Positions 1 through 64,000 of a stretch of DNA of 64,000 nt are shown in pieces. The notes under the pieces were generated by a model. The model was not told the origin of the DNA, did not search any database, and worked only from the letters and a program-made list of their open reading frames with translations. Location of the stretch: positions 64,001 to 128,000 of IMG/VR virus record IMGVR_UViG_3300002144_000477. One strand, written 5' to 3'. The stretch's first letter is position 1; every line of letters starts with the position of its first letter. The DNA comes from a virus. The position numbers and the translations under genes were made by a program.

Positions 1-1
1 T

Positions 2-445
2 ACTAAGCTAACACATAGTAATTATGACGCAGTGTTTTATGAAGGATCAGAAGTTAGTTCGATCTCAATCGACGGCGAGTTCACTGTGCAGACACAGAAT
101 GAAGCGAAGTACTTACTTGCGGCTGTGTACTTTTTCCGCTCTGCTACTAAAATGTGGTTCGGCAAGAGTGCAAGAGCAGGCATGCCGCCACCGATTGTAT
201 TTTTAGACGGATACGGCGATCATTACTTCCCGCATGTTCCATGTGTAATTACATCGTTCCAGCATGCTATGCCTAACGATGTTGACTATATTGCAACAAC
301 CGCTGACTCAGTTAGTACTAGAATACCAACGTTAAGCACTATTCAACTGTCGCTACAACCGATATATAGTCGCCGTAAAATTTATAACGATTTTAATCTT
401 GACGATTTTGCAGCCGGGCGATTGATAACGAAAGGATTCATTTAA
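2..445 (+). CDS. Baseplate/tail-tube initiator-like structural protein (gp48/gp54-type), 5'-truncated by the window edge
   Basis: The frame is open from base 2 (TKLTHSNYDAVFYEG...), so the GTG at 32 is probably internal. The PPPIVFLDGYG...VPCVITSF...L.LQPIYSR pattern and the position just before gp53/hub/spike genes fit tube-initiator proteins. Confidence 0.55.
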   Translation, partial: TKLTHSNYDAVFYEGSEVSSISIDGEFTVQTQNEAKYLLAAVYFFRSATKMWFGKSARAGMPPPIVFLDGYGDHYFPHVPCVITSFQHAMPNDVDYIATTADSVSTRIPTLSTIQLSLQPIYSRRKIYNDFNLDDFAAGRLITKGFI

Positions 446-753
446 TGGCTACTAAACACGAGTATCATCCAACTAGTCCATACTACACTACGGAAACGTT
501 TGGTGACTTCTTAGACTTACTAAATTTTAGACCAATTACTAAACGACCCGACGATATTGACTATGTAATTGAAAAAGCCTATGCTTATAGACCGCAGGCT
601 CTAGCGTTTGATTTGTATGGCGACACTAGGCTCTGGTGGGTGTTTGCAGCCAGGAACCCAAATAAACTCAAAGATCCATTATTTGATTTTGTGTCAGGGT
701 TAACTATTAAGATCCCGTATAAGCAAACATTAATCGACGATTTAGGACTATAA
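445..753 (+). CDS. Baseplate wedge protein, gp53/LysM-like
   Basis: RPQALAFDLYGDTRLWWVFAARN motif typical of gp53/tail-X LysM proteins. Overlaps the upstream stop (TAATG). Confidence 0.75.
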   Translation: MATKHEYHPTSPYYTTETFGDFLDLLNFRPITKRPDDIDYVIEKAYAYRPQALAFDLYGDTRLWWVFAARNPNKLKDPLFDFVSGLTIKIPYKQTLIDDLGL

Positions 754-756
754 TAC

Positions 757-3700
757 ATGGCTGATAATGACCGCGACCTCTCGGACCAGGAATATAATCT
801 ATTAAATGCAGAAGCAGACTTGCTTGCTCAACGTGCGGCATTAGATAAACGCGAGCAAGCATTACTAAGCGGGCGCGGCACAATCACTGATGCACAAGCC
901 GAGCAGTTAGAGCTCGAGCGGAGTAAAATTAACAACCAGATAAAAAGTGTTGTTGCAGAAAGAACTGAAGTAGAGCAAAAACTAGATGCTGCTTATCCAG
1001 CAGTTAAACCTAACTCAGCCTGGTCCAACGCCAATGACGATGATGACGATGATGACGATGACGATGCTGATTTCTACGGCAACCGAGATAATGCATCTTC
1101 TGCAAATAACAACGCAAAAGTCCAGGCATTAACTAATAAAAAGATAAGCACACAAGAAACTTCAACGACAACAACGACCGGCGGCGGCGTAACTACTGTC
1201 GGTTACAACGAAGCCGAACTAGATGCGTATATCGATAAAAGATCGGCGGCGCAACAGGCAGACAGAGCTGAACAAAAGCGTGTTAACGACGCATATTTAC
1301 AATCTCAAGGTTTAGCTGACGCACCAGCAGGCGAAAGATTACGAGCAATATCTAAGGCAAAACGAGACGGTGCGATTCCAGAAGTATCAACTGCCACAGA
1401 CGAGTTTGAAGCAAACAACTCTAAGCCAGTTGCTGTAACTACTCGCGAAGAGGGAGAAGCAGTTGCTCAGGAAAAAGTTACAAACAACGAGACTGCTAAT
1501 AGCAACACTGCTGCTGGGTCGTTGCAGCCAACTAACTCAGAGTCTGGTACTGCTATAAAAACAGATGAAGATGAAGATGACAACCCAGGCGAAGAACTCG
1601 ACGATGAAGAACTTGCTGAACTAGAGGAAGGCATAGACCGTAACGAAAATTCTAATAGTGGTAATACCGGCGATCCGGTAGTTGAAACGGACAAGGCAGG
1701 AGTAGTAGTTGCGACTGAATCCGACACTGAGGGCAAAGGCGATCAAGCCGGGGATGAGATTACCGAAGCCGACAAAGCTATTGCAGCTGACGAAGTTCCG
1801 GTACCAGTAATAGATACTAAAGTAGTTTATCAATTCCCTAAGGCAACGTCAAGTCCTCAAGTAACGTTACCAAATGAAGTAACTGAGTTTACTAGTAGTG
1901 CAAATATATTGCACAATTATGCATCGTATACCTACCGTATAACATTGTATATGCTTAGTGTTCACGATTATAAAGTTATATCCGACACACCGCATTTATG
2001 GAAGCCAAGCAACGCAATTGTAAGTGGTGCTGGTAAGCACGACTTAGTTAGTGCGCACAGGCACCCAGAATTTAAAGATGATTTTTATTTTCAGGAACTA
2101 TCTATCCAGACTATGGTTGGATTAAATGCCAAGAGCAAAGCAAGTAATGCACTTGATTTAAACTTTTCCCTAATAGAGCCCTACGGTATTACATTCTTGG
2201 ACAGATTAGTTGCTGCCAGCAGATATTTTGGCAGTAAGAATTATCTAGATATGCCGTACCTGTTACAGATCGAGTTTTACGGCCAAACCGACTCGGGTGT
2301 AGCAGACTTTCAACCAATACCAAATACTACAAAGAGAATTCCTATTCGCTTACTTGGGATGGATATTGATGTTACTAGTCAAGGTGCAACATATAAAATA
2401 TCAGCAAGTCCTTACAACCATACCGCGTTTGACGAAAAGATAGCAGTTACTAGTGTTAACTTGCAAGTGACTGCTGGAGACGTTGGCGGATTTTTTAGAA
2501 GTAAAGACAGTTCCGAAATGGATAAAACGCTAGCAAATCGTGCTCGCGCAACTAACGCACTTAAAGCATTAGCTAAGATAAACCCAGAAGAAGCAAGAGA
2601 AGCAAAAGAAAAGTATGCTAAACAACTAAAGGCACCTATTAGAATCGAAACATATCCAGCAGGATTAAATTCCTGGTTTAATTACATGGTAACTGAAAAT
2701 GCAAGGGTGCATGCTGATAAGATACTGTTTAACATACATCCAGACATTGCTATATCAAAAATAGTACGGCCATCAAAAAATGCACATACTACAACTAAGA
2801 TGGCGCAAGCTGGTACAAAAGAAGGTGCGGCATTGTCACGCAATAACGGTGCTGGTCCAGACTTCAATGAAAAAGGCTTTATAATTAACGCCGGAACTAG
2901 TATCCTTAAAGTAATTGACATGGTTATTCGTAATAGCGAGTATATTAGTAATCAAATTAAAGATCCGGCAACTAGTGTTGATGCACAAAAAATGTCACCG
3001 GAGGAATTCGCTAAGGCATTAAACAAACCATTTAAATGGTACAAGGTAATACCTAGTGTGGAGCTAGGTGAGTTCGACGAAAAAGCAAATCGATACTCTA
3101 AGATAATAACGTATCATGTTCTGCCGCACGAAGTAGCAGATACTAAGCATCCGTATGGTCCTAGGAAAAAACCGACTCGGTTCCACAAAGCATACAGTTA
3201 CTTTTATACTGGCGCCAACCACGACATCATAGATTTCAAGATTGAATTCAACGCATTGTATTATAATGTTGTCAGTATAAATCGTGCAAACTCGCAAACA
3301 TCAACGGTTTCGCCTGGTAAAACTGAACAACGAAATAGCAAAATTGTAAATCCCAGTGGCGGCAAGAATGCAGTATTCGGACAACATTACGAGTTCACAG
3401 CTGGTGACCAATCAGGGCAAGGGTTAGATATGGATTCTAGCAGTACTACTAAGACTGTTAACGACATCCAGCACAATTTATATCAAAATAGCAAAGCAGA
3501 TATGCTGAGTTTAACTATGCAAATCATTGGTGATCCTGATTATATTAAACAAGACGACGTGTATATCAACCCAAGGCAGAAAGATTACGAAGATAAAACG
3601 TCCGGCGACAAAATAAACGGCGGTAGCTTAGTTTATGACAAAGGCGAAGTATATGCCTTGGTTAGATTTAAATCACCGACTGACATTGATGAAACGACAG

Positions 3701-4860
3701 GCTTAATCAGGACCGACGGCAGATACGTAGACACAGCGTTTACTGGACTGTACCGAGTCATGGGAGTTAAGAACACATTTAGACAAGGTACGTTTAAGCA
3801 AGATATTGATCTAATTAGAATATTGGACCACGATGTTAACTTAGCACTAGGTAATACAGTACCGACAGAACGTCAGGTTAAAGCGTCAATAAAACGTAAC
3901 CTTCCGATTATTCCAGCTAGCCAAGCTGGTGTCAATTTAGGCAAACAGCCAGACATTACATCAGCAACACTTCCGCAATTAGATAAATTTGGAAACGATG
4001 TAGCAGGTGCAGTAACTCAAGGAGTTGAGGAAATAACCAACGCAGCCAACGCATCCAATGGCCTAATGTCGAGAGTGGGCGGTGCAATGGCTGCGTTGAA
4101 TGGAGTTAACCAAATTACAGCGGCACTAAGCGGCGGCGGATTGGGTAGTTTGCCTGGAATTGTAGATGGAGTAGGACAGTTAGGCAGCGGATTAAATTCG
4201 TTAACAAATGGCCTAGCTGGTGTTTCTAATGCATTGCCAGGCAGTGTTAACGAATTAACCGGAGGTGTTGGTGCAGGGTTCCCAAGTCTCGATGCGTTTG
4301 GCGGAGCAGGAGATATTGTGCAGTCGGGTGCGTCAACATTAAAGCAATTTGCAATGGGCACAGGTATAACTGGAGCAAACCCAGACTTAACAGCAATAGC
4401 GGCCTTAGGGGACGAGATTGACATTGCAGGATTACAGTCTGAATTAAGAGAACCTATATCAGAAGTAGCTGCACCTCCAGTTATACTCGGGGGTTTCGCT
4501 CCAGTCTCGAGTAGTTTGTTAACAGCCGCCGCAAAAGCTAAACAAACAGTGTCTCAGTTAGCTGATAAAGCTGGCATAACGCTACCTAGTATGCCAGATA
4601 TTCAAAATGTAAGCACGGTGCTCAATGATGCAATTAATGCCGCAGGATTTGATGTAGCAAGTTTGGACGGTGCTGTTAGCAATGGAGTTAATTTAGGAGC
4701 CCTACGTGATATTGGTGCAAATGCTACATCACTGGATTCCAAAATGTCAGGTTTTGTCAATGGGGCGCTAAACGATCCTAATGCCCCGCCGTATACAGGT
4801 GATGATCCAATTGTGCGAGCACGACTAGGATTACCACCAATCCCAACTGACTTTACATAA
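757..4860 (+). CDS. Baseplate hub protein (gp27/VgrG-N-like core) with acidic N-terminal and Gly/Ala-rich C-terminal extensions
   Basis: 1367 aa. The central region has hub-type motifs (LIEPYG, MQIIGDP, FTGLYRVMGVKNTFRQGTFKQ) and the gene sits between gp53-like and spike genes. Both flanks are low complexity. Confidence 0.6.
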   Translation: MADNDRDLSDQEYNLLNAEADLLAQRAALDKREQALLSGRGTITDAQAEQLELERSKINNQIKSVVAERTEVEQKLDAAYPAVKPNSAWSNANDDDDDDDDDDADFYGNRDNASSANNNAKVQALTNKKISTQETSTTTTTGGGVTTVGYNEAELDAYIDKRSAAQQADRAEQKRVNDAYLQSQGLADAPAGERLRAISKAKRDGAIPEVSTATDEFEANNSKPVAVTTREEGEAVAQEKVTNNETANSNTAAGSLQPTNSESGTAIKTDEDEDDNPGEELDDEELAELEEGIDRNENSNSGNTGDPVVETDKAGVVVATESDTEGKGDQAGDEITEADKAIAADEVPVPVIDTKVVYQFPKATSSPQVTLPNEVTEFTSSANILHNYASYTYRITLYMLSVHDYKVISDTPHLWKPSNAIVSGAGKHDLVSAHRHPEFKDDFYFQELSIQTMVGLNAKSKASNALDLNFSLIEPYGITFLDRLVAASRYFGSKNYLDMPYLLQIEFYGQTDSGVADFQPIPNTTKRIPIRLLGMDIDVTSQGATYKISASPYNHTAFDEKIAVTSVNLQVTAGDVGGFFRSKDSSEMDKTLANRARATNALKALAKINPEEAREAKEKYAKQLKAPIRIETYPAGLNSWFNYMVTENARVHADKILFNIHPDIAISKIVRPSKNAHTTTKMAQAGTKEGAALSRNNGAGPDFNEKGFIINAGTSILKVIDMVIRNSEYISNQIKDPATSVDAQKMSPEEFAKALNKPFKWYKVIPSVELGEFDEKANRYSKIITYHVLPHEVADTKHPYGPRKKPTRFHKAYSYFYTGANHDIIDFKIEFNALYYNVVSINRANSQTSTVSPGKTEQRNSKIVNPSGGKNAVFGQHYEFTAGDQSGQGLDMDSSSTTKTVNDIQHNLYQNSKADMLSLTMQIIGDPDYIKQDDVYINPRQKDYEDKTSGDKINGGSLVYDKGEVYALVRFKSPTDIDETTGLIRTDGRYVDTAFTGLYRVMGVKNTFRQGTFKQDIDLIRILDHDVNLALGNTVPTERQVKASIKRNLPIIPASQAGVNLGKQPDITSATLPQLDKFGNDVAGAVTQGVEEITNAANASNGLMSRVGGAMAALNGVNQITAALSGGGLGSLPGIVDGVGQLGSGLNSLTNGLAGVSNALPGSVNELTGGVGAGFPSLDAFGGAGDIVQSGASTLKQFAMGTGITGANPDLTAIAALGDEIDIAGLQSELREPISEVAAPPVILGGFAPVSSSLLTAAAKAKQTVSQLADKAGITLPSMPDIQNVSTVLNDAINAAGFDVASLDGAVSNGVNLGALRDIGANATSLDSKMSGFVNGALNDPNAPPYTGDDPIVRARLGLPPIPTDFT
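1036..1065 (+). repeat. GAY trinucleotide run encoding Asp10
   Basis: gacgatgatgacgatgatgacgatgacgat in frame in the hub gene. Confidence 0.85.
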
Positions 4861-4891
4861 TTAACACCGACATAAAAAGGTAATTAACAGT

Positions 4892-7159
4892 ATGGCAATT
4901 AGCAGACGAACTGGCGGTAACCGAATTCCGGATTGGGCCGATCAAACAAAAACTGGCGGACAGGTCCTTGACTCTGGACCATACGTTGGTGTGATTAAAA
5001 ACAACTTGGATCCGACCCGCAGTGGTCGTTTACAAGTTTACATTCCAAATTTAGGCGGCGACGAAAACGAAATACAAAATTGGCGTACAGTTGTTTACGC
5101 TAGTCCGTTCTTCGGGTCAACGTTTCAACCCGAAGCAACTGAGATAACAAGTCACGATAAGGTTCATCACACATACGGAATGTGGGCTATCCCGCCCGAC
5201 ATTGGCAACGAAGTACTTTGTACATTTATAAGCGGCGACCCAGGAAAGGGTTACTGGTTTGCATGCGTTAATAAACACCTGTCACATAACCAGTTACCAG
5301 CCAATGGCGCATTTGGTATTCAAAATAAAGACACTGTTGTTAGTACACTTGTTAAGAATAGTTTAAATCGTGGCGGAATTTTACCCAGCGGCGAGTTTAA
5401 TGAAAACAAGACTGACAACGTTAGCGATAGTTACTTAACAGTTCCTCGTAGTGTGCATGAATATCAAGCCGAGATAGTTATTAACCAAGGTCTGGATTTA
5501 GATTCTACCAGAGGAGCTATTAGTAGTAGTAGCCAACGTGAAACACCTAGCCAAGTATTCGGAATTAGCACTCCAGGGCGTCCAACAGCAGATCCAACAA
5601 TCGATCCTGAGTATACGCAAAAGCTCAATGAAGGTCGCATAACCGAAGAAGATTATGCTATTAGGCAGCGCAGAGGCGGCCATAGTTTTGTAATGGACGA
5701 TGGTGACATCAATGGTAACGACCAGCTAGTACGCATAAGGTCGAGCGCTGGACACCAAATACTAATGAGCGATGATAATAAGTTTATACAAATTATCAAC
5801 GGTAACGGCAGTGTTTGGATGGAAATGACAGGTGACGGGCATTTAATGATGTACAGCTATGGCGGTATGCATTTTAGGACCGAAGGGGAAATGAATTTTC
5901 ATGCTGATAGTAACATTAATTTTAATGCCGGTGGGAAGTTTAACGTTCATGCCGCAGCCGATATAAATTTCGACAGTGCAAATAATTTAACTATTAAAGC
6001 AAATAGCACTATTACACAATACGCTGGCACTGTTAAAATTGGAGCCGGCGGCAATCTTGTTATGAATGCTGCAAGTAAGATTGATGTAACTGCATCTAGT
6101 AGTTTAAATCTATGGGGAAGTAGATTAGATTTAAATTCTGCCCCTGGAGCTAAAATTAGTAATCCAGGTAGTTTAAAAAAGTTCTTTCATACAGACGTTA
6201 CACGCCCATCATTGGCAGAACCATGGACTGAAAAGCCTAGAGCTACTACTAGCATTAACAGCATTGTACCAGCACACGAGCCGTGGACTAGACAAACAGG
6301 CGAAGCAGTTACTGATACTAGTTTTGTGGTTGGCCAGAACTTAGAAGCAACAGCAGCAAGTAGATCTGTTAATGTAGCAACTGCGTTTGCTTCAACAGGC
6401 GGGACTATTGCTGGTGGTTACCCTGGCCCTACAACTGCGGTAAACCAAACTTCGACAGCAGCAAGTAGTGCGTCGGGGTTTAATACTCCCATTGGCGGCG
6501 GTGCCGCAAGCGGTAAACCAGCTACTGGAAGCACACAAACTACCAGTACTGGAAATAACACTGGGCCTGACAGTGCTAATGGTCAACCTATTAAAAACGG
6601 CATTAGCAAAAGTGACTTATCCCGTCCGGATGCTCCTCCAGTTACTAAAGCAATTCCGCCATTGAGTGCAGAGCAAGCACAAGCACTAAAAACTCAAATT
6701 GCTAAAAGTGAGAGCGGATTTGATTACGGTGCAACTAACCAGTTTAATTACTTAGGTCGATACCAAGTTGGCGGCGCAGTGTTACAAGATCAAGGGTTAC
6801 TCCGACCGGAGTACGTTAAGAAATACGGTAATAGAGCTGCCCAGCACCCTGAAGCGTGGACAGCAAAAGCACATAGTATGGGAATTACAAGCCAGGCAGA
6901 TTTCCTTAAAAACGGTGCAGTTCAGGAGCAAGTAATGGATAACCTATTGGCATCTAATGCTAAAACACTATCGCGAATAGGCGGCATACGCCCAGGCGAC
7001 GACCCTGCTACGGCCGCCGGAATGCTACAAACTGCACACTTGCTAGGTGCCGGTGGCGCAAAGAATTGGCGCAACGGTGGTGGTGGCGCAGATGCAAATG
7101 GCACCACTGGTATCGCCTACTTCAACAAAGGTCGTGGTGCTATCGAAGCACTGGCATAA
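4892..7159 (+). CDS. Baseplate central spike (gp5/VgrG-like OB fold and beta-helix) with C-terminal lysozyme-like domain
   Basis: N-terminal GPYVGVIKNNLDPTRSGRLQVYIP and PPDIGNEVLC OB-fold motifs, beta-helix repeats (NINFNAGGKFNVHA), a PAHEPW tip motif, and a C-terminal IAKSESG...NYLGRYQVG lysozyme-superfamily motif. Confidence 0.8.
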   Translation: MAISRRTGGNRIPDWADQTKTGGQVLDSGPYVGVIKNNLDPTRSGRLQVYIPNLGGDENEIQNWRTVVYASPFFGSTFQPEATEITSHDKVHHTYGMWAIPPDIGNEVLCTFISGDPGKGYWFACVNKHLSHNQLPANGAFGIQNKDTVVSTLVKNSLNRGGILPSGEFNENKTDNVSDSYLTVPRSVHEYQAEIVINQGLDLDSTRGAISSSSQRETPSQVFGISTPGRPTADPTIDPEYTQKLNEGRITEEDYAIRQRRGGHSFVMDDGDINGNDQLVRIRSSAGHQILMSDDNKFIQIINGNGSVWMEMTGDGHLMMYSYGGMHFRTEGEMNFHADSNINFNAGGKFNVHAAADINFDSANNLTIKANSTITQYAGTVKIGAGGNLVMNAASKIDVTASSSLNLWGSRLDLNSAPGAKISNPGSLKKFFHTDVTRPSLAEPWTEKPRATTSINSIVPAHEPWTRQTGEAVTDTSFVVGQNLEATAASRSVNVATAFASTGGTIAGGYPGPTTAVNQTSTAASSASGFNTPIGGGAASGKPATGSTQTTSTGNNTGPDSANGQPIKNGISKSDLSRPDAPPVTKAIPPLSAEQAQALKTQIAKSESGFDYGATNQFNYLGRYQVGGAVLQDQGLLRPEYVKKYGNRAAQHPEAWTAKAHSMGITSQADFLKNGAVQEQVMDNLLASNAKTLSRIGGIRPGDDPATAAGMLQTAHLLGAGGAKNWRNGGGGADANGTTGIAYFNKGRGAIEALA

Positions 7160-7170
7160 TTTTTTTACGG

Positions 7171-7176
7171 TAAATA
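7171..7176 (+). promoter_or_regulatory. T4-like late promoter motif (GGTAAATA), 7 nt before the ATG at 7184
   Basis: TAAATA preceded by a T-run; the same motif recurs in intergenic gaps before structural genes. Confidence 0.6.
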
Positions 7177-7183
7177 ATATACT

Positions 7184-7558
7184 ATGGCACGATACAGAGG
7201 TTTTAGCACTATTGGAAGATATAAGAAGTTTAGAGCGGTTGACGTAGATTTAATTAAACAGGATCTACTAAATCACTTTAACATTCGTCGCGGCGAAAAA
7301 CTAATGAATCCAACCTTCGGGACTATTATTTGGAATTGTTTGTTTGAGCCGTTTACTCCGGAAATTAGGCAAACGATAATCGACGATGTTGCCCGTATAG
7401 TTAACTACGACCCACGAACAAATGCAATAAATGTTATAGTCGACGAATACGATCTAGGACTACAAATAGAAATTGAGCTAGAATATGTTGGTGCTAACAA
7501 GCAAGACAGTCTGGTAGTAATGTTTGATCGAGATGCAGGACTAGCGCAACAATCTTAA
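7184..7558 (+). CDS. Baseplate wedge subunit gp25-like
   Basis: LIKQDLLNHFNIRRGEKLMNPTFG...LFEP...YDPR gp25 signature; 124 aa. Confidence 0.9.
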   Translation: MARYRGFSTIGRYKKFRAVDVDLIKQDLLNHFNIRRGEKLMNPTFGTIIWNCLFEPFTPEIRQTIIDDVARIVNYDPRTNAINVIVDEYDLGLQIEIELEYVGANKQDSLVVMFDRDAGLAQQS

Positions 7559-7580
7559 TAATAGCCGTTTTTTACACTGA

Positions 7581-7586
7581 TAAATA
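7581..7586 (+). promoter_or_regulatory. T4-like late promoter motif (GATAAATA)
   Basis: Intergenic TAAATA after a T-run, upstream of the gp6-like gene. Confidence 0.6.
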
Positions 7587-7616
7587 ATAGAATAAAGTTA
7601 TTTAGGTGTGTAAAAC

Positions 7617-10600
7617 ATGGCATTAAACAATAGACAAACAAGTTTACTGGTTCAACAGAATTGGACCAAAGTTTACGAAACGTTCAAAGAAGCTGATTTT
7701 CAGAGCTACGATTTTGAAACGTTGCGTAAAACAATGATCGATTACCTGCGTACTTACTACCCAGAAGACTTTAACGACTTCACTGAAAGTAGTGAATACG
7801 TTGCGTTAATTGATTTAATTGCATTCCTTGGACAAAGTTTAGCTTTTAGAGCTGACTTAAACGCCCGCGAAAACTTTATCGACACTGCTGAACGCCGCGA
7901 TAGCGTATTAAAACTTGCACGCCTAATTAACTACCACCCAAAGCGCAACATTGCATCGTCGGGATTACTTAAAGTCGAAAGTATTTCTACTACTGAGAGC
8001 GTATATGATAGTAACGGAACAGACCTTGCGAACTTAATTATTTCTTGGGACGATACTACCAACGATAGCTGGCAGGAACAATTTAATGCAATAATAAATG
8101 CGGCATTAGTTGATAGTCAAACAGTTGGCAAAGGCGGTAACTCGCAAGTAGTCAATGGAATTAATACAACTGAGTACACACTTAGCATTTCGCCTAATAG
8201 TGTACCGGCATACCGATTTGTGTCAGATGTAGAAGGAACATCACTTCCGTTTGAAGTTGTTAGTGCATCGACAGTAGGCAAGACTTTTGTGTATGAAAAA
8301 GAGCCAACTCCAATTGGACAATTTAACATACTACACCGCAATGATAAGCTAGGCAACAGTAGTAACAACACTGGCTTCTTTATGTACTTTAAGCAAGGTG
8401 CAGTAAACTCAGTTGATTTTAACATCGGTAGCGCATTACCAAACCGTATCGTTAACATTGATTTTGATAACATTAATAATAACGACACTTGGTTGTATAA
8501 GCTAACAGCTAATAACACAGTTGACACGCAGTGGACTAAAGTTCCTGCTATTGCTGGTATTAACATTGCTTACAACAAATCGTCAGAACGTAACTTATAC
8601 CAAGTGGTTACACGAAATGATGATAAAATTTCATTAAGTTTCGGCGACGGATCTTTTGCTAATATCCCACAAGGTAACTTCAGACTCTACTACCGTCAGA
8701 GTGCGGGCTACGAGTACAAGATTACTCCAGACGAAATTCAGAATATTAATATTCCGGTTACATACATTGACCGCAATGGCAGAACCCAGGTAATATCATT
8801 ACGTGTTAGTTTAAAGTACACTGTAGCAAATTCTTCACCGAGAGAATCAATTGCGGAGATTAGAGAAAAAGCACCGCAACAGTACTATACACAAAATAGA
8901 ATGATCACCGGGGAAGATTATAACATTTTCCCTTACACTGCGTATAACACAATTCAGAAAGTTAAGGCAACTAACAGGACTAGTTCCGGCGTTAGTCGTT
9001 TCCTTGATGTAGTGGATGTAACAGGCAAGTATTCAAGCACAAACATCTTTAGTGCCGATGGCGTACTGTACAAAGATGAATATACTAAGAGTTTAAACTT
9101 TAGTTACCAAACAGCTAACGAAATTTTTACAGTCATTTATAATCAGATTAATCCAATTCTTAAAGACAAGCCAGTGCAACACCTACACTATAATAAAGGC
9201 GCAAGATTTACAATTGAAGATAATAGCTGGAGATTTGAAAGCTCGTCGACTAACAAAACCATTGGTTATTTAATTGATGAGTCTGACGGCGTTAGTGTTG
9301 ACGCAATTGGTCCGGGCGTATCTGGTGTACTAGGTAAAATACTGCCTGGAGCTATTATTAAATTTAGTGCAGGCGAAGGCAACTATTTTAATACACGCGG
9401 ACAGATTAAAACCGGTGTAGTAACAAAGGACGGCGATAAGACATACATATATGCCGCAGTCCAACAAATAAACCAGACTACAAATCAACTAACTATTTCA
9501 GAGTATGTGCCAACTGGTGCGATTCCAGTGGAATTAATTCCTGTATTTAAGAATTTATTAAGCGATAGCATGCTTGACCAAATGGTTAACTTAATTAAAG
9601 TGTACAAGAACTTTGCGCTACGATACGACAATGAAATTAACGCATGGGCGTTAATTGATGCAGCCGACATTGGTACTGGGGGATATAGTAACGACTATGC
9701 CGGCGACACACAAGCACAAGGGCTGGATTCTAGCTGGGTTATAAAATTTGAATACAACGGAAACGAGTATACTGCAACCTATAGAGGCCTTGACTATTAT
9801 TTTGAAAGTGTAGCGGAAACTAAATTCTATTTTGATAATAGAGCCAAAGTATTTGACAGCAAAACCGGAACTACTATCACTGACACTGTTACTGTGTTAA
9901 AATTTAACAGCCAAGCAGATAGCGCATACCCGCTAGCTCAAAATTTAGCATGGAGCGTGTATAAGAACATTGTTGAAAGCGACGGTTACCAAGATAATAA
10001 AAAAATATTAGTAACGTTTCCGGATTCCGATGGCGATGGTGTGCCAGACAACCCAGACTTGTTTGATTTAATTGTTAACTCAACAGTTAACTCAACTACT
10101 AAATTTGTATTTTTTAAACAAAATCAGACTGATTCAAGTTTCATTGAATATCTACCGCTCGACTATTCAGCAGTTGAAATACTGGACTCTGAAGAAAGCG
10201 TTAGATTAAATGCCGACAGCTATTCAACTGGACAACTATTTTATTCGCACTCTAATAACCAGTTTTATCAACTAGTCACTGGTCAAACTAGCAACAGAGA
10301 AGTTATTAACGTAACGTCTGACTATAGAGCCAGAATAGGCAGAGACAAACTTAACTTCCAATACCGTCATAATAGTCCAAATAGCAGACGAATTGATCCG
10401 AGTCCAAACAATATTATGGATCTGTTTATTTTAACTAAACGATATGCAACAGACTATGCTGCGTGGATTAATGACACTAGCAATACACTGACTGCACCAG
10501 TTACTCCAACAAACGAGGAATTGAAATCGGAGTTCGCCGAGTTGGAAAATTACAAAGCAATGAGCGACAGCATTATATATAATGGTGCAACATTTAAACC

Positions 10601-10991
10601 TATCTTTGGAAATCGTGCCAACAGCGCACTTCAAGCTAAGTTTAAAGTAGTTAAGAATCCTAACATGATTATCAGTGATAGCGATGTTAAGACTAGCGTA
10701 GTTGCCGCTATCAATGCATACTTTGATATTAACAATTGGGATTTTGGCGAAACATTCTATTTCAGTGAACTAAGTGCATACTTGCACGCTGAGCTAACTC
10801 CTCAGCTAGCAAGCATTATCATTGTCCCAGGCAATAGCTCTGCACAATTTGGTAGCTTATATCAGATTAATGCTGAGCCCGACGAGATTTTAATTAGTTG
10901 TGCAACAGTTGACGACATTGAAATTATTAGTTCAATTACGGCGTCACAGATTAACCAAACCATGGCTGGTTTAATAACCACTTCTGTATAA
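7617..10991 (+). CDS. Baseplate wedge protein gp6-like
   Basis: ENFIDTAERRDSVLKLARLINY, FGDG and ESIAEIREKAPQQYYTQNRMITGEDY motifs of the gp6/baseplate-J family; follows gp25. Confidence 0.85.
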   Translation: MALNNRQTSLLVQQNWTKVYETFKEADFQSYDFETLRKTMIDYLRTYYPEDFNDFTESSEYVALIDLIAFLGQSLAFRADLNARENFIDTAERRDSVLKLARLINYHPKRNIASSGLLKVESISTTESVYDSNGTDLANLIISWDDTTNDSWQEQFNAIINAALVDSQTVGKGGNSQVVNGINTTEYTLSISPNSVPAYRFVSDVEGTSLPFEVVSASTVGKTFVYEKEPTPIGQFNILHRNDKLGNSSNNTGFFMYFKQGAVNSVDFNIGSALPNRIVNIDFDNINNNDTWLYKLTANNTVDTQWTKVPAIAGINIAYNKSSERNLYQVVTRNDDKISLSFGDGSFANIPQGNFRLYYRQSAGYEYKITPDEIQNINIPVTYIDRNGRTQVISLRVSLKYTVANSSPRESIAEIREKAPQQYYTQNRMITGEDYNIFPYTAYNTIQKVKATNRTSSGVSRFLDVVDVTGKYSSTNIFSADGVLYKDEYTKSLNFSYQTANEIFTVIYNQINPILKDKPVQHLHYNKGARFTIEDNSWRFESSSTNKTIGYLIDESDGVSVDAIGPGVSGVLGKILPGAIIKFSAGEGNYFNTRGQIKTGVVTKDGDKTYIYAAVQQINQTTNQLTISEYVPTGAIPVELIPVFKNLLSDSMLDQMVNLIKVYKNFALRYDNEINAWALIDAADIGTGGYSNDYAGDTQAQGLDSSWVIKFEYNGNEYTATYRGLDYYFESVAETKFYFDNRAKVFDSKTGTTITDTVTVLKFNSQADSAYPLAQNLAWSVYKNIVESDGYQDNKKILVTFPDSDGDGVPDNPDLFDLIVNSTVNSTTKFVFFKQNQTDSSFIEYLPLDYSAVEILDSEESVRLNADSYSTGQLFYSHSNNQFYQLVTGQTSNREVINVTSDYRARIGRDKLNFQYRHNSPNSRRIDPSPNNIMDLFILTKRYATDYAAWINDTSNTLTAPVTPTNEELKSEFAELENYKAMSDSIIYNGATFKPIFGNRANSALQAKFKVVKNPNMIISDSDVKTSVVAAINAYFDINNWDFGETFYFSELSAYLHAELTPQLASIIIVPGNSSAQFGSLYQINAEPDEILISCATVDDIEIISSITASQINQTMAGLITTSV

Positions 10992-11007
10992 TAGGTAAGT
11001 AAGACAT

Positions 11008-14000
11008 ATGGCAATCATCAAAACAGTTAACTTCCTCCCAGAAATTTTTAGAACTGACACTAACGCTAAGTTTCTAAATGCAACACTTGACCAACTAATC
11101 AATGAACCGCAGTTTAAGCGAGTTGATGGGTATATTGGGCGCAAGTTTAGTCCTACTTATAAAAGTACCGACAACTATGTTGTTGAGCCAAGTAAGCCTA
11201 GACAGCAATATCAACTTGAGCCTAGTATTATTGTTAATAATAAAGATAATGATTCAATTGATTTTTACAGCTCGTATCTAGACCTACTGCAACAGATACA
11301 GTACTATGGTGGTAATATTACTAACCAAAGTAGGTTGTTTAAAAACGAAAGCTATAGCTTCGATGGGCAGTTTGATTATGATAAGTTTATTAACTTTAAG
11401 AACTATTATTGGTTAGAAAACGGACCAGCATGTGTGCCAGTCTCTAGCGGCAATGTACCAACACATAATGACTATGATGTAACTCGTAACATTACATTAA
11501 GCGGCTACAACTTTAGCGAGTCTGGAACAGAGAGTAACCCTGTTCTTGTAATGGCTCGCGGCGGTACGTATACTTTTAACATCAATGAGCCAGGTCATCA
11601 GTTCTGGATACAGACTGAACCGGGTATATCGGGTAAACGAGCACAGCAACAAAATATTAGCACACGAGAAGTATTTGGTGTTGCTAACAATGGAACTGAC
11701 GCTGGTACAGTTACCTTCAAAGTGCCACTAGTAACGGCACAGAATCGTTACAGCTCAATGCCGGTAGTTGACCAAATTGACATTGCTAGTGTAGATATAC
11801 ACTATAGCGAAATTCAAGGAAGTGCGTTAAGTGCGTTCCTTCGTAAATTTACAAATGGTATTGATGGCGCTAAGACTTACGCAGATTTGCATAATCGAAA
11901 TATGATTTTTGCAACAACAGACGACTCGCTTGATGAATCTTACTGGTCTAACAACGAATTCTTTGCAATGCTTAGATTTGGTGCGGCAGTCAAAGATCAA
12001 GTAGTGCCTGCTGCACAACGTAGGAACATTTGGAGAATTACATTAGTGCCATCAACTGATGTTAACCCAGACTCAGGGCTAGCAGACGATTACATAATTA
12101 ATCTAATACCAAGTACTGAAGTTCAATTTGATAACCGAGTCTATGTAAGAAACGGTATTGTCGCAGGCACAAGGGAATACTACCTTGATTTCGATAATAT
12201 GTTCCATCCGGTTCCAGTTATTACCTCCAATTTAGATGTGATATACTATCAAGATTCTGTTAACCCAGCATATTTTGGTGAAATACGTATCATTGATGCA
12301 AACAATTTTAGCATTGATGTTACTAGCAGTATACTTAATAAAGTAAATTATACTAGTCCAAACGGAGTAGTGTTTACCAATGGTCTTAAGGTATGTTTTG
12401 ACGAGTATGTTACCCCTGCATTGTATGCAAATAATGAATATTATGTTGAGGGAGTAGGATCTAGCATAACGTTAATACCAGTTAGTTCGCTAGTAGCACC
12501 CGAGGAGTACGCCATTAACGGGTTAAGCACTCCTGACTACCTTACTGTGAATCGGGCTAGCATAGACCTCAATGGCTGGACACGTAGTAACCGCTGGTTC
12601 CATGTTGATATTATTACAGAAACAGCCAATTACAACAAAGACTCACTGATTTATACATACACATACGATCCGGATTTTAATAACGAGTTTGTACCGTATA
12701 CTGATAGCGCTATTGTTTCGACTATTCGTAGTCTGACTGCCATTGAGTCATTGAAAACTGAATACCAAGTTGGGCAAATTTTTTATGCCTATATTGAAGG
12801 GTTGTTTTTCCAGCTAGATGCTGAGATGAATCTAGTACCATTGGCAAATTTCCGAGCAACGAATTCTAGTTTACCTGACCAAACATTACGTGCAACTCGC
12901 CCAATTATTGAATTTAACGCAGGCACTAAGTTATTTAATTATGGTCACAGCGCATTAGACCCAGTTGACTATTTAGACTTTACAGTAACTGATGCATTCA
13001 GTGACATTGAACGTAGCGGCAGTGTGTACAACACCCTTGCACCGTATCTTAACGGTGATGTTGTTATAGTCGGGGATCAAGTTTACGGCGCAACTAAGAA
13101 CGTGCAGAGTTTACCAACTGATTCAACAGTGTGGAACCAGTTATTCCAGTTAGTACCGTACGATTCATCTAGGCCGTACCTGAAAGACGAGAAGGTATCG
13201 TTCAACGGGTCAGCATATCAAGCATTAAACTATGCCGACGTTGCACCAAGTGAAGCAAACGAAGACGAACTATGGTTTAAATTGTTTGACTATGTTTCGT
13301 ACGATCCAGAGTTAGCTGACACTTATACAATTAACACTGTAGTAGACTACGCGGGTATTGCTTACCGAGCGTTAGAAGATATCCAACAAAACCCAGCAAC
13401 TAGTGGGTTATGGGAGTTATTGTTTAATTTAATTGACGGTAAGACAATCATCTTTGCAAATGAAGACGATCCTGAAATTAGAAAACGAGTATATACTATT
13501 AGGTTAGTTGAAATAGCAGGACAAGATACTATACATCTGGAACTAGCATCCGACAGGTTAGTACAGCCGCAAGATGCAGTAATTGTTAAAAGTGGACAAC
13601 ACCAAAGCGAGAATTTTTGGTATAATGGAACCAATTGGTACCAAGGGCAATCTAAGTCTGGGGTAAACCAGGCTCCTAAATTTGATGTAGTAGACGAAAA
13701 TGGTATTAGCTTTGGTGACCGCGCTACTTATGTAGATAGTACGTTTAACGGAACAACTATATTTGAATATGCAGTCGGTACAGGCACCCGCGATACAGTA
13801 CTAGGATTCCCACTAACTTATAAAAACTTTAACAGCGTTGGTGACATTGAGTTCTTAACAAGATTTAACACTGACACCTTTACGTTTGTTAACGGGATTA
13901 AAGTAGACACTAAACAAGTAAGGTCCGGCTATCTTCTTCAGATTAACCAGGACTTGTCTCTACAACATAAAAATATCTGGACAAAGAACGTAGATGACAC

Positions 14001-17000
14001 TAAGCAGTTCCAATTAATTACTCATCAGTATGGCACCGACGGTATAAACTATTTTGAAATTGATTGTTTACCGGACATTGTAACAACTACTCCTAACTTA
14101 AAAGTGTACGTTAACAACTTGTACTTAAAGAGAGAAGACTTTAGGTTAGAAAAAGTAGGAACAAAAACCTGCATGGTTATTAATCCTGATGTTCTAACGC
14201 CTCTTGCGAAAGTTGATATATTAATTTACACATCTACTGCTATTAGTAGCATGGGCTATTACGAAATTCCGTTAAACTTAGATTTCAACAGCGAAAACTT
14301 GGAACTAGCTAGTTTAACATTAGGTCAAGTTAAAGATCACTTTATACAACTTGAAGAACACAGTAACATTATTCACGAGTCAGTTGGATCGTTTACTAGA
14401 CAACGCGATATTGAATACAAAAGTAACACTGGTACGATTTTACAACATGCGTACCCAGTATTGTACAGCAATCTGTTTTTAACAAACGATACTACATCAT
14501 TGATTGACAGTTTAGACTTAGCAAGCCGTGAGTATAGTAAGTTTAAAAACAAGTTCTTGGAACTTGCAAGCAAAATTGCTGACGCAAGTCAGGCGTCACC
14601 TGCAGAACTAGTCGACGCTATTATCACTGAGATTAACGCAAACAAAGATGCCAGTTTCCCGTTTTATCACAGTGATATGGTTCCTTACGGCACTAACCGC
14701 GCAGTATATGCAGACACAGTAATCAACCCTAATAGTAAACAGTTTGATTTGCCAGCAGTATTCAACGATACTGAATTGGGCAATACTGCGATATTAGTTT
14801 ATATTAACGAAACTCAATTAATCAAAGATGTAGATTATTATTTCCCTCAGGACCGCACTGCGGTTACATTAACTGATGCAGTAACATTACAAGTGGATGA
14901 TATTATCCGTGTAGTTGAATATTATAATACGTGGGGAAGTTATGTACCGGAAACACCAAGTAAATTAGGGCTGTATCCTAAATTTCAGCCGATGCTGTTT
15001 GCTGACGCTACTTATGTAACTACTACAAATGTAATACAAGGGCACGATGGCAGTATTACACCAGCGTTCAATGATTTCCGCGATATGTTGTTACTAGAAC
15101 TCGAAAAGAGAATTTTTAATAATATAAAAGTAAATTACGAAAGTAATATTTTTGACTTACGCGAAACATTGCCTGGTTTCTTTAGGAGCACTGGTTATTC
15201 AGACACCGAATGGAAGCAAATATTAAATCGCAACTTTTTAAAATGGGCTGGATTTAACCAAGTTGATTACAGTACACATACTGGATTTACATCAGCAAAT
15301 CCATGGACCTGGAACTATAAAAATCAAATAAACAAACTCAATGGTACTAAACTTCCGGGTAGCTGGAGAGCAATCTATTTAAGTTTATTTGATACATGTC
15401 GACCTCACACAAATCCGTGGGAGATGCTAGGATTTAGTAGCGAACCATCGTGGTGGGCAGACAGGTACGGAGCTGCACCTTATACCGGCGGCAACGTATT
15501 ACTATGGGAAGACTTAGAGAAGGGTTATATCCACAGCGGTCCGACTGCTGGCATTAACTCTTTATATGCAAGACCTGGGTTAACTTCGATTATACCAGTA
15601 AACGATTACGGCGAACTAAAAAGTCCGAACGAGTTTGTGACAGCAGGGCTAGATACATCTATATTGAACTCCAGCTATGAAGTAGGCACAATGGGCCCAG
15701 CAGAATACAGCTGGGTGTGCAGTAGCGATTATCCGTTTGCAATTCAACGTGCAATTGCATTAGCAAAACCTGCATTTTACTTTGGCAGTTTATTAAACAT
15801 TAAGCGTTACAGATATAGCGAAAAACTTGACCAATTAGTGAATGTCGAAACGTTGCGCAGAATTAGTCCTACTGATGTAGTGATTCCTAACAGCGTTAAC
15901 GCCGATGGCACCACTAACTTTGTTGCTGGGTACTTAAGCTGGATTGTTGAATTCATGAAGTATCGCGGAGTTGATGCGCAAACAGAATTGCGTCAACTGC
16001 TAGACAACTGTTCGGTTCAATTAAGTTACAAAGCTGCTGGCTTTACTAGCAAAAATTATATTAATGTATTAGCTGAGCAGAGTAGCCCAACTAGTACAAA
16101 CGACAGTATTATTATTCCAGACGAAAACTATCGTATTATTCTGAATAAGAGTACACCAATTAAGAAAGTTGTATATAGCGGAGTTATTGTTGAGAGGTCC
16201 GACAATGGTTTCACCATCGGTGGTTACGACTTAACTAATCCGTACTTCACTATCATTCCAAGTTTAGCAAATAACAACAACCACACAGTTTCGTTGCTTA
16301 ACAGCCGAGTAGTTGTTTATCACGATTATCAGCCACGTAAAATTCATGTTCCGTATGGTCATGAGTTTGCTAACATCCAGCAAGTAACTGACTTTTTAAT
16401 TAGCTACGGGCGCTTCTTAGTAGGACAAGGGTTTATGTTTAACACCCGTGATCCACAGCTAAATGAAGATCGTAATTGGGAACTAAGTGTTAAAGAATTC
16501 TTAGCATGGGAATCACAAGGATGGCAAGCAGGCAGCTTACTAATATTAAGCCCAGCGTTTGATAGAATTAATTTAGTAACCCCTGGGGCTACAGTCGACT
16601 ATGTTTCAAATGTGTCCAACGGTAGTAAAGTACTAAACCAAAACTTCCAAACAATTAAAAGCACTGAGTTTACAATTAATCGTCAGAACAACGAGTTTTC
16701 GATTGAAACATTGGATGGCGCAACAATTTGCTTATTCGAAGGCAGACTAGTCCAATGGGAACATGTAATGGTATTTGATAATACCACAGTGTTCAACGAT
16801 GTTATCTACTTGCCAGAGTTAGGTAATCGACAGTTCCGATTAAAGTTAATTGGTAATAAGACAGCAGCCTGGGCTGGTGAGTTAAACCCAGCTGGCTTTA
16901 TTTACAATAGCCCGGATATCGATTCATGGGAACCGCACACTGATTACCGTAAGGGTAAAATAATTGAATACAAAACAAAGTATTATGTAAGTTTACGTAA

Positions 17001-20000
17001 GCTAATCGGTACGGCTGAATTTGAGTTAAGAGAATGGCAGCAGATTGATCGGTATAGCATCAAGACTGGATTATTGCCAAACTTAGCATTTAGTGCTCAA
17101 CAGTTTGAACATATATACGATGTTGAAAACGGCCCAGTCGACGAGAGGTTGCAAGAGTTCAGCGGCACATTAATTGGACTGCGTAAACGCAAGTATTTAG
17201 ATGATTTAAATTTAGACTTCACTAGCCAGATGAAGTTCTATCAAGGGTTTATTAAAGAAAAAGGCACAAAGAATGCTGTTACTGCTTTAACGAATGCGAA
17301 TTTTAATAACATATCTAGTGAAATAGAAATGTATGAAGAATGGGCAGTACGTGTGGGCGAATATGGTGCGCTTGAAAGCGATGCTCAAATTGAGATAGTG
17401 CTTGATGATACTAAGTTTACAAATGACCCAAGTGCATTTAACCTATTAGACGGATTAGAACTGCCTACTCCGGGTGTTGTTCCAGTATACAAGTCTGACT
17501 TGTATCGAACAACATCGTCGGTGTTTAAACGTGACTTATTCTTTGCCCGCGGTGACGATTCTGATTACAGTAAGGATATTGCTACGGCAGGATTCGTTAA
17601 CTTAGCTGACGTCAATGCAACAGTATTTGATTTAACGAATTACAATGCGCTAAACACGTACTTAAAGCAGTTAGCCGACGGATGGAAAATATGGGTTGCA
17701 AAAGATTTTGATTTAAATTGGAACGTATACAGAATAACAAATGCCGAATTTTCGGTAGTAGCGATTAACTACGAAATCGATAATGTAATGAGTGTTGAAT
17801 TTAGCAATCCTCATAATCTTGACATTGGAGATATTTTCTGTATTAAGGGATTTGATTCAAAATTCGATGGCTTTTACAGAGTTCGTGAAGGTGGAATCGA
17901 CACTGGCATGCGAGTGCTAGTAGACTTATACCAAAATGCAGATTATTTAAAAGAAGCTAGAACGATTGCTGACAACGGCATGGTATTCCATATGGATAGC
18001 CTACGAGTAGACGATCCTATGCATATTGATCTAGTAGCACCAAAGCGCGGATGGAAAAACGGAGATAAAGTTTGGGTCGACCAAATTAATAGCCAAGAGC
18101 AGTGGGGTGTATATGAAAAAACAAACCCATGGTCGGTACTACAAGAAGTGGTTTCGCAGCCAAGTGATTTCATCGGTGAAGACGGATTCGGCGCAAAAGT
18201 TAAACTTAATATTAATTCAGACCTAGCATTGGTATCGGCACCGGCAGCCGGTGCCGGCCGAGTAAATGTGTTTGTATGGTTACCCGAAGGCAACTTTGTA
18301 CAAACAACAAAATTACAGGCGCCCGACATTGATCCAGCTACTGTTGGATTTGGTGACACATTGTCAATTAGCGATTATACCGCAGTAATTGCGGCACCTG
18401 CGAATAACAAAGCATTTGTGTATAACTTTAGAGTTGGCACATCTGGATTGCCTGTGCAAATTATATCACTGCCAGTTGGAGAGAGCATCGACAGCAAGTA
18501 CGGACAAAGTGTTGACATAAGTGAAGACGGGCAGTGGATACACGTTGGCGCACCTGGCATTAACAAAGTATATTCGTATCATAAAAACGATGAAGCAGAC
18601 GTCATTACCGATTCAGTTACAGTTACTAACTATACCGCCGGACAAACATACACCTTACCGTTTACGCCATATAGCGAAGACAGTATAGTAGTTAAGTATG
18701 ATGAAACCCAAATTTTAACGCCGGGAGTCGATTACACATTTGATGAATTAGCTAACGAAATTACAGTGCTCGGTACCGTACCTTTAACGATATCTAAAAT
18801 AACAATTCAACAAGGCGACCACTACACACTAGTTGGTGCACTTTTGGTACCGGGTATAGAATCTACCGCACAATTCGGCGCAGAACTAATAACCGATGTC
18901 GACGGAAGCGAATTGTTTGTAACAGCGCCAATGGCAGAAGTAAGCGGTATTGCAGGAGCAGGTAGAGTATTTTCGTTTGATAGACGCACCGAGATAATAA
19001 AAAGCAACGCTAACTTAACCACATATAGACATAGCGAAGATATCGTTGCAGTGTCGGATATATTCATTGGTGATGTTAGATTAGTTAAAGGACTCGAATA
19101 TTCATACAATCAAGCTACCCGCGATATTACAATTAACGTTAATAACTTAGCATCGGTTAACTTTACTAGCGGATTACGAATTAAAGTGTCTAGCGATGAG
19201 TTTGATTTAACGCATGAGATATCGCAACCTGAATCGGACATTGTACCAAACGGTATGTTTGGTTATGTAATCGATACAGATGAACACGCCGCAGCAATCT
19301 TTATATCTGCCCCTGGGTATCGCAATAGTAGCTACGCATCTGGTAAAGTTTACCGATACATTAAGCCTAGTAGGTACTACGGAACAGTAACAAGTAAAGT
19401 TGCTAACCCGGTTCTAACACCTGGTTTAAATTTGTACATAAACGGATTCCAAGTAATTGCTACAGGTGATTCAGTTAACACTCTTGCTAGCGACATTAAT
19501 AGTGCGCAGTTGCCAGGCATATCTAGTTTCGTGGACTCATCGGGTTACATTACTATTCAGTCAACAAGTAAAGTCAACCGTAGTAAGTTGTTTCTTTCAT
19601 GCGCAGGTAATAACCTGCTGTCCCAAATGGATATTGGCAACTATGTGTTAGCACAGGAAATTACAGTACCAGGGGGTGCAAACAATGATTTGTTTGGCAT
19701 CTCGCTCCGTGTAACAAACGACAGCAACACACTATTAATCGGGAACGGAAACACAACTACCCGATTGGATTGTATAATTGATGCCAACACTACTCTAGTA
19801 GACAACGGTAGTACTACATTTAAAGATATTACATTTGGTAGTCAAGTTTACACATACGAGTTACTTGAGAACGAACAGTCAAATTTATCTAACCCAGGTA
19901 AGTTGATATACGTACAAAAGTTTGATGTTATCAGTGGTAGACTATTCCAACAATTTGGCACAGCGATTGACATCCGTAAAGGAAAAGTGCTAATAGGCGA

Positions 20001-23000
20001 CTTCGGCGACGATACTATCACTAATAACGGTGGTACGGCTTGGCTATATACTAATCAGACTGGAACTAATAGCTGGAACTTAATACGCTCACAAGGCGAA
20101 ACAGTTGACATTGATACCGTAAATCGCTTAACAGTTTACAGTAAGAAATCAAACACAGTACTAGCTAATTTAGATTACATTGACCCAGCTAAAGGTAAGA
20201 TTTTAGGTATTGCTGAACAAGATATTGATTTAAAAGTAGCATTTGACCCAGCGTATTATACACACAACCCTGGCGCAAACACTATTAATATCGATACTAT
20301 CAGCTGGGGCGACGAACACGTTGGAACTATTTGGTGGGATTTAAGTTTAGTCAGGTATGTAGATTACGAACAAGGCAATTTAATTTATAGACTGAAAAAC
20401 TGGGGCAAACTGTTCCCGGGAAGTCAAGTTGAAATTTGTGAATGGGTGGAGAGTAATGTTCCTCCATTGCAGTACACTGGCAGCGGAGAACCGAAATATT
20501 CGGGCAACGGCTCTTATGTAGTTAAAAATACAGTAGACAACGCAACAGGCATACTAAATCAAAAGTATTACTTCTGGGTTAAAAATAAAACAACATCAAC
20601 AATTGCAGGCAAGGCACATAGTATCTCTGTACTAGCAGACATAATTGAAAACCCGCACCTCCAAGGTATCCCGTACGCAACACTTCTTGCACGTAACTCA
20701 CTTGGTTTGCATTCTATTAATCAGTTGTTAAGCGGTAGTGACTCGGTCCTACAAGTGCGATACGATAACTTAAGAAATAGTAACATTATACACAGCGAAT
20801 ACGAGCTGTTACAGGAACGCAATCCAGCCAGCACAATTCCTACAAAGATTATCTCGAAGCTAATAGATAGTTTAGCAGGCACCGATTTAAGTGGTAGGGC
20901 TGTTCCTGATCTTAGATTACTCGAGCAGGATAGATACGGTATTAGTATTCGCCCACGTCAGACCATGATTAAAAATAGGTCTGAAGCTATTCGTAACTTT
21001 GTTAAAGCGGTGAACTCTGTTTTAATTAACTATCCTATTAGTCAGCAAAGAGTATTAACGGGACTGCTATCTGCTGACCCAATACCAAAATCAACTGAGT
21101 ACGATTTTGCAGTTGACATGGTTGACGAACTAGCGTACATTAACGTAGATAACATCGATCCAGGGTATACAGTATTAGTCAAGAGCGACTCTAACAATGA
21201 AAATTTGTGGAGCATTTGGACATTAAATGATGCAAAAACCTTCGCATTATCGCGTATTCAGACGTATAAAACTAGTTTGTATTGGGATTACGTAGATTGG
21301 TTTGCATCGGGATACTCTGCGCAAACTCGTCCAGACTACTCAGTGGAATATATCAAAGATGTAGGTCGTTTATCATTGGTTCCTGCGGGATCTATTATTA
21401 AAGTAAAGTACAACCAAATTGGTAACTTTACTTTGTTTAAGACCAAGCAATACAACAATCTATTAGATTTAGAACTAATTGGATTAGGCAACGGCACGAT
21501 CCAACTAAGCTCTAGACTATATGATAACAACAACTATACACTAGGTTTCGGAACTGACAATTTTGATAACGAGAGATTTGACATAAACCCAAGCACTGAG
21601 TTACGCAAAATATTTGAAGCACTCCAGAACGACATATACATTGGGGAGTTATCTGCAGAGTTTAATAAACTGTTCTTCAACATGATTGACTACATTTTAT
21701 ATACTCAGCGCGATGTCGATTGGATCTTTAAAACTAGTTTTGTTAGCGTAGTACACCAATTACGCGAGTTAACTCAATACCCTAGTTTTGTCAAAGATAA
21801 CCAAGACTACTATATTGATTATATAAACGAAGTCAAACCATACAGAACTAAAATACGCGAGTACTTGATTAGCTACGCTGGTAACGATAACTATTACGGA
21901 GATGTCACTGACTTTGATTTGCCTGCGTACTACGAGTCGACTATCAATGAATTCCGTAGCCCAAGTGGCGAAGGTATTAACGACGACCTATTGTTAAGCC
22001 AAGTACAGTATAAGAGCTGGGTAGATAACCACGAATTAACATTAGAAAGTATCCAAGTCGAGCAGCCTGGCAAAGGGTACACGGTTCCACCGATAGTTAT
22101 TGTGTATGATCATAATGGTGTAGAAACTAATGTTGTTGCAGAATCTCGTATTAATCCAGTAACTGGCCAGGTAACAAGTATTGTAATTAAGTCTGCAGGA
22201 CAAAATACATACACTGCAACTCCGTATGTGGTTTTAAACGGTAACGGTACTGGGGCTACTGCTAGTGCCACAGTACGCAATTTAAAAATTAGAAGCATAG
22301 CAACTACTATTAAATTTGACAGAGTTGCATATCGTAGCAATTTAGTCAAATGGGAAGCAACTACTTCGGTAGTAACAGGCGACTTAGTATATTACAACAA
22401 TGTTGTATATCGTGCAGCAGCTGATTTAACTCCGTCGCCTATATTTGATTATCGATATTTTACTAAATTAACTGGTAACGATGCAGGCACCGCATTAGAC
22501 CGTATAGTTGCATATTATGTTAGTGCAGACGGAACACCAGGCGAAGAGTTGTTGCAAAACTTAGTTGACGGCCTAGTGTACCCTGGTGTTAGAGTAACTG
22601 GATTACGATACGAAGACGAAAGTCTAGAATCGCTGTTACTCGACTCGTACATCCAAGGTACATTCTTGGATACAGCGATAGGTACTCGCCCAGAGGACAT
22701 TGATGTTGATGGCGGTCCGTATGTTGACACGAATGTAAGCCATGGACCACAAGAGTTGATACCAGGAGTTACATTTGACACATTAGTAATGGGAGTATGG
22801 ACCAGGGTAATTGATGAGAATAACGAAGTAGTCAGTGGACCACCAATTGGCTATCGAGTTGTGCATTCTCTACACAGTAGTAGCTTAGTAACTCCGACTG
22901 AATGGATATCGGACTTTGCTTATATACCCAACAGCTTTGTTGAGTTTAACGGTGATTTTTACATGAGCACAGCAAACATTGCAAATCATGATGTAGTAGT

Positions 23001-24156
23001 TGACCCAGCTAGTAGCCCAGATTGGCGTTTAGTATGGAGCGAGCCATCTGAATGGGACGGGTCAACATCGTATGTTAAAGGGCAGTTAGTGTCATATGAT
23101 AACAAAGTGTGGCAAGCCAAAGCATCGTTTAATAACAAAGGTACTGTTGCTACTTTGATTGATTTAGTTATTAGCCCGAGTAACGTACTCAATGACATGT
23201 ATTTTGTTACTAGCGAACAAACATACTACTACTGGGACGGAGAAGCGAATTGGTTCGCAGCTACATCTATGCCCTGGGCAGAAAAGACTAGCTACCGTCG
23301 CGGCGACCACGCTGTATTCGGAACCGGATTATATAAAGCAATAGCTGGATTCCGATATATAGACGAAGTCAGTGATGCAAGTGGATTACCGGCAGACAAT
23401 GACGAGCATTTAAACACTGGCGATATTTACTATGTAACCGCAGACAGTTCGTATTTCCGCTATGTTAGCATTGATGATGGATGGACAGATATTGGCGCAG
23501 TTCTGTATTACCAAACATCGATTTGGCAACAGGTGCTAACTACTGTAGATGAAGTTTTTGGAAGTACAGTATTGAGCCAGACCGAACTGTGGTCTGCAAT
23601 TAACTACGAAAACACACCACGAGCGTTTACTAACCCATCTACTAGACAGTACTACAGAATCTCAGCTGAGAGTTCAACGGTGCTAACACAAGACTTGCTA
23701 TTGTCTGACACAGTTATGCATGTGTCAGATGCATCGGTACTACCGGCACCAGATGCTAGCAGGGCTAACCCTGGTATAGTCTACGTTAACGGAGAGATGA
23801 TAACATACTATGAGCGTGATATTGTTGCTAACACAATTTCTAGACTTTCACGCGGTACAATCGGAACAGGCGCTGCATTAGTTATACCGGCTGGGTCACG
23901 TGTAGATGATGTAAGTAAGTTACAAAAACTACCTCAGGGATCCGATAGTATCGATTGGTTAAATTCGCTAACTGAGTTTGGCTTTGTTGAAGTGGGCGAT
24001 TTTGACTATGAAGCACCTGGATACGGATTTGCTGCAAATGCAGCCTATCCAAACGGCGATGCACCGTTTGATTACTCAATTAGCATTTCAAGCGGTTTAG
24101 CCCCAGTGACTGACCAAGCTCGCTTTTTATCTAATAAGCCAGCATATAATCCGTGA
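11008..24156 (+). CDS. Giant (4382 aa) baseplate wedge/adhesin protein (gp7-position) with CBM5/12-like repeats and FG-GAP-like propeller repeats
   Basis: Uninterrupted 13.1-kb ORF after gp6. The N-terminus (NFLPEIFRTDTNAKFLNATLDQL) is gp7/tail-P2-I-like. It has repeated W/Y-x5-Y-xx-G-xx-V-x-Y-x4-Y-x-A units and FG...D....VGAPG...G.V blades. Confidence 0.65.
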   Translation: MAIIKTVNFLPEIFRTDTNAKFLNATLDQLINEPQFKRVDGYIGRKFSPTYKSTDNYVVEPSKPRQQYQLEPSIIVNNKDNDSIDFYSSYLDLLQQIQYYGGNITNQSRLFKNESYSFDGQFDYDKFINFKNYYWLENGPACVPVSSGNVPTHNDYDVTRNITLSGYNFSESGTESNPVLVMARGGTYTFNINEPGHQFWIQTEPGISGKRAQQQNISTREVFGVANNGTDAGTVTFKVPLVTAQNRYSSMPVVDQIDIASVDIHYSEIQGSALSAFLRKFTNGIDGAKTYADLHNRNMIFATTDDSLDESYWSNNEFFAMLRFGAAVKDQVVPAAQRRNIWRITLVPSTDVNPDSGLADDYIINLIPSTEVQFDNRVYVRNGIVAGTREYYLDFDNMFHPVPVITSNLDVIYYQDSVNPAYFGEIRIIDANNFSIDVTSSILNKVNYTSPNGVVFTNGLKVCFDEYVTPALYANNEYYVEGVGSSITLIPVSSLVAPEEYAINGLSTPDYLTVNRASIDLNGWTRSNRWFHVDIITETANYNKDSLIYTYTYDPDFNNEFVPYTDSAIVSTIRSLTAIESLKTEYQVGQIFYAYIEGLFFQLDAEMNLVPLANFRATNSSLPDQTLRATRPIIEFNAGTKLFNYGHSALDPVDYLDFTVTDAFSDIERSGSVYNTLAPYLNGDVVIVGDQVYGATKNVQSLPTDSTVWNQLFQLVPYDSSRPYLKDEKVSFNGSAYQALNYADVAPSEANEDELWFKLFDYVSYDPELADTYTINTVVDYAGIAYRALEDIQQNPATSGLWELLFNLIDGKTIIFANEDDPEIRKRVYTIRLVEIAGQDTIHLELASDRLVQPQDAVIVKSGQHQSENFWYNGTNWYQGQSKSGVNQAPKFDVVDENGISFGDRATYVDSTFNGTTIFEYAVGTGTRDTVLGFPLTYKNFNSVGDIEFLTRFNTDTFTFVNGIKVDTKQVRSGYLLQINQDLSLQHKNIWTKNVDDTKQFQLITHQYGTDGINYFEIDCLPDIVTTTPNLKVYVNNLYLKREDFRLEKVGTKTCMVINPDVLTPLAKVDILIYTSTAISSMGYYEIPLNLDFNSENLELASLTLGQVKDHFIQLEEHSNIIHESVGSFTRQRDIEYKSNTGTILQHAYPVLYSNLFLTNDTTSLIDSLDLASREYSKFKNKFLELASKIADASQASPAELVDAIITEINANKDASFPFYHSDMVPYGTNRAVYADTVINPNSKQFDLPAVFNDTELGNTAILVYINETQLIKDVDYYFPQDRTAVTLTDAVTLQVDDIIRVVEYYNTWGSYVPETPSKLGLYPKFQPMLFADATYVTTTNVIQGHDGSITPAFNDFRDMLLLELEKRIFNNIKVNYESNIFDLRETLPGFFRSTGYSDTEWKQILNRNFLKWAGFNQVDYSTHTGFTSANPWTWNYKNQINKLNGTKLPGSWRAIYLSLFDTCRPHTNPWEMLGFSSEPSWWADRYGAAPYTGGNVLLWEDLEKGYIHSGPTAGINSLYARPGLTSIIPVNDYGELKSPNEFVTAGLDTSILNSSYEVGTMGPAEYSWVCSSDYPFAIQRAIALAKPAFYFGSLLNIKRYRYSEKLDQLVNVETLRRISPTDVVIPNSVNADGTTNFVAGYLSWIVEFMKYRGVDAQTELRQLLDNCSVQLSYKAAGFTSKNYINVLAEQSSPTSTNDSIIIPDENYRIILNKSTPIKKVVYSGVIVERSDNGFTIGGYDLTNPYFTIIPSLANNNNHTVSLLNSRVVVYHDYQPRKIHVPYGHEFANIQQVTDFLISYGRFLVGQGFMFNTRDPQLNEDRNWELSVKEFLAWESQGWQAGSLLILSPAFDRINLVTPGATVDYVSNVSNGSKVLNQNFQTIKSTEFTINRQNNEFSIETLDGATICLFEGRLVQWEHVMVFDNTTVFNDVIYLPELGNRQFRLKLIGNKTAAWAGELNPAGFIYNSPDIDSWEPHTDYRKGKIIEYKTKYYVSLRKLIGTAEFELREWQQIDRYSIKTGLLPNLAFSAQQFEHIYDVENGPVDERLQEFSGTLIGLRKRKYLDDLNLDFTSQMKFYQGFIKEKGTKNAVTALTNANFNNISSEIEMYEEWAVRVGEYGALESDAQIEIVLDDTKFTNDPSAFNLLDGLELPTPGVVPVYKSDLYRTTSSVFKRDLFFARGDDSDYSKDIATAGFVNLADVNATVFDLTNYNALNTYLKQLADGWKIWVAKDFDLNWNVYRITNAEFSVVAINYEIDNVMSVEFSNPHNLDIGDIFCIKGFDSKFDGFYRVREGGIDTGMRVLVDLYQNADYLKEARTIADNGMVFHMDSLRVDDPMHIDLVAPKRGWKNGDKVWVDQINSQEQWGVYEKTNPWSVLQEVVSQPSDFIGEDGFGAKVKLNINSDLALVSAPAAGAGRVNVFVWLPEGNFVQTTKLQAPDIDPATVGFGDTLSISDYTAVIAAPANNKAFVYNFRVGTSGLPVQIISLPVGESIDSKYGQSVDISEDGQWIHVGAPGINKVYSYHKNDEADVITDSVTVTNYTAGQTYTLPFTPYSEDSIVVKYDETQILTPGVDYTFDELANEITVLGTVPLTISKITIQQGDHYTLVGALLVPGIESTAQFGAELITDVDGSELFVTAPMAEVSGIAGAGRVFSFDRRTEIIKSNANLTTYRHSEDIVAVSDIFIGDVRLVKGLEYSYNQATRDITINVNNLASVNFTSGLRIKVSSDEFDLTHEISQPESDIVPNGMFGYVIDTDEHAAAIFISAPGYRNSSYASGKVYRYIKPSRYYGTVTSKVANPVLTPGLNLYINGFQVIATGDSVNTLASDINSAQLPGISSFVDSSGYITIQSTSKVNRSKLFLSCAGNNLLSQMDIGNYVLAQEITVPGGANNDLFGISLRVTNDSNTLLIGNGNTTTRLDCIIDANTTLVDNGSTTFKDITFGSQVYTYELLENEQSNLSNPGKLIYVQKFDVISGRLFQQFGTAIDIRKGKVLIGDFGDDTITNNGGTAWLYTNQTGTNSWNLIRSQGETVDIDTVNRLTVYSKKSNTVLANLDYIDPAKGKILGIAEQDIDLKVAFDPAYYTHNPGANTINIDTISWGDEHVGTIWWDLSLVRYVDYEQGNLIYRLKNWGKLFPGSQVEICEWVESNVPPLQYTGSGEPKYSGNGSYVVKNTVDNATGILNQKYYFWVKNKTTSTIAGKAHSISVLADIIENPHLQGIPYATLLARNSLGLHSINQLLSGSDSVLQVRYDNLRNSNIIHSEYELLQERNPASTIPTKIISKLIDSLAGTDLSGRAVPDLRLLEQDRYGISIRPRQTMIKNRSEAIRNFVKAVNSVLINYPISQQRVLTGLLSADPIPKSTEYDFAVDMVDELAYINVDNIDPGYTVLVKSDSNNENLWSIWTLNDAKTFALSRIQTYKTSLYWDYVDWFASGYSAQTRPDYSVEYIKDVGRLSLVPAGSIIKVKYNQIGNFTLFKTKQYNNLLDLELIGLGNGTIQLSSRLYDNNNYTLGFGTDNFDNERFDINPSTELRKIFEALQNDIYIGELSAEFNKLFFNMIDYILYTQRDVDWIFKTSFVSVVHQLRELTQYPSFVKDNQDYYIDYINEVKPYRTKIREYLISYAGNDNYYGDVTDFDLPAYYESTINEFRSPSGEGINDDLLLSQVQYKSWVDNHELTLESIQVEQPGKGYTVPPIVIVYDHNGVETNVVAESRINPVTGQVTSIVIKSAGQNTYTATPYVVLNGNGTGATASATVRNLKIRSIATTIKFDRVAYRSNLVKWEATTSVVTGDLVYYNNVVYRAAADLTPSPIFDYRYFTKLTGNDAGTALDRIVAYYVSADGTPGEELLQNLVDGLVYPGVRVTGLRYEDESLESLLLDSYIQGTFLDTAIGTRPEDIDVDGGPYVDTNVSHGPQELIPGVTFDTLVMGVWTRVIDENNEVVSGPPIGYRVVHSLHSSSLVTPTEWISDFAYIPNSFVEFNGDFYMSTANIANHDVVVDPASSPDWRLVWSEPSEWDGSTSYVKGQLVSYDNKVWQAKASFNNKGTVATLIDLVISPSNVLNDMYFVTSEQTYYYWDGEANWFAATSMPWAEKTSYRRGDHAVFGTGLYKAIAGFRYIDEVSDASGLPADNDEHLNTGDIYYVTADSSYFRYVSIDDGWTDIGAVLYYQTSIWQQVLTTVDEVFGSTVLSQTELWSAINYENTPRAFTNPSTRQYYRISAESSTVLTQDLLLSDTVMHVSDASVLPAPDASRANPGIVYVNGEMITYYERDIVANTISRLSRGTIGTGAALVIPAGSRVDDVSKLQKLPQGSDSIDWLNSLTEFGFVEVGDFDYEAPGYGFAANAAYPNGDAPFDYSISISSGLAPVTDQARFLSNKPAYNP

Positions 24157-24162
24157 TAAATA
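24157..24162 (+). promoter_or_regulatory. T4-like late promoter motif (GATAAATA)
   Basis: TAAATA directly after the giant gene stop, 5 nt before the ATG at 24168. Confidence 0.55.
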
Positions 24163-24167
24163 ATGCT

Positions 24168-24851
24168 ATGAATAACGATAATGCTATGCAGGATAAACCA
24201 AACATGAACGAACAAATGCAAAAAAAGCCGGATGAAAACGGCGGGTTTCATATTCAAGGGCACATTAAAATTTTTAATCCCGAAACCCAGGAAGTGTATG
24301 TAAACAAACGAAATGCAATTCACTACGAAAATATAAGTGAGGCGCTAGCATACAACTTGGCAAACAAAGGTCAAGGTTACATTTATGAAATGCACTTTGG
24401 TAACGGCGGAACTACTGTTAATGCAACAGGGGTAATTACGTACAATCCTGCAAACACTAATGCGCAGAACAGTAGTTTATATAATCCAACATATAGCAAA
24501 GTCGTTGACAATACTGATGTAAACAACTTAGATGCAACTCGTAACAAAATGGAAATTCGGCACACACCCGGGCAGCCATATACTGATATACTAGTAACAT
24601 GCCTATTAGACTATGGCGAGCCTAGCGATCAAAGTGCATTTGACAATGTACAAGACTTAAACGGTGATTATGTGTTTGATGAATTAGGGTTGCGTGCTCG
24701 TAGTACTGACGGCACAACTGGGTTAGAATCAACGGGTAAACTGCTTACCCATGTAGTTTTTCACCCGGTGCAAAAAAGTTTAAACCGACTGATTCAAATT
24801 GATTATACTGTTCGTATTCAGACTCTAACAAACCTAAGTAGCATTTCATAA
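24168..24851 (+). CDS. Baseplate/fibre-attachment structural protein
   Basis: GHIKI...NAIH, MHFGNGG, FDELGL and LLTHVVFHPVQKSLNRLIQIDYTVRIQ motifs resemble tail-collar/baseplate proteins. Start moved from GTG 24153 to ATG 24168, downstream of the promoter motif. Confidence 0.55.
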   Translation: MNNDNAMQDKPNMNEQMQKKPDENGGFHIQGHIKIFNPETQEVYVNKRNAIHYENISEALAYNLANKGQGYIYEMHFGNGGTTVNATGVITYNPANTNAQNSSLYNPTYSKVVDNTDVNNLDATRNKMEIRHTPGQPYTDILVTCLLDYGEPSDQSAFDNVQDLNGDYVFDELGLRARSTDGTTGLESTGKLLTHVVFHPVQKSLNRLIQIDYTVRIQTLTNLSSIS

Positions 24852-24860
24852 GGATCGAAC

Positions 24861-26684
24861 ATGGCATACGTTATTAATAAAACAAACGGCGACATTTTAC
24901 TAAATTTGCCAGACGGGGCACTTGATAATAGCACCGGCTTATCGTTAGTAGGACGTAACTATGTTGGATACGGTGAATTGCAACAAGAGAACTTAGTTAA
25001 GTTACTCGAGAATTTTGCCAATGGTGTCCGACCTAGTACAGCGCTACCTGGACAGTTATGGTATGACACTACTGTCGGGCAGTTAAAGTACTATAACGGC
25101 AGTGTGTTTAAACCTATTAGCAACTTATCTATTAGCTCAGAGTTGTCTAAACCAACTAACGTAGTAGTTGGCGACCAATGGTTTAACACTGACCAAAACG
25201 AATTTTATATATGGAACGGAGACTCTTGGACACAAATTGGACCAACAGATTTATCTAAGTTATCAGAAATTAGAATTACTGGCACATTAGCGTCTGAATT
25301 TGACCTCCCTGCTGGCGTAGGTGTTGTAGCAGGAACATCGTATTTGATTGCAGGTGACTTATGGGTATGGGATACCGAGCGATGGTCTAACGTTGGTCAG
25401 GTAAGAGGCCCACGAGGTGACGCTGGTCCACAGGGCCCTACAGGTGAGCAAGGACCACGAGGCCCAGTTGGGTCTGAGGGTGCAATGGGCATTCAGGGCT
25501 TACGTGGCCCACAGGGTGTTCAAGGACCGCAAGGCATCACCGGACTCCAAGGACCGCAAGGCGTCAAAGGCGACGAGGGCACTGACGGTACATCGGTCAA
25601 TATTTTAGGAGCATTAGCTAGCTCTGCTGAATTACCTGTTACAGGAAACCCAGGCGATGCATATCTGATTTTAGGTAATTTATGGGTCTGGTCCGGGTCC
25701 GGTACATGGGAAGATGTAGGAAACATTAAAGGCCCGCAGGGAAATCCAGGCGCAACAGGACCTCAGGGTGCACAAGGTGTACAAGGTCCCAATGGCAATG
25801 CCGGACCGCAAGGGGTCCAGGGACCGCAAGGAACAATTGGACCGCAAGGTAATCAGGGACCTGCTGGTCCACAAGGGCCTGCAGGCCCTCAAGGTCCCAC
25901 GGGCGATACTGGATCGCAAGGTGCAACCGGAGCGCAAGGTTCAACAGGTCCAGCTGGTCCAGTAGGCCCGCAAGGAAATGTAGGACCAGCGGGTCCGGTT
26001 GGAACGACTGCATGGGCAGACCTGACTGGCATACCTAATTTTGCTGGTGTAGCAACAAGCGGTGATTATGGTGACTTAATAAATAGGCCAGGGCTGTCAG
26101 CAGTTGCAACAAGCGGCAGTTATACCGATCTAGCTGACAAACCAATATTAAATTTTATTCCAATAACTGGCTCTGCTAGTTTAACAGGAAGTTTAACTCC
26201 GGCTGTAACTGCTATTAGCGATATGGGTACATCTTCTAAAAGGTGGAACAATATATATGCAGAGACATTCAACGGAACTGCAACTAGAGCACAGTATGCC
26301 GACGTAGCAGAACGATTTGAAGCTGACGCAGTTTACAAACCTGGAACAGTAGTATCACTTGGCGGAACGAAAGAAATCACTGCATCATTAGGCGATGCTA
26401 GTGAAGATGTATTTGGTGTTATTAGCACAAGTCCAGCACACTTAATGAATGCTGAAGCAGGGTCCGATACTACTCACCCAGCTGTTGCTATCGGTGGGCG
26501 AGTACCAGTTAATGTAGTTGGGCCAGTTGCAAAAGGTCAGCGATTAGTTAGTGCTGGGAATGGGTTAGCAAGAGGTGCCGATCGTAACGAAATCACGAAC
26601 TTAAATGTAATAGGGCGTAGCTTAGAAACTAAAACAACAAGCGACATTGGAACCATTGAAGCTATTGTACGAATAAACACATAA
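24861..26684 (+). CDS. Tail fibre with collagen Gly-X-Y shafts and C-terminal intramolecular chaperone-like domain
   Basis: N-terminal anchor shared with 27672 and 29224 (GRNYxGYG...ENFA...GQLW), two collagen blocks, and a C-terminal [10 protein letters not shown]...GRVPV domain. Confidence 0.8.
25407..26003 (+). repeat. Two collagen-like (Gly-X-Y)n coding blocks (~25407-25590 and ~25731-26003)
   Basis: GPQ/GAQ/GPA triplet repeats in the translation. Confidence 0.9.
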
Positions 26685-26692
26685 GGTATTGC

Positions 26693-27628
26693 ATGGCTAA
26701 CACAGTTACTAAATTGTTTCGTACTGCTGGAGTATTTCAGATTACTATCCCCAACGGAGTGAATGCTACAATTGACTACAAAATATGGGGAGCAGGTGGC
26801 GCAGCGGGAGGTGTTGACGGCAATGGCCCGCAAGGCAACGGAGCGTCGGGTGCATATACTGATGGGACATTATTAGCACGAAGTGGTGATGAACTGCTAA
26901 TAGCAGTTGGTGAAGCAGGCAAGCCTGGCACATCAGGGACAGGCTCCGGTGGTGGTGCAGGCGGTCGGAGTTTTTTTGGTCATGGAGGGGGCAGAGGCGG
27001 CAATGCAGGCGCTGCTGGCTGGTCCGGCGGCGGTGCAGGAGGCGGTGGCGCCTCGGTGATTGTAGTTAACCAAGGTATTGTTGCAATCGCTGGTGGTGGT
27101 GGCGGTGGTGGTGGTGGCAGCCATAATCGATCTGGCACCAATGGAAGAAATACACAAACAGCAACTACAGGATCGTACGGTAAACCTGGAATAAATATGG
27201 GCGGTGACGGCGCTGGCGGCGGTGGAGGTGGAGGCGGAGTACTAGGCGGCGTCGGCGGTGCATCAGGCCGAGATAATTCGGTAGGTGGGCAAGGTGGCGC
27301 CACTGGAACTGGCGGAACGCCCGGAACTAACGCTACACCGGTTAACACAGAATCCGTTGTTTGGGTCCCTCCTGCAGGATTAGGAGGCACAGGCGCGTCA
27401 GGTCAAGCTGGTAACGGATTAGTGCATTTAGAAATCACAATAACTGGATTTGGCAAAGTAAAAGTTAATAGTGACTGGCATGACGTTGATACCATTTATG
27501 TAAAAGAGCAAAATCTGTGGAAGCCAGTTAAAGACATGTATGTTAAAGAGAATGGGAAATGGGTTAATGTTGCAGTTGACCTTGGCAAACTAGCGGTGTT
27601 ACCAGCAAAGTCGTTTTTTGCTAATTAA
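26693..27628 (+). CDS. Glycine-rich fibre-tip/adhesin-like protein
   Basis: WGAGGA...AGGGGGGGG glycine-rich (polyglycine-II-type) domain; C-terminal YVK...W repeats; lies within the fibre cluster. Confidence 0.65.
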   Translation: MANTVTKLFRTAGVFQITIPNGVNATIDYKIWGAGGAAGGVDGNGPQGNGASGAYTDGTLLARSGDELLIAVGEAGKPGTSGTGSGGGAGGRSFFGHGGGRGGNAGAAGWSGGGAGGGGASVIVVNQGIVAIAGGGGGGGGGSHNRSGTNGRNTQTATTGSYGKPGINMGGDGAGGGGGGGGVLGGVGGASGRDNSVGGQGGATGTGGTPGTNATPVNTESVVWVPPAGLGGTGASGQAGNGLVHLEITITGFGKVKVNSDWHDVDTIYVKEQNLWKPVKDMYVKENGKWVNVAVDLGKLAVLPAKSFFAN

Positions 27629-27636
27629 GCACAGGA

Positions 27637-27642
27637 TAAATA
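27637..27642 (+). promoter_or_regulatory. T4-like late promoter motif (GATAAATA)
   Basis: Intergenic TAAATA upstream of GCAGGA RBS and ATG 27672. Confidence 0.6.
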
Positions 27643-27671
27643 CATTATTACTATTATAAAGCAGGATTACA

Positions 27672-29171
27672 ATGGACATTTACAAGAGTAACGGAGAACT
27701 TTTTACTTCTCTAGCCGACGGCACAACTAGCACAGTAAACGATGCGCCGGTTATTCTTGCTGGTCGCAACTTTGCAGGTTACGGCAAGATGCTAAACGAG
27801 AATCAACTACGCCTGGCAGAAAACTTTGCAAGTGATACACCGCCCCCAGGCAGCATAGTTGGTCAATTATGGTTTAACACACAAACTAATAGTTTGTCTG
27901 TGTATAGAAGTGACACAGTTGGGTACAAGGATTTATCAGTACAAACAATCACCAACCAAATGCCTACGCAAGCAGAAGTAGGAGATTTATGGTTTGACAC
28001 CATTGCTGACCAACTAAAAGTGTATGCTAGTAACACGTGGAAAGTAGTTGGTCCATTATACGATAAGAACTTAGGGCAATCGGGTATTGTCCCGGCCGTT
28101 GTTACTGATATTAATGCAATAGATCATGTGATCTCGCAGGTAATGCGAGCAGGTAATATAGTTGCAATTATTTCCGCCGCGGAATTTATCCCTAATAACT
28201 CAATCGCTGGATTTGATACTATCCGAGTTGGTATCAACGCAAGTAGTCTACTAGCAGGAACAGGATTTATGTTCCATGGCAAATCGGCAGACAGCTTGGC
28301 GTTAGGTAATACTCCTGCAAACATGTTTGTTCGCAAAGATCAAGATTCGGTTATTAACGCAGATGTGCATGTTAACGGTAAGTCAACTGTTAAGACGTAC
28401 TTAACACTAGATCTTCAGCCTACTACAAATAAAGCCCAGCTAGCCAACACATACGACAATGCGGACCTAGAGTTATTAGTAACTACTAACGGAGTAACTA
28501 GTCCAGCGATTACTATCGAAGGTGCTACTGCTGAAGCACAAGTAGCAAATGAGCCACAAACAGATCGCGGAATTAGCTCAAAACATTACGTTGACTCTGC
28601 AATACAAGCAATACAAGCGGCAGTAGACCAGCAAGTAGCGGGTATTACCGGCACGTTGCAACGTGACGTAGATTCGCTAACAGTGCGTATGTTGCAAGCT
28701 GAAGTAGAAGTTCGCACAAATGTTGGGCGTATGGATAATTTTGATACTGCATTACTAACAAAAGCAAACATTATTTCGCCAGAGTTTGTTGGTGTCCCTA
28801 CTGCACAAACGCCAGGGCTAGCATCAAACGATACTAGTTTAGCAACTACAGAATGGGTTAGAAGTACGAACGACACTTTACGTGAGGAAATAGCTAGTAC
28901 AACAACCATATCGATCGGAGCACTGAGTGCGGCACTAACCACTGAAGTAGCTAAGAAAGCACCGAGAAACAGTCCGGTGTTAACCGGCGAACCGAGGTCG
29001 ACTAACCCTGATCCGGTTGATAGTAGCACTAGAATTGCTACTACAGAATTTGTAAAACAAACGGTAAAGCAGAGTGCAAAATGGCAAGGCTCTAGCAGAG
29101 TAATATCATATGATGCACCTGCGCCAGCCGACGGAGTTGACGGGGATTTTTGGTTCGTTATCGGAACCTAA
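27672..29171 (+). CDS. Tail fibre protein (paralog 2)
   Basis: Shared N-terminal anchor domain, coiled segment, and phage-fibre repeats (SPEFVGVPTAQT...LATTEWV; SPVLTGEP...IATTEFV). Confidence 0.75.
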   Translation: MDIYKSNGELFTSLADGTTSTVNDAPVILAGRNFAGYGKMLNENQLRLAENFASDTPPPGSIVGQLWFNTQTNSLSVYRSDTVGYKDLSVQTITNQMPTQAEVGDLWFDTIADQLKVYASNTWKVVGPLYDKNLGQSGIVPAVVTDINAIDHVISQVMRAGNIVAIISAAEFIPNNSIAGFDTIRVGINASSLLAGTGFMFHGKSADSLALGNTPANMFVRKDQDSVINADVHVNGKSTVKTYLTLDLQPTTNKAQLANTYDNADLELLVTTNGVTSPAITIEGATAEAQVANEPQTDRGISSKHYVDSAIQAIQAAVDQQVAGITGTLQRDVDSLTVRMLQAEVEVRTNVGRMDNFDTALLTKANIISPEFVGVPTAQTPGLASNDTSLATTEWVRSTNDTLREEIASTTTISIGALSAALTTEVAKKAPRNSPVLTGEPRSTNPDPVDSSTRIATTEFVKQTVKQSAKWQGSSRVISYDAPAPADGVDGDFWFVIGT

Positions 29172-29184
29172 CTTTCAATTAAGA

Positions 29185-29190
29185 TAAATA
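29185..29190 (+). promoter_or_regulatory. T4-like late promoter motif (GATAAATA)
   Basis: Intergenic TAAATA upstream of fibre gene 29224. Confidence 0.6.
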
Positions 29191-29223
29191 AAAGCAATAA
29201 GTACTCGACGGAGACACAGGAAT

Positions 29224-30768
29224 ATGCCATATACAATCACTAAAACAGACGGAACGACACTACTAAACCTAGCAGATGGTCTAACCGACGAAGCAACCAC
29301 AAGTTTGGTTCTAATCGGTAAAAACTATTCAGGTTACGGTGCGTTTCTGAACCAAAACTTTATTAAGTTATTGGAAAATTTTTCAAATACTCAAGCACCA
29401 GACGATCCTCTAAGAGGCCAGTTATGGTGGGATAATGCAAATCAGCTACTAAAAGTGTTCCAAGGCACAAACTGGAAAGTTATCTCTAGCTCAATGAGTA
29501 GCCCACAAGCACCTGCATCACCCGTTGTTGGTGACCTATGGTGGGACACTACTAATACGCAATTAAAAGTCTATGGCGGAACAAGCTGGGTTACAATTGG
29601 ACCTGCCTTCACAGCAACATCCGGACAGACTGGCGCAGTAGCTGATATTATTGCAGATAATACACCAAGTGCGGCAACACACGTAGTAGTTAAGTTCTTT
29701 GTTAACAATCAGTTAACAGCAATTTTAAGTCGTGATGCAGAATTTAGCCCATTAACCGGTGCTAGTGCACCTGGCTTTACTACTATTAAAACAGGCTTTA
29801 ACTTAAGTTCAGCAATCAGTGGATTAAAGTACTGGGGTGATGCAGATAACGCTTCGAACTTAAACGGTGTTGCGGCAAACTTGTATGCTAAACTTAATGG
29901 CACAACAGCATTTACTGAAGCACAAACAATTCAAAACAACAGTGGATTAACTGTTGGTCTAAGTGGCGACCTAAAGCTAACCACTGGATCTGGTGCAAGC
30001 AACATTACTAGCGTAACAAACGGAAACGCATTAGACTTTTATGTTAAGGTAAACAACGCAAACACTAAAGTGCTATCACTAACAGGTGCTGGCCGCGTTG
30101 AAGTCCCAATTGGTAAGCCAACTACAAATAATGGTATTGCTACAAAATTATATGTCGATGACGAAATTACAGCACTAACACAGGCTATTGCAGGTGCAGG
30201 TGGTTCGATTGGTGATATTCAATCCGAGCTAGCTACTTTCTTAAAGAAAGATGGATCAAATACAATTAACGGAAGTATTAGAGTTGCAGTTGGTAACAGC
30301 TTTAACTTAGGAAATGCGACCCACAAGTTTAGCACAGTTTATGCTACAACATTCAGCGGAACTTCAACTACTGCACAGTACGCTGACTTAGCAGAACGCT
30401 TCGAAGCTGACCAGCCATATGATGCTGGTACAGTTGTTTCGTTAGGTGGAGAAAAAGAAATTACAACCACTGTTAACGAATTAAGTGATGACGTATTTGG
30501 CGTGGTGAGTACCCAAGCCGCTTACTTAATGAATGCCGATGCAGGTGATAACCAAACACACCCAGCAATTGCTGTGAGTGGACGGGTTCCAGTAAAAGTA
30601 ATTGGGATGGTTAAAAAGGGTGACAGATTAGTTAGTGCTGGCAATGGTCGTGCTAGAGCCGCTTTTAAAGATGAGATTACACCTTGGAATGTGATCGGAA
30701 GATCACTTCAAACTAAAAATACAACTGGCGAAGGTACAGTTGAGGCAATTGTCAAATTAAGTTCATAA
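29224..30768 (+). CDS. Tail fibre protein (paralog 3) with C-terminal chaperone-like domain
   Basis: Shared N-terminal anchor; C-terminal AQYADLAERFEAD...GRVPVKV domain paralogous to that of 24861. Confidence 0.75.
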   Translation: MPYTITKTDGTTLLNLADGLTDEATTSLVLIGKNYSGYGAFLNQNFIKLLENFSNTQAPDDPLRGQLWWDNANQLLKVFQGTNWKVISSSMSSPQAPASPVVGDLWWDTTNTQLKVYGGTSWVTIGPAFTATSGQTGAVADIIADNTPSAATHVVVKFFVNNQLTAILSRDAEFSPLTGASAPGFTTIKTGFNLSSAISGLKYWGDADNASNLNGVAANLYAKLNGTTAFTEAQTIQNNSGLTVGLSGDLKLTTGSGASNITSVTNGNALDFYVKVNNANTKVLSLTGAGRVEVPIGKPTTNNGIATKLYVDDEITALTQAIAGAGGSIGDIQSELATFLKKDGSNTINGSIRVAVGNSFNLGNATHKFSTVYATTFSGTSTTAQYADLAERFEADQPYDAGTVVSLGGEKEITTTVNELSDDVFGVVSTQAAYLMNADAGDNQTHPAIAVSGRVPVKVIGMVKKGDRLVSAGNGRARAAFKDEITPWNVIGRSLQTKNTTGEGTVEAIVKLSS

Positions 30769-30780
30769 GGGTAAAAAACA

Positions 30781-31710
30781 ATGACATATTCATCGGGCGG
30801 ATTAATCCAAGCACTAGACTATAATACCTTTGCGCAAGGCGGTGCTAGTGTAAATCATAATGTTGCAAACGTTAACACTGTATGGGGTGTTGGTAATGGT
30901 AACAAAGGGTACGGCCAAACTTCGACTCTTTCTGCTGTTGCAGCCGGAAATACAGTAACTGCTACACAATGGTCAACATTGATTGCACGTTTAAACTCAG
31001 TACTATCACACCAGTCTGGTGCAGGTACAGGTATTACTCAGCCAACTGCCGGTAACACTGTTACTTACTTAAGCGCATTAGCTGGTAAAGTAACTACTGC
31101 ATACAATAATCGGTTATTGCATGCAACAAACGGTACTGATATCGCTGCCGCTGGTAGTGTAAACACATCGTTTACACAAGATACCGGATCACTAACTATT
31201 ACTAGAACTGTTACGTTCAGCAGTGGCGATACCGCTCGCTATTTCTTTAATGCAGGCGGAACATTAATTTTTAACTTTGCTGGCACTAACGTTGCTGGCA
31301 ACGCCAAAGGTAACGACTGGGTTTCATTAATTAACACCAAATTGGGTAGCATTATAGTTGATGGACTTACTAACAGTCGCACCGGTACAGGTGGTAGTGT
31401 TGTTAGTTCTAACGGTAGCTTAGGTTACTGGAATGCAGGCACAAGTAATGCTGCCATTATGGAATTAACTAGTGCAGTAGGTACAGCAGATTACGGAAGT
31501 AACAAAGTCAACCTTTACATCAAAACAAATGGCGTACAAGGTGCAAATGGCGACGTAGGTAGCTCAATCTCTCTTGTTGCAGTGTTTACTGACGTTGCAG
31601 CCGACAGTTTCGATGATGCGGTCAACGTTACTATTAACACTACAGTAACACAACGCCCACCATCAACCGCTTACCTAACTAATACATGGGGTACACCTAC
31701 ATATAGTTAA
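30781..31710 (+). CDS. Tail/fibre-associated structural protein
   Basis: Thr/Gly/Asn-rich, beta-type composition, GYGQ and ARYFFNAGG motifs; last gene before the terminator. Confidence 0.55.
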   Translation: MTYSSGGLIQALDYNTFAQGGASVNHNVANVNTVWGVGNGNKGYGQTSTLSAVAAGNTVTATQWSTLIARLNSVLSHQSGAGTGITQPTAGNTVTYLSALAGKVTTAYNNRLLHATNGTDIAAAGSVNTSFTQDTGSLTITRTVTFSSGDTARYFFNAGGTLIFNFAGTNVAGNAKGNDWVSLINTKLGSIIVDGLTNSRTGTGGSVVSSNGSLGYWNAGTSNAAIMELTSAVGTADYGSNKVNLYIKTNGVQGANGDVGSSISLVAVFTDVAADSFDDAVNVTINTTVTQRPPSTAYLTNTWGTPTYS

Positions 31711-31737
31711 TTTGGTAAATTTTTTTACTAAAACATC

Positions 31738-31766
31738 AAAAAGCCACTTGCAAAAGTGGCTTTTTT
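31738..31766 (+). terminator. Intrinsic terminator (bidirectional type) ending the tail module
   Basis: AAAAAGCCAC-ttgcaaaa-GTGGCTTTTTT hairpin with U-tract. Confidence 0.8.
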
Positions 31767-31776
31767 GTTATATAAT
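31748..31776 (+). promoter_or_regulatory. Sigma70-type promoter TTGCAA-17-TATAAT at the head of the modification operon
   Basis: -35 at 31748-31753, -10 at 31771-31776, 17-bp spacer; ATG 31783 is 6 nt after the -10. Confidence 0.75.
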
Positions 31777-31782
31777 ACTGGT

Positions 31783-32097
31783 ATGAGCGAAATTAATAAA
31801 CTAGTAGAACGTGTTAAGCTGGCTACAAAATACCAGGCTAACAAACGAACATTAAAAGAAACTATTACAGCCGAGCTACATTTACCATTCAATGGCGGAT
31901 TGTTTATGCTAAGTCCGGCATTGTTGGCATTTGTTAGCACTTGGCCAGACCCAACTCTATTCATCGAAGATGCATACGAGAACCCCATTGAAGTAAATCG
32001 CGACGAGTTTTTAGTAGTTGCGAGAGAACGATATCATGCGGCTATGAACAGCTGGAATCATCAAAGCCAGGAAATTAAACGTGCCAGGAAAGTCTAA
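31783..32097 (+). CDS. Hypothetical protein (first gene of modification operon)
   Basis: ORF; start reassigned from GTG 31756, which lies inside the terminator/promoter, to ATG 31783. Confidence 0.7.
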   Translation: MSEINKLVERVKLATKYQANKRTLKETITAELHLPFNGGLFMLSPALLAFVSTWPDPTLFIEDAYENPIEVNRDEFLVVARERYHAAMNSWNHQSQEIKRARKV

Positions 32098-32845
32098 AGG
32101 CGTACTATTATTTGCGACAAATACAGCCGAAGTTGACTATGTTAGCATCGCTGAAACTAATGCAAAATTAATTGACAGATATCTCGGGTTGCCTACAACT
32201 ATTGTTCAGGGCGATGTTGGTACAAATAAACGCTTAGTAAGTGGCGCAGTAGTAGAGTGGAATAACGGTGGTAGATGCAATGCATACGAGTTAAGTCCGT
32301 ATGATCAAACGCTAGTACTCGACAGTGATTATTTAATCTTTGACAATAACTTACTAAAAGTATTAGATACTGTAGTTGATTATGCTATCCCAAACAAAAA
32401 TGTATACATTAATTCAGCAAACACCATTGACACTATGGGGCAATACAGTGTTGGACCAATGCTGTGGGCTACTGCAATTGCATTTAATCGCACTGAAAAG
32501 AGCAAGCAACTTTTTCAGCTAGTGAAAATGATACAGCATAATTACGGATACTATCGAGCACTATACAACATCTCCCCTGCAAACTTTAGAAATGATGTTG
32601 CATTTACTATTGCAGATCGAATTGTTAATGGCTATGTTGACAATATTGAAAATAGAATACCCTGGCCGGTTGTTACAGTGTCTGGAAAAGTTAGCAATCT
32701 TACATTAGATAACACTACTCGACGTATAATAGTATATACAGACACAGAGGCGTTTATTGTCCCTTGGAATAGTCTGCACCTACATGATAAAACAGTGTTG
32801 CAGTCTGATGATTTTAAAAAGGCAGTTGCACATGTCGTTGCGTAA
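32081..32845 (+). CDS. Glycosyltransferase GT-A/GT8-like protein
   Basis: GVLLFA...Y start; AYELSPYDQTLVLDSDY (DxD) motif; late NDVAF and HLHDK motifs. Confidence 0.6.
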   Translation: MPGKSKGVLLFATNTAEVDYVSIAETNAKLIDRYLGLPTTIVQGDVGTNKRLVSGAVVEWNNGGRCNAYELSPYDQTLVLDSDYLIFDNNLLKVLDTVVDYAIPNKNVYINSANTIDTMGQYSVGPMLWATAIAFNRTEKSKQLFQLVKMIQHNYGYYRALYNISPANFRNDVAFTIADRIVNGYVDNIENRIPWPVVTVSGKVSNLTLDNTTRRIIVYTDTEAFIVPWNSLHLHDKTVLQSDDFKKAVAHVVA

Positions 32846-33698
32846 ACAAGCACATCAAGCCCAGCGAGGATTTATAACATTTGCTCAAAATACTGCGTCA
32901 ACTGATTACCTTGAGCTGTCTTATCTCCAAGCGCTAAATATAAAAGCAACACAGCCTAACAGTCTATACGCGGTTATAGTTGATGTTGCTACTGAATCTC
33001 AAATAACTCCAACTCAACGCAGTGCGTTCGACTACGTTATTACCCTAGAACACGATGAAGCAACTGACTCTGAATGGAAATTGTCCAATGAGTGGCAAGT
33101 GTTTTGGTTGACCCCGTTTAAAGAAACAATTAAATTAGAATCGGATCTACTGTTTACTCGCGATGTAAGCCATTGGTGGCCAGTGTTACAAACTCAAAAT
33201 CTTGTTATGAGCCATGGTGTAGTTGATCATCAAGGTAAGCCAGCAACTAGTAGGCGATATCGTAAACTGTTTGATGAAAATAGTTTACCCGACGTATACA
33301 ACGGTATGATGTATTTTCGATTTAGTGCCGAAGCAACAACGTTTTTCTCTACTGCTAGGCAAGTTTATGCAAATTGGGATGATATCAAAAATAGCGGACT
33401 AGTTAATGTTCGGGACGATAACCCTACTACTGATGTAGTGTATGCAATAACTGCAATTCTAGTAGATTTTCCAACATATATTCCGACGCTTGATTTTTTT
33501 AAGTTTGCACATTTGAAACCCGGAATTCAAAATTGGTCCGATGATAAGTCTGTGTTTAGCCGGGTGCTGTTAGAAACAGAGATTCCGCATATTAGAATTA
33601 ATAATGTCTTGCAATTAAATCCTGTGCATTATTATGATAAAACAATTAACATTAAGGAATTAATAAATGAATACGAGCAATTTACAAGACCCGCCTGA
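32832..33698 (+). CDS. Glycosyltransferase GT-A/GT8-like protein (paralog, ESD variant motif)
   Basis: GFITFAQN..DY; LTPFKETIKLESDLL; PDVYNG; TTDVVYA; HYYDK. Collinear with the upstream gene. Start taken at ATG 32832. Confidence 0.55.
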   Translation: MSLRKQAHQAQRGFITFAQNTASTDYLELSYLQALNIKATQPNSLYAVIVDVATESQITPTQRSAFDYVITLEHDEATDSEWKLSNEWQVFWLTPFKETIKLESDLLFTRDVSHWWPVLQTQNLVMSHGVVDHQGKPATSRRYRKLFDENSLPDVYNGMMYFRFSAEATTFFSTARQVYANWDDIKNSGLVNVRDDNPTTDVVYAITAILVDFPTYIPTLDFFKFAHLKPGIQNWSDDKSVFSRVLLETEIPHIRINNVLQLNPVHYYDKTINIKELINEYEQFTRPA

Positions 33699-34044
33699 GC
33701 TAGTTACTGCAATGCAAGAGTTTTTTGCAGACAATCAACAACCTGCGGTTACATCAAAAATTGAATACCGTTTGTATTATGATGCTTTGGGCAAGGTACT
33801 GTTTATGACAACTAACGACGAGCCCGGCAAATACATTGTAATTTCAAAAGAAGTGTATAACAAACCAAATTACTCATCTATGCGTGTAGTAAATGGAGAG
33901 TTAAAAATTGTAAACTTTGATGATCCAGACTTTGCGTTAGATAAAGCAGCCACCGGATACCAAACGGTAAAAGGCCACGCAGGTATTTTAGCAGACGATC
34001 AAACAACAACTGAGACACAAACATATGGCTTCAAACATAACTGA
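33667..34044 (+). CDS. Hypothetical protein
   Basis: ORF overlapping both neighbours in the operon. Confidence 0.65.
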   Translation: MNTSNLQDPPELVTAMQEFFADNQQPAVTSKIEYRLYYDALGKVLFMTTNDEPGKYIVISKEVYNKPNYSSMRVVNGELKIVNFDDPDFALDKAATGYQTVKGHAGILADDQTTTETQTYGFKHN

Positions 34045-34936
34045 TGTTGCAGACCTTGACTGCATTTACTTAACTTACGATGAACCGCAGAAAGAAGAGT
34101 TTTGGATTAAAATCCAAAATATGGTTCCGTGGGCTAAACGAGTAGATGGAGTTAAAGGAAGCGATGCCGCACATAAGGCTGCGGCAGACGCAAGTGATAC
34201 CGAATTTTTTGTATTAATCGACGGCGACAATTTACCTGACCCGGAGTTTTTTAATTTACAAATTGAAACACCGGACCACGACTGTGCATTTCGGTGGAAA
34301 GCCCGCAATGAAATCAACGGTCTCATGTACGGCAATGGTGGTATGAGTGTGTGGAGTAAAGGCTTTGTGTACAATATGAAAACACATGAAGCTAGTGATG
34401 GCAGTGATGAAACTGCTGTTGAGTTCTGCTTCGAAGAAACATATTATCCTATGCATAACTGCTATTCAACTACATATCCAAATGGCGATCAATATCATGC
34501 ATGGCGTGCAGGATTCCGCGAAGGTGTTAAGATGTGCTTAGATAGAGGTCGTAAACCCACATTGCCGGAGTTCGACGATGCCGCCAAAAAACGTAACTTA
34601 GACCATTTACAAATTTGGCAAACAATTGGCAAAGACGTACAACACGGAGAGTGGGCAATTGCAGGCGCACGGTACGGCACGTACAAAACTATGCTAACCG
34701 ACTGGGACTACACCGAAGTTCAGGACTTTGATAAACTAAAAGAAATGTACGCAGAGTTTGACATAAACAATCTGCCTGCGATTACAGAAAAACTAACACA
34801 TCGGTTAGGACTTAATATTGTTGAACTAGATGCGGAGCAAAGTGCTTTCTTTAAGTATCATTATAGCACGGGACATAAAAATCTTGAGTTGATGACTAAA
34901 GAAATTGATGTCATTCGTAGAATTGAGGGATGGTAA
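34025..34936 (+). CDS. Glycosyltransferase GT-A-fold protein
   Basis: LDCIYLTYDEP...AAHKAAA...FVLIDGDN (DxD), NGLMYGNGG, AWRAGFREGVKM; homologous to the C-terminal domain of 48347-50965. Confidence 0.6.
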   Translation: MASNITDVADLDCIYLTYDEPQKEEFWIKIQNMVPWAKRVDGVKGSDAAHKAAADASDTEFFVLIDGDNLPDPEFFNLQIETPDHDCAFRWKARNEINGLMYGNGGMSVWSKGFVYNMKTHEASDGSDETAVEFCFEETYYPMHNCYSTTYPNGDQYHAWRAGFREGVKMCLDRGRKPTLPEFDDAAKKRNLDHLQIWQTIGKDVQHGEWAIAGARYGTYKTMLTDWDYTEVQDFDKLKEMYAEFDINNLPAITEKLTHRLGLNIVELDAEQSAFFKYHYSTGHKNLELMTKEIDVIRRIEGW

Positions 34937-34937
34937 T

Positions 34938-35225
34938 ATGATTAAACGTATTAAAGAGTTTTGGGTTAACAGTTACCACAGTGATAAAACAGCATTTTAT
35001 TACGAGCTTATTAGCTTTGTTATCACGGTAGCGGCAAGCCTGACATTAGCACTTACAGCAGACGACCCTGACATGACACTGGTTTATCCTGGGTTCTTCA
35101 TTGGCAGTGTATTTGCAGTTATTGCATATAAGCGTCGACAGCTAGTTTGGCCATTCCTATTGACATTATACTTTGCATGTGTTAATATATTTGGATACGG
35201 AGTAGCAATGAGATGGTGGAACTAA
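34938..35225 (+). CDS. Small integral membrane protein (about 3 TM)
   Basis: Three hydrophobic segments; start taken at ATG 34938 right after the upstream stop. Confidence 0.7.
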   Translation: MIKRIKEFWVNSYHSDKTAFYYELISFVITVAASLTLALTADDPDMTLVYPGFFIGSVFAVIAYKRRQLVWPFLLTLYFACVNIFGYGVAMRWWN

Positions 35226-35226
35226 T

Positions 35227-36636
35227 ATGAACAAAGGCGACGAGTCAGTAGGTAACAAGAGTAAGTTTATGGCTTCGGCTGAGTTCATGAAAGAGAACTT
35301 AGGCGAAGGACTGTGTCTGGCTAAATGGAAACAGGTAAGCCTACATCTCCCCACTGGTCTAAACAATAGTTGCTACCATCCGCCATTGCATAAAATCGAC
35401 TCAGCAACACTAAAAGACAACCCGGGCGCACTACACAACACTGAGCATAAAAAGCAACAGCGTGTTATTATGCTTAAAAACGAACGGCCCAGTGAATGTA
35501 GTTACTGCTGGAATATCGAAGACACAGGCAACCTAAGTGATAGACATTATCGTAGTGGTGAGCCCTGGGCCGCTAGCGATTACGAAACTATTGTTAGCAG
35601 TAACGGAACTGAAGACGATGTTATTCCTAGTTATGTTGAAGTAAATTTTAACCATGCGTGTAACTTAAAGTGTAGCTATTGCAGTCCGCAGTTTAGTAGC
35701 AGTTGGATGGCCGAGACTGAGAAGTACGGTGCATTTCCGACTAGCGTACCGCACAACGCACCAGAGCACTTTGCCGGTAGCAGACGCCCTATTCCGCATA
35801 GAGAAGCCAACCCCTATGTTGATGCATTCTGGGAATGGTGGCCTAGTCTTTATCCTCACTTAAAACATTTTCGCATGACAGGCGGCGAGCCGTTAATGGA
35901 TAACAATACATATAGGGTGTTTGATTATGTATTGGCGTTGCCTAACCCTGAGTTGCACTTAAATGTTACAAGTAATTTCAGTGTCGAAGACAAACTTTTC
36001 GAAAAGTATCTAGGCTATGTTAAAAAGTTATGCAAAACTCAAATAGAGCATTTTATGCAATATGTGAGTTTAGACACTGGGGTACCTGCACATGCTGAGT
36101 ACATACGCAACGGGTTAAATTGGGATCGCATGTATCACAATGTTTACCGGTATATGAATGAAGTCCCAGAGCGCAACAGTTTAACATTTATTATCACTAT
36201 GAATAATTTAAGTGTTAGTGGTATCAAGCGCCAGCTAGAGTGGATTTTAGATTTGCGAAGTAGGTTTAGTCAAACATATCAACGTGTTTGGTTTGATACT
36301 CCATTGCTTCGCCAGCCAACATGGCAAAGTTTACAAATACTACCGTGGCCCTACGCCGATAAGCTAGAGGATGTTGCTAACTGGATGGAACAACATCTAG
36401 AAACCCCAGACGATCCGTTCCATGGGTTTAAGGATTATGAAGTACAGCGTATGCGCCGTGATATTGCATGGATGCGCAAAGGTGCTGAATTAGGTGCAGA
36501 TTATTTGCAAGCACAGCGAGCAGATTTTTATAGATTTTTTAACGAACACGATAAACGCCGTGGCACTGATTTCTTAGAAACATTTCCTGATATGGAAGAG
36601 TTTTGGAAAGAGTGTAGATACCACGCTAACAGATAA
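35227..36636 (+). CDS. Radical SAM enzyme 1 with N-terminal Twitch/SPASM-like domain
   Basis: CNLKCSYC (CxxxCxxC), TGGEP; N-terminal C-x-AKW...SCYH...ECSYCW cysteine set. Confidence 0.9.
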   Translation: MNKGDESVGNKSKFMASAEFMKENLGEGLCLAKWKQVSLHLPTGLNNSCYHPPLHKIDSATLKDNPGALHNTEHKKQQRVIMLKNERPSECSYCWNIEDTGNLSDRHYRSGEPWAASDYETIVSSNGTEDDVIPSYVEVNFNHACNLKCSYCSPQFSSSWMAETEKYGAFPTSVPHNAPEHFAGSRRPIPHREANPYVDAFWEWWPSLYPHLKHFRMTGGEPLMDNNTYRVFDYVLALPNPELHLNVTSNFSVEDKLFEKYLGYVKKLCKTQIEHFMQYVSLDTGVPAHAEYIRNGLNWDRMYHNVYRYMNEVPERNSLTFIITMNNLSVSGIKRQLEWILDLRSRFSQTYQRVWFDTPLLRQPTWQSLQILPWPYADKLEDVANWMEQHLETPDDPFHGFKDYEVQRMRRDIAWMRKGAELGADYLQAQRADFYRFFNEHDKRRGTDFLETFPDMEEFWKECRYHANR

Positions 36637-36646
36637 AGAGGACAAT

Positions 36647-38002
36647 ATGCCACGTAAAGATAACGAAACACATTTAGAATACAAACGCAGAGTTATTGAC
36701 ATTAAGTCAGATTCCTTCTGTGGGGCAAAATGGTACAATGCTACTATTTGGTTAGGCAGTGGTATGACTACCAGTTGCCATCATCCATTGCCTCACAAAG
36801 TAGACGTTGAGGACGTACTTAAGAACCCTAAGGCATTACATAATACTCAAAAGAAAAAGTTTGAGCGCGAGCAGATGCAAAAAGGCGAACGACCAAAAGG
36901 TTGCGAATACTGCTGGAAGATCGAAGACATTGGACGAGACAATATTAGCGACCGGGTTTACAAATCGGTAATTTACTCCGACGAGGATCTTGCCTATGCA
37001 GCCAGAATTCCGGCCAGCACCGATATTGATCTACAGACACTCGAAATCGCATTTGACCGTACCTGCCAGTTTGCATGTAGTTATTGCAATCCGGCATTTA
37101 GTAGTACATGGGTTAAAGATATTAAAAACAACGGACCGTACAATAATCTTGTAAGCGACGGGCGTAATCACTTTACTCACATTCACGATAGTGCTCAGTT
37201 ATACAAGTATGGTGACACAAATCCATACGTGGAAGCGTTTCACCAATGGTGGGAATCCGACCTGCATAAGACATTGCAAGAACTACGAATTACAGGTGGC
37301 GAGCCATTGATGACTGGCGGTACGTGGAAACTGATCGACTGGTTTAAAGCAAACAAAGGCAAAAGTACTACCCGTTTGGCAATCAACAGTAACTTGGGTG
37401 CTGATATTGATATTGATCGATTGATTTATAGTGTCGACGGTGTAGAAATTGACTTGTACACTAGTAATGAAGCAGTCGGCGCACAAGCAGAATACATACG
37501 AGATGGATTGGATTACACTGTTTGGATGCAGAACATGGTTAAACTAATCGAAAGTAAAAAGTTTAGAGGCATTCACGTAATGTGTACTATCAATGCCTTG
37601 TGCTTAGATAGCTTGCCAGAGTTTTTAGACCAATTAGTTGAATTGAAGAAACAGTACGGCAGAGATTATCCAAACTTTACCCTAAACATTTTGCGATTCC
37701 CTAGTTTCCAAAGTGCATTGGTGTTGTCCGACGAGCAACGAACGATATATAAGAATAAGCTAATTGGTTGGATGATGCATCATCGTGACACTGAGGTATT
37801 ACATGAACATGAACGCAATCACGTAACCAGGTTAATTGACTACTTGGATGTTGTTAAGACTCCGCATAGCGAAGCATTTGAAATGCCAAAGCTACACAAC
37901 GATTTTAAAAACTTTTATCAGCAGTACGACCAGCGTAGAAAAGATAAAGATTTTAATAAAACATTCCCTAACTTATCGGATTGGTATAATGGACTCAACT
38001 AA
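36647..38002 (+). CDS. Radical SAM enzyme 2 with N-terminal Twitch/SPASM-like domain
   Basis: CQFACSYC, TGGEP; N-terminal FCGAKW...SCHH...GCEYCW. Confidence 0.9.
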   Translation: MPRKDNETHLEYKRRVIDIKSDSFCGAKWYNATIWLGSGMTTSCHHPLPHKVDVEDVLKNPKALHNTQKKKFEREQMQKGERPKGCEYCWKIEDIGRDNISDRVYKSVIYSDEDLAYAARIPASTDIDLQTLEIAFDRTCQFACSYCNPAFSSTWVKDIKNNGPYNNLVSDGRNHFTHIHDSAQLYKYGDTNPYVEAFHQWWESDLHKTLQELRITGGEPLMTGGTWKLIDWFKANKGKSTTRLAINSNLGADIDIDRLIYSVDGVEIDLYTSNEAVGAQAEYIRDGLDYTVWMQNMVKLIESKKFRGIHVMCTINALCLDSLPEFLDQLVELKKQYGRDYPNFTLNILRFPSFQSALVLSDEQRTIYKNKLIGWMMHHRDTEVLHEHERNHVTRLIDYLDVVKTPHSEAFEMPKLHNDFKNFYQQYDQRRKDKDFNKTFPNLSDWYNGLN

Positions 38003-39320
38003 AAAAGATTTCTACGAGAAGTACGATTATAATGAACGTTCTCCTCATTTTATTAAGCGTGAGGAATTAACCGATCAGCAATTTAACAGGTTAGTCAAAA
38101 GCGACAAGTTTTGTATGCTTCCTTGGGTACACATGCATGCATTTCCGGATGGCAGGGCATATCCATGTTGTTTAGGCGACTATTGGCATCCGGTTGGCGA
38201 TCTACGTAAGCACACAATGGAAGAAGTATGGAACCAGGACGCATATAAAACAATGCGTAAAAACATGCTTGAAGACAAGTCTTGTAAGGAATGCACTAAG
38301 TGCTACGAGCAAGAAGCCAATGGCTTTTTTAGTATGCGTAACGATGCGAATCGAAATTACGGACACTTGATTAACGAAGTAGATCAAACTGCTAGTGATG
38401 GCGAACATCCTGAGTTTAAATTGCGTTACTGGGATGTTCGATTTAGTAATATGTGTAACTTTAGATGCCGGTCGTGTGGCCCAATCTTTAGTAGCAATTG
38501 GTACAAGGATCATGTTAAACTATACGGTGTTAAGCCCGACGTGCTTAAGCGTGAAATGGCAGTAATCGAGTATACTACTGGCAATGAAGAAGACATGCTT
38601 AAACAGATGGAGCCGCACATCGAGCATTTAGAACAAGTCTACTTTGCTGGCGGCGAACCAATGATTATGAAAGAGCATTACTACTTACTCGAGCGCCTGA
38701 TTGATCTTGGCAAGACTGATGTGCGGTTAGTATATAATACTAACTTTAGCGAAATGCGATACAAAGATAAACACGTATTTGATTATTGGAAACATTTTAA
38801 AACTGTAAACGTTGGTGCAAGTCTTGATGGAATGGGATCACAAGGTGAGCTTATCCGCAAAGGACAAGATTGGGCACAAACAGAAGAAAACCGTATCCGT
38901 ATGAAAGAGGAAGTCCCGCACGTAGACTTCTATGTTAGTGCAACTGTTACTAGTCAGAACGTATTACATGTATTAGACTTTCATCGTGACTGGGTTGAAC
39001 GTGGCTTTATAAATCCACAAGACTTTAATGTTAATATATGTCAGAGCCCTGAATGGTATCGCATTGATATCTTTCCGGAGCAGTTTAAGCGTGAAGTAAT
39101 TGAACCTGCGTATCGCAAGCATATCGAGTGGTTGGACCCACAAGACAAGTTGCGTCGTGCTACAACAGGATTCGAAAGTGCTATTAATTTTATGATGAGC
39201 AACGACGGGTCCAAGTACTGGAACCGATTCGAGCACGAAATCAAACTACTCGATGATCTACGTAACGAAGACTTTTGGGCTACATTCCCTGAATTAGAGG
39301 CAGCACGTGGAAAACAATAA
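37989..39320 (+). CDS. Radical SAM enzyme 3 with N-terminal Twitch/SPASM-like domain
   Basis: CNFRCRSC, AGGEP; FCMLPW...DGRAYPCC...ECTKCY. Start reassigned to ATG 37989. Confidence 0.9.
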   Translation: MDSTKKDFYEKYDYNERSPHFIKREELTDQQFNRLVKSDKFCMLPWVHMHAFPDGRAYPCCLGDYWHPVGDLRKHTMEEVWNQDAYKTMRKNMLEDKSCKECTKCYEQEANGFFSMRNDANRNYGHLINEVDQTASDGEHPEFKLRYWDVRFSNMCNFRCRSCGPIFSSNWYKDHVKLYGVKPDVLKREMAVIEYTTGNEEDMLKQMEPHIEHLEQVYFAGGEPMIMKEHYYLLERLIDLGKTDVRLVYNTNFSEMRYKDKHVFDYWKHFKTVNVGASLDGMGSQGELIRKGQDWAQTEENRIRMKEEVPHVDFYVSATVTSQNVLHVLDFHRDWVERGFINPQDFNVNICQSPEWYRIDIFPEQFKREVIEPAYRKHIEWLDPQDKLRRATTGFESAINFMMSNDGSKYWNRFEHEIKLLDDLRNEDFWATFPELEAARGKQ

Positions 39321-40518
39321 CACAATTTGTATGTTGCCCTGGGTTAGCCTAGAAACTACTCCAATGGGCAATACTCGTCCCTGCTGTTTAGCAACTGAGG
39401 AAGTATTAAAACCCGACGGTACTAAGTTTAACTTAAATGTTGATACACTAGAAAGTATCTACAAAAGTGAATATATGGTAGACTTGCGCCAGCAGTTTAT
39501 AGATGGTAAGAAACCTAAAACATGCAACAGATGCTGGGATGAAGAAGATGCAGGTCGTACTAGTAAGCGTATGCACACTAACGTTCGCTTTAAACACGAG
39601 CGTCCGTTAATTGACTTTACCGACACAAAACCCGACAGTTTGTGGTTCATTGACTTAAAATTAGGCAACATTTGTAACCTCAAGTGCCGCATCTGCGGAT
39701 CATGGTCCAGTAGCAAGTGGGCACAAGAAGAAATGGATTACATTAAAGTATACGGCAAAGATCCTAAAAGTCATATTGCGTACCAGTGGTTAAAAGACGG
39801 ACGCTGGCCAAGAGATAGCGAAGTGTTCTGGGAAAACATGAGTCAATTGTTGCCTAACGTAAAGTATTTTGAGTTTACTGGCGGCGAGCCGTTTATGATT
39901 AAAGAGCACTTTGAACTATTGCAAGAAGCAGTGGATAGAGGTTTTGCTAGTCAAATTGAAATACATTATAATACCAATGGTACGCAGTATCCTGCGGAGT
40001 ATGTTGACCTATGGAAGAACTTTAAGTATGTTGAGATTGCATTTAGTATCGACAACGTAGGTGCCCGGTTTGAATACGAACGATACGGAGCAAAATGGGA
40101 CGAAGTAGAAGATAACATCGCTAAATTCAGACAGCTACGTAGTGAAACAAACAATATTAAATTGCAAATTTGTTTAACTGTTAATATTCAAAATGTATAC
40201 TACTTAGACGACCTATGCAACTGGGCGCTAACACAGGATTTTGACTACCACCATTTTAATATGTTGCACGATCCTAGACATCAGAATATCGGCACAATGA
40301 CACAGGATGCAAAAGATTTAGTAATTAATAAGTTAACCACTAGCGAGTTTACTCCTAAGCATCGAATTGAAATTGACAATATTATACAGTTTATTAAGAA
40401 TGGCCCAACTAGTGATGGCAAGCAGTTTGTTAAGCTAATGAAACAGACTGATGAGTATCGCAACCAGTCGTTTTTAGACTCGCATACTGACATAGCAAAG
40501 CCAATGGGGTATATTTAA
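39307..40518 (+). CDS. Radical SAM enzyme 4 with N-terminal Twitch/SPASM-like domain
   Basis: CNLKCRIC, TGGEP, YNTNG; ICMLPW...RPCC...TCNRCW. Confidence 0.9.
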   Translation: MENNNTICMLPWVSLETTPMGNTRPCCLATEEVLKPDGTKFNLNVDTLESIYKSEYMVDLRQQFIDGKKPKTCNRCWDEEDAGRTSKRMHTNVRFKHERPLIDFTDTKPDSLWFIDLKLGNICNLKCRICGSWSSSKWAQEEMDYIKVYGKDPKSHIAYQWLKDGRWPRDSEVFWENMSQLLPNVKYFEFTGGEPFMIKEHFELLQEAVDRGFASQIEIHYNTNGTQYPAEYVDLWKNFKYVEIAFSIDNVGARFEYERYGAKWDEVEDNIAKFRQLRSETNNIKLQICLTVNIQNVYYLDDLCNWALTQDFDYHHFNMLHDPRHQNIGTMTQDAKDLVINKLTTSEFTPKHRIEIDNIIQFIKNGPTSDGKQFVKLMKQTDEYRNQSFLDSHTDIAKPMGYI

Positions 40519-40526
40519 TTTTTAAT

Positions 40527-41825
40527 ATGACTAAACCAGATAAGAAACCCGATACATTGTGCATGGCACCGTGGACACACACTTACTTAAGCCCGCAAAC
40601 GGAACGTAGAATGTGCTGTGCTAGCCGTGAACCAGCACAAAATTTTGAGCAATACATTGACACTAAAGCTGGTACTGGAACATATATTCCGTTGACTCTT
40701 GAAGAGCACTGGAACGGTGACCACATGAAGTCGGTGCGTAAACGTATGATGGCAGGAGAAACACTACCTGAGTGTGAAGTATGTAATGATAAACTTTTGA
40801 ATACGTCGGTATACCGGAGCTATTTTGGACACTTATTCAATCATAAATACGATAGCATATGGGAAACAACAGATGTCACTGGCTTTACAACTATGGAGCC
40901 AGTGAGCTGGGATTATCGGTTTAGTAACCTGTGCAACTTTAAGTGCAGAATGTGTGGCGATATGTTGTCTAGCGCATGGGAAAGCGAGCAACGTAAACAC
41001 AATATGATTAATTGGCACGATCCAAAAAACAGTTGGATGCGCCCTGAAATCAAGAAGCAAATCGAAACGTTCCAAACAACACAGATTGAAGAAGAGTTTG
41101 CGAAAGCAGTGGAAGAGCATCGAATTGAGGAAGTGTACTGGGTTGGCGGCGAACCATTGATGTATGAACAGCACTGGCGGTATATGCAACGTATCATTGA
41201 ATTAGGAGACGGACCAAATGTTTATGCTAGATACAACACAAACCTTAGTCGCATTGATTATCGCGGTGTTAATCTTTATTCTGATATTTTGGCTAGGATA
41301 CGTGACTGGCAAGTCTGTGCAAGCATTGATGGTACAGGAAGAATTGGAGAATATATTCGAACAGGTCTTAATTTTGACAACTGGCTTGAAAACTTCAGTA
41401 AGGGAGTTGAGATCAGCAAGCATTCGCGCCAAGTTCGTATTGACTTCACTCTTACACTACCGGGATTATTTGAGGTCCTCGAAATTCAAAGATTGGGAAA
41501 ACGACTCGGAGTAGACATACTTGCAAAAGTAGTGTTCAGTTTTAGTCCCGACATTATTATGTCGCCGCTAGCATTACCTAAGGAGGTATTGCACCCTATG
41601 TTAGACAGTTTGATTGCAGAGACCAGTGGCGAAATGCAGGCTATATTAAAGCAACTTAAACTACGCCCTACCTTTGCAGAACAGTGGCCGGACACCTACG
41701 AAGCCGGACTTCGCAAAGGAAAAGAGCGAGTACTACGATTAGAGCAAATACGTAAAGATACTTTTACGTTTGCTGATATTATTAGTGATAATATTGATAT
41801 TAAAAAATGGTGGGATAATATATGA
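40527..41825 (+). CDS. Radical SAM enzyme 5 with N-terminal Twitch/SPASM-like domain
   Basis: CNFKCRMC, VGGEP, YNTN; LCMAPW...RMCC...ECEVC. Confidence 0.9.
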   Translation: MTKPDKKPDTLCMAPWTHTYLSPQTERRMCCASREPAQNFEQYIDTKAGTGTYIPLTLEEHWNGDHMKSVRKRMMAGETLPECEVCNDKLLNTSVYRSYFGHLFNHKYDSIWETTDVTGFTTMEPVSWDYRFSNLCNFKCRMCGDMLSSAWESEQRKHNMINWHDPKNSWMRPEIKKQIETFQTTQIEEEFAKAVEEHRIEEVYWVGGEPLMYEQHWRYMQRIIELGDGPNVYARYNTNLSRIDYRGVNLYSDILARIRDWQVCASIDGTGRIGEYIRTGLNFDNWLENFSKGVEISKHSRQVRIDFTLTLPGLFEVLEIQRLGKRLGVDILAKVVFSFSPDIIMSPLALPKEVLHPMLDSLIAETSGEMQAILKQLKLRPTFAEQWPDTYEAGLRKGKERVLRLEQIRKDTFTFADIISDNIDIKKWWDNI

Positions 41826-42013
41826 GCGAGACCATTGCATATTTTACGGCAAGGCCTGATTTAATTAAATATATACTAGGTGGCATATTAGTTGTAATGG
41901 CGCTCTCAGCGCACTGGAAAGTCGCAACACTAAACGACGAACGATTGATTCGGAAATACGGTAGTTACGATAAAATTCCCGAAGATGAAAAATTCCCACC
42001 TATAGGATATTGA
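41822..42013 (+). CDS. Small single-TM membrane protein
   Basis: 63 aa with the hydrophobic stretch YILGGILVVMALSA; ATGA overlap with the upstream stop. Confidence 0.6.
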   Translation: MSETIAYFTARPDLIKYILGGILVVMALSAHWKVATLNDERLIRKYGSYDKIPEDEKFPPIGY

Positions 42014-42019
42014 GAATAC

Positions 42020-43087
42020 ATGAACAAAGTAAAAGTAGTTCTAGCAGATCCGTTAAACTCTACTAGAACAATAGACTACACCATTGAAGTTGCAGACCAT
42101 ACTATGGCTAATAATTGGTATGGGGCACTGAATAACCTACTAAGCAGGAACGCCTACTTAGAGAAAAACTTTTGCTTTATGGGTTTCCCGAACACTGCTC
42201 GAGATTTGTCTTACTTGTGTAACGAGCTTAAGTGGGCAACTGACACTATTAATAACTTCTTTGACGACTATAAAATCAATGAAGTTTATACACCGGATAC
42301 TCTACGCAATGGCCTAGAACCAAATCAGGATATCATGAATAAACTTCATAATCATTTTGAAGTTCTTCAGGGCACGGTGTGGGGACTAAGTGAATATTAC
42401 AAACGAGCAGACTACCAAACAAAATTTGCTATTAGGCAACTTAACAACATCTGCCACGAAGCAGAAAGTTTAATGTTAAGTCAAAAGAAGCAAGTAGAAG
42501 CACCGCAATGGATGCGCCCGAGCCAAATTACTACTTTTTTAAATGCACCGCGCTATGAGTATCCTGCAGAGTTTAAGCGCACATTTGACAAAAGCCGGTA
42601 CGATAGGACATTCGGCACAGTGTATCAACACTGGACTCAAATTGGGAAAACACTATACGAAGTGTTTATCGACGAAAACGGTAAAGACATAGATCAAGCT
42701 GAGTGCGAAGCAATTACACATTTGCGATACTACTCGGGTGAGTTTGATATCGAATGGAGCAGAGATATTACATATTCTGGAGATTATCCTTGGCACAAAA
42801 CACGAATGGACGAGTTCGAAGAATGGCTCTTGCGTAATCGATTTGATCTAACGGATACTGAGTACAATTTCGGTTACCACGATGTAGCACAAGTGAACTT
42901 ACTTGAAAGTTTTGGTACAACTGAACCAGAAGCAGTATGGGATATTCTCGGCAAGCATTTAAATATTGTTCGAATTGAAACACAGCAAACATCATGTGAC
43001 TTTAAGTACTCGTGGGCAGATGCAGACTACAAACAACAACAAATCGACATGCTGAAACCCGGATATGATTACAGTAGCAGGCGGTGA
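42020..43087 (+). CDS. Hypothetical protein
   Basis: 355-aa ORF in the operon; His-containing helices (LHNHFE, LNNICHEAE); no family recognised. Confidence 0.7.
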   Translation: MNKVKVVLADPLNSTRTIDYTIEVADHTMANNWYGALNNLLSRNAYLEKNFCFMGFPNTARDLSYLCNELKWATDTINNFFDDYKINEVYTPDTLRNGLEPNQDIMNKLHNHFEVLQGTVWGLSEYYKRADYQTKFAIRQLNNICHEAESLMLSQKKQVEAPQWMRPSQITTFLNAPRYEYPAEFKRTFDKSRYDRTFGTVYQHWTQIGKTLYEVFIDENGKDIDQAECEAITHLRYYSGEFDIEWSRDITYSGDYPWHKTRMDEFEEWLLRNRFDLTDTEYNFGYHDVAQVNLLESFGTTEPEAVWDILGKHLNIVRIETQQTSCDFKYSWADADYKQQQIDMLKPGYDYSSRR

Positions 43088-43853
43088 TAGTTTTGTCTAC
43101 GGTAGCGAATTAGCAGACTGTAACAACACACCAAGCAACAACACATTTACAGCATTGCTAGCGCAAGAGCATACCTATCACTGTGCCGCGTATCCAGGAA
43201 ACAGTAACGAAGCCATTGCTAGGCAAACCGTTAATGCTTGTCACCGATACAATCCAGATCGTGTTATAGTCAGTTGGACATTTCCTGGCAGGTATGAATT
43301 TAGATTTGGTTACAATACTGGACAACGTTTAAGTCCATGGTATAGTATTAACAGTTGGACCGTTGAACAAAATGTTTCTGCAATTGAACAAGAGTTCATT
43401 ACCAAAGACGAGCATATTCTCAAAGCACAAATCGACACAATAGAACGTGCAAAGAAAACAGGTGTTGCAGATTTTGCAAGAACTTTTTACCAACACGTGG
43501 GGTCCACTGAATACTGGGAAGTGTATAGTAGCCTTAAAGAAATTGTATACCTCCAAAACTATTTAAAATCGAGAAACATTGCTTATTTGTTCACGCTAGC
43601 AGATTATTCTATATTTGACAATTACACAATACAACATTGCGATGCTACTATTGCAAGTTTAGTCGACTCAATTGATATGTCACGATTTTACTTTTTCCCG
43701 CCCGGAACACAAAACGGTGAAACAACCACACACAGAGGTTTCTACCAGTGGGCATTGGAAAATAAATACAAAGTGGGCACAACGCATCCACTAGAGGAAG
43801 CGCACTACGCCGCTTACTTATTATTACAGGACTACTTCAATGCAATGGATTAA
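43065..43853 (+). CDS. SGNH/GDSL-hydrolase-like protein
   Basis: N-terminal GGDSFVYG (block I), PGNSN (block II), C-terminal THPLEEAH (block V-like). Confidence 0.6.
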   Translation: MITVAGGDSFVYGSELADCNNTPSNNTFTALLAQEHTYHCAAYPGNSNEAIARQTVNACHRYNPDRVIVSWTFPGRYEFRFGYNTGQRLSPWYSINSWTVEQNVSAIEQEFITKDEHILKAQIDTIERAKKTGVADFARTFYQHVGSTEYWEVYSSLKEIVYLQNYLKSRNIAYLFTLADYSIFDNYTIQHCDATIASLVDSIDMSRFYFFPPGTQNGETTTHRGFYQWALENKYKVGTTHPLEEAHYAAYLLLQDYFNAMD

Positions 43854-43941
43854 AAACATAATCAATCGAATCAAACTCGAAATTCAATATCGTAAGAAAC
43901 TAAAAGAGTTAAGAAAACGTGATCCTTTTATTTACAAATGA
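43840..43941 (+). CDS. 33-aa basic micro-protein (MQWIKNIINRIKLEIQYRKKLKELRKRDPFIYK), below the ORF-track cutoff
   Basis: Fills the gap exactly: overlaps the upstream stop and is ATGA-coupled to 43938. Confidence 0.65.
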   Translation: MQWIKNIINRIKLEIQYRKKLKELRKRDPFIYK

Positions 43942-44639
43942 CACGTAGACGAATTCTTACAGTAGGTGATAGTTTTACATTCGGGGAAGAACTCCCTGAC
44001 AGAGAACAGCATGCATTCCCTTATCTATTACGAGATTACCTCGGAGTCAACGAAGTAATAAATTTAGGGTTAAGCGGTGCAAGTTCTGACTATGTGTTCC
44101 GCACCACAATCGAAACATTAATCTCGGATCCTGATCCATTTGATTTAGTGCTAGTCTGCTGGCCAGAACAGAGTCGGTTTGAAGCAATACACAACCATCC
44201 ATCGTTTGTTCCAACTGAAAGTGCGCCTCATATTAAACCAATGGCGTGTTTGATACGCAAGCCAGGTAAAGCAACCCCCGGTTACGAACCAAAATGGGTG
44301 CAAGAGTATTACAAATACAGTTACGATACAGCATGGGGCTACCGTAAACAATTTAATCAAATGATTGCATTGCAAGCATTTTTAAAACAGCGTAAACAAC
44401 CGTATGCTATGTATAATGTAGCAGGACTACAGGGCGAGTACGGTAGATACAAAGTTTTTTTACAACATCAGTTTGCCGGGATAGATAGCAACAACTTTAT
44501 AGGATGGCCACTGGATGGATTATTAGAATGGCAAGGGGACTGCGTTAAAGCGCCAGGCGGACACCCTTTAGAATTAGGGCATCAACGAATAGCAAAGGTT
44601 ATCTATGAACATATTAGGAATAGCGGCTGGTTTTCATGA
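43938..44639 (+). CDS. SGNH/GDSL-hydrolase-like protein (paralog)
   Basis: VGDSFTFG, NLGLSGASS, C-terminal GGHPLELGH. Confidence 0.65.
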   Translation: MTRRRILTVGDSFTFGEELPDREQHAFPYLLRDYLGVNEVINLGLSGASSDYVFRTTIETLISDPDPFDLVLVCWPEQSRFEAIHNHPSFVPTESAPHIKPMACLIRKPGKATPGYEPKWVQEYYKYSYDTAWGYRKQFNQMIALQAFLKQRKQPYAMYNVAGLQGEYGRYKVFLQHQFAGIDSNNFIGWPLDGLLEWQGDCVKAPGGHPLELGHQRIAKVIYEHIRNSGWFS

Positions 44640-46104
44640 CGCCGCAGTCACGTTAATTAACGATCAGGGCGATATCCTGTTTGCAAGCTCAAGCGAAAGA
44701 TACAGCGGAATAAAAAACGATCCTAAGTTAGCAAGAGATATGCTAGCTGAAATTGATCTCTCGGAAGTACACAACGTTGCGTATTACGAAAACCCGCTGC
44801 AAAAGCAATTACGACAATTGTACGCAGGTCAATGTGTAGAGTTAAACAAACTAACTACTCGGCAGGTCCTTCGCTCAGTTGGATATCCTGCTAAAACCGG
44901 TTTGTTTGGCACTAGGTGTAACGTAAAGTCGTATCCTCATCATATGAGCCATGCTGCTGCCGGGTTTCAAACTAGCCCGTACGATGACGCTACGGTGTTA
45001 GTAGTGGATGCAATCGGTGAATGGAATACCGCAACTATATGGGATGCCCGGTACGATAGCGAGGGCAAAGCAGTATACAAAAAGTTATGGAGCCAATCGT
45101 ATCCGCATAGTATCGGATTATTCTACAGTGCATTTACTAAGCACATCAATCTTAAACCTCTAGACGAAGAATACATTTTCATGGGCATGGCAGCGTGGGG
45201 AGAAAATCGCTGGTTTGATCGTATCTATACTGACTTCATTGAGAATTCGAGCGAATTAACATTTAAGAAAAATTTACATATTGGTATAGATCCAAATTAC
45301 TTACCCGACGCTCTTAATGTTGATATTGCCGCTAGTGTGCAAAGCATCACGGAACATCTATTAGATCGATTAGTAAATAAAGCAAAGCACATGAATACAA
45401 GTAAGAATCTTGTATTCATGGGGGGAGTCGCATTAAATTGTGTTGCCAATGCAAACATCGGAGCGCATTACGAGAATATTTGGATTATGCCAAATCCGGG
45501 CGATGCCGGTAGTAGCTTAGGTGCCGCCGCACTGATGTACGGAAAAAAACTGAACTGGGATGGGCCATTTCTTGGTTATAATATTCCGGGCGAGTACCCA
45601 GTTAACCAAATGGTTGATCAGCTATTAGCAAATCAAATCGTTGGAGTTGCTACTGGTCGCGCAGAGTTTGGGCCTAGAGCGTTAGGACACCGCAGTCTGC
45701 TTGCTGATCCACGCGGCTCAGAAATTAAAGATAGAGTAAACGAAATTAAACGTCGACAAAAGTTTAGACCATTTGCTCCAATGATTTTAGAAGAAATGGC
45801 AGACCAATATTTTAACATGCCGAAAAATTGGAAAGCCAGCCCATATATGCAAACTGTTGCAGTAGTTAAAGACCCATCACAGTTTCCAGCTATATGCCAT
45901 ATCGACAATACTGCACGAGTACAAACAGTAGGCCGTGAACCTCAGTTTGCTGGAGTAAGAGAACTACTCGAAAAATGGTTCGTGTTAACTGGATGCCCGA
46001 TGCTGCTAAATACTTCGCTTAATATCAGGGGAGAGCCCATGGTTAATACTCGCTCGGATGCTGATAGATTCGAGGATCAATACGGTATAACAGTAATATC
46101 ATGA
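44605..46104 (+). CDS. Carbamoyltransferase, NodU/CmcH/TobZ family
   Basis: GFHDAA, ERYS, HHMSHAA, VDAIGE, GGVALNC, PGDAG, EFGPRALG, FRPFAP and LLNTSLN motifs (Kae1-like plus YrdC-like domains). Confidence 0.92.
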   Translation: MNILGIAAGFHDAAVTLINDQGDILFASSSERYSGIKNDPKLARDMLAEIDLSEVHNVAYYENPLQKQLRQLYAGQCVELNKLTTRQVLRSVGYPAKTGLFGTRCNVKSYPHHMSHAAAGFQTSPYDDATVLVVDAIGEWNTATIWDARYDSEGKAVYKKLWSQSYPHSIGLFYSAFTKHINLKPLDEEYIFMGMAAWGENRWFDRIYTDFIENSSELTFKKNLHIGIDPNYLPDALNVDIAASVQSITEHLLDRLVNKAKHMNTSKNLVFMGGVALNCVANANIGAHYENIWIMPNPGDAGSSLGAAALMYGKKLNWDGPFLGYNIPGEYPVNQMVDQLLANQIVGVATGRAEFGPRALGHRSLLADPRGSEIKDRVNEIKRRQKFRPFAPMILEEMADQYFNMPKNWKASPYMQTVAVVKDPSQFPAICHIDNTARVQTVGREPQFAGVRELLEKWFVLTGCPMLLNTSLNIRGEPMVNTRSDADRFEDQYGITVIS

Positions 46105-46529
46105 AAATTTTAATATTTGGATTGCCAGGAAGCGGCAAGAGTACACTAGCAGAACCGTTTGCTAAATTAGTAGGCGGCATATGGCTTAATGCAGATGCAG
46201 TGCGTAAAGAATATGACGACTGGGACTTTACCCCCGAAGGTCGCATGAGGCAAGCACAGCGTATGAAATTTTTAGCAGATGGTGTAGTTAAAGCAGGCAA
46301 AGTTGCAATCGCAGACTTTGTTTGTCCCACTGTACAAGCTCGGGAGGAGTTTGGCGCAGACTTTGTTGTCTGGATGGATACTATCAAAGAGGGTAGATTC
46401 GAAGACACTAACAAGATGTTTCAAACACCTGCACATTATGACTATCACGTAAGTGCATGGTTTGATGATACGCATGAACAACTGGCAAAAGTAGTTTCGA
46501 AATATATGAAAGCTCAAAATGGAAAATGA
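46101..46529 (+). CDS. Adenylyl-sulfate-kinase-like P-loop kinase
   Basis: GLPGSGKST Walker A, LNADAVRK, DFTPEGRMRQ, ADFVCP. Confidence 0.7.
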   Translation: MKILIFGLPGSGKSTLAEPFAKLVGGIWLNADAVRKEYDDWDFTPEGRMRQAQRMKFLADGVVKAGKVAIADFVCPTVQAREEFGADFVVWMDTIKEGRFEDTNKMFQTPAHYDYHVSAWFDDTHEQLAKVVSKYMKAQNGK

Positions 46530-46743
46530 AAAAGTATCACCAAAACGCCACTTAGCCAAAGCGGTTACCTGGAGAATTGCTGCCAGCACAATAACAGCAC
46601 TAATCGCTTTTGGTTTCGGTTTGCCAGCATCTGCAATAGGCGGCGTGTTCTTTGTTGACTTGGTACTGAAGTTTGTGTTATACTATTACCATGAACGCTT
46701 ATGGTATAAGCACATAACTTACGGAGTTAAAAAAGATGTTTGA
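46519..46743 (+). CDS. DUF2061-like small membrane protein
   Basis: RHLAKAVTWRI...LYYYHERLW pattern; two hydrophobic helices. Confidence 0.75.
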   Translation: MENEKVSPKRHLAKAVTWRIAASTITALIAFGFGLPASAIGGVFFVDLVLKFVLYYYHERLWYKHITYGVKKDV

Positions 46744-47146
46744 TAATCAACACCCCACAACACAGATGCTGGGAAGGTGGCAACCCTGGCATCCTGGACA
46801 TACCGCATTGTTTAAAAAAGCACTGATGGAAACTGGACAAGTTTGTATTCAGATTAGAGATGTTGGAGGCATTGTTGGCGCAGATGCAGGCGCAGGAAGA
46901 ACTGCTACACAAGCTGACAATCCTTTTAACTTTACCGAAGTTAAGAACAATATCATACAGGCATTGTTTGAAGAAGGTTTTACCTACAATGAGGAATACA
47001 TTATTATGCAAGTTCCTAATATTGTAGACATCAGCTATGGTCGTGGTGTAGGATATACATTTACACAGCACGACCTAGGTGAAGAAATACATGCTATCAG
47101 TGCAACTGAAATCAGAGCTAAGTTGCGAGCAGATGGAAAACTATGA
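46736..47146 (+). CDS. HxGH-family nucleotidyltransferase (cytidyltransferase-like)
   Basis: LGRWQPWHPGH motif, DNPF, C-terminal ISATEIR. Confidence 0.75.
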   Translation: MFDNQHPTTQMLGRWQPWHPGHTALFKKALMETGQVCIQIRDVGGIVGADAGAGRTATQADNPFNFTEVKNNIIQALFEEGFTYNEEYIIMQVPNIVDISYGRGVGYTFTQHDLGEEIHAISATEIRAKLRADGKL

Positions 47147-47262
47147 TTTTAGATTTAGCAGTAGGTATCGCACATTCACTATTTTGGTTCGCAGTAGTAA
47201 TGCTAGAGCTGTTTGTTATTATACAAACATTGAAGTGGTTAACAGGCGATAAGTTAAACTAG
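47143..47262 (+). CDS. 39-aa hydrophobic peptide (MILDLAVGIAHSLFWFAVVMLELFVIIQTLKWLTGDKLN), below the ORF-track cutoff
   Basis: ATGA-coupled to the upstream gene, single TM, ends overlapping the convergent gene. Confidence 0.5.
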   Translation: MILDLAVGIAHSLFWFAVVMLELFVIIQTLKWLTGDKLN

Positions 47263-48348
47263 TAAATTATCTGTAAGCTCTTGCCATGCGCTGTCTAGGA
47301 ACGAAGATTGCTCAAACCATTTACGGTTATGAGTCAGCACTGGTTCCATTTGTTTAAGTAGTACTTCTAACTCGCTATTGCTACGAACACATAATTTAGC
47401 AATAGCATCATTTAATACTAGTATACGCTGTATTGGATCTTCAATGTCATCGTAGCTTTCGTCAATCCAGTCACTGAATGTTAAAAATCCATACGACCGT
47501 AGATACTTTAGGCTGTGTGCAGGACCTAATAACACAAATGGCATTTCACTAATTATAGGCTTAAACACTTTTTCAGTTAAGTGCTCTTTGCTACTCCAGA
47601 ATTCAGTTTCAGTGACAACAAACAGAAACGATTCCATGCATTGATCCACTGCACTTAATACCATACTGCCGTTTGGTATATGGTCCGACGAACTAGTATC
47701 AACTCGCAGTTCGGGTAACCCAGCAAGCTCATCGATTGCCCATTGTAGGTCTAGACCCTTTGTGCGTTCTGCCCATTGTAGTTGTTCAATATTGTTACCG
47801 TGCTCTGGACAGTCAACACTATAGCTAACGTGTCCTTGTTCTAATAGATTTCGACGCTTTAAGTCAGCTACTGCAATACTACGATAGCACCTTGCATTTC
47901 CAGTAATTCGGTTAAAGCTAATAAACTTTTTGTTGACTTTACGGTCGGATGGCTGTATAATATGAGGACTGTACCGGTAGCCACGGAACCAGTCGTGTGC
48001 GGCAAATATATGGTAGAAATAGTAACAATCGTCGAACTGGAATTTGTCTAAAAAATATTTTTTAGACTCACTCTGGCGTTCGGTGTTAAGTAGTATTATG
48101 CGCCTGTTGTCTGTACCAAAAGTGTTTTTAACATGGTTAAACAGTGCATCGTTGTACCCAGGTATAAGCGGTTCTTGATCATAACAAAACAATACTGGTC
48201 CTTCATCGTCGCCACCGGAGTTTAACATTTCTAGACTGTCGATACTGCTTGCACCAAAAGGAAAAGGATAAATGACCATAACCCCATTGGGCCACTTGTT
48301 GCAGGCCATGCGGAAAATGTTTTCATAATGCGAATGGATATTATACAT
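47254..48348 (-). CDS. Putative GT-B glycosyltransferase (GT10/fucosyltransferase-like motif)
   Basis: FVVTETE...HLTEKVFKPI...PFVLLG...LRSYGF resembles the GT10 E...TEK...P nucleotide-sugar-binding motif. Confidence 0.5.
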   Translation of the reverse strand: MYNIHSHYENIFRMACNKWPNGVMVIYPFPFGASSIDSLEMLNSGGDDEGPVLFCYDQEPLIPGYNDALFNHVKNTFGTDNRRIILLNTERQSESKKYFLDKFQFDDCYYFYHIFAAHDWFRGYRYSPHIIQPSDRKVNKKFISFNRITGNARCYRSIAVADLKRRNLLEQGHVSYSVDCPEHGNNIEQLQWAERTKGLDLQWAIDELAGLPELRVDTSSSDHIPNGSMVLSAVDQCMESFLFVVTETEFWSSKEHLTEKVFKPIISEMPFVLLGPAHSLKYLRSYGFLTFSDWIDESYDDIEDPIQRILVLNDAIAKLCVRSNSELEVLLKQMEPVLTHNRKWFEQSSFLDSAWQELTDNLLV

Positions 48349-50965
48349 GTTTGATGTTTTCTACTTTGGGCCTAAGCCAAATTTATTTGCGTTTGAACGC
48401 CCTGCAAGTTCTCTTCAGGAAGCATTGCACAAGTCAAGGACTCGTTACTGTTGGTATTTATACGGCGGCAACGACTATACTGACTTTAATTTTAATATTG
48501 TGCCCGAACCATGGATGTCGCAGTTTGTACATACATGGCCTAGTCAGTGGCAAGCCGACGGTGGGGTGTACTTAGCAAGCAAGCATATTGTAGGTACACA
48601 GTATCATTTTCGTGCTGACCAAACAGTAGTTCGGATGAGTGATCCGACTAAGTGGGAAAACACTAGCAATGTCACTGACTTTGATTATAGTTGGCATCCA
48701 AGCGTACACGAACCAGATTACGAATATCATTTCCCTACACAGCACCAAAGCGCAGGCGGCCCAATCTATCCGGGTACAGCAGGCATTAAGTTGTGCAGTG
48801 ACCAACGAGCAACAGTAGGTAGCACCACCAAAAATTGGCACATACCAACTGGCATGACAGTTGATACTAGTTGGCACCCTAATCCGTTGGATCCAAGTTA
48901 CACTTATCACTTTCCCACTAAGTGGCAGAGTGCCGGCGGAGTAATGTACATTTCGACGCACTCTAGTACAACTGCTATTAAGTTTGCAGATTTTGTAACT
49001 AGCGAAGAGCCTAGCAACGAGAATTGGACGGTACCAGACGACATTGACGAGTCCACCATTGACTTTACCTGGCGCCCAAATGTATTAGACCCTTCTTACA
49101 TTTACCATTTCCCCATTGGTGATATACAAAGTTCTGGATTAGTCTATACAGCACCTGGCGCAACAGAAGTTAAACTGATGGATTACTTCCCTGGGCATGA
49201 TATAGGCACGTTTAAAGAAGTTGATGTGTTTTACGTAGACAAAAGCAACACTTTATCACAAGCAAGGTACAAAAAACTACTAAAAACTTACCCTAAAATG
49301 CAACGAATTCGGTATGCTAACAGTATGCTGGAAACTATACGTCGATGCGTTAATAGGTCTAGTACTACGCGATTCTGGGTTATCAGCAGTGAAAATGTCT
49401 ACGATGACTTTCAGTTTGATTGGCGCCCCGAGAGCTGGCAAAGTTATATGACTCATGTGTTTGGGTCGCAATGGAATAAGTGGTCCGATACTTTCTTAAT
49501 TAATAAATGGGAATTTGAACGTTCAAGTAAGTGGGCAACCGGTTTAGAACATTTTCCTAATCTAAACTTTGTAACGGATCAGCAGGTGCTAGTGCCCGAC
49601 GACCTACATGCAATAGTTTATGTAGATTGGGGGTATGATGACAACAATCAGTTTGCTAGCTTACAAACTGCTCACCCTAATATACAAAAGACAAGATTTG
49701 TTGACAACTATCTAGATACATTCAAGCGGATTATTAATAACCATCAAGGTCACGACTACATCTGGGTTATTAGCAGCCTCTGTGACTACAGTAAATTTGA
49801 CTTTAGTTGGCAACCCGAGCCGTGGCAGGCCGAGATGATACATGTGTTTCCTAGTAGCACACAGCGCCGAGGTGACACCTTTTACATCCACGTGCCAAGT
49901 TTTGCAAAACAAATGCACGATCTAGAAATACTAGATTGGTTTAATGTTATTAACTATTGTAACGAACAACAGGTGTCCCGTTGGCCTGTTAACATTGTAA
50001 CATACAATGGAGACAGTGCAGTTGATGTTGTTAACACTTTAGAGTTTAGTACCGGGCCATACGAATTAGTAATGCACCATACTACTCCGGAGCGGAATGC
50101 TATCAACTGGGCAACAACTCCTTGCTTATGGAGATCGAAAGATCGCATGGCAATAAGTTTGTCTACCAACAATGCAACAGTGCTAGTTCCACGAGATATA
50201 AAGTTACAGCAACCTATTAAACAGATTTATGATTACCCATTTGTTAGTAAAACGGAATCGAGAACAGTAGTAGCACCCCCATTGGATATTGTATATATTA
50301 GTAACGGCGAACCCGATGCTGAACGCTGGTATGAACATCTAAAGTATCAAGTGCCTAACTACAGTAACAAATTACATCGTGTAAAAAACATCAATGGCAG
50401 AATGGAAGCATACAAAGCGGCTGCAGAAGCAAGTACAACTGAATGGTTCTTTGCTGTATTTGCAAAACTTCAAGTAAGCGACACATTCGACTTTACATGG
50501 CAGCCTGACTACTTCCAGGAAGCAAAGCATTACATATTTCATGCACGTAACCCAGTTAACGGATTAGAGTATGGGCATCAAGCAATGATTGCATATAACA
50601 AAAGATTAGTACTTGAAACAATGAACAGCGGGCTGGACTTTACACTAACTAAAGCGCACGAAGTAGTTCCTATACTAAGTGGTACAGCACACTTTAATCA
50701 AGACGAATGGACTACTTGGCGTACTGCATTCCGTGAAGTGCTTAAGCTAAAACAGTTCCACGACACTAAGCCCAGCATAGAGAACGAAAGTCGTCTTAAT
50801 GTATGGCTTACAAAAGGAGCAGATGTAGAAAATGGAAAGTGGAGCATCCTTGGTGCAAAGGATGCTCTTGACTATTATGCTAGCGTTAACGGAAATCCAG
50901 AAATGCTACAGTTGAGCTTTGAATGGGAATGGTTAAGAAATAAGTTCAATGAACTGGCTAGCTAA
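48347..50965 (+). CDS. Multi-repeat GT-A-like protein (872 aa)
   Basis: Several internal GT-A-like modules and FD(Y/F)(S/T)W.P repeats; C-terminal LDIVYISNGEP...NGLEYG...WRTAFREVLKL domain paralogous to 34025. Confidence 0.6.
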   Translation: MFDVFYFGPKPNLFAFERPASSLQEALHKSRTRYCWYLYGGNDYTDFNFNIVPEPWMSQFVHTWPSQWQADGGVYLASKHIVGTQYHFRADQTVVRMSDPTKWENTSNVTDFDYSWHPSVHEPDYEYHFPTQHQSAGGPIYPGTAGIKLCSDQRATVGSTTKNWHIPTGMTVDTSWHPNPLDPSYTYHFPTKWQSAGGVMYISTHSSTTAIKFADFVTSEEPSNENWTVPDDIDESTIDFTWRPNVLDPSYIYHFPIGDIQSSGLVYTAPGATEVKLMDYFPGHDIGTFKEVDVFYVDKSNTLSQARYKKLLKTYPKMQRIRYANSMLETIRRCVNRSSTTRFWVISSENVYDDFQFDWRPESWQSYMTHVFGSQWNKWSDTFLINKWEFERSSKWATGLEHFPNLNFVTDQQVLVPDDLHAIVYVDWGYDDNNQFASLQTAHPNIQKTRFVDNYLDTFKRIINNHQGHDYIWVISSLCDYSKFDFSWQPEPWQAEMIHVFPSSTQRRGDTFYIHVPSFAKQMHDLEILDWFNVINYCNEQQVSRWPVNIVTYNGDSAVDVVNTLEFSTGPYELVMHHTTPERNAINWATTPCLWRSKDRMAISLSTNNATVLVPRDIKLQQPIKQIYDYPFVSKTESRTVVAPPLDIVYISNGEPDAERWYEHLKYQVPNYSNKLHRVKNINGRMEAYKAAAEASTTEWFFAVFAKLQVSDTFDFTWQPDYFQEAKHYIFHARNPVNGLEYGHQAMIAYNKRLVLETMNSGLDFTLTKAHEVVPILSGTAHFNQDEWTTWRTAFREVLKLKQFHDTKPSIENESRLNVWLTKGADVENGKWSILGAKDALDYYASVNGNPEMLQLSFEWEWLRNKFNELAS

Positions 50966-50971
50966 GTGTTA

Positions 50972-52114
50972 TCATTTAAAAAACTCTATTACACTATTTA
51001 CAATATACTCAACTTCGGGATCTGTTAGCTCGGGATATATAGGCAAACTCAATGTTTGTTGGCATAAGTTGCGCCCTGCTTCGCTAGCAAATCCATCGTA
51101 GTCTGCGTACTCCGGATTAAAGATGTTAGATGCCGCTGACGAATACAATGGGTAATCGGCCAGCGGAGTAGTGTAATGAACTTTAGTCTCGATGCCCTGC
51201 TCTTTCAAGTGGTCAGCTAAACTATCTCTGTGAAACAAAAATATCGGAAACTTGTGCCATGCACATGTAACATTATCTTCAATTTCAAGTACACGCACGT
51301 ACGGTCTTAGTCTTTCTTGAAAGTATTTAGCAATTTCAGTTCTACGGGCTTGCCACGCATCGAAGTGATGTAGTTTAACTAACAACGATGCCGCATCAAG
51401 TTCGCTTAGTTTACTATTAGTTCCGCTTAGAACATGCCTTGATGTTTTACCGTTATCGCGTAACGACATAGCATTTAAGAACACTTCTTCGTTGTCGGTT
51501 AATAGCATTCCGCCTGACCCGTAGTTGTTTAAGTTCTTCATTGGATCAAAACTTAAACAACTAACATCGCCGAAGCTACCGCTTGGCATATCGTTGTAGG
51601 ATGCACCTAAACTTTGTGCGGCATCTTCGATAATCGGCAAAGAATCAATGTTACCAAAAAATTTAGTTAGCAGGTTTATCTTATCGTAGTCTACCATGTT
51701 ACCGTACAGGTTAACGGGCATTAGTGCATTAGTTTGGTATACGCCCAATTGGTCGGGCAAACTAGCTAAATCCATTAGCCCATGCAAGTCGGTGTCTACA
51801 ATATACGGTTTATGCCCTGTTTCGTATACGCAGTTAAGTGTAGCAACGAAGCTAACCGCAGGCACCATTATCCTGCTTTTATAAGGTAGTTTAAGGGCTC
51901 TTATTGCAAAAATAAGAGCCTGTGTGCCACTGTTTACAGCTACGGCATACTTACGCTTACAACGGAATGCTAATGCTTCTTCAAGCATTAAAGTGTAGGC
52001 ACCATCTAAGTGCCTACCCGAACTCCAAACTTGATCTGCTGTTTCTAGCAGTTCACTTCGTAAGTTTTTGTATTGCCTTTTGGTTCCAGTAAACGCTATT
52101 AGAGAGCCATTCAT
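50972..52114 (-). CDS. DegT/DnrJ/EryC1/StrS PLP-dependent sugar aminotransferase
   Basis: AVAVNSGTQAL, IEDAAQS, SFDPMKNL (PLP lysine), GSGG, SLPIYP. Start taken at ATG 52114. Confidence 0.92.
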   Translation of the reverse strand: MNGSLIAFTGTKRQYKNLRSELLETADQVWSSGRHLDGAYTLMLEEALAFRCKRKYAVAVNSGTQALIFAIRALKLPYKSRIMVPAVSFVATLNCVYETGHKPYIVDTDLHGLMDLASLPDQLGVYQTNALMPVNLYGNMVDYDKINLLTKFFGNIDSLPIIEDAAQSLGASYNDMPSGSFGDVSCLSFDPMKNLNNYGSGGMLLTDNEEVFLNAMSLRDNGKTSRHVLSGTNSKLSELDAASLLVKLHHFDAWQARRTEIAKYFQERLRPYVRVLEIEDNVTCAWHKFPIFLFHRDSLADHLKEQGIETKVHYTTPLADYPLYSSAASNIFNPEYADYDGFASEAGRNLCQQTLSLPIYPELTDPEVEYIVNSVIEFFK

Positions 52115-53063
52115 ATTGTTTTGCGAATCCTTCTTCAATGTCTACTTTAGGGTCAAATCCAAAATCTTCTTTTGCACGAGTAATATCTAATGCACCGCGA
52201 CTTGGGAAATCTGCATGTTTTTCTTTTACAGTAACAGCACCCTTGCCAACTAGTGTAATTGCTAAGTTTGCGGCTTCGAGCAATGTTTTACTATGACTCT
52301 TAGTAATGTTGTAGGTCTTGTTGACAGCATTTGGGCTTAGTCCTGCAAGGACCATACCTTCAGCGGCATCTTCAACAAAGGTGAAATCTAGTGTTTCATT
52401 TTCTCCGTTGACAGTAAGTTCGCTATTGCCCATTGCAGTAAGCAGAAACTTGCTAATAACACGGTCACTGACATCAAGCGGTCCGTATACGGCACTCGGG
52501 CGAATGATAGTATACTCTAGGCCATATTTGCGACAGTAGTCTTTAACTAGCATCTCGCCCGTTAGTTTAAGGATGCCGTACTCGCCTTGCGGGTTTAGAT
52601 CTGCATCTTCGTTGACATGGTCGTCAAAGTCACCGTAGACCATGCTACTACTGATATAGACAAAACGTTTAACCTCATACTTAACAGACATTTCTAACAA
52701 GTTAAGTAGTCCACCAATCATAGTGTTACTTGAACCACCGGGGTCTGCACCTACTACTTTTTGCCTAGGAGGACTAGCCAGGTGAAATACAATGTCTGGG
52801 CGCATGAATGCCATAGAGCTATCAACAAACTTTTTGTCAACAATGTCTTTATGTAGGTAGTTGGTGCTAACTAGATTAGGCGGCAATGACATGATAACTT
52901 TCATACGTTCGCCCAACAGGTACCCAACTTCTTTCATGCTGACAGCACCGTTGTAGTTAGTAAGGTTATCGTAAATACTAACGGGAATTTGATGGTCGTT
53001 AACTAATTTCTGTACCACGTGGTGACCAATTAATCCTAGTCCACCAGTAACAAGTGCTTTCAT
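52053..53063 (-). CDS. NAD-dependent NDP-sugar epimerase/dehydratase (extended SDR)
   Basis: TGGLGLIG, SSSMVYG, YGILK (YxxxK), RPSAVYGP, DFTFVED. Start may be 53078. Confidence 0.92.
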   Translation of the reverse strand: MKALVTGGLGLIGHHVVQKLVNDHQIPVSIYDNLTNYNGAVSMKEVGYLLGERMKVIMSLPPNLVSTNYLHKDIVDKKFVDSSMAFMRPDIVFHLASPPRQKVVGADPGGSSNTMIGGLLNLLEMSVKYEVKRFVYISSSMVYGDFDDHVNEDADLNPQGEYGILKLTGEMLVKDYCRKYGLEYTIIRPSAVYGPLDVSDRVISKFLLTAMGNSELTVNGENETLDFTFVEDAAEGMVLAGLSPNAVNKTYNITKSHSKTLLEAANLAITLVGKGAVTVKEKHADFPSRGALDITRAKEDFGFDPKVDIEEGFAKQYEWLSNSVYWNQKAIQKLTK

Positions 53064-53332
53064 TTTCTGTTTCCCCATTTTAGTTCGTGAAATGTGTAAT
53101 TGACGTCTTCAAGCTCGCCGACAATGGCTATAGTATAGCTATAATTATACGAGTCAACGTCGGTGTAAAAAGTTATCTCTCCAATGGCATTTTCCATGCA
53201 CCATTTACCGTGCTCGGACTGTTGCCATTCGTAAATTGGGCCGGCAGCATACAATACCGGATCTTCGCAATCGCCAATTGAAAATTTATGCATTATGAGC
53301 TTTCGTGTTAACCCATTGGCAAGTTTTGGCAT
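53060..53332 (-). CDS. Conserved-looking hypothetical protein
   Basis: ORF between thyA and the epimerase (GDCEDPVLYAAGPIYEWQQSEHGKW); start uncertain. Confidence 0.6.
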   Translation of the reverse strand: MPKLANGLTRKLIMHKFSIGDCEDPVLYAAGPIYEWQQSEHGKWCMENAIGEITFYTDVDSYNYSYTIAIVGELEDVNYTFHELKWGNRK

Positions 53333-53351
53333 TTGGCGATGACTCCAAATC

Positions 53352-54263
53352 TTAGACGGCCATTGGTGCTTTAATTGTGCCATGGCTTTGGTATCCTACT
53401 AGCTTAATATCGTCCATTGTGAACTTATTAATGTCTGTGATGTCTGGGTTTAACCAAAGAGTTGGTTCAGGTAATGGTTCACGTGTTAATTGTTCTTTTA
53501 CCTGTTCAATATGATTTAAGTAGATGTGTGCATCGCCGAGAACGTGAACGAACTCACCGACCTTAAGGCCGCACACTTGAGCTATCATCGCCGTTAAGAG
53601 GGAGTAGCTAGCGATATTAAATGGGACTCCTAAAAACATATCACAACTTCTTTGATACATTTGGCAAGACAGTTTATTATCTTGACTAACGTAAAACTGT
53701 GCAAACATATGACAAGGCGGTAAAGCCATTTGGTCTAGTTCACCAGGGTTCCAAGCACTTAATATATGTCGACGTCCATATGGATCTATTTTAATTCCGT
53801 TAATTAAGTCTGCTAGCTGATCAGTTTCTTTGATGTGTATAGAGCCACCGCGATTGTAGTAGTTGCCGAAATCGTCTCTAAAAATTTCTTTACTGTGAAT
53901 AATAGGAGTCTGCCACTTGCGCCATTGCACACCATACACACGACCTAGGTCGCCTTCAGACTTAGCGTTAGGTTTCCAGTATGGTGCTAGTGCATTAGGA
54001 GTCCAGATAGTTACTGTGCCTTCGCTAGTACCGTGGGTAATCTCAGCAAGACGTCGTTCGTTACCACTGCCTTCGATGAACCACAATAGCTCACCAGTGA
54101 GCGCCTTCCATGCTAGTTTTTTAGTTGTTACCGCAGGAAATGATTCTTCTAAATTATATCGTTGTTGCATACCGAACAGACTGATAGTACCAGTTCCTGT
54201 GCGGTCGCCGCGAACGGAACCTTTATCAAGTACTTCTTTTAATGCGTTTAAATAAGTTTTCAT
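53352..54263 (-). CDS. thyA: Thymidylate synthase
   Basis: DRTGTGT, ELLWF, LGRVYGVQWR, MALPPCH (catalytic Cys), YQRSCDMFLGVPFNIASY (Asn, dUMP-specific), DAHIY. Confidence 0.97.
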   Translation of the reverse strand: MKTYLNALKEVLDKGSVRGDRTGTGTISLFGMQQRYNLEESFPAVTTKKLAWKALTGELLWFIEGSGNERRLAEITHGTSEGTVTIWTPNALAPYWKPNAKSEGDLGRVYGVQWRKWQTPIIHSKEIFRDDFGNYYNRGGSIHIKETDQLADLINGIKIDPYGRRHILSAWNPGELDQMALPPCHMFAQFYVSQDNKLSCQMYQRSCDMFLGVPFNIASYSLLTAMIAQVCGLKVGEFVHVLGDAHIYLNHIEQVKEQLTREPLPEPTLWLNPDITDINKFTMDDIKLVGYQSHGTIKAPMAV

Positions 54264-54741
54264 ATTTTACAAATGTTGCCTTGGAGTCTGGACTAGCACT
54301 GCATGTAACTGGATGCATTCCTAGTAGTAGTTCTTTTATATCAATTCTAACATCTATTTTATACGAACCCTTGACATGTGTCAAGTAACATCTGTCCAAT
54401 ACATCTTTAGCGGCAAGAACAATTTTAGGCCCACCGATAACAAATATCTGCTTAGTAGGATTAGCCTGTTCTAAAGTTAACAGTTCATCACCTAGGTTAT
54501 CGCCGTAAAGTGGTCTAGCATATACTCCTAACGTAGAAACTCTGTTAGTAACTACGTAACAAGTGCGCCCGCTCAATGGCTTAGGAAACTTATTGTCGTC
54601 CCATGTATTTCTACCCATAACAACAATGTTGTTCATGGTTAGTTTTTTAAAAAATTGTAGATCTTCGGGAAGGTGCCAAGGGAGGGAACCTTGGTATCCC
54701 ATCCCTCCCCGGCTGTCTACTGCTAATAATGCAGAAATCAT
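54226..54741 (-). CDS. folA: Dihydrofolate reductase
   Basis: GMGYQGSLPWHLPEDLQFFK, VMGRNTW, PLSGR, FVIGG; adjacent to thyA. Confidence 0.93.
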   Translation of the reverse strand: MISALLAVDSRGGMGYQGSLPWHLPEDLQFFKKLTMNNIVVMGRNTWDDNKFPKPLSGRTCYVVTNRVSTLGVYARPLYGDNLGDELLTLEQANPTKQIFVIGGPKIVLAAKDVLDRCYLTHVKGSYKIDVRIDIKELLLGMHPVTCSASPDSKATFVKYENLFKRIKRST

Positions 54742-55097
54742 TTTAAATTTCTAAGTATTTCGTCGGTAAGTGGTTGAACTGTATCAGCTACATAATCGAG
54801 GTTAATGTAAAAATCTACATCATCGATTATGTGATCAAGCGCTTCAAGTCTACTATTAATCATTAGCTCAACATCGTCTGGGTGAAGTCCTTGATCTACT
54901 AACAATTCAATCACGTCAATACGTACAATGGTGCCATCCTTAAGATTAACATCTAACCCTTCCAGGCAATGTACCGGCACTTGCGACTTATCGACGTCTC
55001 CTAAAATCTTCTCCCAGACTTCCTTCTTTGTTATCTTAAGCCGTTTGCCCCGCCTTGGTCCGGCCGGTTTTTTCGGTTCTTGTTTTTTTGCTGGCAT
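54738..55097 (-). CDS. Hypothetical protein
   Basis: ORF; start taken at ATG 55097 (MPAKK), overlapping the upstream gene. Confidence 0.6.
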   Translation of the reverse strand: MPAKKQEPKKPAGPRRGKRLKITKKEVWEKILGDVDKSQVPVHCLEGLDVNLKDGTIVRIDVIELLVDQGLHPDDVELMINSRLEALDHIIDDVDFYINLDYVADTVQPLTDEILRNLK

Positions 55098-55701
55098 TTG
55101 ATAAACCTTTGGCTTCATCTTTTAGTCGTTTTGCCTCAGCCAGTAGGCCCTTTGCTTGGGCTTCCATGTCAGTGGCTTGTTTAGTTAATCCTTGTGCGAT
55201 ATCTGAATCAGATAACACGCTGTCCTGTGGCGCCACTATAGCCTCAGTAACAACAGGTGGTTCTCCAACATCGCGCCCTCTAGTAAACGGGGTAGCTGAC
55301 ATGCCAGCGTTAGCATCCATATCGGCAGCACGTTTAGCGGCAGCATTACCAGCTGCCATGTCTTTAAGAATTTTATTAACTTCGTCTAGACGTTGCCTAG
55401 TTTTGCTATTAGGAGTTAGCAACACTTGATTGTTAGGCACTTTCTTAATTCGATGTTCGCTATGCAAGACATCTAAGATTCGACGACCATCGCTCATTGT
55501 AGTACGGTGCAATACATCGGCTAAGTCGATTGTATTTTGTGCCAGCACACCTTCAACAGTTCGCATTAACTCGTCATGCACCAATTGCGGGAGCTCGTCG
55601 CTGTATGTGATCAATGCCATCCAGTCCTCGTCTGGCACTTCTCGGAATAGTACAATACATCTACGTTGGTTATGTATTGCAACATGTTTTGTGAAACTCA
55701 T
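55036..55701 (-). CDS. Hypothetical protein with C-terminal coiled coil
   Basis: 221-aa ORF with AGGAG RBS. Confidence 0.75.
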   Translation of the reverse strand: MSFTKHVAIHNQRRCIVLFREVPDEDWMALITYSDELPQLVHDELMRTVEGVLAQNTIDLADVLHRTTMSDGRRILDVLHSEHRIKKVPNNQVLLTPNSKTRQRLDEVNKILKDMAAGNAAAKRAADMDANAGMSATPFTRGRDVGEPPVVTEAIVAPQDSVLSDSDIAQGLTKQATDMEAQAKGLLAEAKRLKDEAKGLSNASKKTRTEKTGRTKAGQTA

Positions 55702-55712
55702 TTTGCTCTCCT

Positions 55713-55973
55713 TTATGCTTCTAGCGAAGCAGTTTCTTCTGGTGTTTCGGCATTTGCTGTTTCGGCATTTGCTGTTTCGCGAGTGATAGCACCGCTTGCT
55801 TCCAGGAATGCTAATAGTCGATCGTGCAAGCCGCCAATGTTAACCATCTCGTCTGCACGGAACGCACCACGCTTTGCACATACTTGCACAGTTTGCAACA
55901 TTAGCAACAAATCGGTAATACCCAATCCGACGGGTGCGGCTGCCGCTTCAGTTGTTTGTTCTACTTCACTCAT
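55713..55973 (-). CDS. Hypothetical small protein
   Basis: AGGAG RBS; RGAFRADEM motif; C-terminal 15-bp tandem repeat (ETANA x2, 55743-55779). Confidence 0.75.
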   Translation of the reverse strand: MSEVEQTTEAAAAPVGLGITDLLLMLQTVQVCAKRGAFRADEMVNIGGLHDRLLAFLEASGAITRETANAETANAETPEETASLEA

Positions 55974-56011
55974 TAATAAAAACTCCTTATTGGTGTTGTA
56001 ATATATAGTTA

Positions 56012-56017
56012 TATTTA
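56012..56017 (-). promoter_or_regulatory. Late promoter-like TAAATA on the minus strand
   Basis: TATTTA in the AT-rich gap upstream of 55973. Confidence 0.4.
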
Positions 56018-56053
56018 AACTATAATACTCTGATTAAAAAATTATTTTTTGGA

Positions 56054-56353
56054 CTAAAACCATTCGTTAGATGGTTGATTTATTTGATTTAGCATAAGCG
56101 AGAAGTAAGTAGCTTCGCTATGCTCTTCAAATGCAACAGTAGAAAGTATGTCAAGTTTACGCTCAACACCGGATCGTACTTGAGTATCTCCAATCCAATA
56201 ACGACCTTCTAAATTCTCATATACCCAATTACTGATGTCGAGTTCGGACGCATTTTTACTAAATGAAACAGGCATAAAGTGAGGAGGGCAATGCGTAACT
56301 ACCCTCCTTGTACCCGATATGTTAAACCAATTTGGCTCAAGCAGTTTAAGCAT
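56054..56353 (-). CDS. Hypothetical protein
   Basis: ORF (WVYENLEGRY...FEEHSEATYFSL). Confidence 0.7.
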   Translation of the reverse strand: MLKLLEPNWFNISGTRRVVTHCPPHFMPVSFSKNASELDISNWVYENLEGRYWIGDTQVRSGVERKLDILSTVAFEEHSEATYFSLMLNQINQPSNEWF

Positions 56354-56651
56354 TTACCGAATCTTGTTTGTTTGTTACCAGCACAATTTTAATTGGATCC
56401 TTGTCAACTTGCACAGGCATAATCTTAGTCTTTAGCACTTGCTCGGCACTGTCTTTAAAACTGTTAATTAGGTTCAACTGATTCATAGCAACTGCAATTT
56501 CAATACTGCGAGCCAAATCTTCTAGTACATGCTCGAGTGCTTTAATACGATCCACTGCTTCTTCTAGCGTTGCAGGCAAGTTAAGCCACGCATTATTATC
56601 TGAATCAATCTCTACATTCTCACTAGTAGCATTAACTACGATATCAGTCAT
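56346..56651 (-). CDS. Hypothetical protein
   Basis: ORF coupled to both neighbours. Confidence 0.65.
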   Translation of the reverse strand: MTDIVVNATSENVEIDSDNNAWLNLPATLEEAVDRIKALEHVLEDLARSIEIAVAMNQLNLINSFKDSAEQVLKTKIMPVQVDKDPIKIVLVTNKQDSVNA

Positions 56652-57520
56652 TTAGTAACTCCTTGTTCTATAATTTTACGCATAAACTTTAGTGCGTCGT
56701 TGTAACTAGTTGCAGTAATTTCTTCGTCATAAATGTATGTTTCGCGCCCGTAGTATGTAGACTTCGAAAACCCGTTCAACCCACGACAGTCCCAGCAGTG
56801 TGATGCACCTTCGTAATCAATAAACTCGCTCAATGGCTGTTTAGATTTAATTTTGTTGTACAGCCGTGATACGCATCCAGTTCCGCGCTCAACATCGTTA
56901 GTGCCGCTCATCCAAATAATAGGGCGAGCAATGTCCGTTGACAACCAGGTATTATCAGTATATGAACACCCACCATAAAATGCAACTGCGGCAACTGGAA
57001 TGACATAGCCTTTTTCTTTAGCTTCTTCAATGATAAAATCTTGCAAGCCCATTGCAGATACCATTGCGCCAAGGCTTGTACCCGAAGTGAAAATCATATT
57101 GGGATTAACACCTGGGACTTTGGCCAACTCAGTTGCGGCTACATACATATCCTTAACAAGGCGTTCTTCGCCTAGTGGCTTGTCCTTGCCGCAATTTCTG
57201 CGAGGGCGACCTTGACCTGAAAAATCGGAAATAGCAACAGTATATCCTTCTTTTAGCATAGCCTTCACTAATCGCATAACATCAGTATCATTACGCTGAT
57301 GGATGCCTGCGCACGATGGCAAAAAGACTACCCCGGCACCATTCTGTTTTTCGGGCAAGTAAATCGGTGCACCATATGGCTCGCCGATTTCGGTAGTAGG
57401 TTGTTTAAACTTTAGATCTTCGTAGCCGTTGTCTTTAATGTAAGAGCGGCTCCATGCCATAGCAGAGCTAGCTACTAGAGACAAACTTACAATAACGGTT
57501 GCAGTTCTTAAAAATTTCAT
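56648..57520 (-). CDS. Secreted alpha/beta hydrolase, dienelactone-hydrolase-like
   Basis: Sec signal peptide MKFLRTATVIVSLSLVASSAMA; GTSLG nucleophile elbow, GTND, YEGASH. Start 57520 follows CAGGAG; the track start at 57580 lies inside the promoter. Confidence 0.75.
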   Translation of the reverse strand: MKFLRTATVIVSLSLVASSAMAWSRSYIKDNGYEDLKFKQPTTEIGEPYGAPIYLPEKQNGAGVVFLPSCAGIHQRNDTDVMRLVKAMLKEGYTVAISDFSGQGRPRRNCGKDKPLGEERLVKDMYVAATELAKVPGVNPNMIFTSGTSLGAMVSAMGLQDFIIEEAKEKGYVIPVAAVAFYGGCSYTDNTWLSTDIARPIIWMSGTNDVERGTGCVSRLYNKIKSKQPLSEFIDYEGASHCWDCRGLNGFSKSTYYGRETYIYDEEITATSYNDALKFMRKIIEQGVTK

Positions 57521-57539
57521 GATAACTCCTGTGTGTATG

Positions 57540-57579
57540 TGTTGCTGTCTATGTATACTATTATACAGATCACCAACCA
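57540..57579. repeat. 40-bp exact direct repeat, copy 1 (promoter and leader)
   Basis: tgttgctgtctatgtatactattatacagatcaccaacca, identical at 61114-61153. Confidence 0.95.
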
Positions 57580-57588
57580 AAAGGTCAA
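57560..57588 (-). promoter_or_regulatory. Early sigma70 promoter TTGACC-17-TATAAT
   Basis: -35 at 57588-57583, -10 at 57565-57560. Confidence 0.85.
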
Positions 57589-57598
57589 CCGAAATATA

Positions 57599-57642
57599 AC
57601 ACTTTTTCCAGAATTCTACAAAAAGATCACCGGAAAAAGTGT
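57599..57642. terminator. 11-bp inverted repeat after the vWA gene (stem-loop, possible terminator)
   Basis: ACACTTTTTCC-N22-GGAAAAAGTGT. Confidence 0.5.
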
Positions 57643-57658
57643 GGTTTTATTGCAACAA

Positions 57659-58921
57659 TTAGCGTTTAGCTACTTCTTCTTCGTAATGTGCCCAAATACC
57701 AAACGGTGGCTCAGCAGTTGGATTACCTTTAATAACAAACACTGTATCGCAGTAATTTGCGTCACCCCAGCTATTCCATGGATAACCATCTGTGAACATG
57801 ATAAACTTCTTGGGTTCAATCCCATGCTCTTTCATGTATGTCCAGTTAGCGTCGAAGTCGGTGCCACCGCCGCCCTCAGGGTGATATTCAGTGATGTCTT
57901 GCATATTGTCCGAAGTAAACTCTTGTTCGTTGTATACCTCGGTATCAAAGCTCCATACACGAATTTTATATTCGTCGTATTGTTGCATAATGCCCTGGAT
58001 CTCGCCAAGGAAGTCTTTGATATCCTGTTCGCCAATTGACCCAGATGTGTCAACTGCAACGCAAACATCAATTTGAGTTCCCGGAATACTGCCCGGCATA
58101 ATAGCATCGGTGTGCCATCCTTTACGACTTGGACGAGTCCAAGTAAAATCGTTTTTAACAGTACTTTGAATTTGTTGGTCAATCAAATCACGCCAGTTAA
58201 TAACCGGGCGAGTCAGATCTTTAATAAGACGTCGGACTCCAGCTGGCAACTGCCCAGCTTCGGCACTCTTTGCGGCATTTAGCATAGCCTCTTTAATTTC
58301 GTCCCTCACTGCACGCCGCTCTTCTTCGGACATGGTAGGGCGTTTGCCTTTTCCGTCTTTGCTATCACCATCACCATCACCGTCACCATCACCATCAAGG
58401 TGTTCGTCTAACAGTTGGTCAAGAAGCTCTGCAATTTCTTGCTGGTCGGCATTCTCTAATAAGTCGTCGTATACTTCTTCAGCGGACCAGCCGCGGTATT
58501 TTGGACTATACAGGATAGGTACTGAAACAATTCGATCGCCGATATTTTGATCTAGCAAGTCAGAGTTAACGCAGTAGTCTGCCGCAATGTTAAAAATCTT
58601 CGGGTCACGTTCAGCACGGCGCCCAACATGATCGTATACACAATGCAATACTTCGTGCCCAAACAAAAACTCAAGTTGTCGCAACGGCAACGATGTTACA
58701 AATTTACTATTGTAATAGAATTTGCGTCCGTCTGTAGCGGCAGTTGGGCACCAATCGTCTGCATTAACTAATTGCAATCGTGTAGCCAAATTGCCAAAAA
58801 ACGGCGCACGTAGTAGCAAGCCGACTCGAGCAGTAACAAGAGCTTCGACAGCCTTAGCGTCAACTACAGGATCTGTATTTGATGTATTTTTTGATTTCTC
58901 AGCAAGAGTAGTATCAGTCAC
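57659..58921 (-). CDS. vWA-like domain protein with N-terminal HExxH metallopeptidase (DUF2201-type)
   Basis: TAATDG, GHEVLH, NIAADYCVN, acidic DG linker, AVDTSGS MIDAS, GGGGTDF, FTDGY; AGGAG RBS with GTG start. Confidence 0.88.
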   Translation of the reverse strand: MTDTTLAEKSKNTSNTDPVVDAKAVEALVTARVGLLLRAPFFGNLATRLQLVNADDWCPTAATDGRKFYYNSKFVTSLPLRQLEFLFGHEVLHCVYDHVGRRAERDPKIFNIAADYCVNSDLLDQNIGDRIVSVPILYSPKYRGWSAEEVYDDLLENADQQEIAELLDQLLDEHLDGDGDGDGDGDSKDGKGKRPTMSEEERRAVRDEIKEAMLNAAKSAEAGQLPAGVRRLIKDLTRPVINWRDLIDQQIQSTVKNDFTWTRPSRKGWHTDAIMPGSIPGTQIDVCVAVDTSGSIGEQDIKDFLGEIQGIMQQYDEYKIRVWSFDTEVYNEQEFTSDNMQDITEYHPEGGGGTDFDANWTYMKEHGIEPKKFIMFTDGYPWNSWGDANYCDTVFVIKGNPTAEPPFGIWAHYEEEVAKR

Positions 58922-58950
58922 GGGCTTCTCCTTTTGTACAGTATTTAACT

Positions 58951-58979
58951 ATTATACAGTTAACATCTCAATTAGTCAA
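58951..58979 (-). promoter_or_regulatory. Sigma70 promoter TTGACT-17-TATAAT for the vWA gene
   Basis: -35 at 58979-58974, -10 at 58956-58951. Confidence 0.8.
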
Positions 58980-59000
58980 CCTAAATTTAGCTAAAGTATG

Positions 59001-59063
59001 CACGGGCAGTCTAATAAAGTTGGGGGACTTACGGAATAAATCCCGCCCCCATCGCCCGTGACA
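59001..59063 (-). ncRNA. GC-rich structured RNA element in the AAA-vWA intergenic region
   Basis: Nested stems CACGGGC/GCCCGUG, UGGGGG/CCCCCA and CGGGA/UUCCG; no U-tract. Confidence 0.5.
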
Positions 59064-59071
59064 GCGAACTA

Positions 59072-60175
59072 TTATCGAGCGTTAGCGGCAGTAATGTACT
59101 TGCCGAATCGTTGATGAAACTCGTTGAAGTTTTTCAACTTACCTGGAATCAGTGGCAAGTTGTAAGTAGTTAAAGCAACCTTTGCGCCAACGACTACTAG
59201 TTCGGTAGTGAAATTATCCATCATAAAGCGGATAAATCTATCGGCTTGCGTATGCCACTCACCGATATTAGCAGGACCGAGCTTTTTAAATTGCTCTTGA
59301 AGTTCGTAGCACATGCCTGTAACCAAAGAGTACATAGCACTAATTTCTTTAGTTTTAAGTTCAGTGACTTTGCCATTGAGCACGTCTTCGGGGTTAGGCA
59401 TTTCGCCAGACACACGTCGGTGTGCCATAAACTTAACTGCAAGGCCCTCGCCTACAGTACCTGCGATCAAATCGGTTAGTTCGTCGTGACTAATATCGCC
59501 TTCTTGCAAAAACTCGCTAACAAACGCCCATGTACGCGGAGTAGCAAAACTACGACTTGGGCTACGTGGGTCAAAGTCGAACAAATCAGCTTTGGCAAAT
59601 GTCAAGTAACCGACTACATCTTTATGCAAACGATTATTAACAGCCCACGTCTGCCATGACTCGAAGTCGGGGCGGACTTCCAGGTGAACAAATCGATTGG
59701 CTAGAGGAGTAGGCATACGGTAAGTAACACCTTTATCGCTTTCTCGATTACCAGCGGCAACTAGCACCACGTTATCAGGCAACACATACTTGCCAACCCG
59801 ACGATTCAGGATGAGTTGGTATGCGGCAGCCTGTACAGCTGGCGCCGCAGAGTTTAGCTCGTCGAGGAACAAGATAATAACAGGGTACTGACTTGCCATT
59901 TCTTCATCGGGCAAGTCAATCGGTGGAGCCCAGTCCATCTTACCGCTATCGCGATTAAAAAACGGAATGCCTCGAATGTCAGTGGGCTCCATTTGGCCTA
60001 GGCGCAAGTCAATCATATGGCCACCAAGGTCTGTAGCCAAGCCAGCGACGAGGTCGGACTTGCCAATGCCTGGAGGACCCCACAAAAACACAGGGCGCTT
60101 AATGTTGAAACAGCGAAGTACACGCCCCCGGGCTTCGGAAGGGGTTACGGTACGGGTAGTAGTAATATCACTCAT
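59072..60175 (-). CDS. MoxR-like AAA+ ATPase
   Basis: Walker A GPPGIGKS, Walker B LFLDE, AAGNR sensor, LANRF arginine finger, TPRTW. Confidence 0.9.
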   Translation of the reverse strand: MSDITTTRTVTPSEARGRVLRCFNIKRPVFLWGPPGIGKSDLVAGLATDLGGHMIDLRLGQMEPTDIRGIPFFNRDSGKMDWAPPIDLPDEEMASQYPVIILFLDELNSAAPAVQAAAYQLILNRRVGKYVLPDNVVLVAAGNRESDKGVTYRMPTPLANRFVHLEVRPDFESWQTWAVNNRLHKDVVGYLTFAKADLFDFDPRSPSRSFATPRTWAFVSEFLQEGDISHDELTDLIAGTVGEGLAVKFMAHRRVSGEMPNPEDVLNGKVTELKTKEISAMYSLVTGMCYELQEQFKKLGPANIGEWHTQADRFIRFMMDNFTTELVVVGAKVALTTYNLPLIPGKLKNFNEFHQRFGKYITAANAR

Positions 60176-60207
60176 GTCACGGGTTCCTTAAAAGTTACTA
60201 TGCTGTA

Positions 60208-60236
60208 AGTATATGACACTTTTTGGTTTGTGTCAA
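60208..60236 (-). promoter_or_regulatory. Sigma70 promoter TTGACA-17-TATACT for the AAA ATPase
   Basis: -35 at 60236-60231, -10 at 60213-60208. Confidence 0.8.
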
Positions 60237-60247
60237 GCGATTTGTTA

Positions 60248-60592
60248 TTAATCTAAGCGTGAGCCAACATAAATGTCGATATCGTTAAACGAGTTTTTCA
60301 TCACTGTGACAAATGCCTTTGCTCCTACTTCTTTGGCGTCAACGCTTTGGGTAAACGTCTTGTCCGGACTCCAAAACTTCAGTGACTTACTGTACGAATC
60401 CTTGCGGAACCCATTTGCAATCAGCGCCTTGCCCAGTTTGCTGTTGGCACGAACACCGTAGATGTCAACCCAGGTAAAGCCACATCCGCCACGTTCGCCG
60501 TGCTGGGCAATATAGTTTTGCGTCTGACGAGTAGCTTCTACCACCGCTTGATTAACTGCGGCTTCTGCGAGAACATTGATGTCTGTAGTCAT
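60248..60592 (-). CDS. Hypothetical early protein
   Basis: AAGGA RBS; GGCGFTWV...TQSVDAKEVGA...SRLD. Confidence 0.75.
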   Translation of the reverse strand: MTTDINVLAEAAVNQAVVEATRQTQNYIAQHGERGGCGFTWVDIYGVRANSKLGKALIANGFRKDSYSKSLKFWSPDKTFTQSVDAKEVGAKAFVTVMKNSFNDIDIYVGSRLD

Positions 60593-60604
60593 TTTTCAGG
60601 TTCC

Positions 60605-60811
60605 TTAAACAAAATCGTAAAATGTTGCTTCCATACCGGACTTGCCAAAGCAGATGCCAACTGTCTGATTGTTGACACTGAGCATACGGTAAACTTCAGT
60701 AGCAATCGCTGAGTCCTGTGTCTCCAGGAACATGGTGCCGTTGAAGAAAGAAGCATCAACATCAGTAACTGACTCGGTGATTGCCAAACAACGTTCTTCG
60801 AAATTCATCAT
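60605..60811 (-). CDS. Small early protein, paralog A (FFNG...YDFV family)
   Basis: CAGGAG RBS; paralogous to 60897-61100; start at 60811 or 60808. Confidence 0.7.
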   Translation of the reverse strand: MMNFEERCLAITESVTDVDASFFNGTMFLETQDSAIATEVYRMLSVNNQTVGICFGKSGMEATFYDFV

Positions 60812-60843
60812 CTTCAACTCCTGTTTTGCTTTGCTATGTATAT

Positions 60844-60872
60844 ATTATAACAAATTTGGTAATTATTGTCTA
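60844..60872 (-). promoter_or_regulatory. Early sigma70 promoter TAGACA-17-TATAAT
   Basis: -35 at 60872-60867, -10 at 60849-60844. Confidence 0.75.
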
Positions 60873-60896
60873 CCAAAAACTTAGTTCTTGTTGTTT

Positions 60897-61100
60897 TTAA
60901 GCAACAAAATCGTAAACATATTCACCGCCTGCTTTGCTCTGTTGAACCTTACAGTTAGTGGATTCCTGCAACATTGTCAGCACCTGTTCAGCGGCATCAG
61001 AATCGCATTCAACGAACAGTGAACCGTTAAAGAAACATGCCTTACGCTCTTCCTGGATAACTTCTGCTACTTGATGTAAAACTACTGTTTCGAATCCCAT
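60897..61100 (-). CDS. Small early protein, paralog B (FFNG...YDFV family)
   Basis: CAGGAG RBS before ATG 61100; the track start at 61166 runs through the promoter. Confidence 0.75.
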   Translation of the reverse strand: MGFETVVLHQVAEVIQEERKACFFNGSLFVECDSDAAEQVLTMLQESTNCKVQQSKAGGEYVYDFVA

Positions 61101-61113
61101 ATCAACTCCTGTT

Positions 61114-61153
61114 TGTTGCTGTCTATGTATACTATTATACAGATCACCAACCA
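61114..61153. repeat. 40-bp exact direct repeat, copy 2
   Basis: Identical to 57540-57579. Confidence 0.95.
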
Positions 61154-61162
61154 TAATGTCAA
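61134..61162 (-). promoter_or_regulatory. Perfect-consensus early promoter TTGACA-17-TATAAT
   Basis: -35 at 61162-61157, -10 at 61139-61134. Confidence 0.9.
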
Positions 61163-61199
61163 CCAAAATCTACAAAAATATTGTAAAAAATTGTTGTGT

Positions 61200-61619
61200 T
61201 TACACCACAGATTCAGGCAATGCGTCGATTAAATACTGCTCCGAAATGCCATGGGTATCGTATCCTTGCAATACCATATCGTAGTAACCGTTTGATGGGT
61301 CAGTTAATTGCGCACCTTCGGTCATGTAATACATAAGTGCTTCGATAGTATCTCCATTCTCGGTAGTTACTGTAACAAATTTGCGTAGATAATAATCAGG
61401 AAACCCCTCGAATGCATCTAATGATTGCAAGCATTCATTACTAATTTGCCATAATACTCCGGGCGCTATATGTCCATTATATTGAATCATATCAGCATGA
61501 TATTTAAATACCATTTTGTAATCTTTAATATATCCAACACCAATGGCACGAGCATTGGGGCACCTTTGAGACATTGAATCAAGATTGGTATTCATTCCGT
61601 AGGCAAAATAGTATGTCAT
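61200..61619 (-). CDS. Gamma-glutamylcyclotransferase-family protein
   Basis: YYFAYGMN, GVLW, LDAFEG (catalytic Glu), PSNGY. Confidence 0.85.
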   Translation of the reverse strand: MTYYFAYGMNTNLDSMSQRCPNARAIGVGYIKDYKMVFKYHADMIQYNGHIAPGVLWQISNECLQSLDAFEGFPDYYLRKFVTVTTENGDTIEALMYYMTEGAQLTDPSNGYYDMVLQGYDTHGISEQYLIDALPESVV

Positions 61620-61637
61620 TAATTGGTTTCCTTGCGG

Positions 61638-61826
61638 TTATTTAAATTTTACGTTGCGTAAATACTCAATTCGTTGTTTAATTTCAGCTACTCGTTCTGG
61701 AATTGTAACAGCAGATCTTACTGGCATATTAACTCTTTTAGGCTGTATTGGAGACTTAGGCCTAATAGGAAATATTGGTTTTACATCTTTTGCATTACGA
61801 AACATAACTATCAGAAACATCGGCAA
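61638..61826 (-). CDS. Small basic hypothetical protein
   Basis: ORF fills the gap between early genes; start uncertain. Confidence 0.5.
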   Translation of the reverse strand: MPMFLIVMFRNAKDVKPIFPIRPKSPIQPKRVNMPVRSAVTIPERVAEIKQRIEYLRNVKFK

Positions 61827-61947
61827 GTTGGGTTACAATCTGATTTGTGATTACCACACCACCGTGTATTTGTTGGTATAACTCAGCAACCGATTTTACG
61901 TAGAAAGTATAGACTTTTCCAGTGCTAGTAATCAATGAAAATGGCAT
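61795..61947 (-). CDS. Small early protein (MPFSLITSTGKVYTFYVKSVAELY...)
   Basis: AAGGA RBS before ATG 61947, just downstream of the promoter. Confidence 0.65.
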   Translation of the reverse strand: MPFSLITSTGKVYTFYVKSVAELYQQIHGGVVITNQIVTQLADVSDSYVS

Positions 61948-61980
61948 GGTATTTCCTTGTTTGTTGCTGTCTATATATTT

Positions 61981-62009
61981 ATTATAGTGCCTGTGCCTTA
62001 AAAAGTCAA
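61981..62009 (-). promoter_or_regulatory. Early sigma70 promoter TTGACT-17-TATAAT
   Basis: -35 at 62009-62004, -10 at 61986-61981; leader ATAGACAGCAACAAAC shared with the other cassettes. Confidence 0.85.
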
Positions 62010-62053
62010 CCAAAATCTGTGGGATTTACGCAACTCTTGTATCAGTACATTGA

Positions 62054-62059
62054 TAAATA
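62054..62059 (+). promoter_or_regulatory. Late promoter motif GATAAATA for the DctP-like gene
   Basis: Same motif as in the structural module; divergent from the early promoter. Confidence 0.55.
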
Positions 62060-62138
62060 ACTACAGTACACAGTAGTAACAAGGGCCCACTATCTACTAC
62101 TGTTCGTGCAGATTTATAAATCATCAGGAGATAAACAA

Positions 62139-63107
62139 ATGGAAAAACGTACTTTACGTTGGGTTTTAGCCCATGAGCCAATCGAAATTTTTATTCGTGC
62201 GGCAACCCGCTTTGCTAAAATTGTTACCGAAGCCACAGATGGCCAAGTTGATATCGAAATTCTTTCTACAGAAGAATACGCACAAAAATATCACGGTGTA
62301 GCCCGTGCCGATACACAATATCGCTACGAACTAATTAAGCACCTCGAAGCAGGCGAGTTAGAAATGAGCCAAATGTATACAACTACATTAGGCACTATGT
62401 TTGACAAAGACCTACTAGCACTAGATATGCCATTCTTGTTTAAGGATCACGATCACGTAGCTCGTGTACTAGATGGCGAAATTGGTACAGGTCTACGTGA
62501 CGGCTTCGCAGCTAAGACAAATGCACAACCATTGGCATTTACATACAGCGGCGGATTCCGCGTACTACCATCTAGCAAAGAAGTTGCAACACTTGCAGAT
62601 TTAGCTGGTGAAAAAGTTCGCACAGGTAGCGAAGTTTCTAAGGAAACATTCAAAGCCATCGGTTGTGAAGTAGTTGACGGTATTTTAATTGAAGAAGTTG
62701 GTGCCGCACTTGGCGACGGTCGCATCGTTGCTGGCGAAAGCACATACCCACGCTTATACGGCGGCGAGCAGTTTGTTAGCCCAAGTAAAACAGCTAAGGT
62801 TGTTGTAAACTCAGAGCACAGCTTGTTCCTAACAACTATCCTTATCAACAAGGATGTATGGGCTAGCTTTAGCGCAGAGCTACAGGAGATCATGCTCCAC
62901 GCCGCTAAAGAAGCAGCCATTGAAGAGCGCAAAGAAGCACTATTGGATATTGAGAAAAACCGTATCCGTTTAGCGCAAGACGGCGTTGAAGTGGTATATT
63001 TGTCCGATGCTGACATGGCTGAGTTCCGTGCCCGTACTGCACCAGTATACGAAACACTTGATTCAATGTTTAGCGAAGGCCTAGTAGGCAAGATCAAGTC
63101 TGCTTAA
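62139..63107 (+). CDS. dctP: TRAP-transporter solute-binding protein (DctP fold) lacking a signal peptide
   Basis: ATDGQVDIEI, LDMPFLF.D.DH, GGFR, DLAGEKVR, H.LF...IN...W..L..E.Q motifs; CAGGAG RBS before ATG 62139. Confidence 0.8.
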   Translation: MEKRTLRWVLAHEPIEIFIRAATRFAKIVTEATDGQVDIEILSTEEYAQKYHGVARADTQYRYELIKHLEAGELEMSQMYTTTLGTMFDKDLLALDMPFLFKDHDHVARVLDGEIGTGLRDGFAAKTNAQPLAFTYSGGFRVLPSSKEVATLADLAGEKVRTGSEVSKETFKAIGCEVVDGILIEEVGAALGDGRIVAGESTYPRLYGGEQFVSPSKTAKVVVNSEHSLFLTTILINKDVWASFSAELQEIMLHAAKEAAIEERKEALLDIEKNRIRLAQDGVEVVYLSDADMAEFRARTAPVYETLDSMFSEGLVGKIKSA

Positions 63108-63130
63108 TTTTTAATTAGCACACAAGAGTT

Positions 63131-63160
63131 AGAAAAAGGTACCAAACGGTACCTTTTTCT
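63131..63160 (+). terminator. Intrinsic terminator
   Basis: AGAAAAAGGTACC-aaac-GGTACCTTTTTCT perfect 13-bp hairpin. Confidence 0.9.
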
Positions 63161-63181
63161 TTGTCTACGATATGTTATGTG

Positions 63182-63187
63182 TAAATA
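63182..63187 (+). promoter_or_regulatory. Late promoter motif TAAATA
   Basis: Upstream of AAGGAG and ATG 63211. Confidence 0.5.
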
Positions 63188-63210
63188 ATACTAAGGAGAT
63201 TATTTAAATC

Positions 63211-63495
63211 ATGTTTAACTTTTTTGTAAAATTTATCGAGCGCTTTTTCGGATCACTGCCTAAGGTTGATTCCGTTGGAGAGTTAGCCCCGTATAAAATT
63301 GAACCCCCAGCATCAGTTGAGGAACCGCCTGCAAAGGCAACTGCTACGCCGGCAATAAAAGTAGTCAAGCCAAAGAAGGCCAACGCACCAGCTACGCCTA
63401 AAGCCAAAGCACCAGCTACGCCTAAAGCCAACGCACCTAAAGCATCTTCTACGCCTAAAGCCAAAGCACCTAAAGCACCTGCATCTAAAAAGTAA
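63211..63495 (+). CDS. Lys/Ala/Pro-rich histone-H1-like small protein
   Basis: C-terminal (KA[N/K]APATP)n repeats encoded by 24-bp tandem units from 63379. Confidence 0.65.
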   Translation: MFNFFVKFIERFFGSLPKVDSVGELAPYKIEPPASVEEPPAKATATPAIKVVKPKKANAPATPKAKAPATPKANAPKASSTPKAKAPKAPASKK

Positions 63496-64000
63496 ATGAT
63501 ATACTGCTTTGACGAAGATGTTAGTTTTTTTAACTACATTCTAGAAAAAGATAGTATACCATACACTAGGTCTCAAAGTCCAACGAATTCGGTGGTATTA
63601 CTACATACACCGTATCCTTGGACTTTGTCTTGGGCAAATAAAGTTGAAACAGTGTTGCAGTCTAACCCTAGACGAGTTATAGTATTTGTAACCGAACTAC
63701 ACGAACCAGTGTCGAACTGGATAATTCAGCATCCTAATTTAGAGTACTACAGTGCCGGAATTGTATATAGACGCTCAACTATCAAACAGCACTACTACAT
63801 GGATTGGTTTGCTATTACCAGGGACTTTTATCAAAATCGCGAGCACATATTATCAGACGTATGGTCTAGCAAGGTCTGCGATACAGTTACAGTAAATGCA
63901 TTACTGGGTCGCAAAAAGCCGCACCGCGATATTGTTTATGCTGGACTAAAAGACAATCCTAATGTTGTTATGACCTACATGCATACGCAACATAGCATTA
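63496..64000 (+). CDS. Hypothetical protein, 3'-truncated (possibly the same family as 47254-48348)
   Basis: Open frame from ATG 63496 to the window end (MIYCFDEDV...NALLGRKKPHRDIVY...); not in the track because it has no stop. Confidence 0.65.
   Translation, partial: MIYCFDEDVSFFNYILEKDSIPYTRSQSPTNSVVLLHTPYPWTLSWANKVETVLQSNPRRVIVFVTELHEPVSNWIIQHPNLEYYSAGIVYRRSTIKQHYYMDWFAITRDFYQNREHILSDVWSSKVCDTVTVNALLGRKKPHRDIVYAGLKDNPNVVMTYMHTQHSI

Follow-up and report, generated by a model that had tools for sequence, protein, structure and literature searches.

An N-twitch radical SAM array within a sugar-handling gene island behind the tail-fibre genes of jumbo phages, likely to build an unusual sugar decoration

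Introduction

Virion glycosylation has been described for mycobacteriophages (Freeman et al. 2023, cited in PMC12619734). The locus analysed here resembles the mycobacteriophage and giant-virus (Mimivirus, PBCV-1) systems in having virus-encoded glycosyltransferase (GT) genes beside structural genes, and in the virus's own 4,6-dehydratase and aminotransferase route to amino-dideoxy sugars. It differs in possessing its own sigma70-like promoter, and its glycan is a predicted one. A radical SAM (rSAM) array, an SGNH pair and a carbamoyltransferase are not known from those systems.

A second likeness is to the aminoglycoside logic of BtrN and BtrR, where a DegT enzyme likewise shares its locus with a twitch-type auxiliary cluster. 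The initial annotation had taken the rSAM enzymes for BtrN-type dehydrogenases. This assignment was rejected: BtrN carries its twitch domain C-terminally, the island enzymes N-terminally, and BtrN was absent among the sequence matches, the best solved ones being BlsE, viperin and MoaA. Instead, the enzymes belong to the uncharacterised family NF033640, for which no paper was found in a literature search, and the proposed "oxidised" glycan is therefore a guess. Finally, the locus shares a NodU/TobZ-family carbamoyltransferase and a thymidylate synthase (TS)-family gene on one contig with the MetaGPA 5hmC carbamoyltransferase pathway (PMC8670742).

Results

The window, a stretch of 64,000 nucleotides (positions 64,001 to 128,000 of IMG/VR record IMGVR_UViG_3300002144_000477), contains a 21-kb glycan island directly 3' of the tail-fibre genes. 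According to ORF analysis its genes are intact and densely packed, and gene content and coordinates agree with the initial annotation (Table 1). Between 31783 and 47146 all junctions except one exhibit overlaps or gaps of at most 10 nt, as expected from the tightly coupled run described before. A sigma70-like promoter (TTGCAA-17-TATAAT) heads the island and overlaps the terminator hairpin. The hairpin and TTGACA-17-TATACT are kept in loci L001, L002 and L004, and hairpins were also found in L009, L010, L014 and L016. Since GTG 31756 falls within the hairpin, ATG 31783 is taken as the true first start. With a conserved terminator and promoter between fibre operon and island, adjacency does not equal co-transcription. 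An early-type promoter at 47933-47961 serves the gene of the 872-aa protein, and together with the island promoter it indicates that expression may be early, not late.

The first island gene is kept in 20 loci and as ORF354 of phage RsoM2USA, always immediately 5' of the GT-A pair, and an acyl carrier protein gene stands at the head of the island in the close relatives L002 and L004-L008. All island enzymes are soluble; the several small membrane proteins annotated earlier amount to three in a hydropathy scan. The genes thyA and DHFR adjoin the island.

Table 1. Features of the island, with positions in the window.
Feature	Position	Strand	Basis or remark
Intrinsic-terminator hairpin	31738..31776	+	12-bp stem and T-run, 3' of last fibre gene
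Small soluble protein, first island gene	31783..32097	+	without family match
Retaining GT8-like GT-A glycosyltransferase, invariant DxD	32081..32845	+	confident structure model and motif
GT-A paralog, ExD replacing DxD	32832..33698	+	hhalign 99%, E 4e-18, 239 columns
Small soluble protein	33667..34044	+	without family match; kept in roughly half the loci
GT2-like candidate glycosyltransferase, DGD motif	34025..34936	+	alignment, weak Pfam matches
Small membrane protein, three hydrophobic segments	34908..35225	+	hydropathy scan; DUF6542 match weak only
N-twitch rSAM paralog 1, SC(Y/H)HP subtype	35227..36636	+	NF033640, 311.8 bits
N-twitch rSAM paralog 2	36647..38002	+	NF033640, 277.2 bits
N-twitch rSAM paralog 3, CC subtype	37986..39320	+	NF033640, 395 bits
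N-twitch rSAM paralog 4	39307..40518	+	NF033640, 364.6 bits
N-twitch rSAM paralog 5	40527..41825	+	NF033640, 294 bits
63-aa protein, one hydrophobic segment	41822..42013	+	hydropathy; poorly kept among loci
Phage-specific family, beta-barrel with four-helix insertion	42020..43087	+	candidate rSAM partner
SGNH-like protein, GGDSF..G.EL	43065..43853	+	weak database match and motif; homologs RsoM2USA ORF201, ORF203
SGNH-like protein, DUF6071 / GDSL_2, invariant Ser block and C-terminal His	43938..44639	+	weak matches
NodU/TobZ-type carbamoyltransferase	44605..46104	+	Pfam Carbam_trans_N and Carbam_trans_C (E 8e-51 and 2e-39)
Three short coupled genes	46101..47146	+	weak matches only; variable among relatives
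Candidate transferase, GT10-like TET..HLTEK motif	47254..48348	-	motif in alignment; no Pfam match
872-aa multi-module protein	48347..50965	+	alignment, repeat inspection
DegT-family PLP aminotransferase	50972..52138	-	E 2e-73; best match PseC, below cut-off
Extended SDR, NDP-sugar 4,6-dehydratase-like	52053..53078	-	E 5e-40

At least five GT-fold genes had been proposed, and this count stands only in part: fold evidence is limited to two of the five, the GT-A enzyme and its paralog, the other three being without it. The best structural matches of the GT-A model include glycogenin, Skp1 alpha-GalT, UGGT and GlyE, which are protein-directed cytoplasmic GT8-type enzymes, and Mimivirus R699 was among its Foldseek matches. 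Searches against the GT families of Pfam, NCBIfam and PHROG gave no match for any of the five island genes. Within the family of the GT2-like candidate, 5 of 18 members match Glyco_tranf_2_3 weakly (best E 0.004). The 872-aa protein consists of four degenerate GT2-like half-domain copies, in which DxD is lost, and short DFxWxP..HxF repeats; it matches the GT2-like candidate by blastp (E 1e-20), its last module, without DxD, being homologous. For the GT10-like candidate, the nearest named atlas clusters are Glyco_transf_10 at only 0.80, the comparison with six GT10 proteins was not significant (hhalign E 0.06), and none of its more than 6,300 homologs is named.

All five annotated rSAM enzymes were confirmed. 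They match NCBIfam NF033640 (N_Twi_rSAM) end to end with 277-395 bits, far above the cut-off of 170 bits, and keep the four N-terminal Cys, CxxxCxxC and GGEP, the cofactor motifs thus being intact. The paralogs are intact and diverged anciently. The third and fourth are fused in 77 protein clusters, and the fourth has more than 7,900 metagenome homologs at E <= 1e-10. Whereas NF033640 at large is without assayed members, in the phages five to eight ancient paralogs stand in a fixed order, some are fused to one another, and a dedicated partner accompanies them. This partner is probably the 42020-43087 protein, whose gene comes next after the rSAM genes in 16 of 18 loci and whose domain also occurs joined to an N-twitch rSAM in one polypeptide. 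At locus L025 an N-twitch rSAM gene is situated between SDR and DegT homologs; in an Elusimicrobia MAG one has GDSL/SGNH proteins, GT2 and GT4 as neighbours, and a GDSL-TPR protein likewise occurs close by at a second locus. These contexts tie the rSAM family to sugar genes.

The two SGNH-like proteins were recovered with weak database matches (DUF6071 2.5e-7, Lipase_GDSL_2 4.5e-5) and an invariant serine block, G(D)SF..G.EL. The carbamoyltransferase, the DegT aminotransferase and the SDR were likewise verified; the best matches of the latter are dTDP-glucose 4,6-dehydratase and LegB, both below cut-offs. The three short coupled genes encode a P-loop kinase-like protein with an APS-kinase-like N-terminus, a DUF2061 membrane protein and an HxGH nucleotidyltransferase-like protein, so that the kinase/nucleotidyltransferase pair is recognised by weak matches. 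The suggested sulfation is unsupported: its basis is an 80-residue P-loop match, and profile searches found no sulfotransferase.

Behind the tail-fibre genes, all 22 related IMG/VR phage contigs reaching to the upstream side show the same gene order. The island order is retained at 30-85% identity in 25 loci, which is far beyond chance. GT-A pair, rSAMs, carbamoyltransferase, SGNH pair, SDR and DegT are strictly co-conserved behind a single fibre gene.

In the cultured Ralstonia jumbo phage RsoM2USA (MG752970) the counterparts are ORF348-355 and ORF199-203, all annotated as hypothetical. The core block, directly 3' of the tail sheath and structural genes, comprises the fibre gene ORF355, ORF354, two GT-A genes, a GT2-like gene, rSAM1 (ORF349, 34%) and a second GT2-like gene; ORF350 and ORF348 are homologous to the GT2-like candidate. 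The second block contains an SGNH-like gene, rSAM2 (ORF202, 52%), which adjoins the SGNH-like genes and the carbamoyltransferase, two SGNH-like genes and the carbamoyltransferase (ORF199, 44% identity). Local order matches that of the island. RsoM2USA differs in having only two N-twitch rSAM genes and in the distance of about 90 kb between its two blocks; the two regions examined showed no homolog of the 42020-43087 protein. In XacN1 the island module was absent by tblastn.

Discussion

What remains of the initial interpretation is a sugar-handling island with a GT-A enzyme, a dehydratase/aminotransferase pair and an O-carbamoyltransferase; BtrN, sulfation and the GT count do not. With about even confidence, we favour a self-contained, sigma70-driven operon set by which a sugar decoration is made and edited in the host cytoplasm, the fibre being the likeliest acceptor. 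SDR and DegT would convert a host NDP-hexose to NDP-4-amino-4,6-dideoxyhexose; host NDP-sugars are the likely input because the record holds no sugar-1-phosphate nucleotidyltransferase. The two GT-A proteins, together with the GT2-like enzyme, would transfer sugars to a soluble acceptor. Each rSAM enzyme may catalyse an oxygen-independent C-H reaction of its own, be it oxidation, epimerisation or deoxygenation, on the sugar or its nucleotide form, possibly in complex with the 42020-43087 protein, and the SGNH-like proteins and the carbamoyltransferase might attach or remove O-acyl and O-carbamoyl groups. The least certain step is virion glycosylation, with the adjacent fibre protein(s) as likeliest acceptor. 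A precedent is the related jumbo phage XacN1, for which at least two virion glycoproteins are reported (PMC5852040). The conserved gene order, the solubility of the enzymes and the protein-directed cytoplasmic enzymes among the structural matches of the GT-A model speak for this reading as a whole. Against it speak that XacN1, a phage with reported glycoproteins, is without the module, that terminator and promoter lie between fibre operon and island and expression may be early, that three of the five GT candidates are without fold evidence, that SPASM/twitch enzymes are mostly peptide maturases, and that the nearest solved relatives of the rSAM enzymes match at E about 1e-4 only.

Alternatively, the enzymes could remodel the host envelope, acting at the inner membrane face on lipid-linked LPS, capsule or EPS intermediates and using the host flippase and ligase; the surface change would cause superinfection exclusion or mask receptors from progeny. 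T4-like cyanophages carry LPS-like gene clusters. Promoters of sigma70 type would suit an unmodified host RNA polymerase, the set of aminosugar, O-carbamoyl and SGNH enzymes is typical for O-antigen/EPS tailoring, the Elusimicrobia context with TPR/Sel1-SGNH fusions resembles EPS systems, the LPS enzyme LgtC is among the GT8-like folds, and the island holds three small membrane proteins. We nevertheless consider this unlikely, as no initiating polyprenyl-phosphate transferase, flippase, polymerase or ligase was detected in the island and it is left unexplained why two distant phage groups keep the island strictly beside one fibre gene.

Somewhat less likely again is DNA hypermodification, in which transferases, carbamoyltransferase, kinase, PLP and rSAM enzymes would decorate hydroxymethyl-pyrimidines against restriction. 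Thymidine hypermodification pathways employ a P-loop kinase, PLP enzymes and a radical SAM enzyme. The adjoining thyA and DHFR would fit, and RsoM2USA encodes an NTP-PPase and, as ORF10 (85 bits), a second TS-family protein of divergent sequence. A phage carbamoyltransferase converts 5hmC to 5-carbamoyloxymethylcytosine (PMC8670742), and phage GTs are reported to glycosylate DNA. The MetaGPA pathway (PMC8670742), however, requires a TS homolog with Asp177, whereas the sole TS-family gene of the 171-kb record is canonical (NF002497, 354.8 against a cut-off of 327), with Asn177 and His147 and DHFR alongside; it is likewise canonical in the relatives G004 and G005. This argues against 5hmC carbamoylation, the absence of further genes being only provisional as the record is about 49% complete. 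Moreover, the island carbamoyltransferase is situated amid SGNH-like and GT genes, and in MetaGPA (PMC8670742) the carbamoyltransferases flanked by glycosyltransferases are those on unmodified contigs. TET/JBP gave no match in a search whose control also matched nowhere, which makes it a weak test.

It is improbable that the rSAM array modifies a protein, introducing backbone or side-chain changes (epimerisation, C-C or C-O cross-links) into the fibre or another phage protein that is presented by the 42020-43087 barrel and glycosylated by the GTs. The adjoining fibre gene and the Elusimicrobia Sel1/TPR fusions would fit. The characterised SPASM/twitch enzymes, mostly peptide maturases, also point this way, as do weak NCBIfam matches to sactipeptide, ranthipeptide and cyclophane maturases. 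Yet a conserved precursor-like peptide is missing, as are an RRE domain, a protease and an exporter, the L025 rSAM gene sits between SDR and DegT homologs, and the three adjacent fibre proteins are without cysteine, which excludes Cys-derived thioether links for them.

A diffusible aminoglycoside-like or nucleoside-sugar metabolite acting on host or competitors rather than decorating a macromolecule is very improbable: DegT, TobZ-type carbamoyltransferase and twitch rSAM are tailoring classes of aminoglycoside/nucleoside antibiotics, BlsE is the best solved rSAM match and the islands of the close relatives begin with the acyl carrier protein gene, but neither an exporter nor a self-resistance gene was recognised, and three to five transferase-like proteins in a fixed fibre-side position better suit a polymer or protein acceptor.

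No description of this island was found in the literature search, in keeping with the undescribed pathway initially proposed. New here are the 42020-43087 family, its rSAM fusion, the rSAM3-rSAM4 fusion, the island's own terminator and promoter, and the retention of core and second block in cultured RsoM2USA. The island belongs to a widespread clade of jumbo myophages with genomes near 350 kb, where its most likely product is an unusual sugar decoration.

Gene content and setting of the island

The sugar-handling gene island (31783-53063) is part of a single virus record of 170,893 bp, of which the window comprises bases 64001-128000. CheckV rated this record about 49% complete, which puts the genome size near 350 kb. 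ORF mapping together with Pfam, NCBIfam and PHROG scans bore out most of the gene list of the initial annotation as well as the position directly behind the tail-fibre genes, as baseplate and fibre genes are located upstream (see table). The gp6-like baseplate wedge matched PHROG 10646 at 1025 bits, and the fibre proteins upstream of the island contain collagen-like and IMC-chaperone domains. A single ORF of 4382 aa (11008-24156) separates the baseplate wedge from the fibre genes. Further genes verified in the island encode a carbamoyltransferase, a DegT and an SDR protein, two SGNH-like proteins, three small membrane proteins, a small P-loop kinase-like protein, a DUF2061 protein and an HxGH nucleotidyltransferase-like protein. 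The plus-strand run contains only one gap of more than 10 nt (84 nt, window 43840-43941), inside which a 33-codon ORF ending in ..KRDPFIYK was found. A second sugar-gene neighbourhood (G000:127637-145808) begins at window position 63637 and lies mostly past the window end.

Locations of the genes discussed (G000, position in the whole virus record; ORF, gene of phage RsoM2USA; other numbers, window positions)
Feature	Location	Strand	Remark
Baseplate hub/lysozyme, gp6-like baseplate wedge, giant protein, several fibre proteins	upstream of island		
GT-A gene	32081-32845		GT8-like fold
GT-A paralog	32832-33698
GT2-like gene	34025-34936
rSAM1	35227-36636		N-twitch radical SAM
rSAM2	36647-38002		N-twitch radical SAM
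rSAM3	37986-39320		N-twitch radical SAM
rSAM4	39307-40518		N-twitch radical SAM
rSAM5	40527-41825		N-twitch radical SAM
Barrel protein	42020-43087		probable rSAM partner
GT10-like candidate	47254-48348	-
Multi-module protein	48347-50965	+	872 aa
Canonical thymidylate synthase and DHFR	downstream of island	opposite	Pfam, NCBIfam
N-twitch rSAM	G000:57460-58710	-	before window
Paralog of 47254-48348	G000:127637-128473	+	second neighbourhood
SGNH-like fragment	G000:133799-133969	-	second neighbourhood
N-twitch rSAM	G000:138546-139544	-	second neighbourhood
SDR	G000:144505-145068	-	second neighbourhood
Glycos_transf_1 gene	G000:145347-145808	-	second neighbourhood; Pfam
Fibre homolog	ORF355		same order as island
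Homolog of first small island protein	ORF354		same order as island
GT-A pair	ORF353, ORF352		same order as island
GT2-like	ORF350		same order as island
rSAM1 homolog	ORF349		34%; same order as island
Second GT2-like	ORF348		same order as island
rSAM2 homolog	ORF202		52%
Carbamoyltransferase homolog	ORF199		44%

Glycosyltransferase candidates

At least five genes with a glycosyltransferase (GT) fold had been proposed. Each was tested singly using family alignments built from related loci, and none matched any family library (Pfam, NCBIfam, PHROG). Two well-supported GT-A genes and one probable GT2-like gene held up; another is probably a non-catalytic multi-module relative, and the fifth is only a candidate.

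The predicted structure of the first GT-A protein, assigned as GT8-like and retaining, has a GT-A Rossmann-like fold over its whole length, and D81 and D83 of its DxD motif are invariant in 14 sequences of the family. Its paralog (hhalign 99%, E 4e-18) carries E97 and D99 at this position. GT8 membership at sequence level found no match in Pfam, NCBIfam or PHROG, nor did the family profile match PDB sequences. Since the fold alone, not the sequence, is common to GT8, these proteins form a new family. A DGD motif is present in the GT2-like protein; of 18 members of its family, five matched Glyco_tranf_2_3 weakly, all below the cut-off. The last module of the 872-aa protein is homologous to the GT2-like protein but lacks the DxD motif; this protein also includes more degenerate module copies and short DFxWxP..HxF repeats.

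In the minus-strand gene 47254-48348, a TEK motif can be aligned to the GT10 motif. An hhalign comparison with six GT10 proteins from Bacteroidota and Elusimicrobia genomes gave E 0.06, no better than controls, and the ESM Atlas score to a GT10-type cluster was only 0.80. A Pfam scan of seven family members yielded no match, and the family profile retrieved only unnamed relatives among 5.8 billion proteins. Against PDB sequences, the family profiles A1, A3, A4 and A5 gave chance matches only; alignment A6 proved too divergent to scan genomes with.

The radical SAM array and its probable partner protein

Each of the five tandem radical SAM genes matched NF033640 (N_Twi_rSAM) over its full length at 277-395 bits (curated cut-off 170 bits), and the whole record contains seven genes of this type. 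Invariant in the five proteins are the N-terminal cysteines C30, C49, C91 and C94, the CxxxCxxC motif (C145, C149, C152) and GGEP (G219-P222). Thus, the twitch (auxiliary-cluster) cysteines lie N-terminal to an intact CxxxCxxC and GGEP SAM-binding motif; Pfam SPASM matches were located at the N-terminus of paralogs 3-5, too. Because the paralogs share only 22-31% pairwise identity, their duplications must be ancient. Comparison with solved structures led us to reject a BtrN-type assignment, so that the proposed BtrN-like oxidation chemistry is unsupported. No precursor peptide, RRE domain or protease/exporter of a RiPP system was recognised among the Pfam and NCBIfam matches of the island, and its small ORFs are poorly conserved among relatives.

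In 77 protein clusters, rSAM3 and rSAM4 form a single fusion protein of about 840 aa. With 619 representatives, the family of the barrel protein encoded behind the array includes P0444, a fusion to an N-twitch radical SAM protein (profile E 1e-74), and seven proteins (P0380, P0385, P0390, P0391, P0394, P0414, P0425) that have an additional domain of about 400 aa at the N-terminus. For the 712-775-aa fusions P0380 and P0414, this domain matched neither PDB sequences nor the GT and rSAM profiles of the island. An ESM Atlas search with the barrel protein gave no usable match, and Foldseek found no PDB match to its predicted model at E <= 1e-3.

NF033640 homologues occur by the thousands in metagenomes; no literature on the N-terminal twitch family was found in our searches. 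In an Elusimicrobia MAG, an N-twitch radical SAM protein is fused to Sel1 repeats and flanked by three GDSL/SGNH proteins, another radical SAM protein, a GT2 and a GT4, and at a second such locus a GDSL-TPR protein is again nearby. The association of radical SAM, SGNH and GT genes therefore recurs in cells, too, and is not confined to phages. Neighbourhoods at a single Bacteroidia locus (L035) and at locus L052 were uninformative. The 255-kb Vibrio phage K566 (L038) has five N-twitch-like radical SAM genes (161548-168284 and 177860-178915), four of them in one cluster and interleaved with hypothetical genes lacking detectable kinship to the other island genes.

Conservation in related phages

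Scanning IMG/VR with rSAM4 yielded 25 loci, onto which all island proteins were mapped. Synteny among related phages had been named beforehand as a check, and the genes are indeed co-conserved: the order fibre gene, small protein, two GT-A genes, GT2-like gene, rSAM1 to rSAM5 is kept in 22 of 22 loci covering the upstream side, at 30-85% identity. In 16 of 18 loci, the gene of the barrel protein comes after the array. Accessory parts are the SGNH/carbamoyltransferase/kinase block and 47254-48348, both missing in L017, L019 and L020. Some relatives possess six to eight N-twitch genes, and the most distant locus (L025) has a single one between SDR and DegT homologs. Homologous proteins in metagenomes number more than 6,000 to 7,900, on contigs of up to about 366 kb; these phages are abundant.

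When the whole island was compared by megablast with 50,697 phage records, no match was obtained. The cultured Ralstonia jumbo phage RsoM2USA (MG752970) is the only phage among these records with a homolog of the GT2-like protein. Its block ORF348-355 directly follows structural genes verified by mass spectrometry, among them that of the tail sheath. In a second block about 90 kb away, the SGNH-like ORF203, ORF201 and ORF200 surround ORF202, followed by ORF199. The island is therefore composed of two or more sub-modules of ancient origin. All RsoM2USA homologues of island genes are annotated as hypothetical.

A 2.5-kb contig binned in a Polynucleobacter MAG (L034, CAYVBV010000193.1) encodes an rSAM3 ortholog with 72% identity and probably represents phage DNA that was binned with it. 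Together with the Ralstonia host of RsoM2USA, this hints at Burkholderiales hosts.

Sugar-tailoring enzymes

The NodU/TobZ-type carbamoyltransferase matched Carbam_trans_N (136.7 bits) and Carbam_trans_C (172.4 bits) above both cut-offs, but scored only 141 bits against the 1000 bits of the NodU equivalog. The SDR is nearest to dTDP-glucose 4,6-dehydratase and LegB, the DegT protein to PseC, in each case below the equivalog cut-offs. SDR and DegT enzymes of these types are the usual pair for an NDP-4-amino-4,6-dideoxyhexose. No sugar-1-phosphate nucleotidyltransferase was detected in the 170,893-bp record. A sulfated glycan, also considered initially, found no support: there is a P-loop match only, no sulfotransferase was found, and we reject sulfation.

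In close relatives (L004:1106-1360, also L005-L008; L002:940-1164), the first island gene is separated from the island promoter by a gene for an acyl carrier protein of 84 aa, which has a textbook DSLD phosphopantetheine site; this genome lacks the gene. In phages with this gene, an acyl group is hinted at as part of the product.

Transcription of the island

Behind the last fibre gene, a strong hairpin with T-run overlaps a sigma70-like promoter; the -10 box of this promoter ends 6 nt upstream of ATG 31783. Close relatives keep the hairpin and have a better promoter (TTGACA-17-TATACT); hairpins occur in more distant ones, too. The island therefore appears to be its own transcription unit and, judged from these motifs, is probably transcribed by host RNA polymerase. 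The T4-type late promoter TATAAATA was rejected, as its one copy in 64 kb (48455-48462, minus strand) is fewer than expected by chance. Another promoter (47933-47961, plus strand) is very similar in sequence to the repeated early promoters of the phage (57588-62009, minus strand). The start codons of 47254-48348 (minus strand) and 48347-50965 (plus strand) meet head to head and share 2 nt (window 48346-48348), also in L001, L004 and L014, so that the promoter of each gene must lie inside the other.

Target of the product

We favour the virion as target for three reasons: two distant phage groups both keep the island at a fixed position next to one fibre gene; protein-directed enzymes are among the best matches of the GT-A model; and precedents exist, among them the glycoproteins that were reported from virions of the related jumbo phage XacN1 (PMC5852040). 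In XacN1 itself, the module was not found in the search of 50,697 phage records. The separate transcription unit weakens the co-expression argument for a virion target and leaves the argument from conserved position unaffected.

A lipid-linked glycan on the host surface is possible if host machinery is used. A self-sufficient pathway of this kind is unlikely, because the enzymes are all soluble, with no hydrophobic segments in any island protein of more than 110 aa, and because the island's Pfam matches include no initiating polyprenyl-phosphate glycosyltransferase, flippase/transporter or polymerase.

DNA hypermodification, including carbamoylation of 5hmC, has become less probable. In the MetaGPA study, 5hmC carbamoyltransferases co-occur with thymidylate synthase (TS) homologs bearing Asp177, and on unmodified contigs carbamoyltransferases sit among glycosyltransferases (PMC8670742). 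The sole TS-family gene in our approximately 49%-complete record (PPCH...PFNIAS) has His147 and Asn177 instead of Asp177, scores above the canonical thymidylate synthase cut-off and lies beside DHFR; the TS of two relatives, whose records are incomplete, looks likewise. We therefore reject 5hmC carbamoylation for this record. A point in favour of DNA modification is the second, divergent TS-family gene of RsoM2USA. This gene, ORF10 (L060, 7607-8443), scores 85 bits, and its best published match is a protein of Xanthomonas phage Xp15; RsoM2USA also has an NTP-PPase. By sequence, RsoM2USA may contain modified pyrimidines.

Significance

The initial observation was thus largely right and its general interpretation reasonable. 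This analysis adds a cultured phage as experimental handle, the division of the island into two modules, evidence from gene fusions, the fold of the probable partner protein, the promoter and terminator, and a test that speaks against 5hmC carbamoylation. Glycosylation encoded by the virus itself has been described in giant viruses and mycobacteriophages. To our knowledge, there is no described system in which glycosyltransferases are coupled to five to eight radical SAM enzymes arranged in an ordered array, and we know of no NF033640 member with a known substrate. No description of the cassette was found in the literature searched.

We consider it conceivable, although rather improbable, that the radical SAM enzymes with N-terminal twitch domain constitute a new glycan-editing class in complex with the phage-specific barrel protein, each paralog performing a different oxygen-independent C-H functionalisation on fibre-attached sugars. 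If so, jumbo phages would carry a chemically unprecedented virion glycan, shaping host recognition or shielding the fibres. As RsoM2USA is cultured and carries the core genes, both the site of the product (virion, cell or DNA) and the radical SAM chemistry are open to bench work. With the answer, a large family of orphan enzymes would gain a function, and both anaerobic sugar chemistry of a new kind and a new level of phage-host recognition could come to light.
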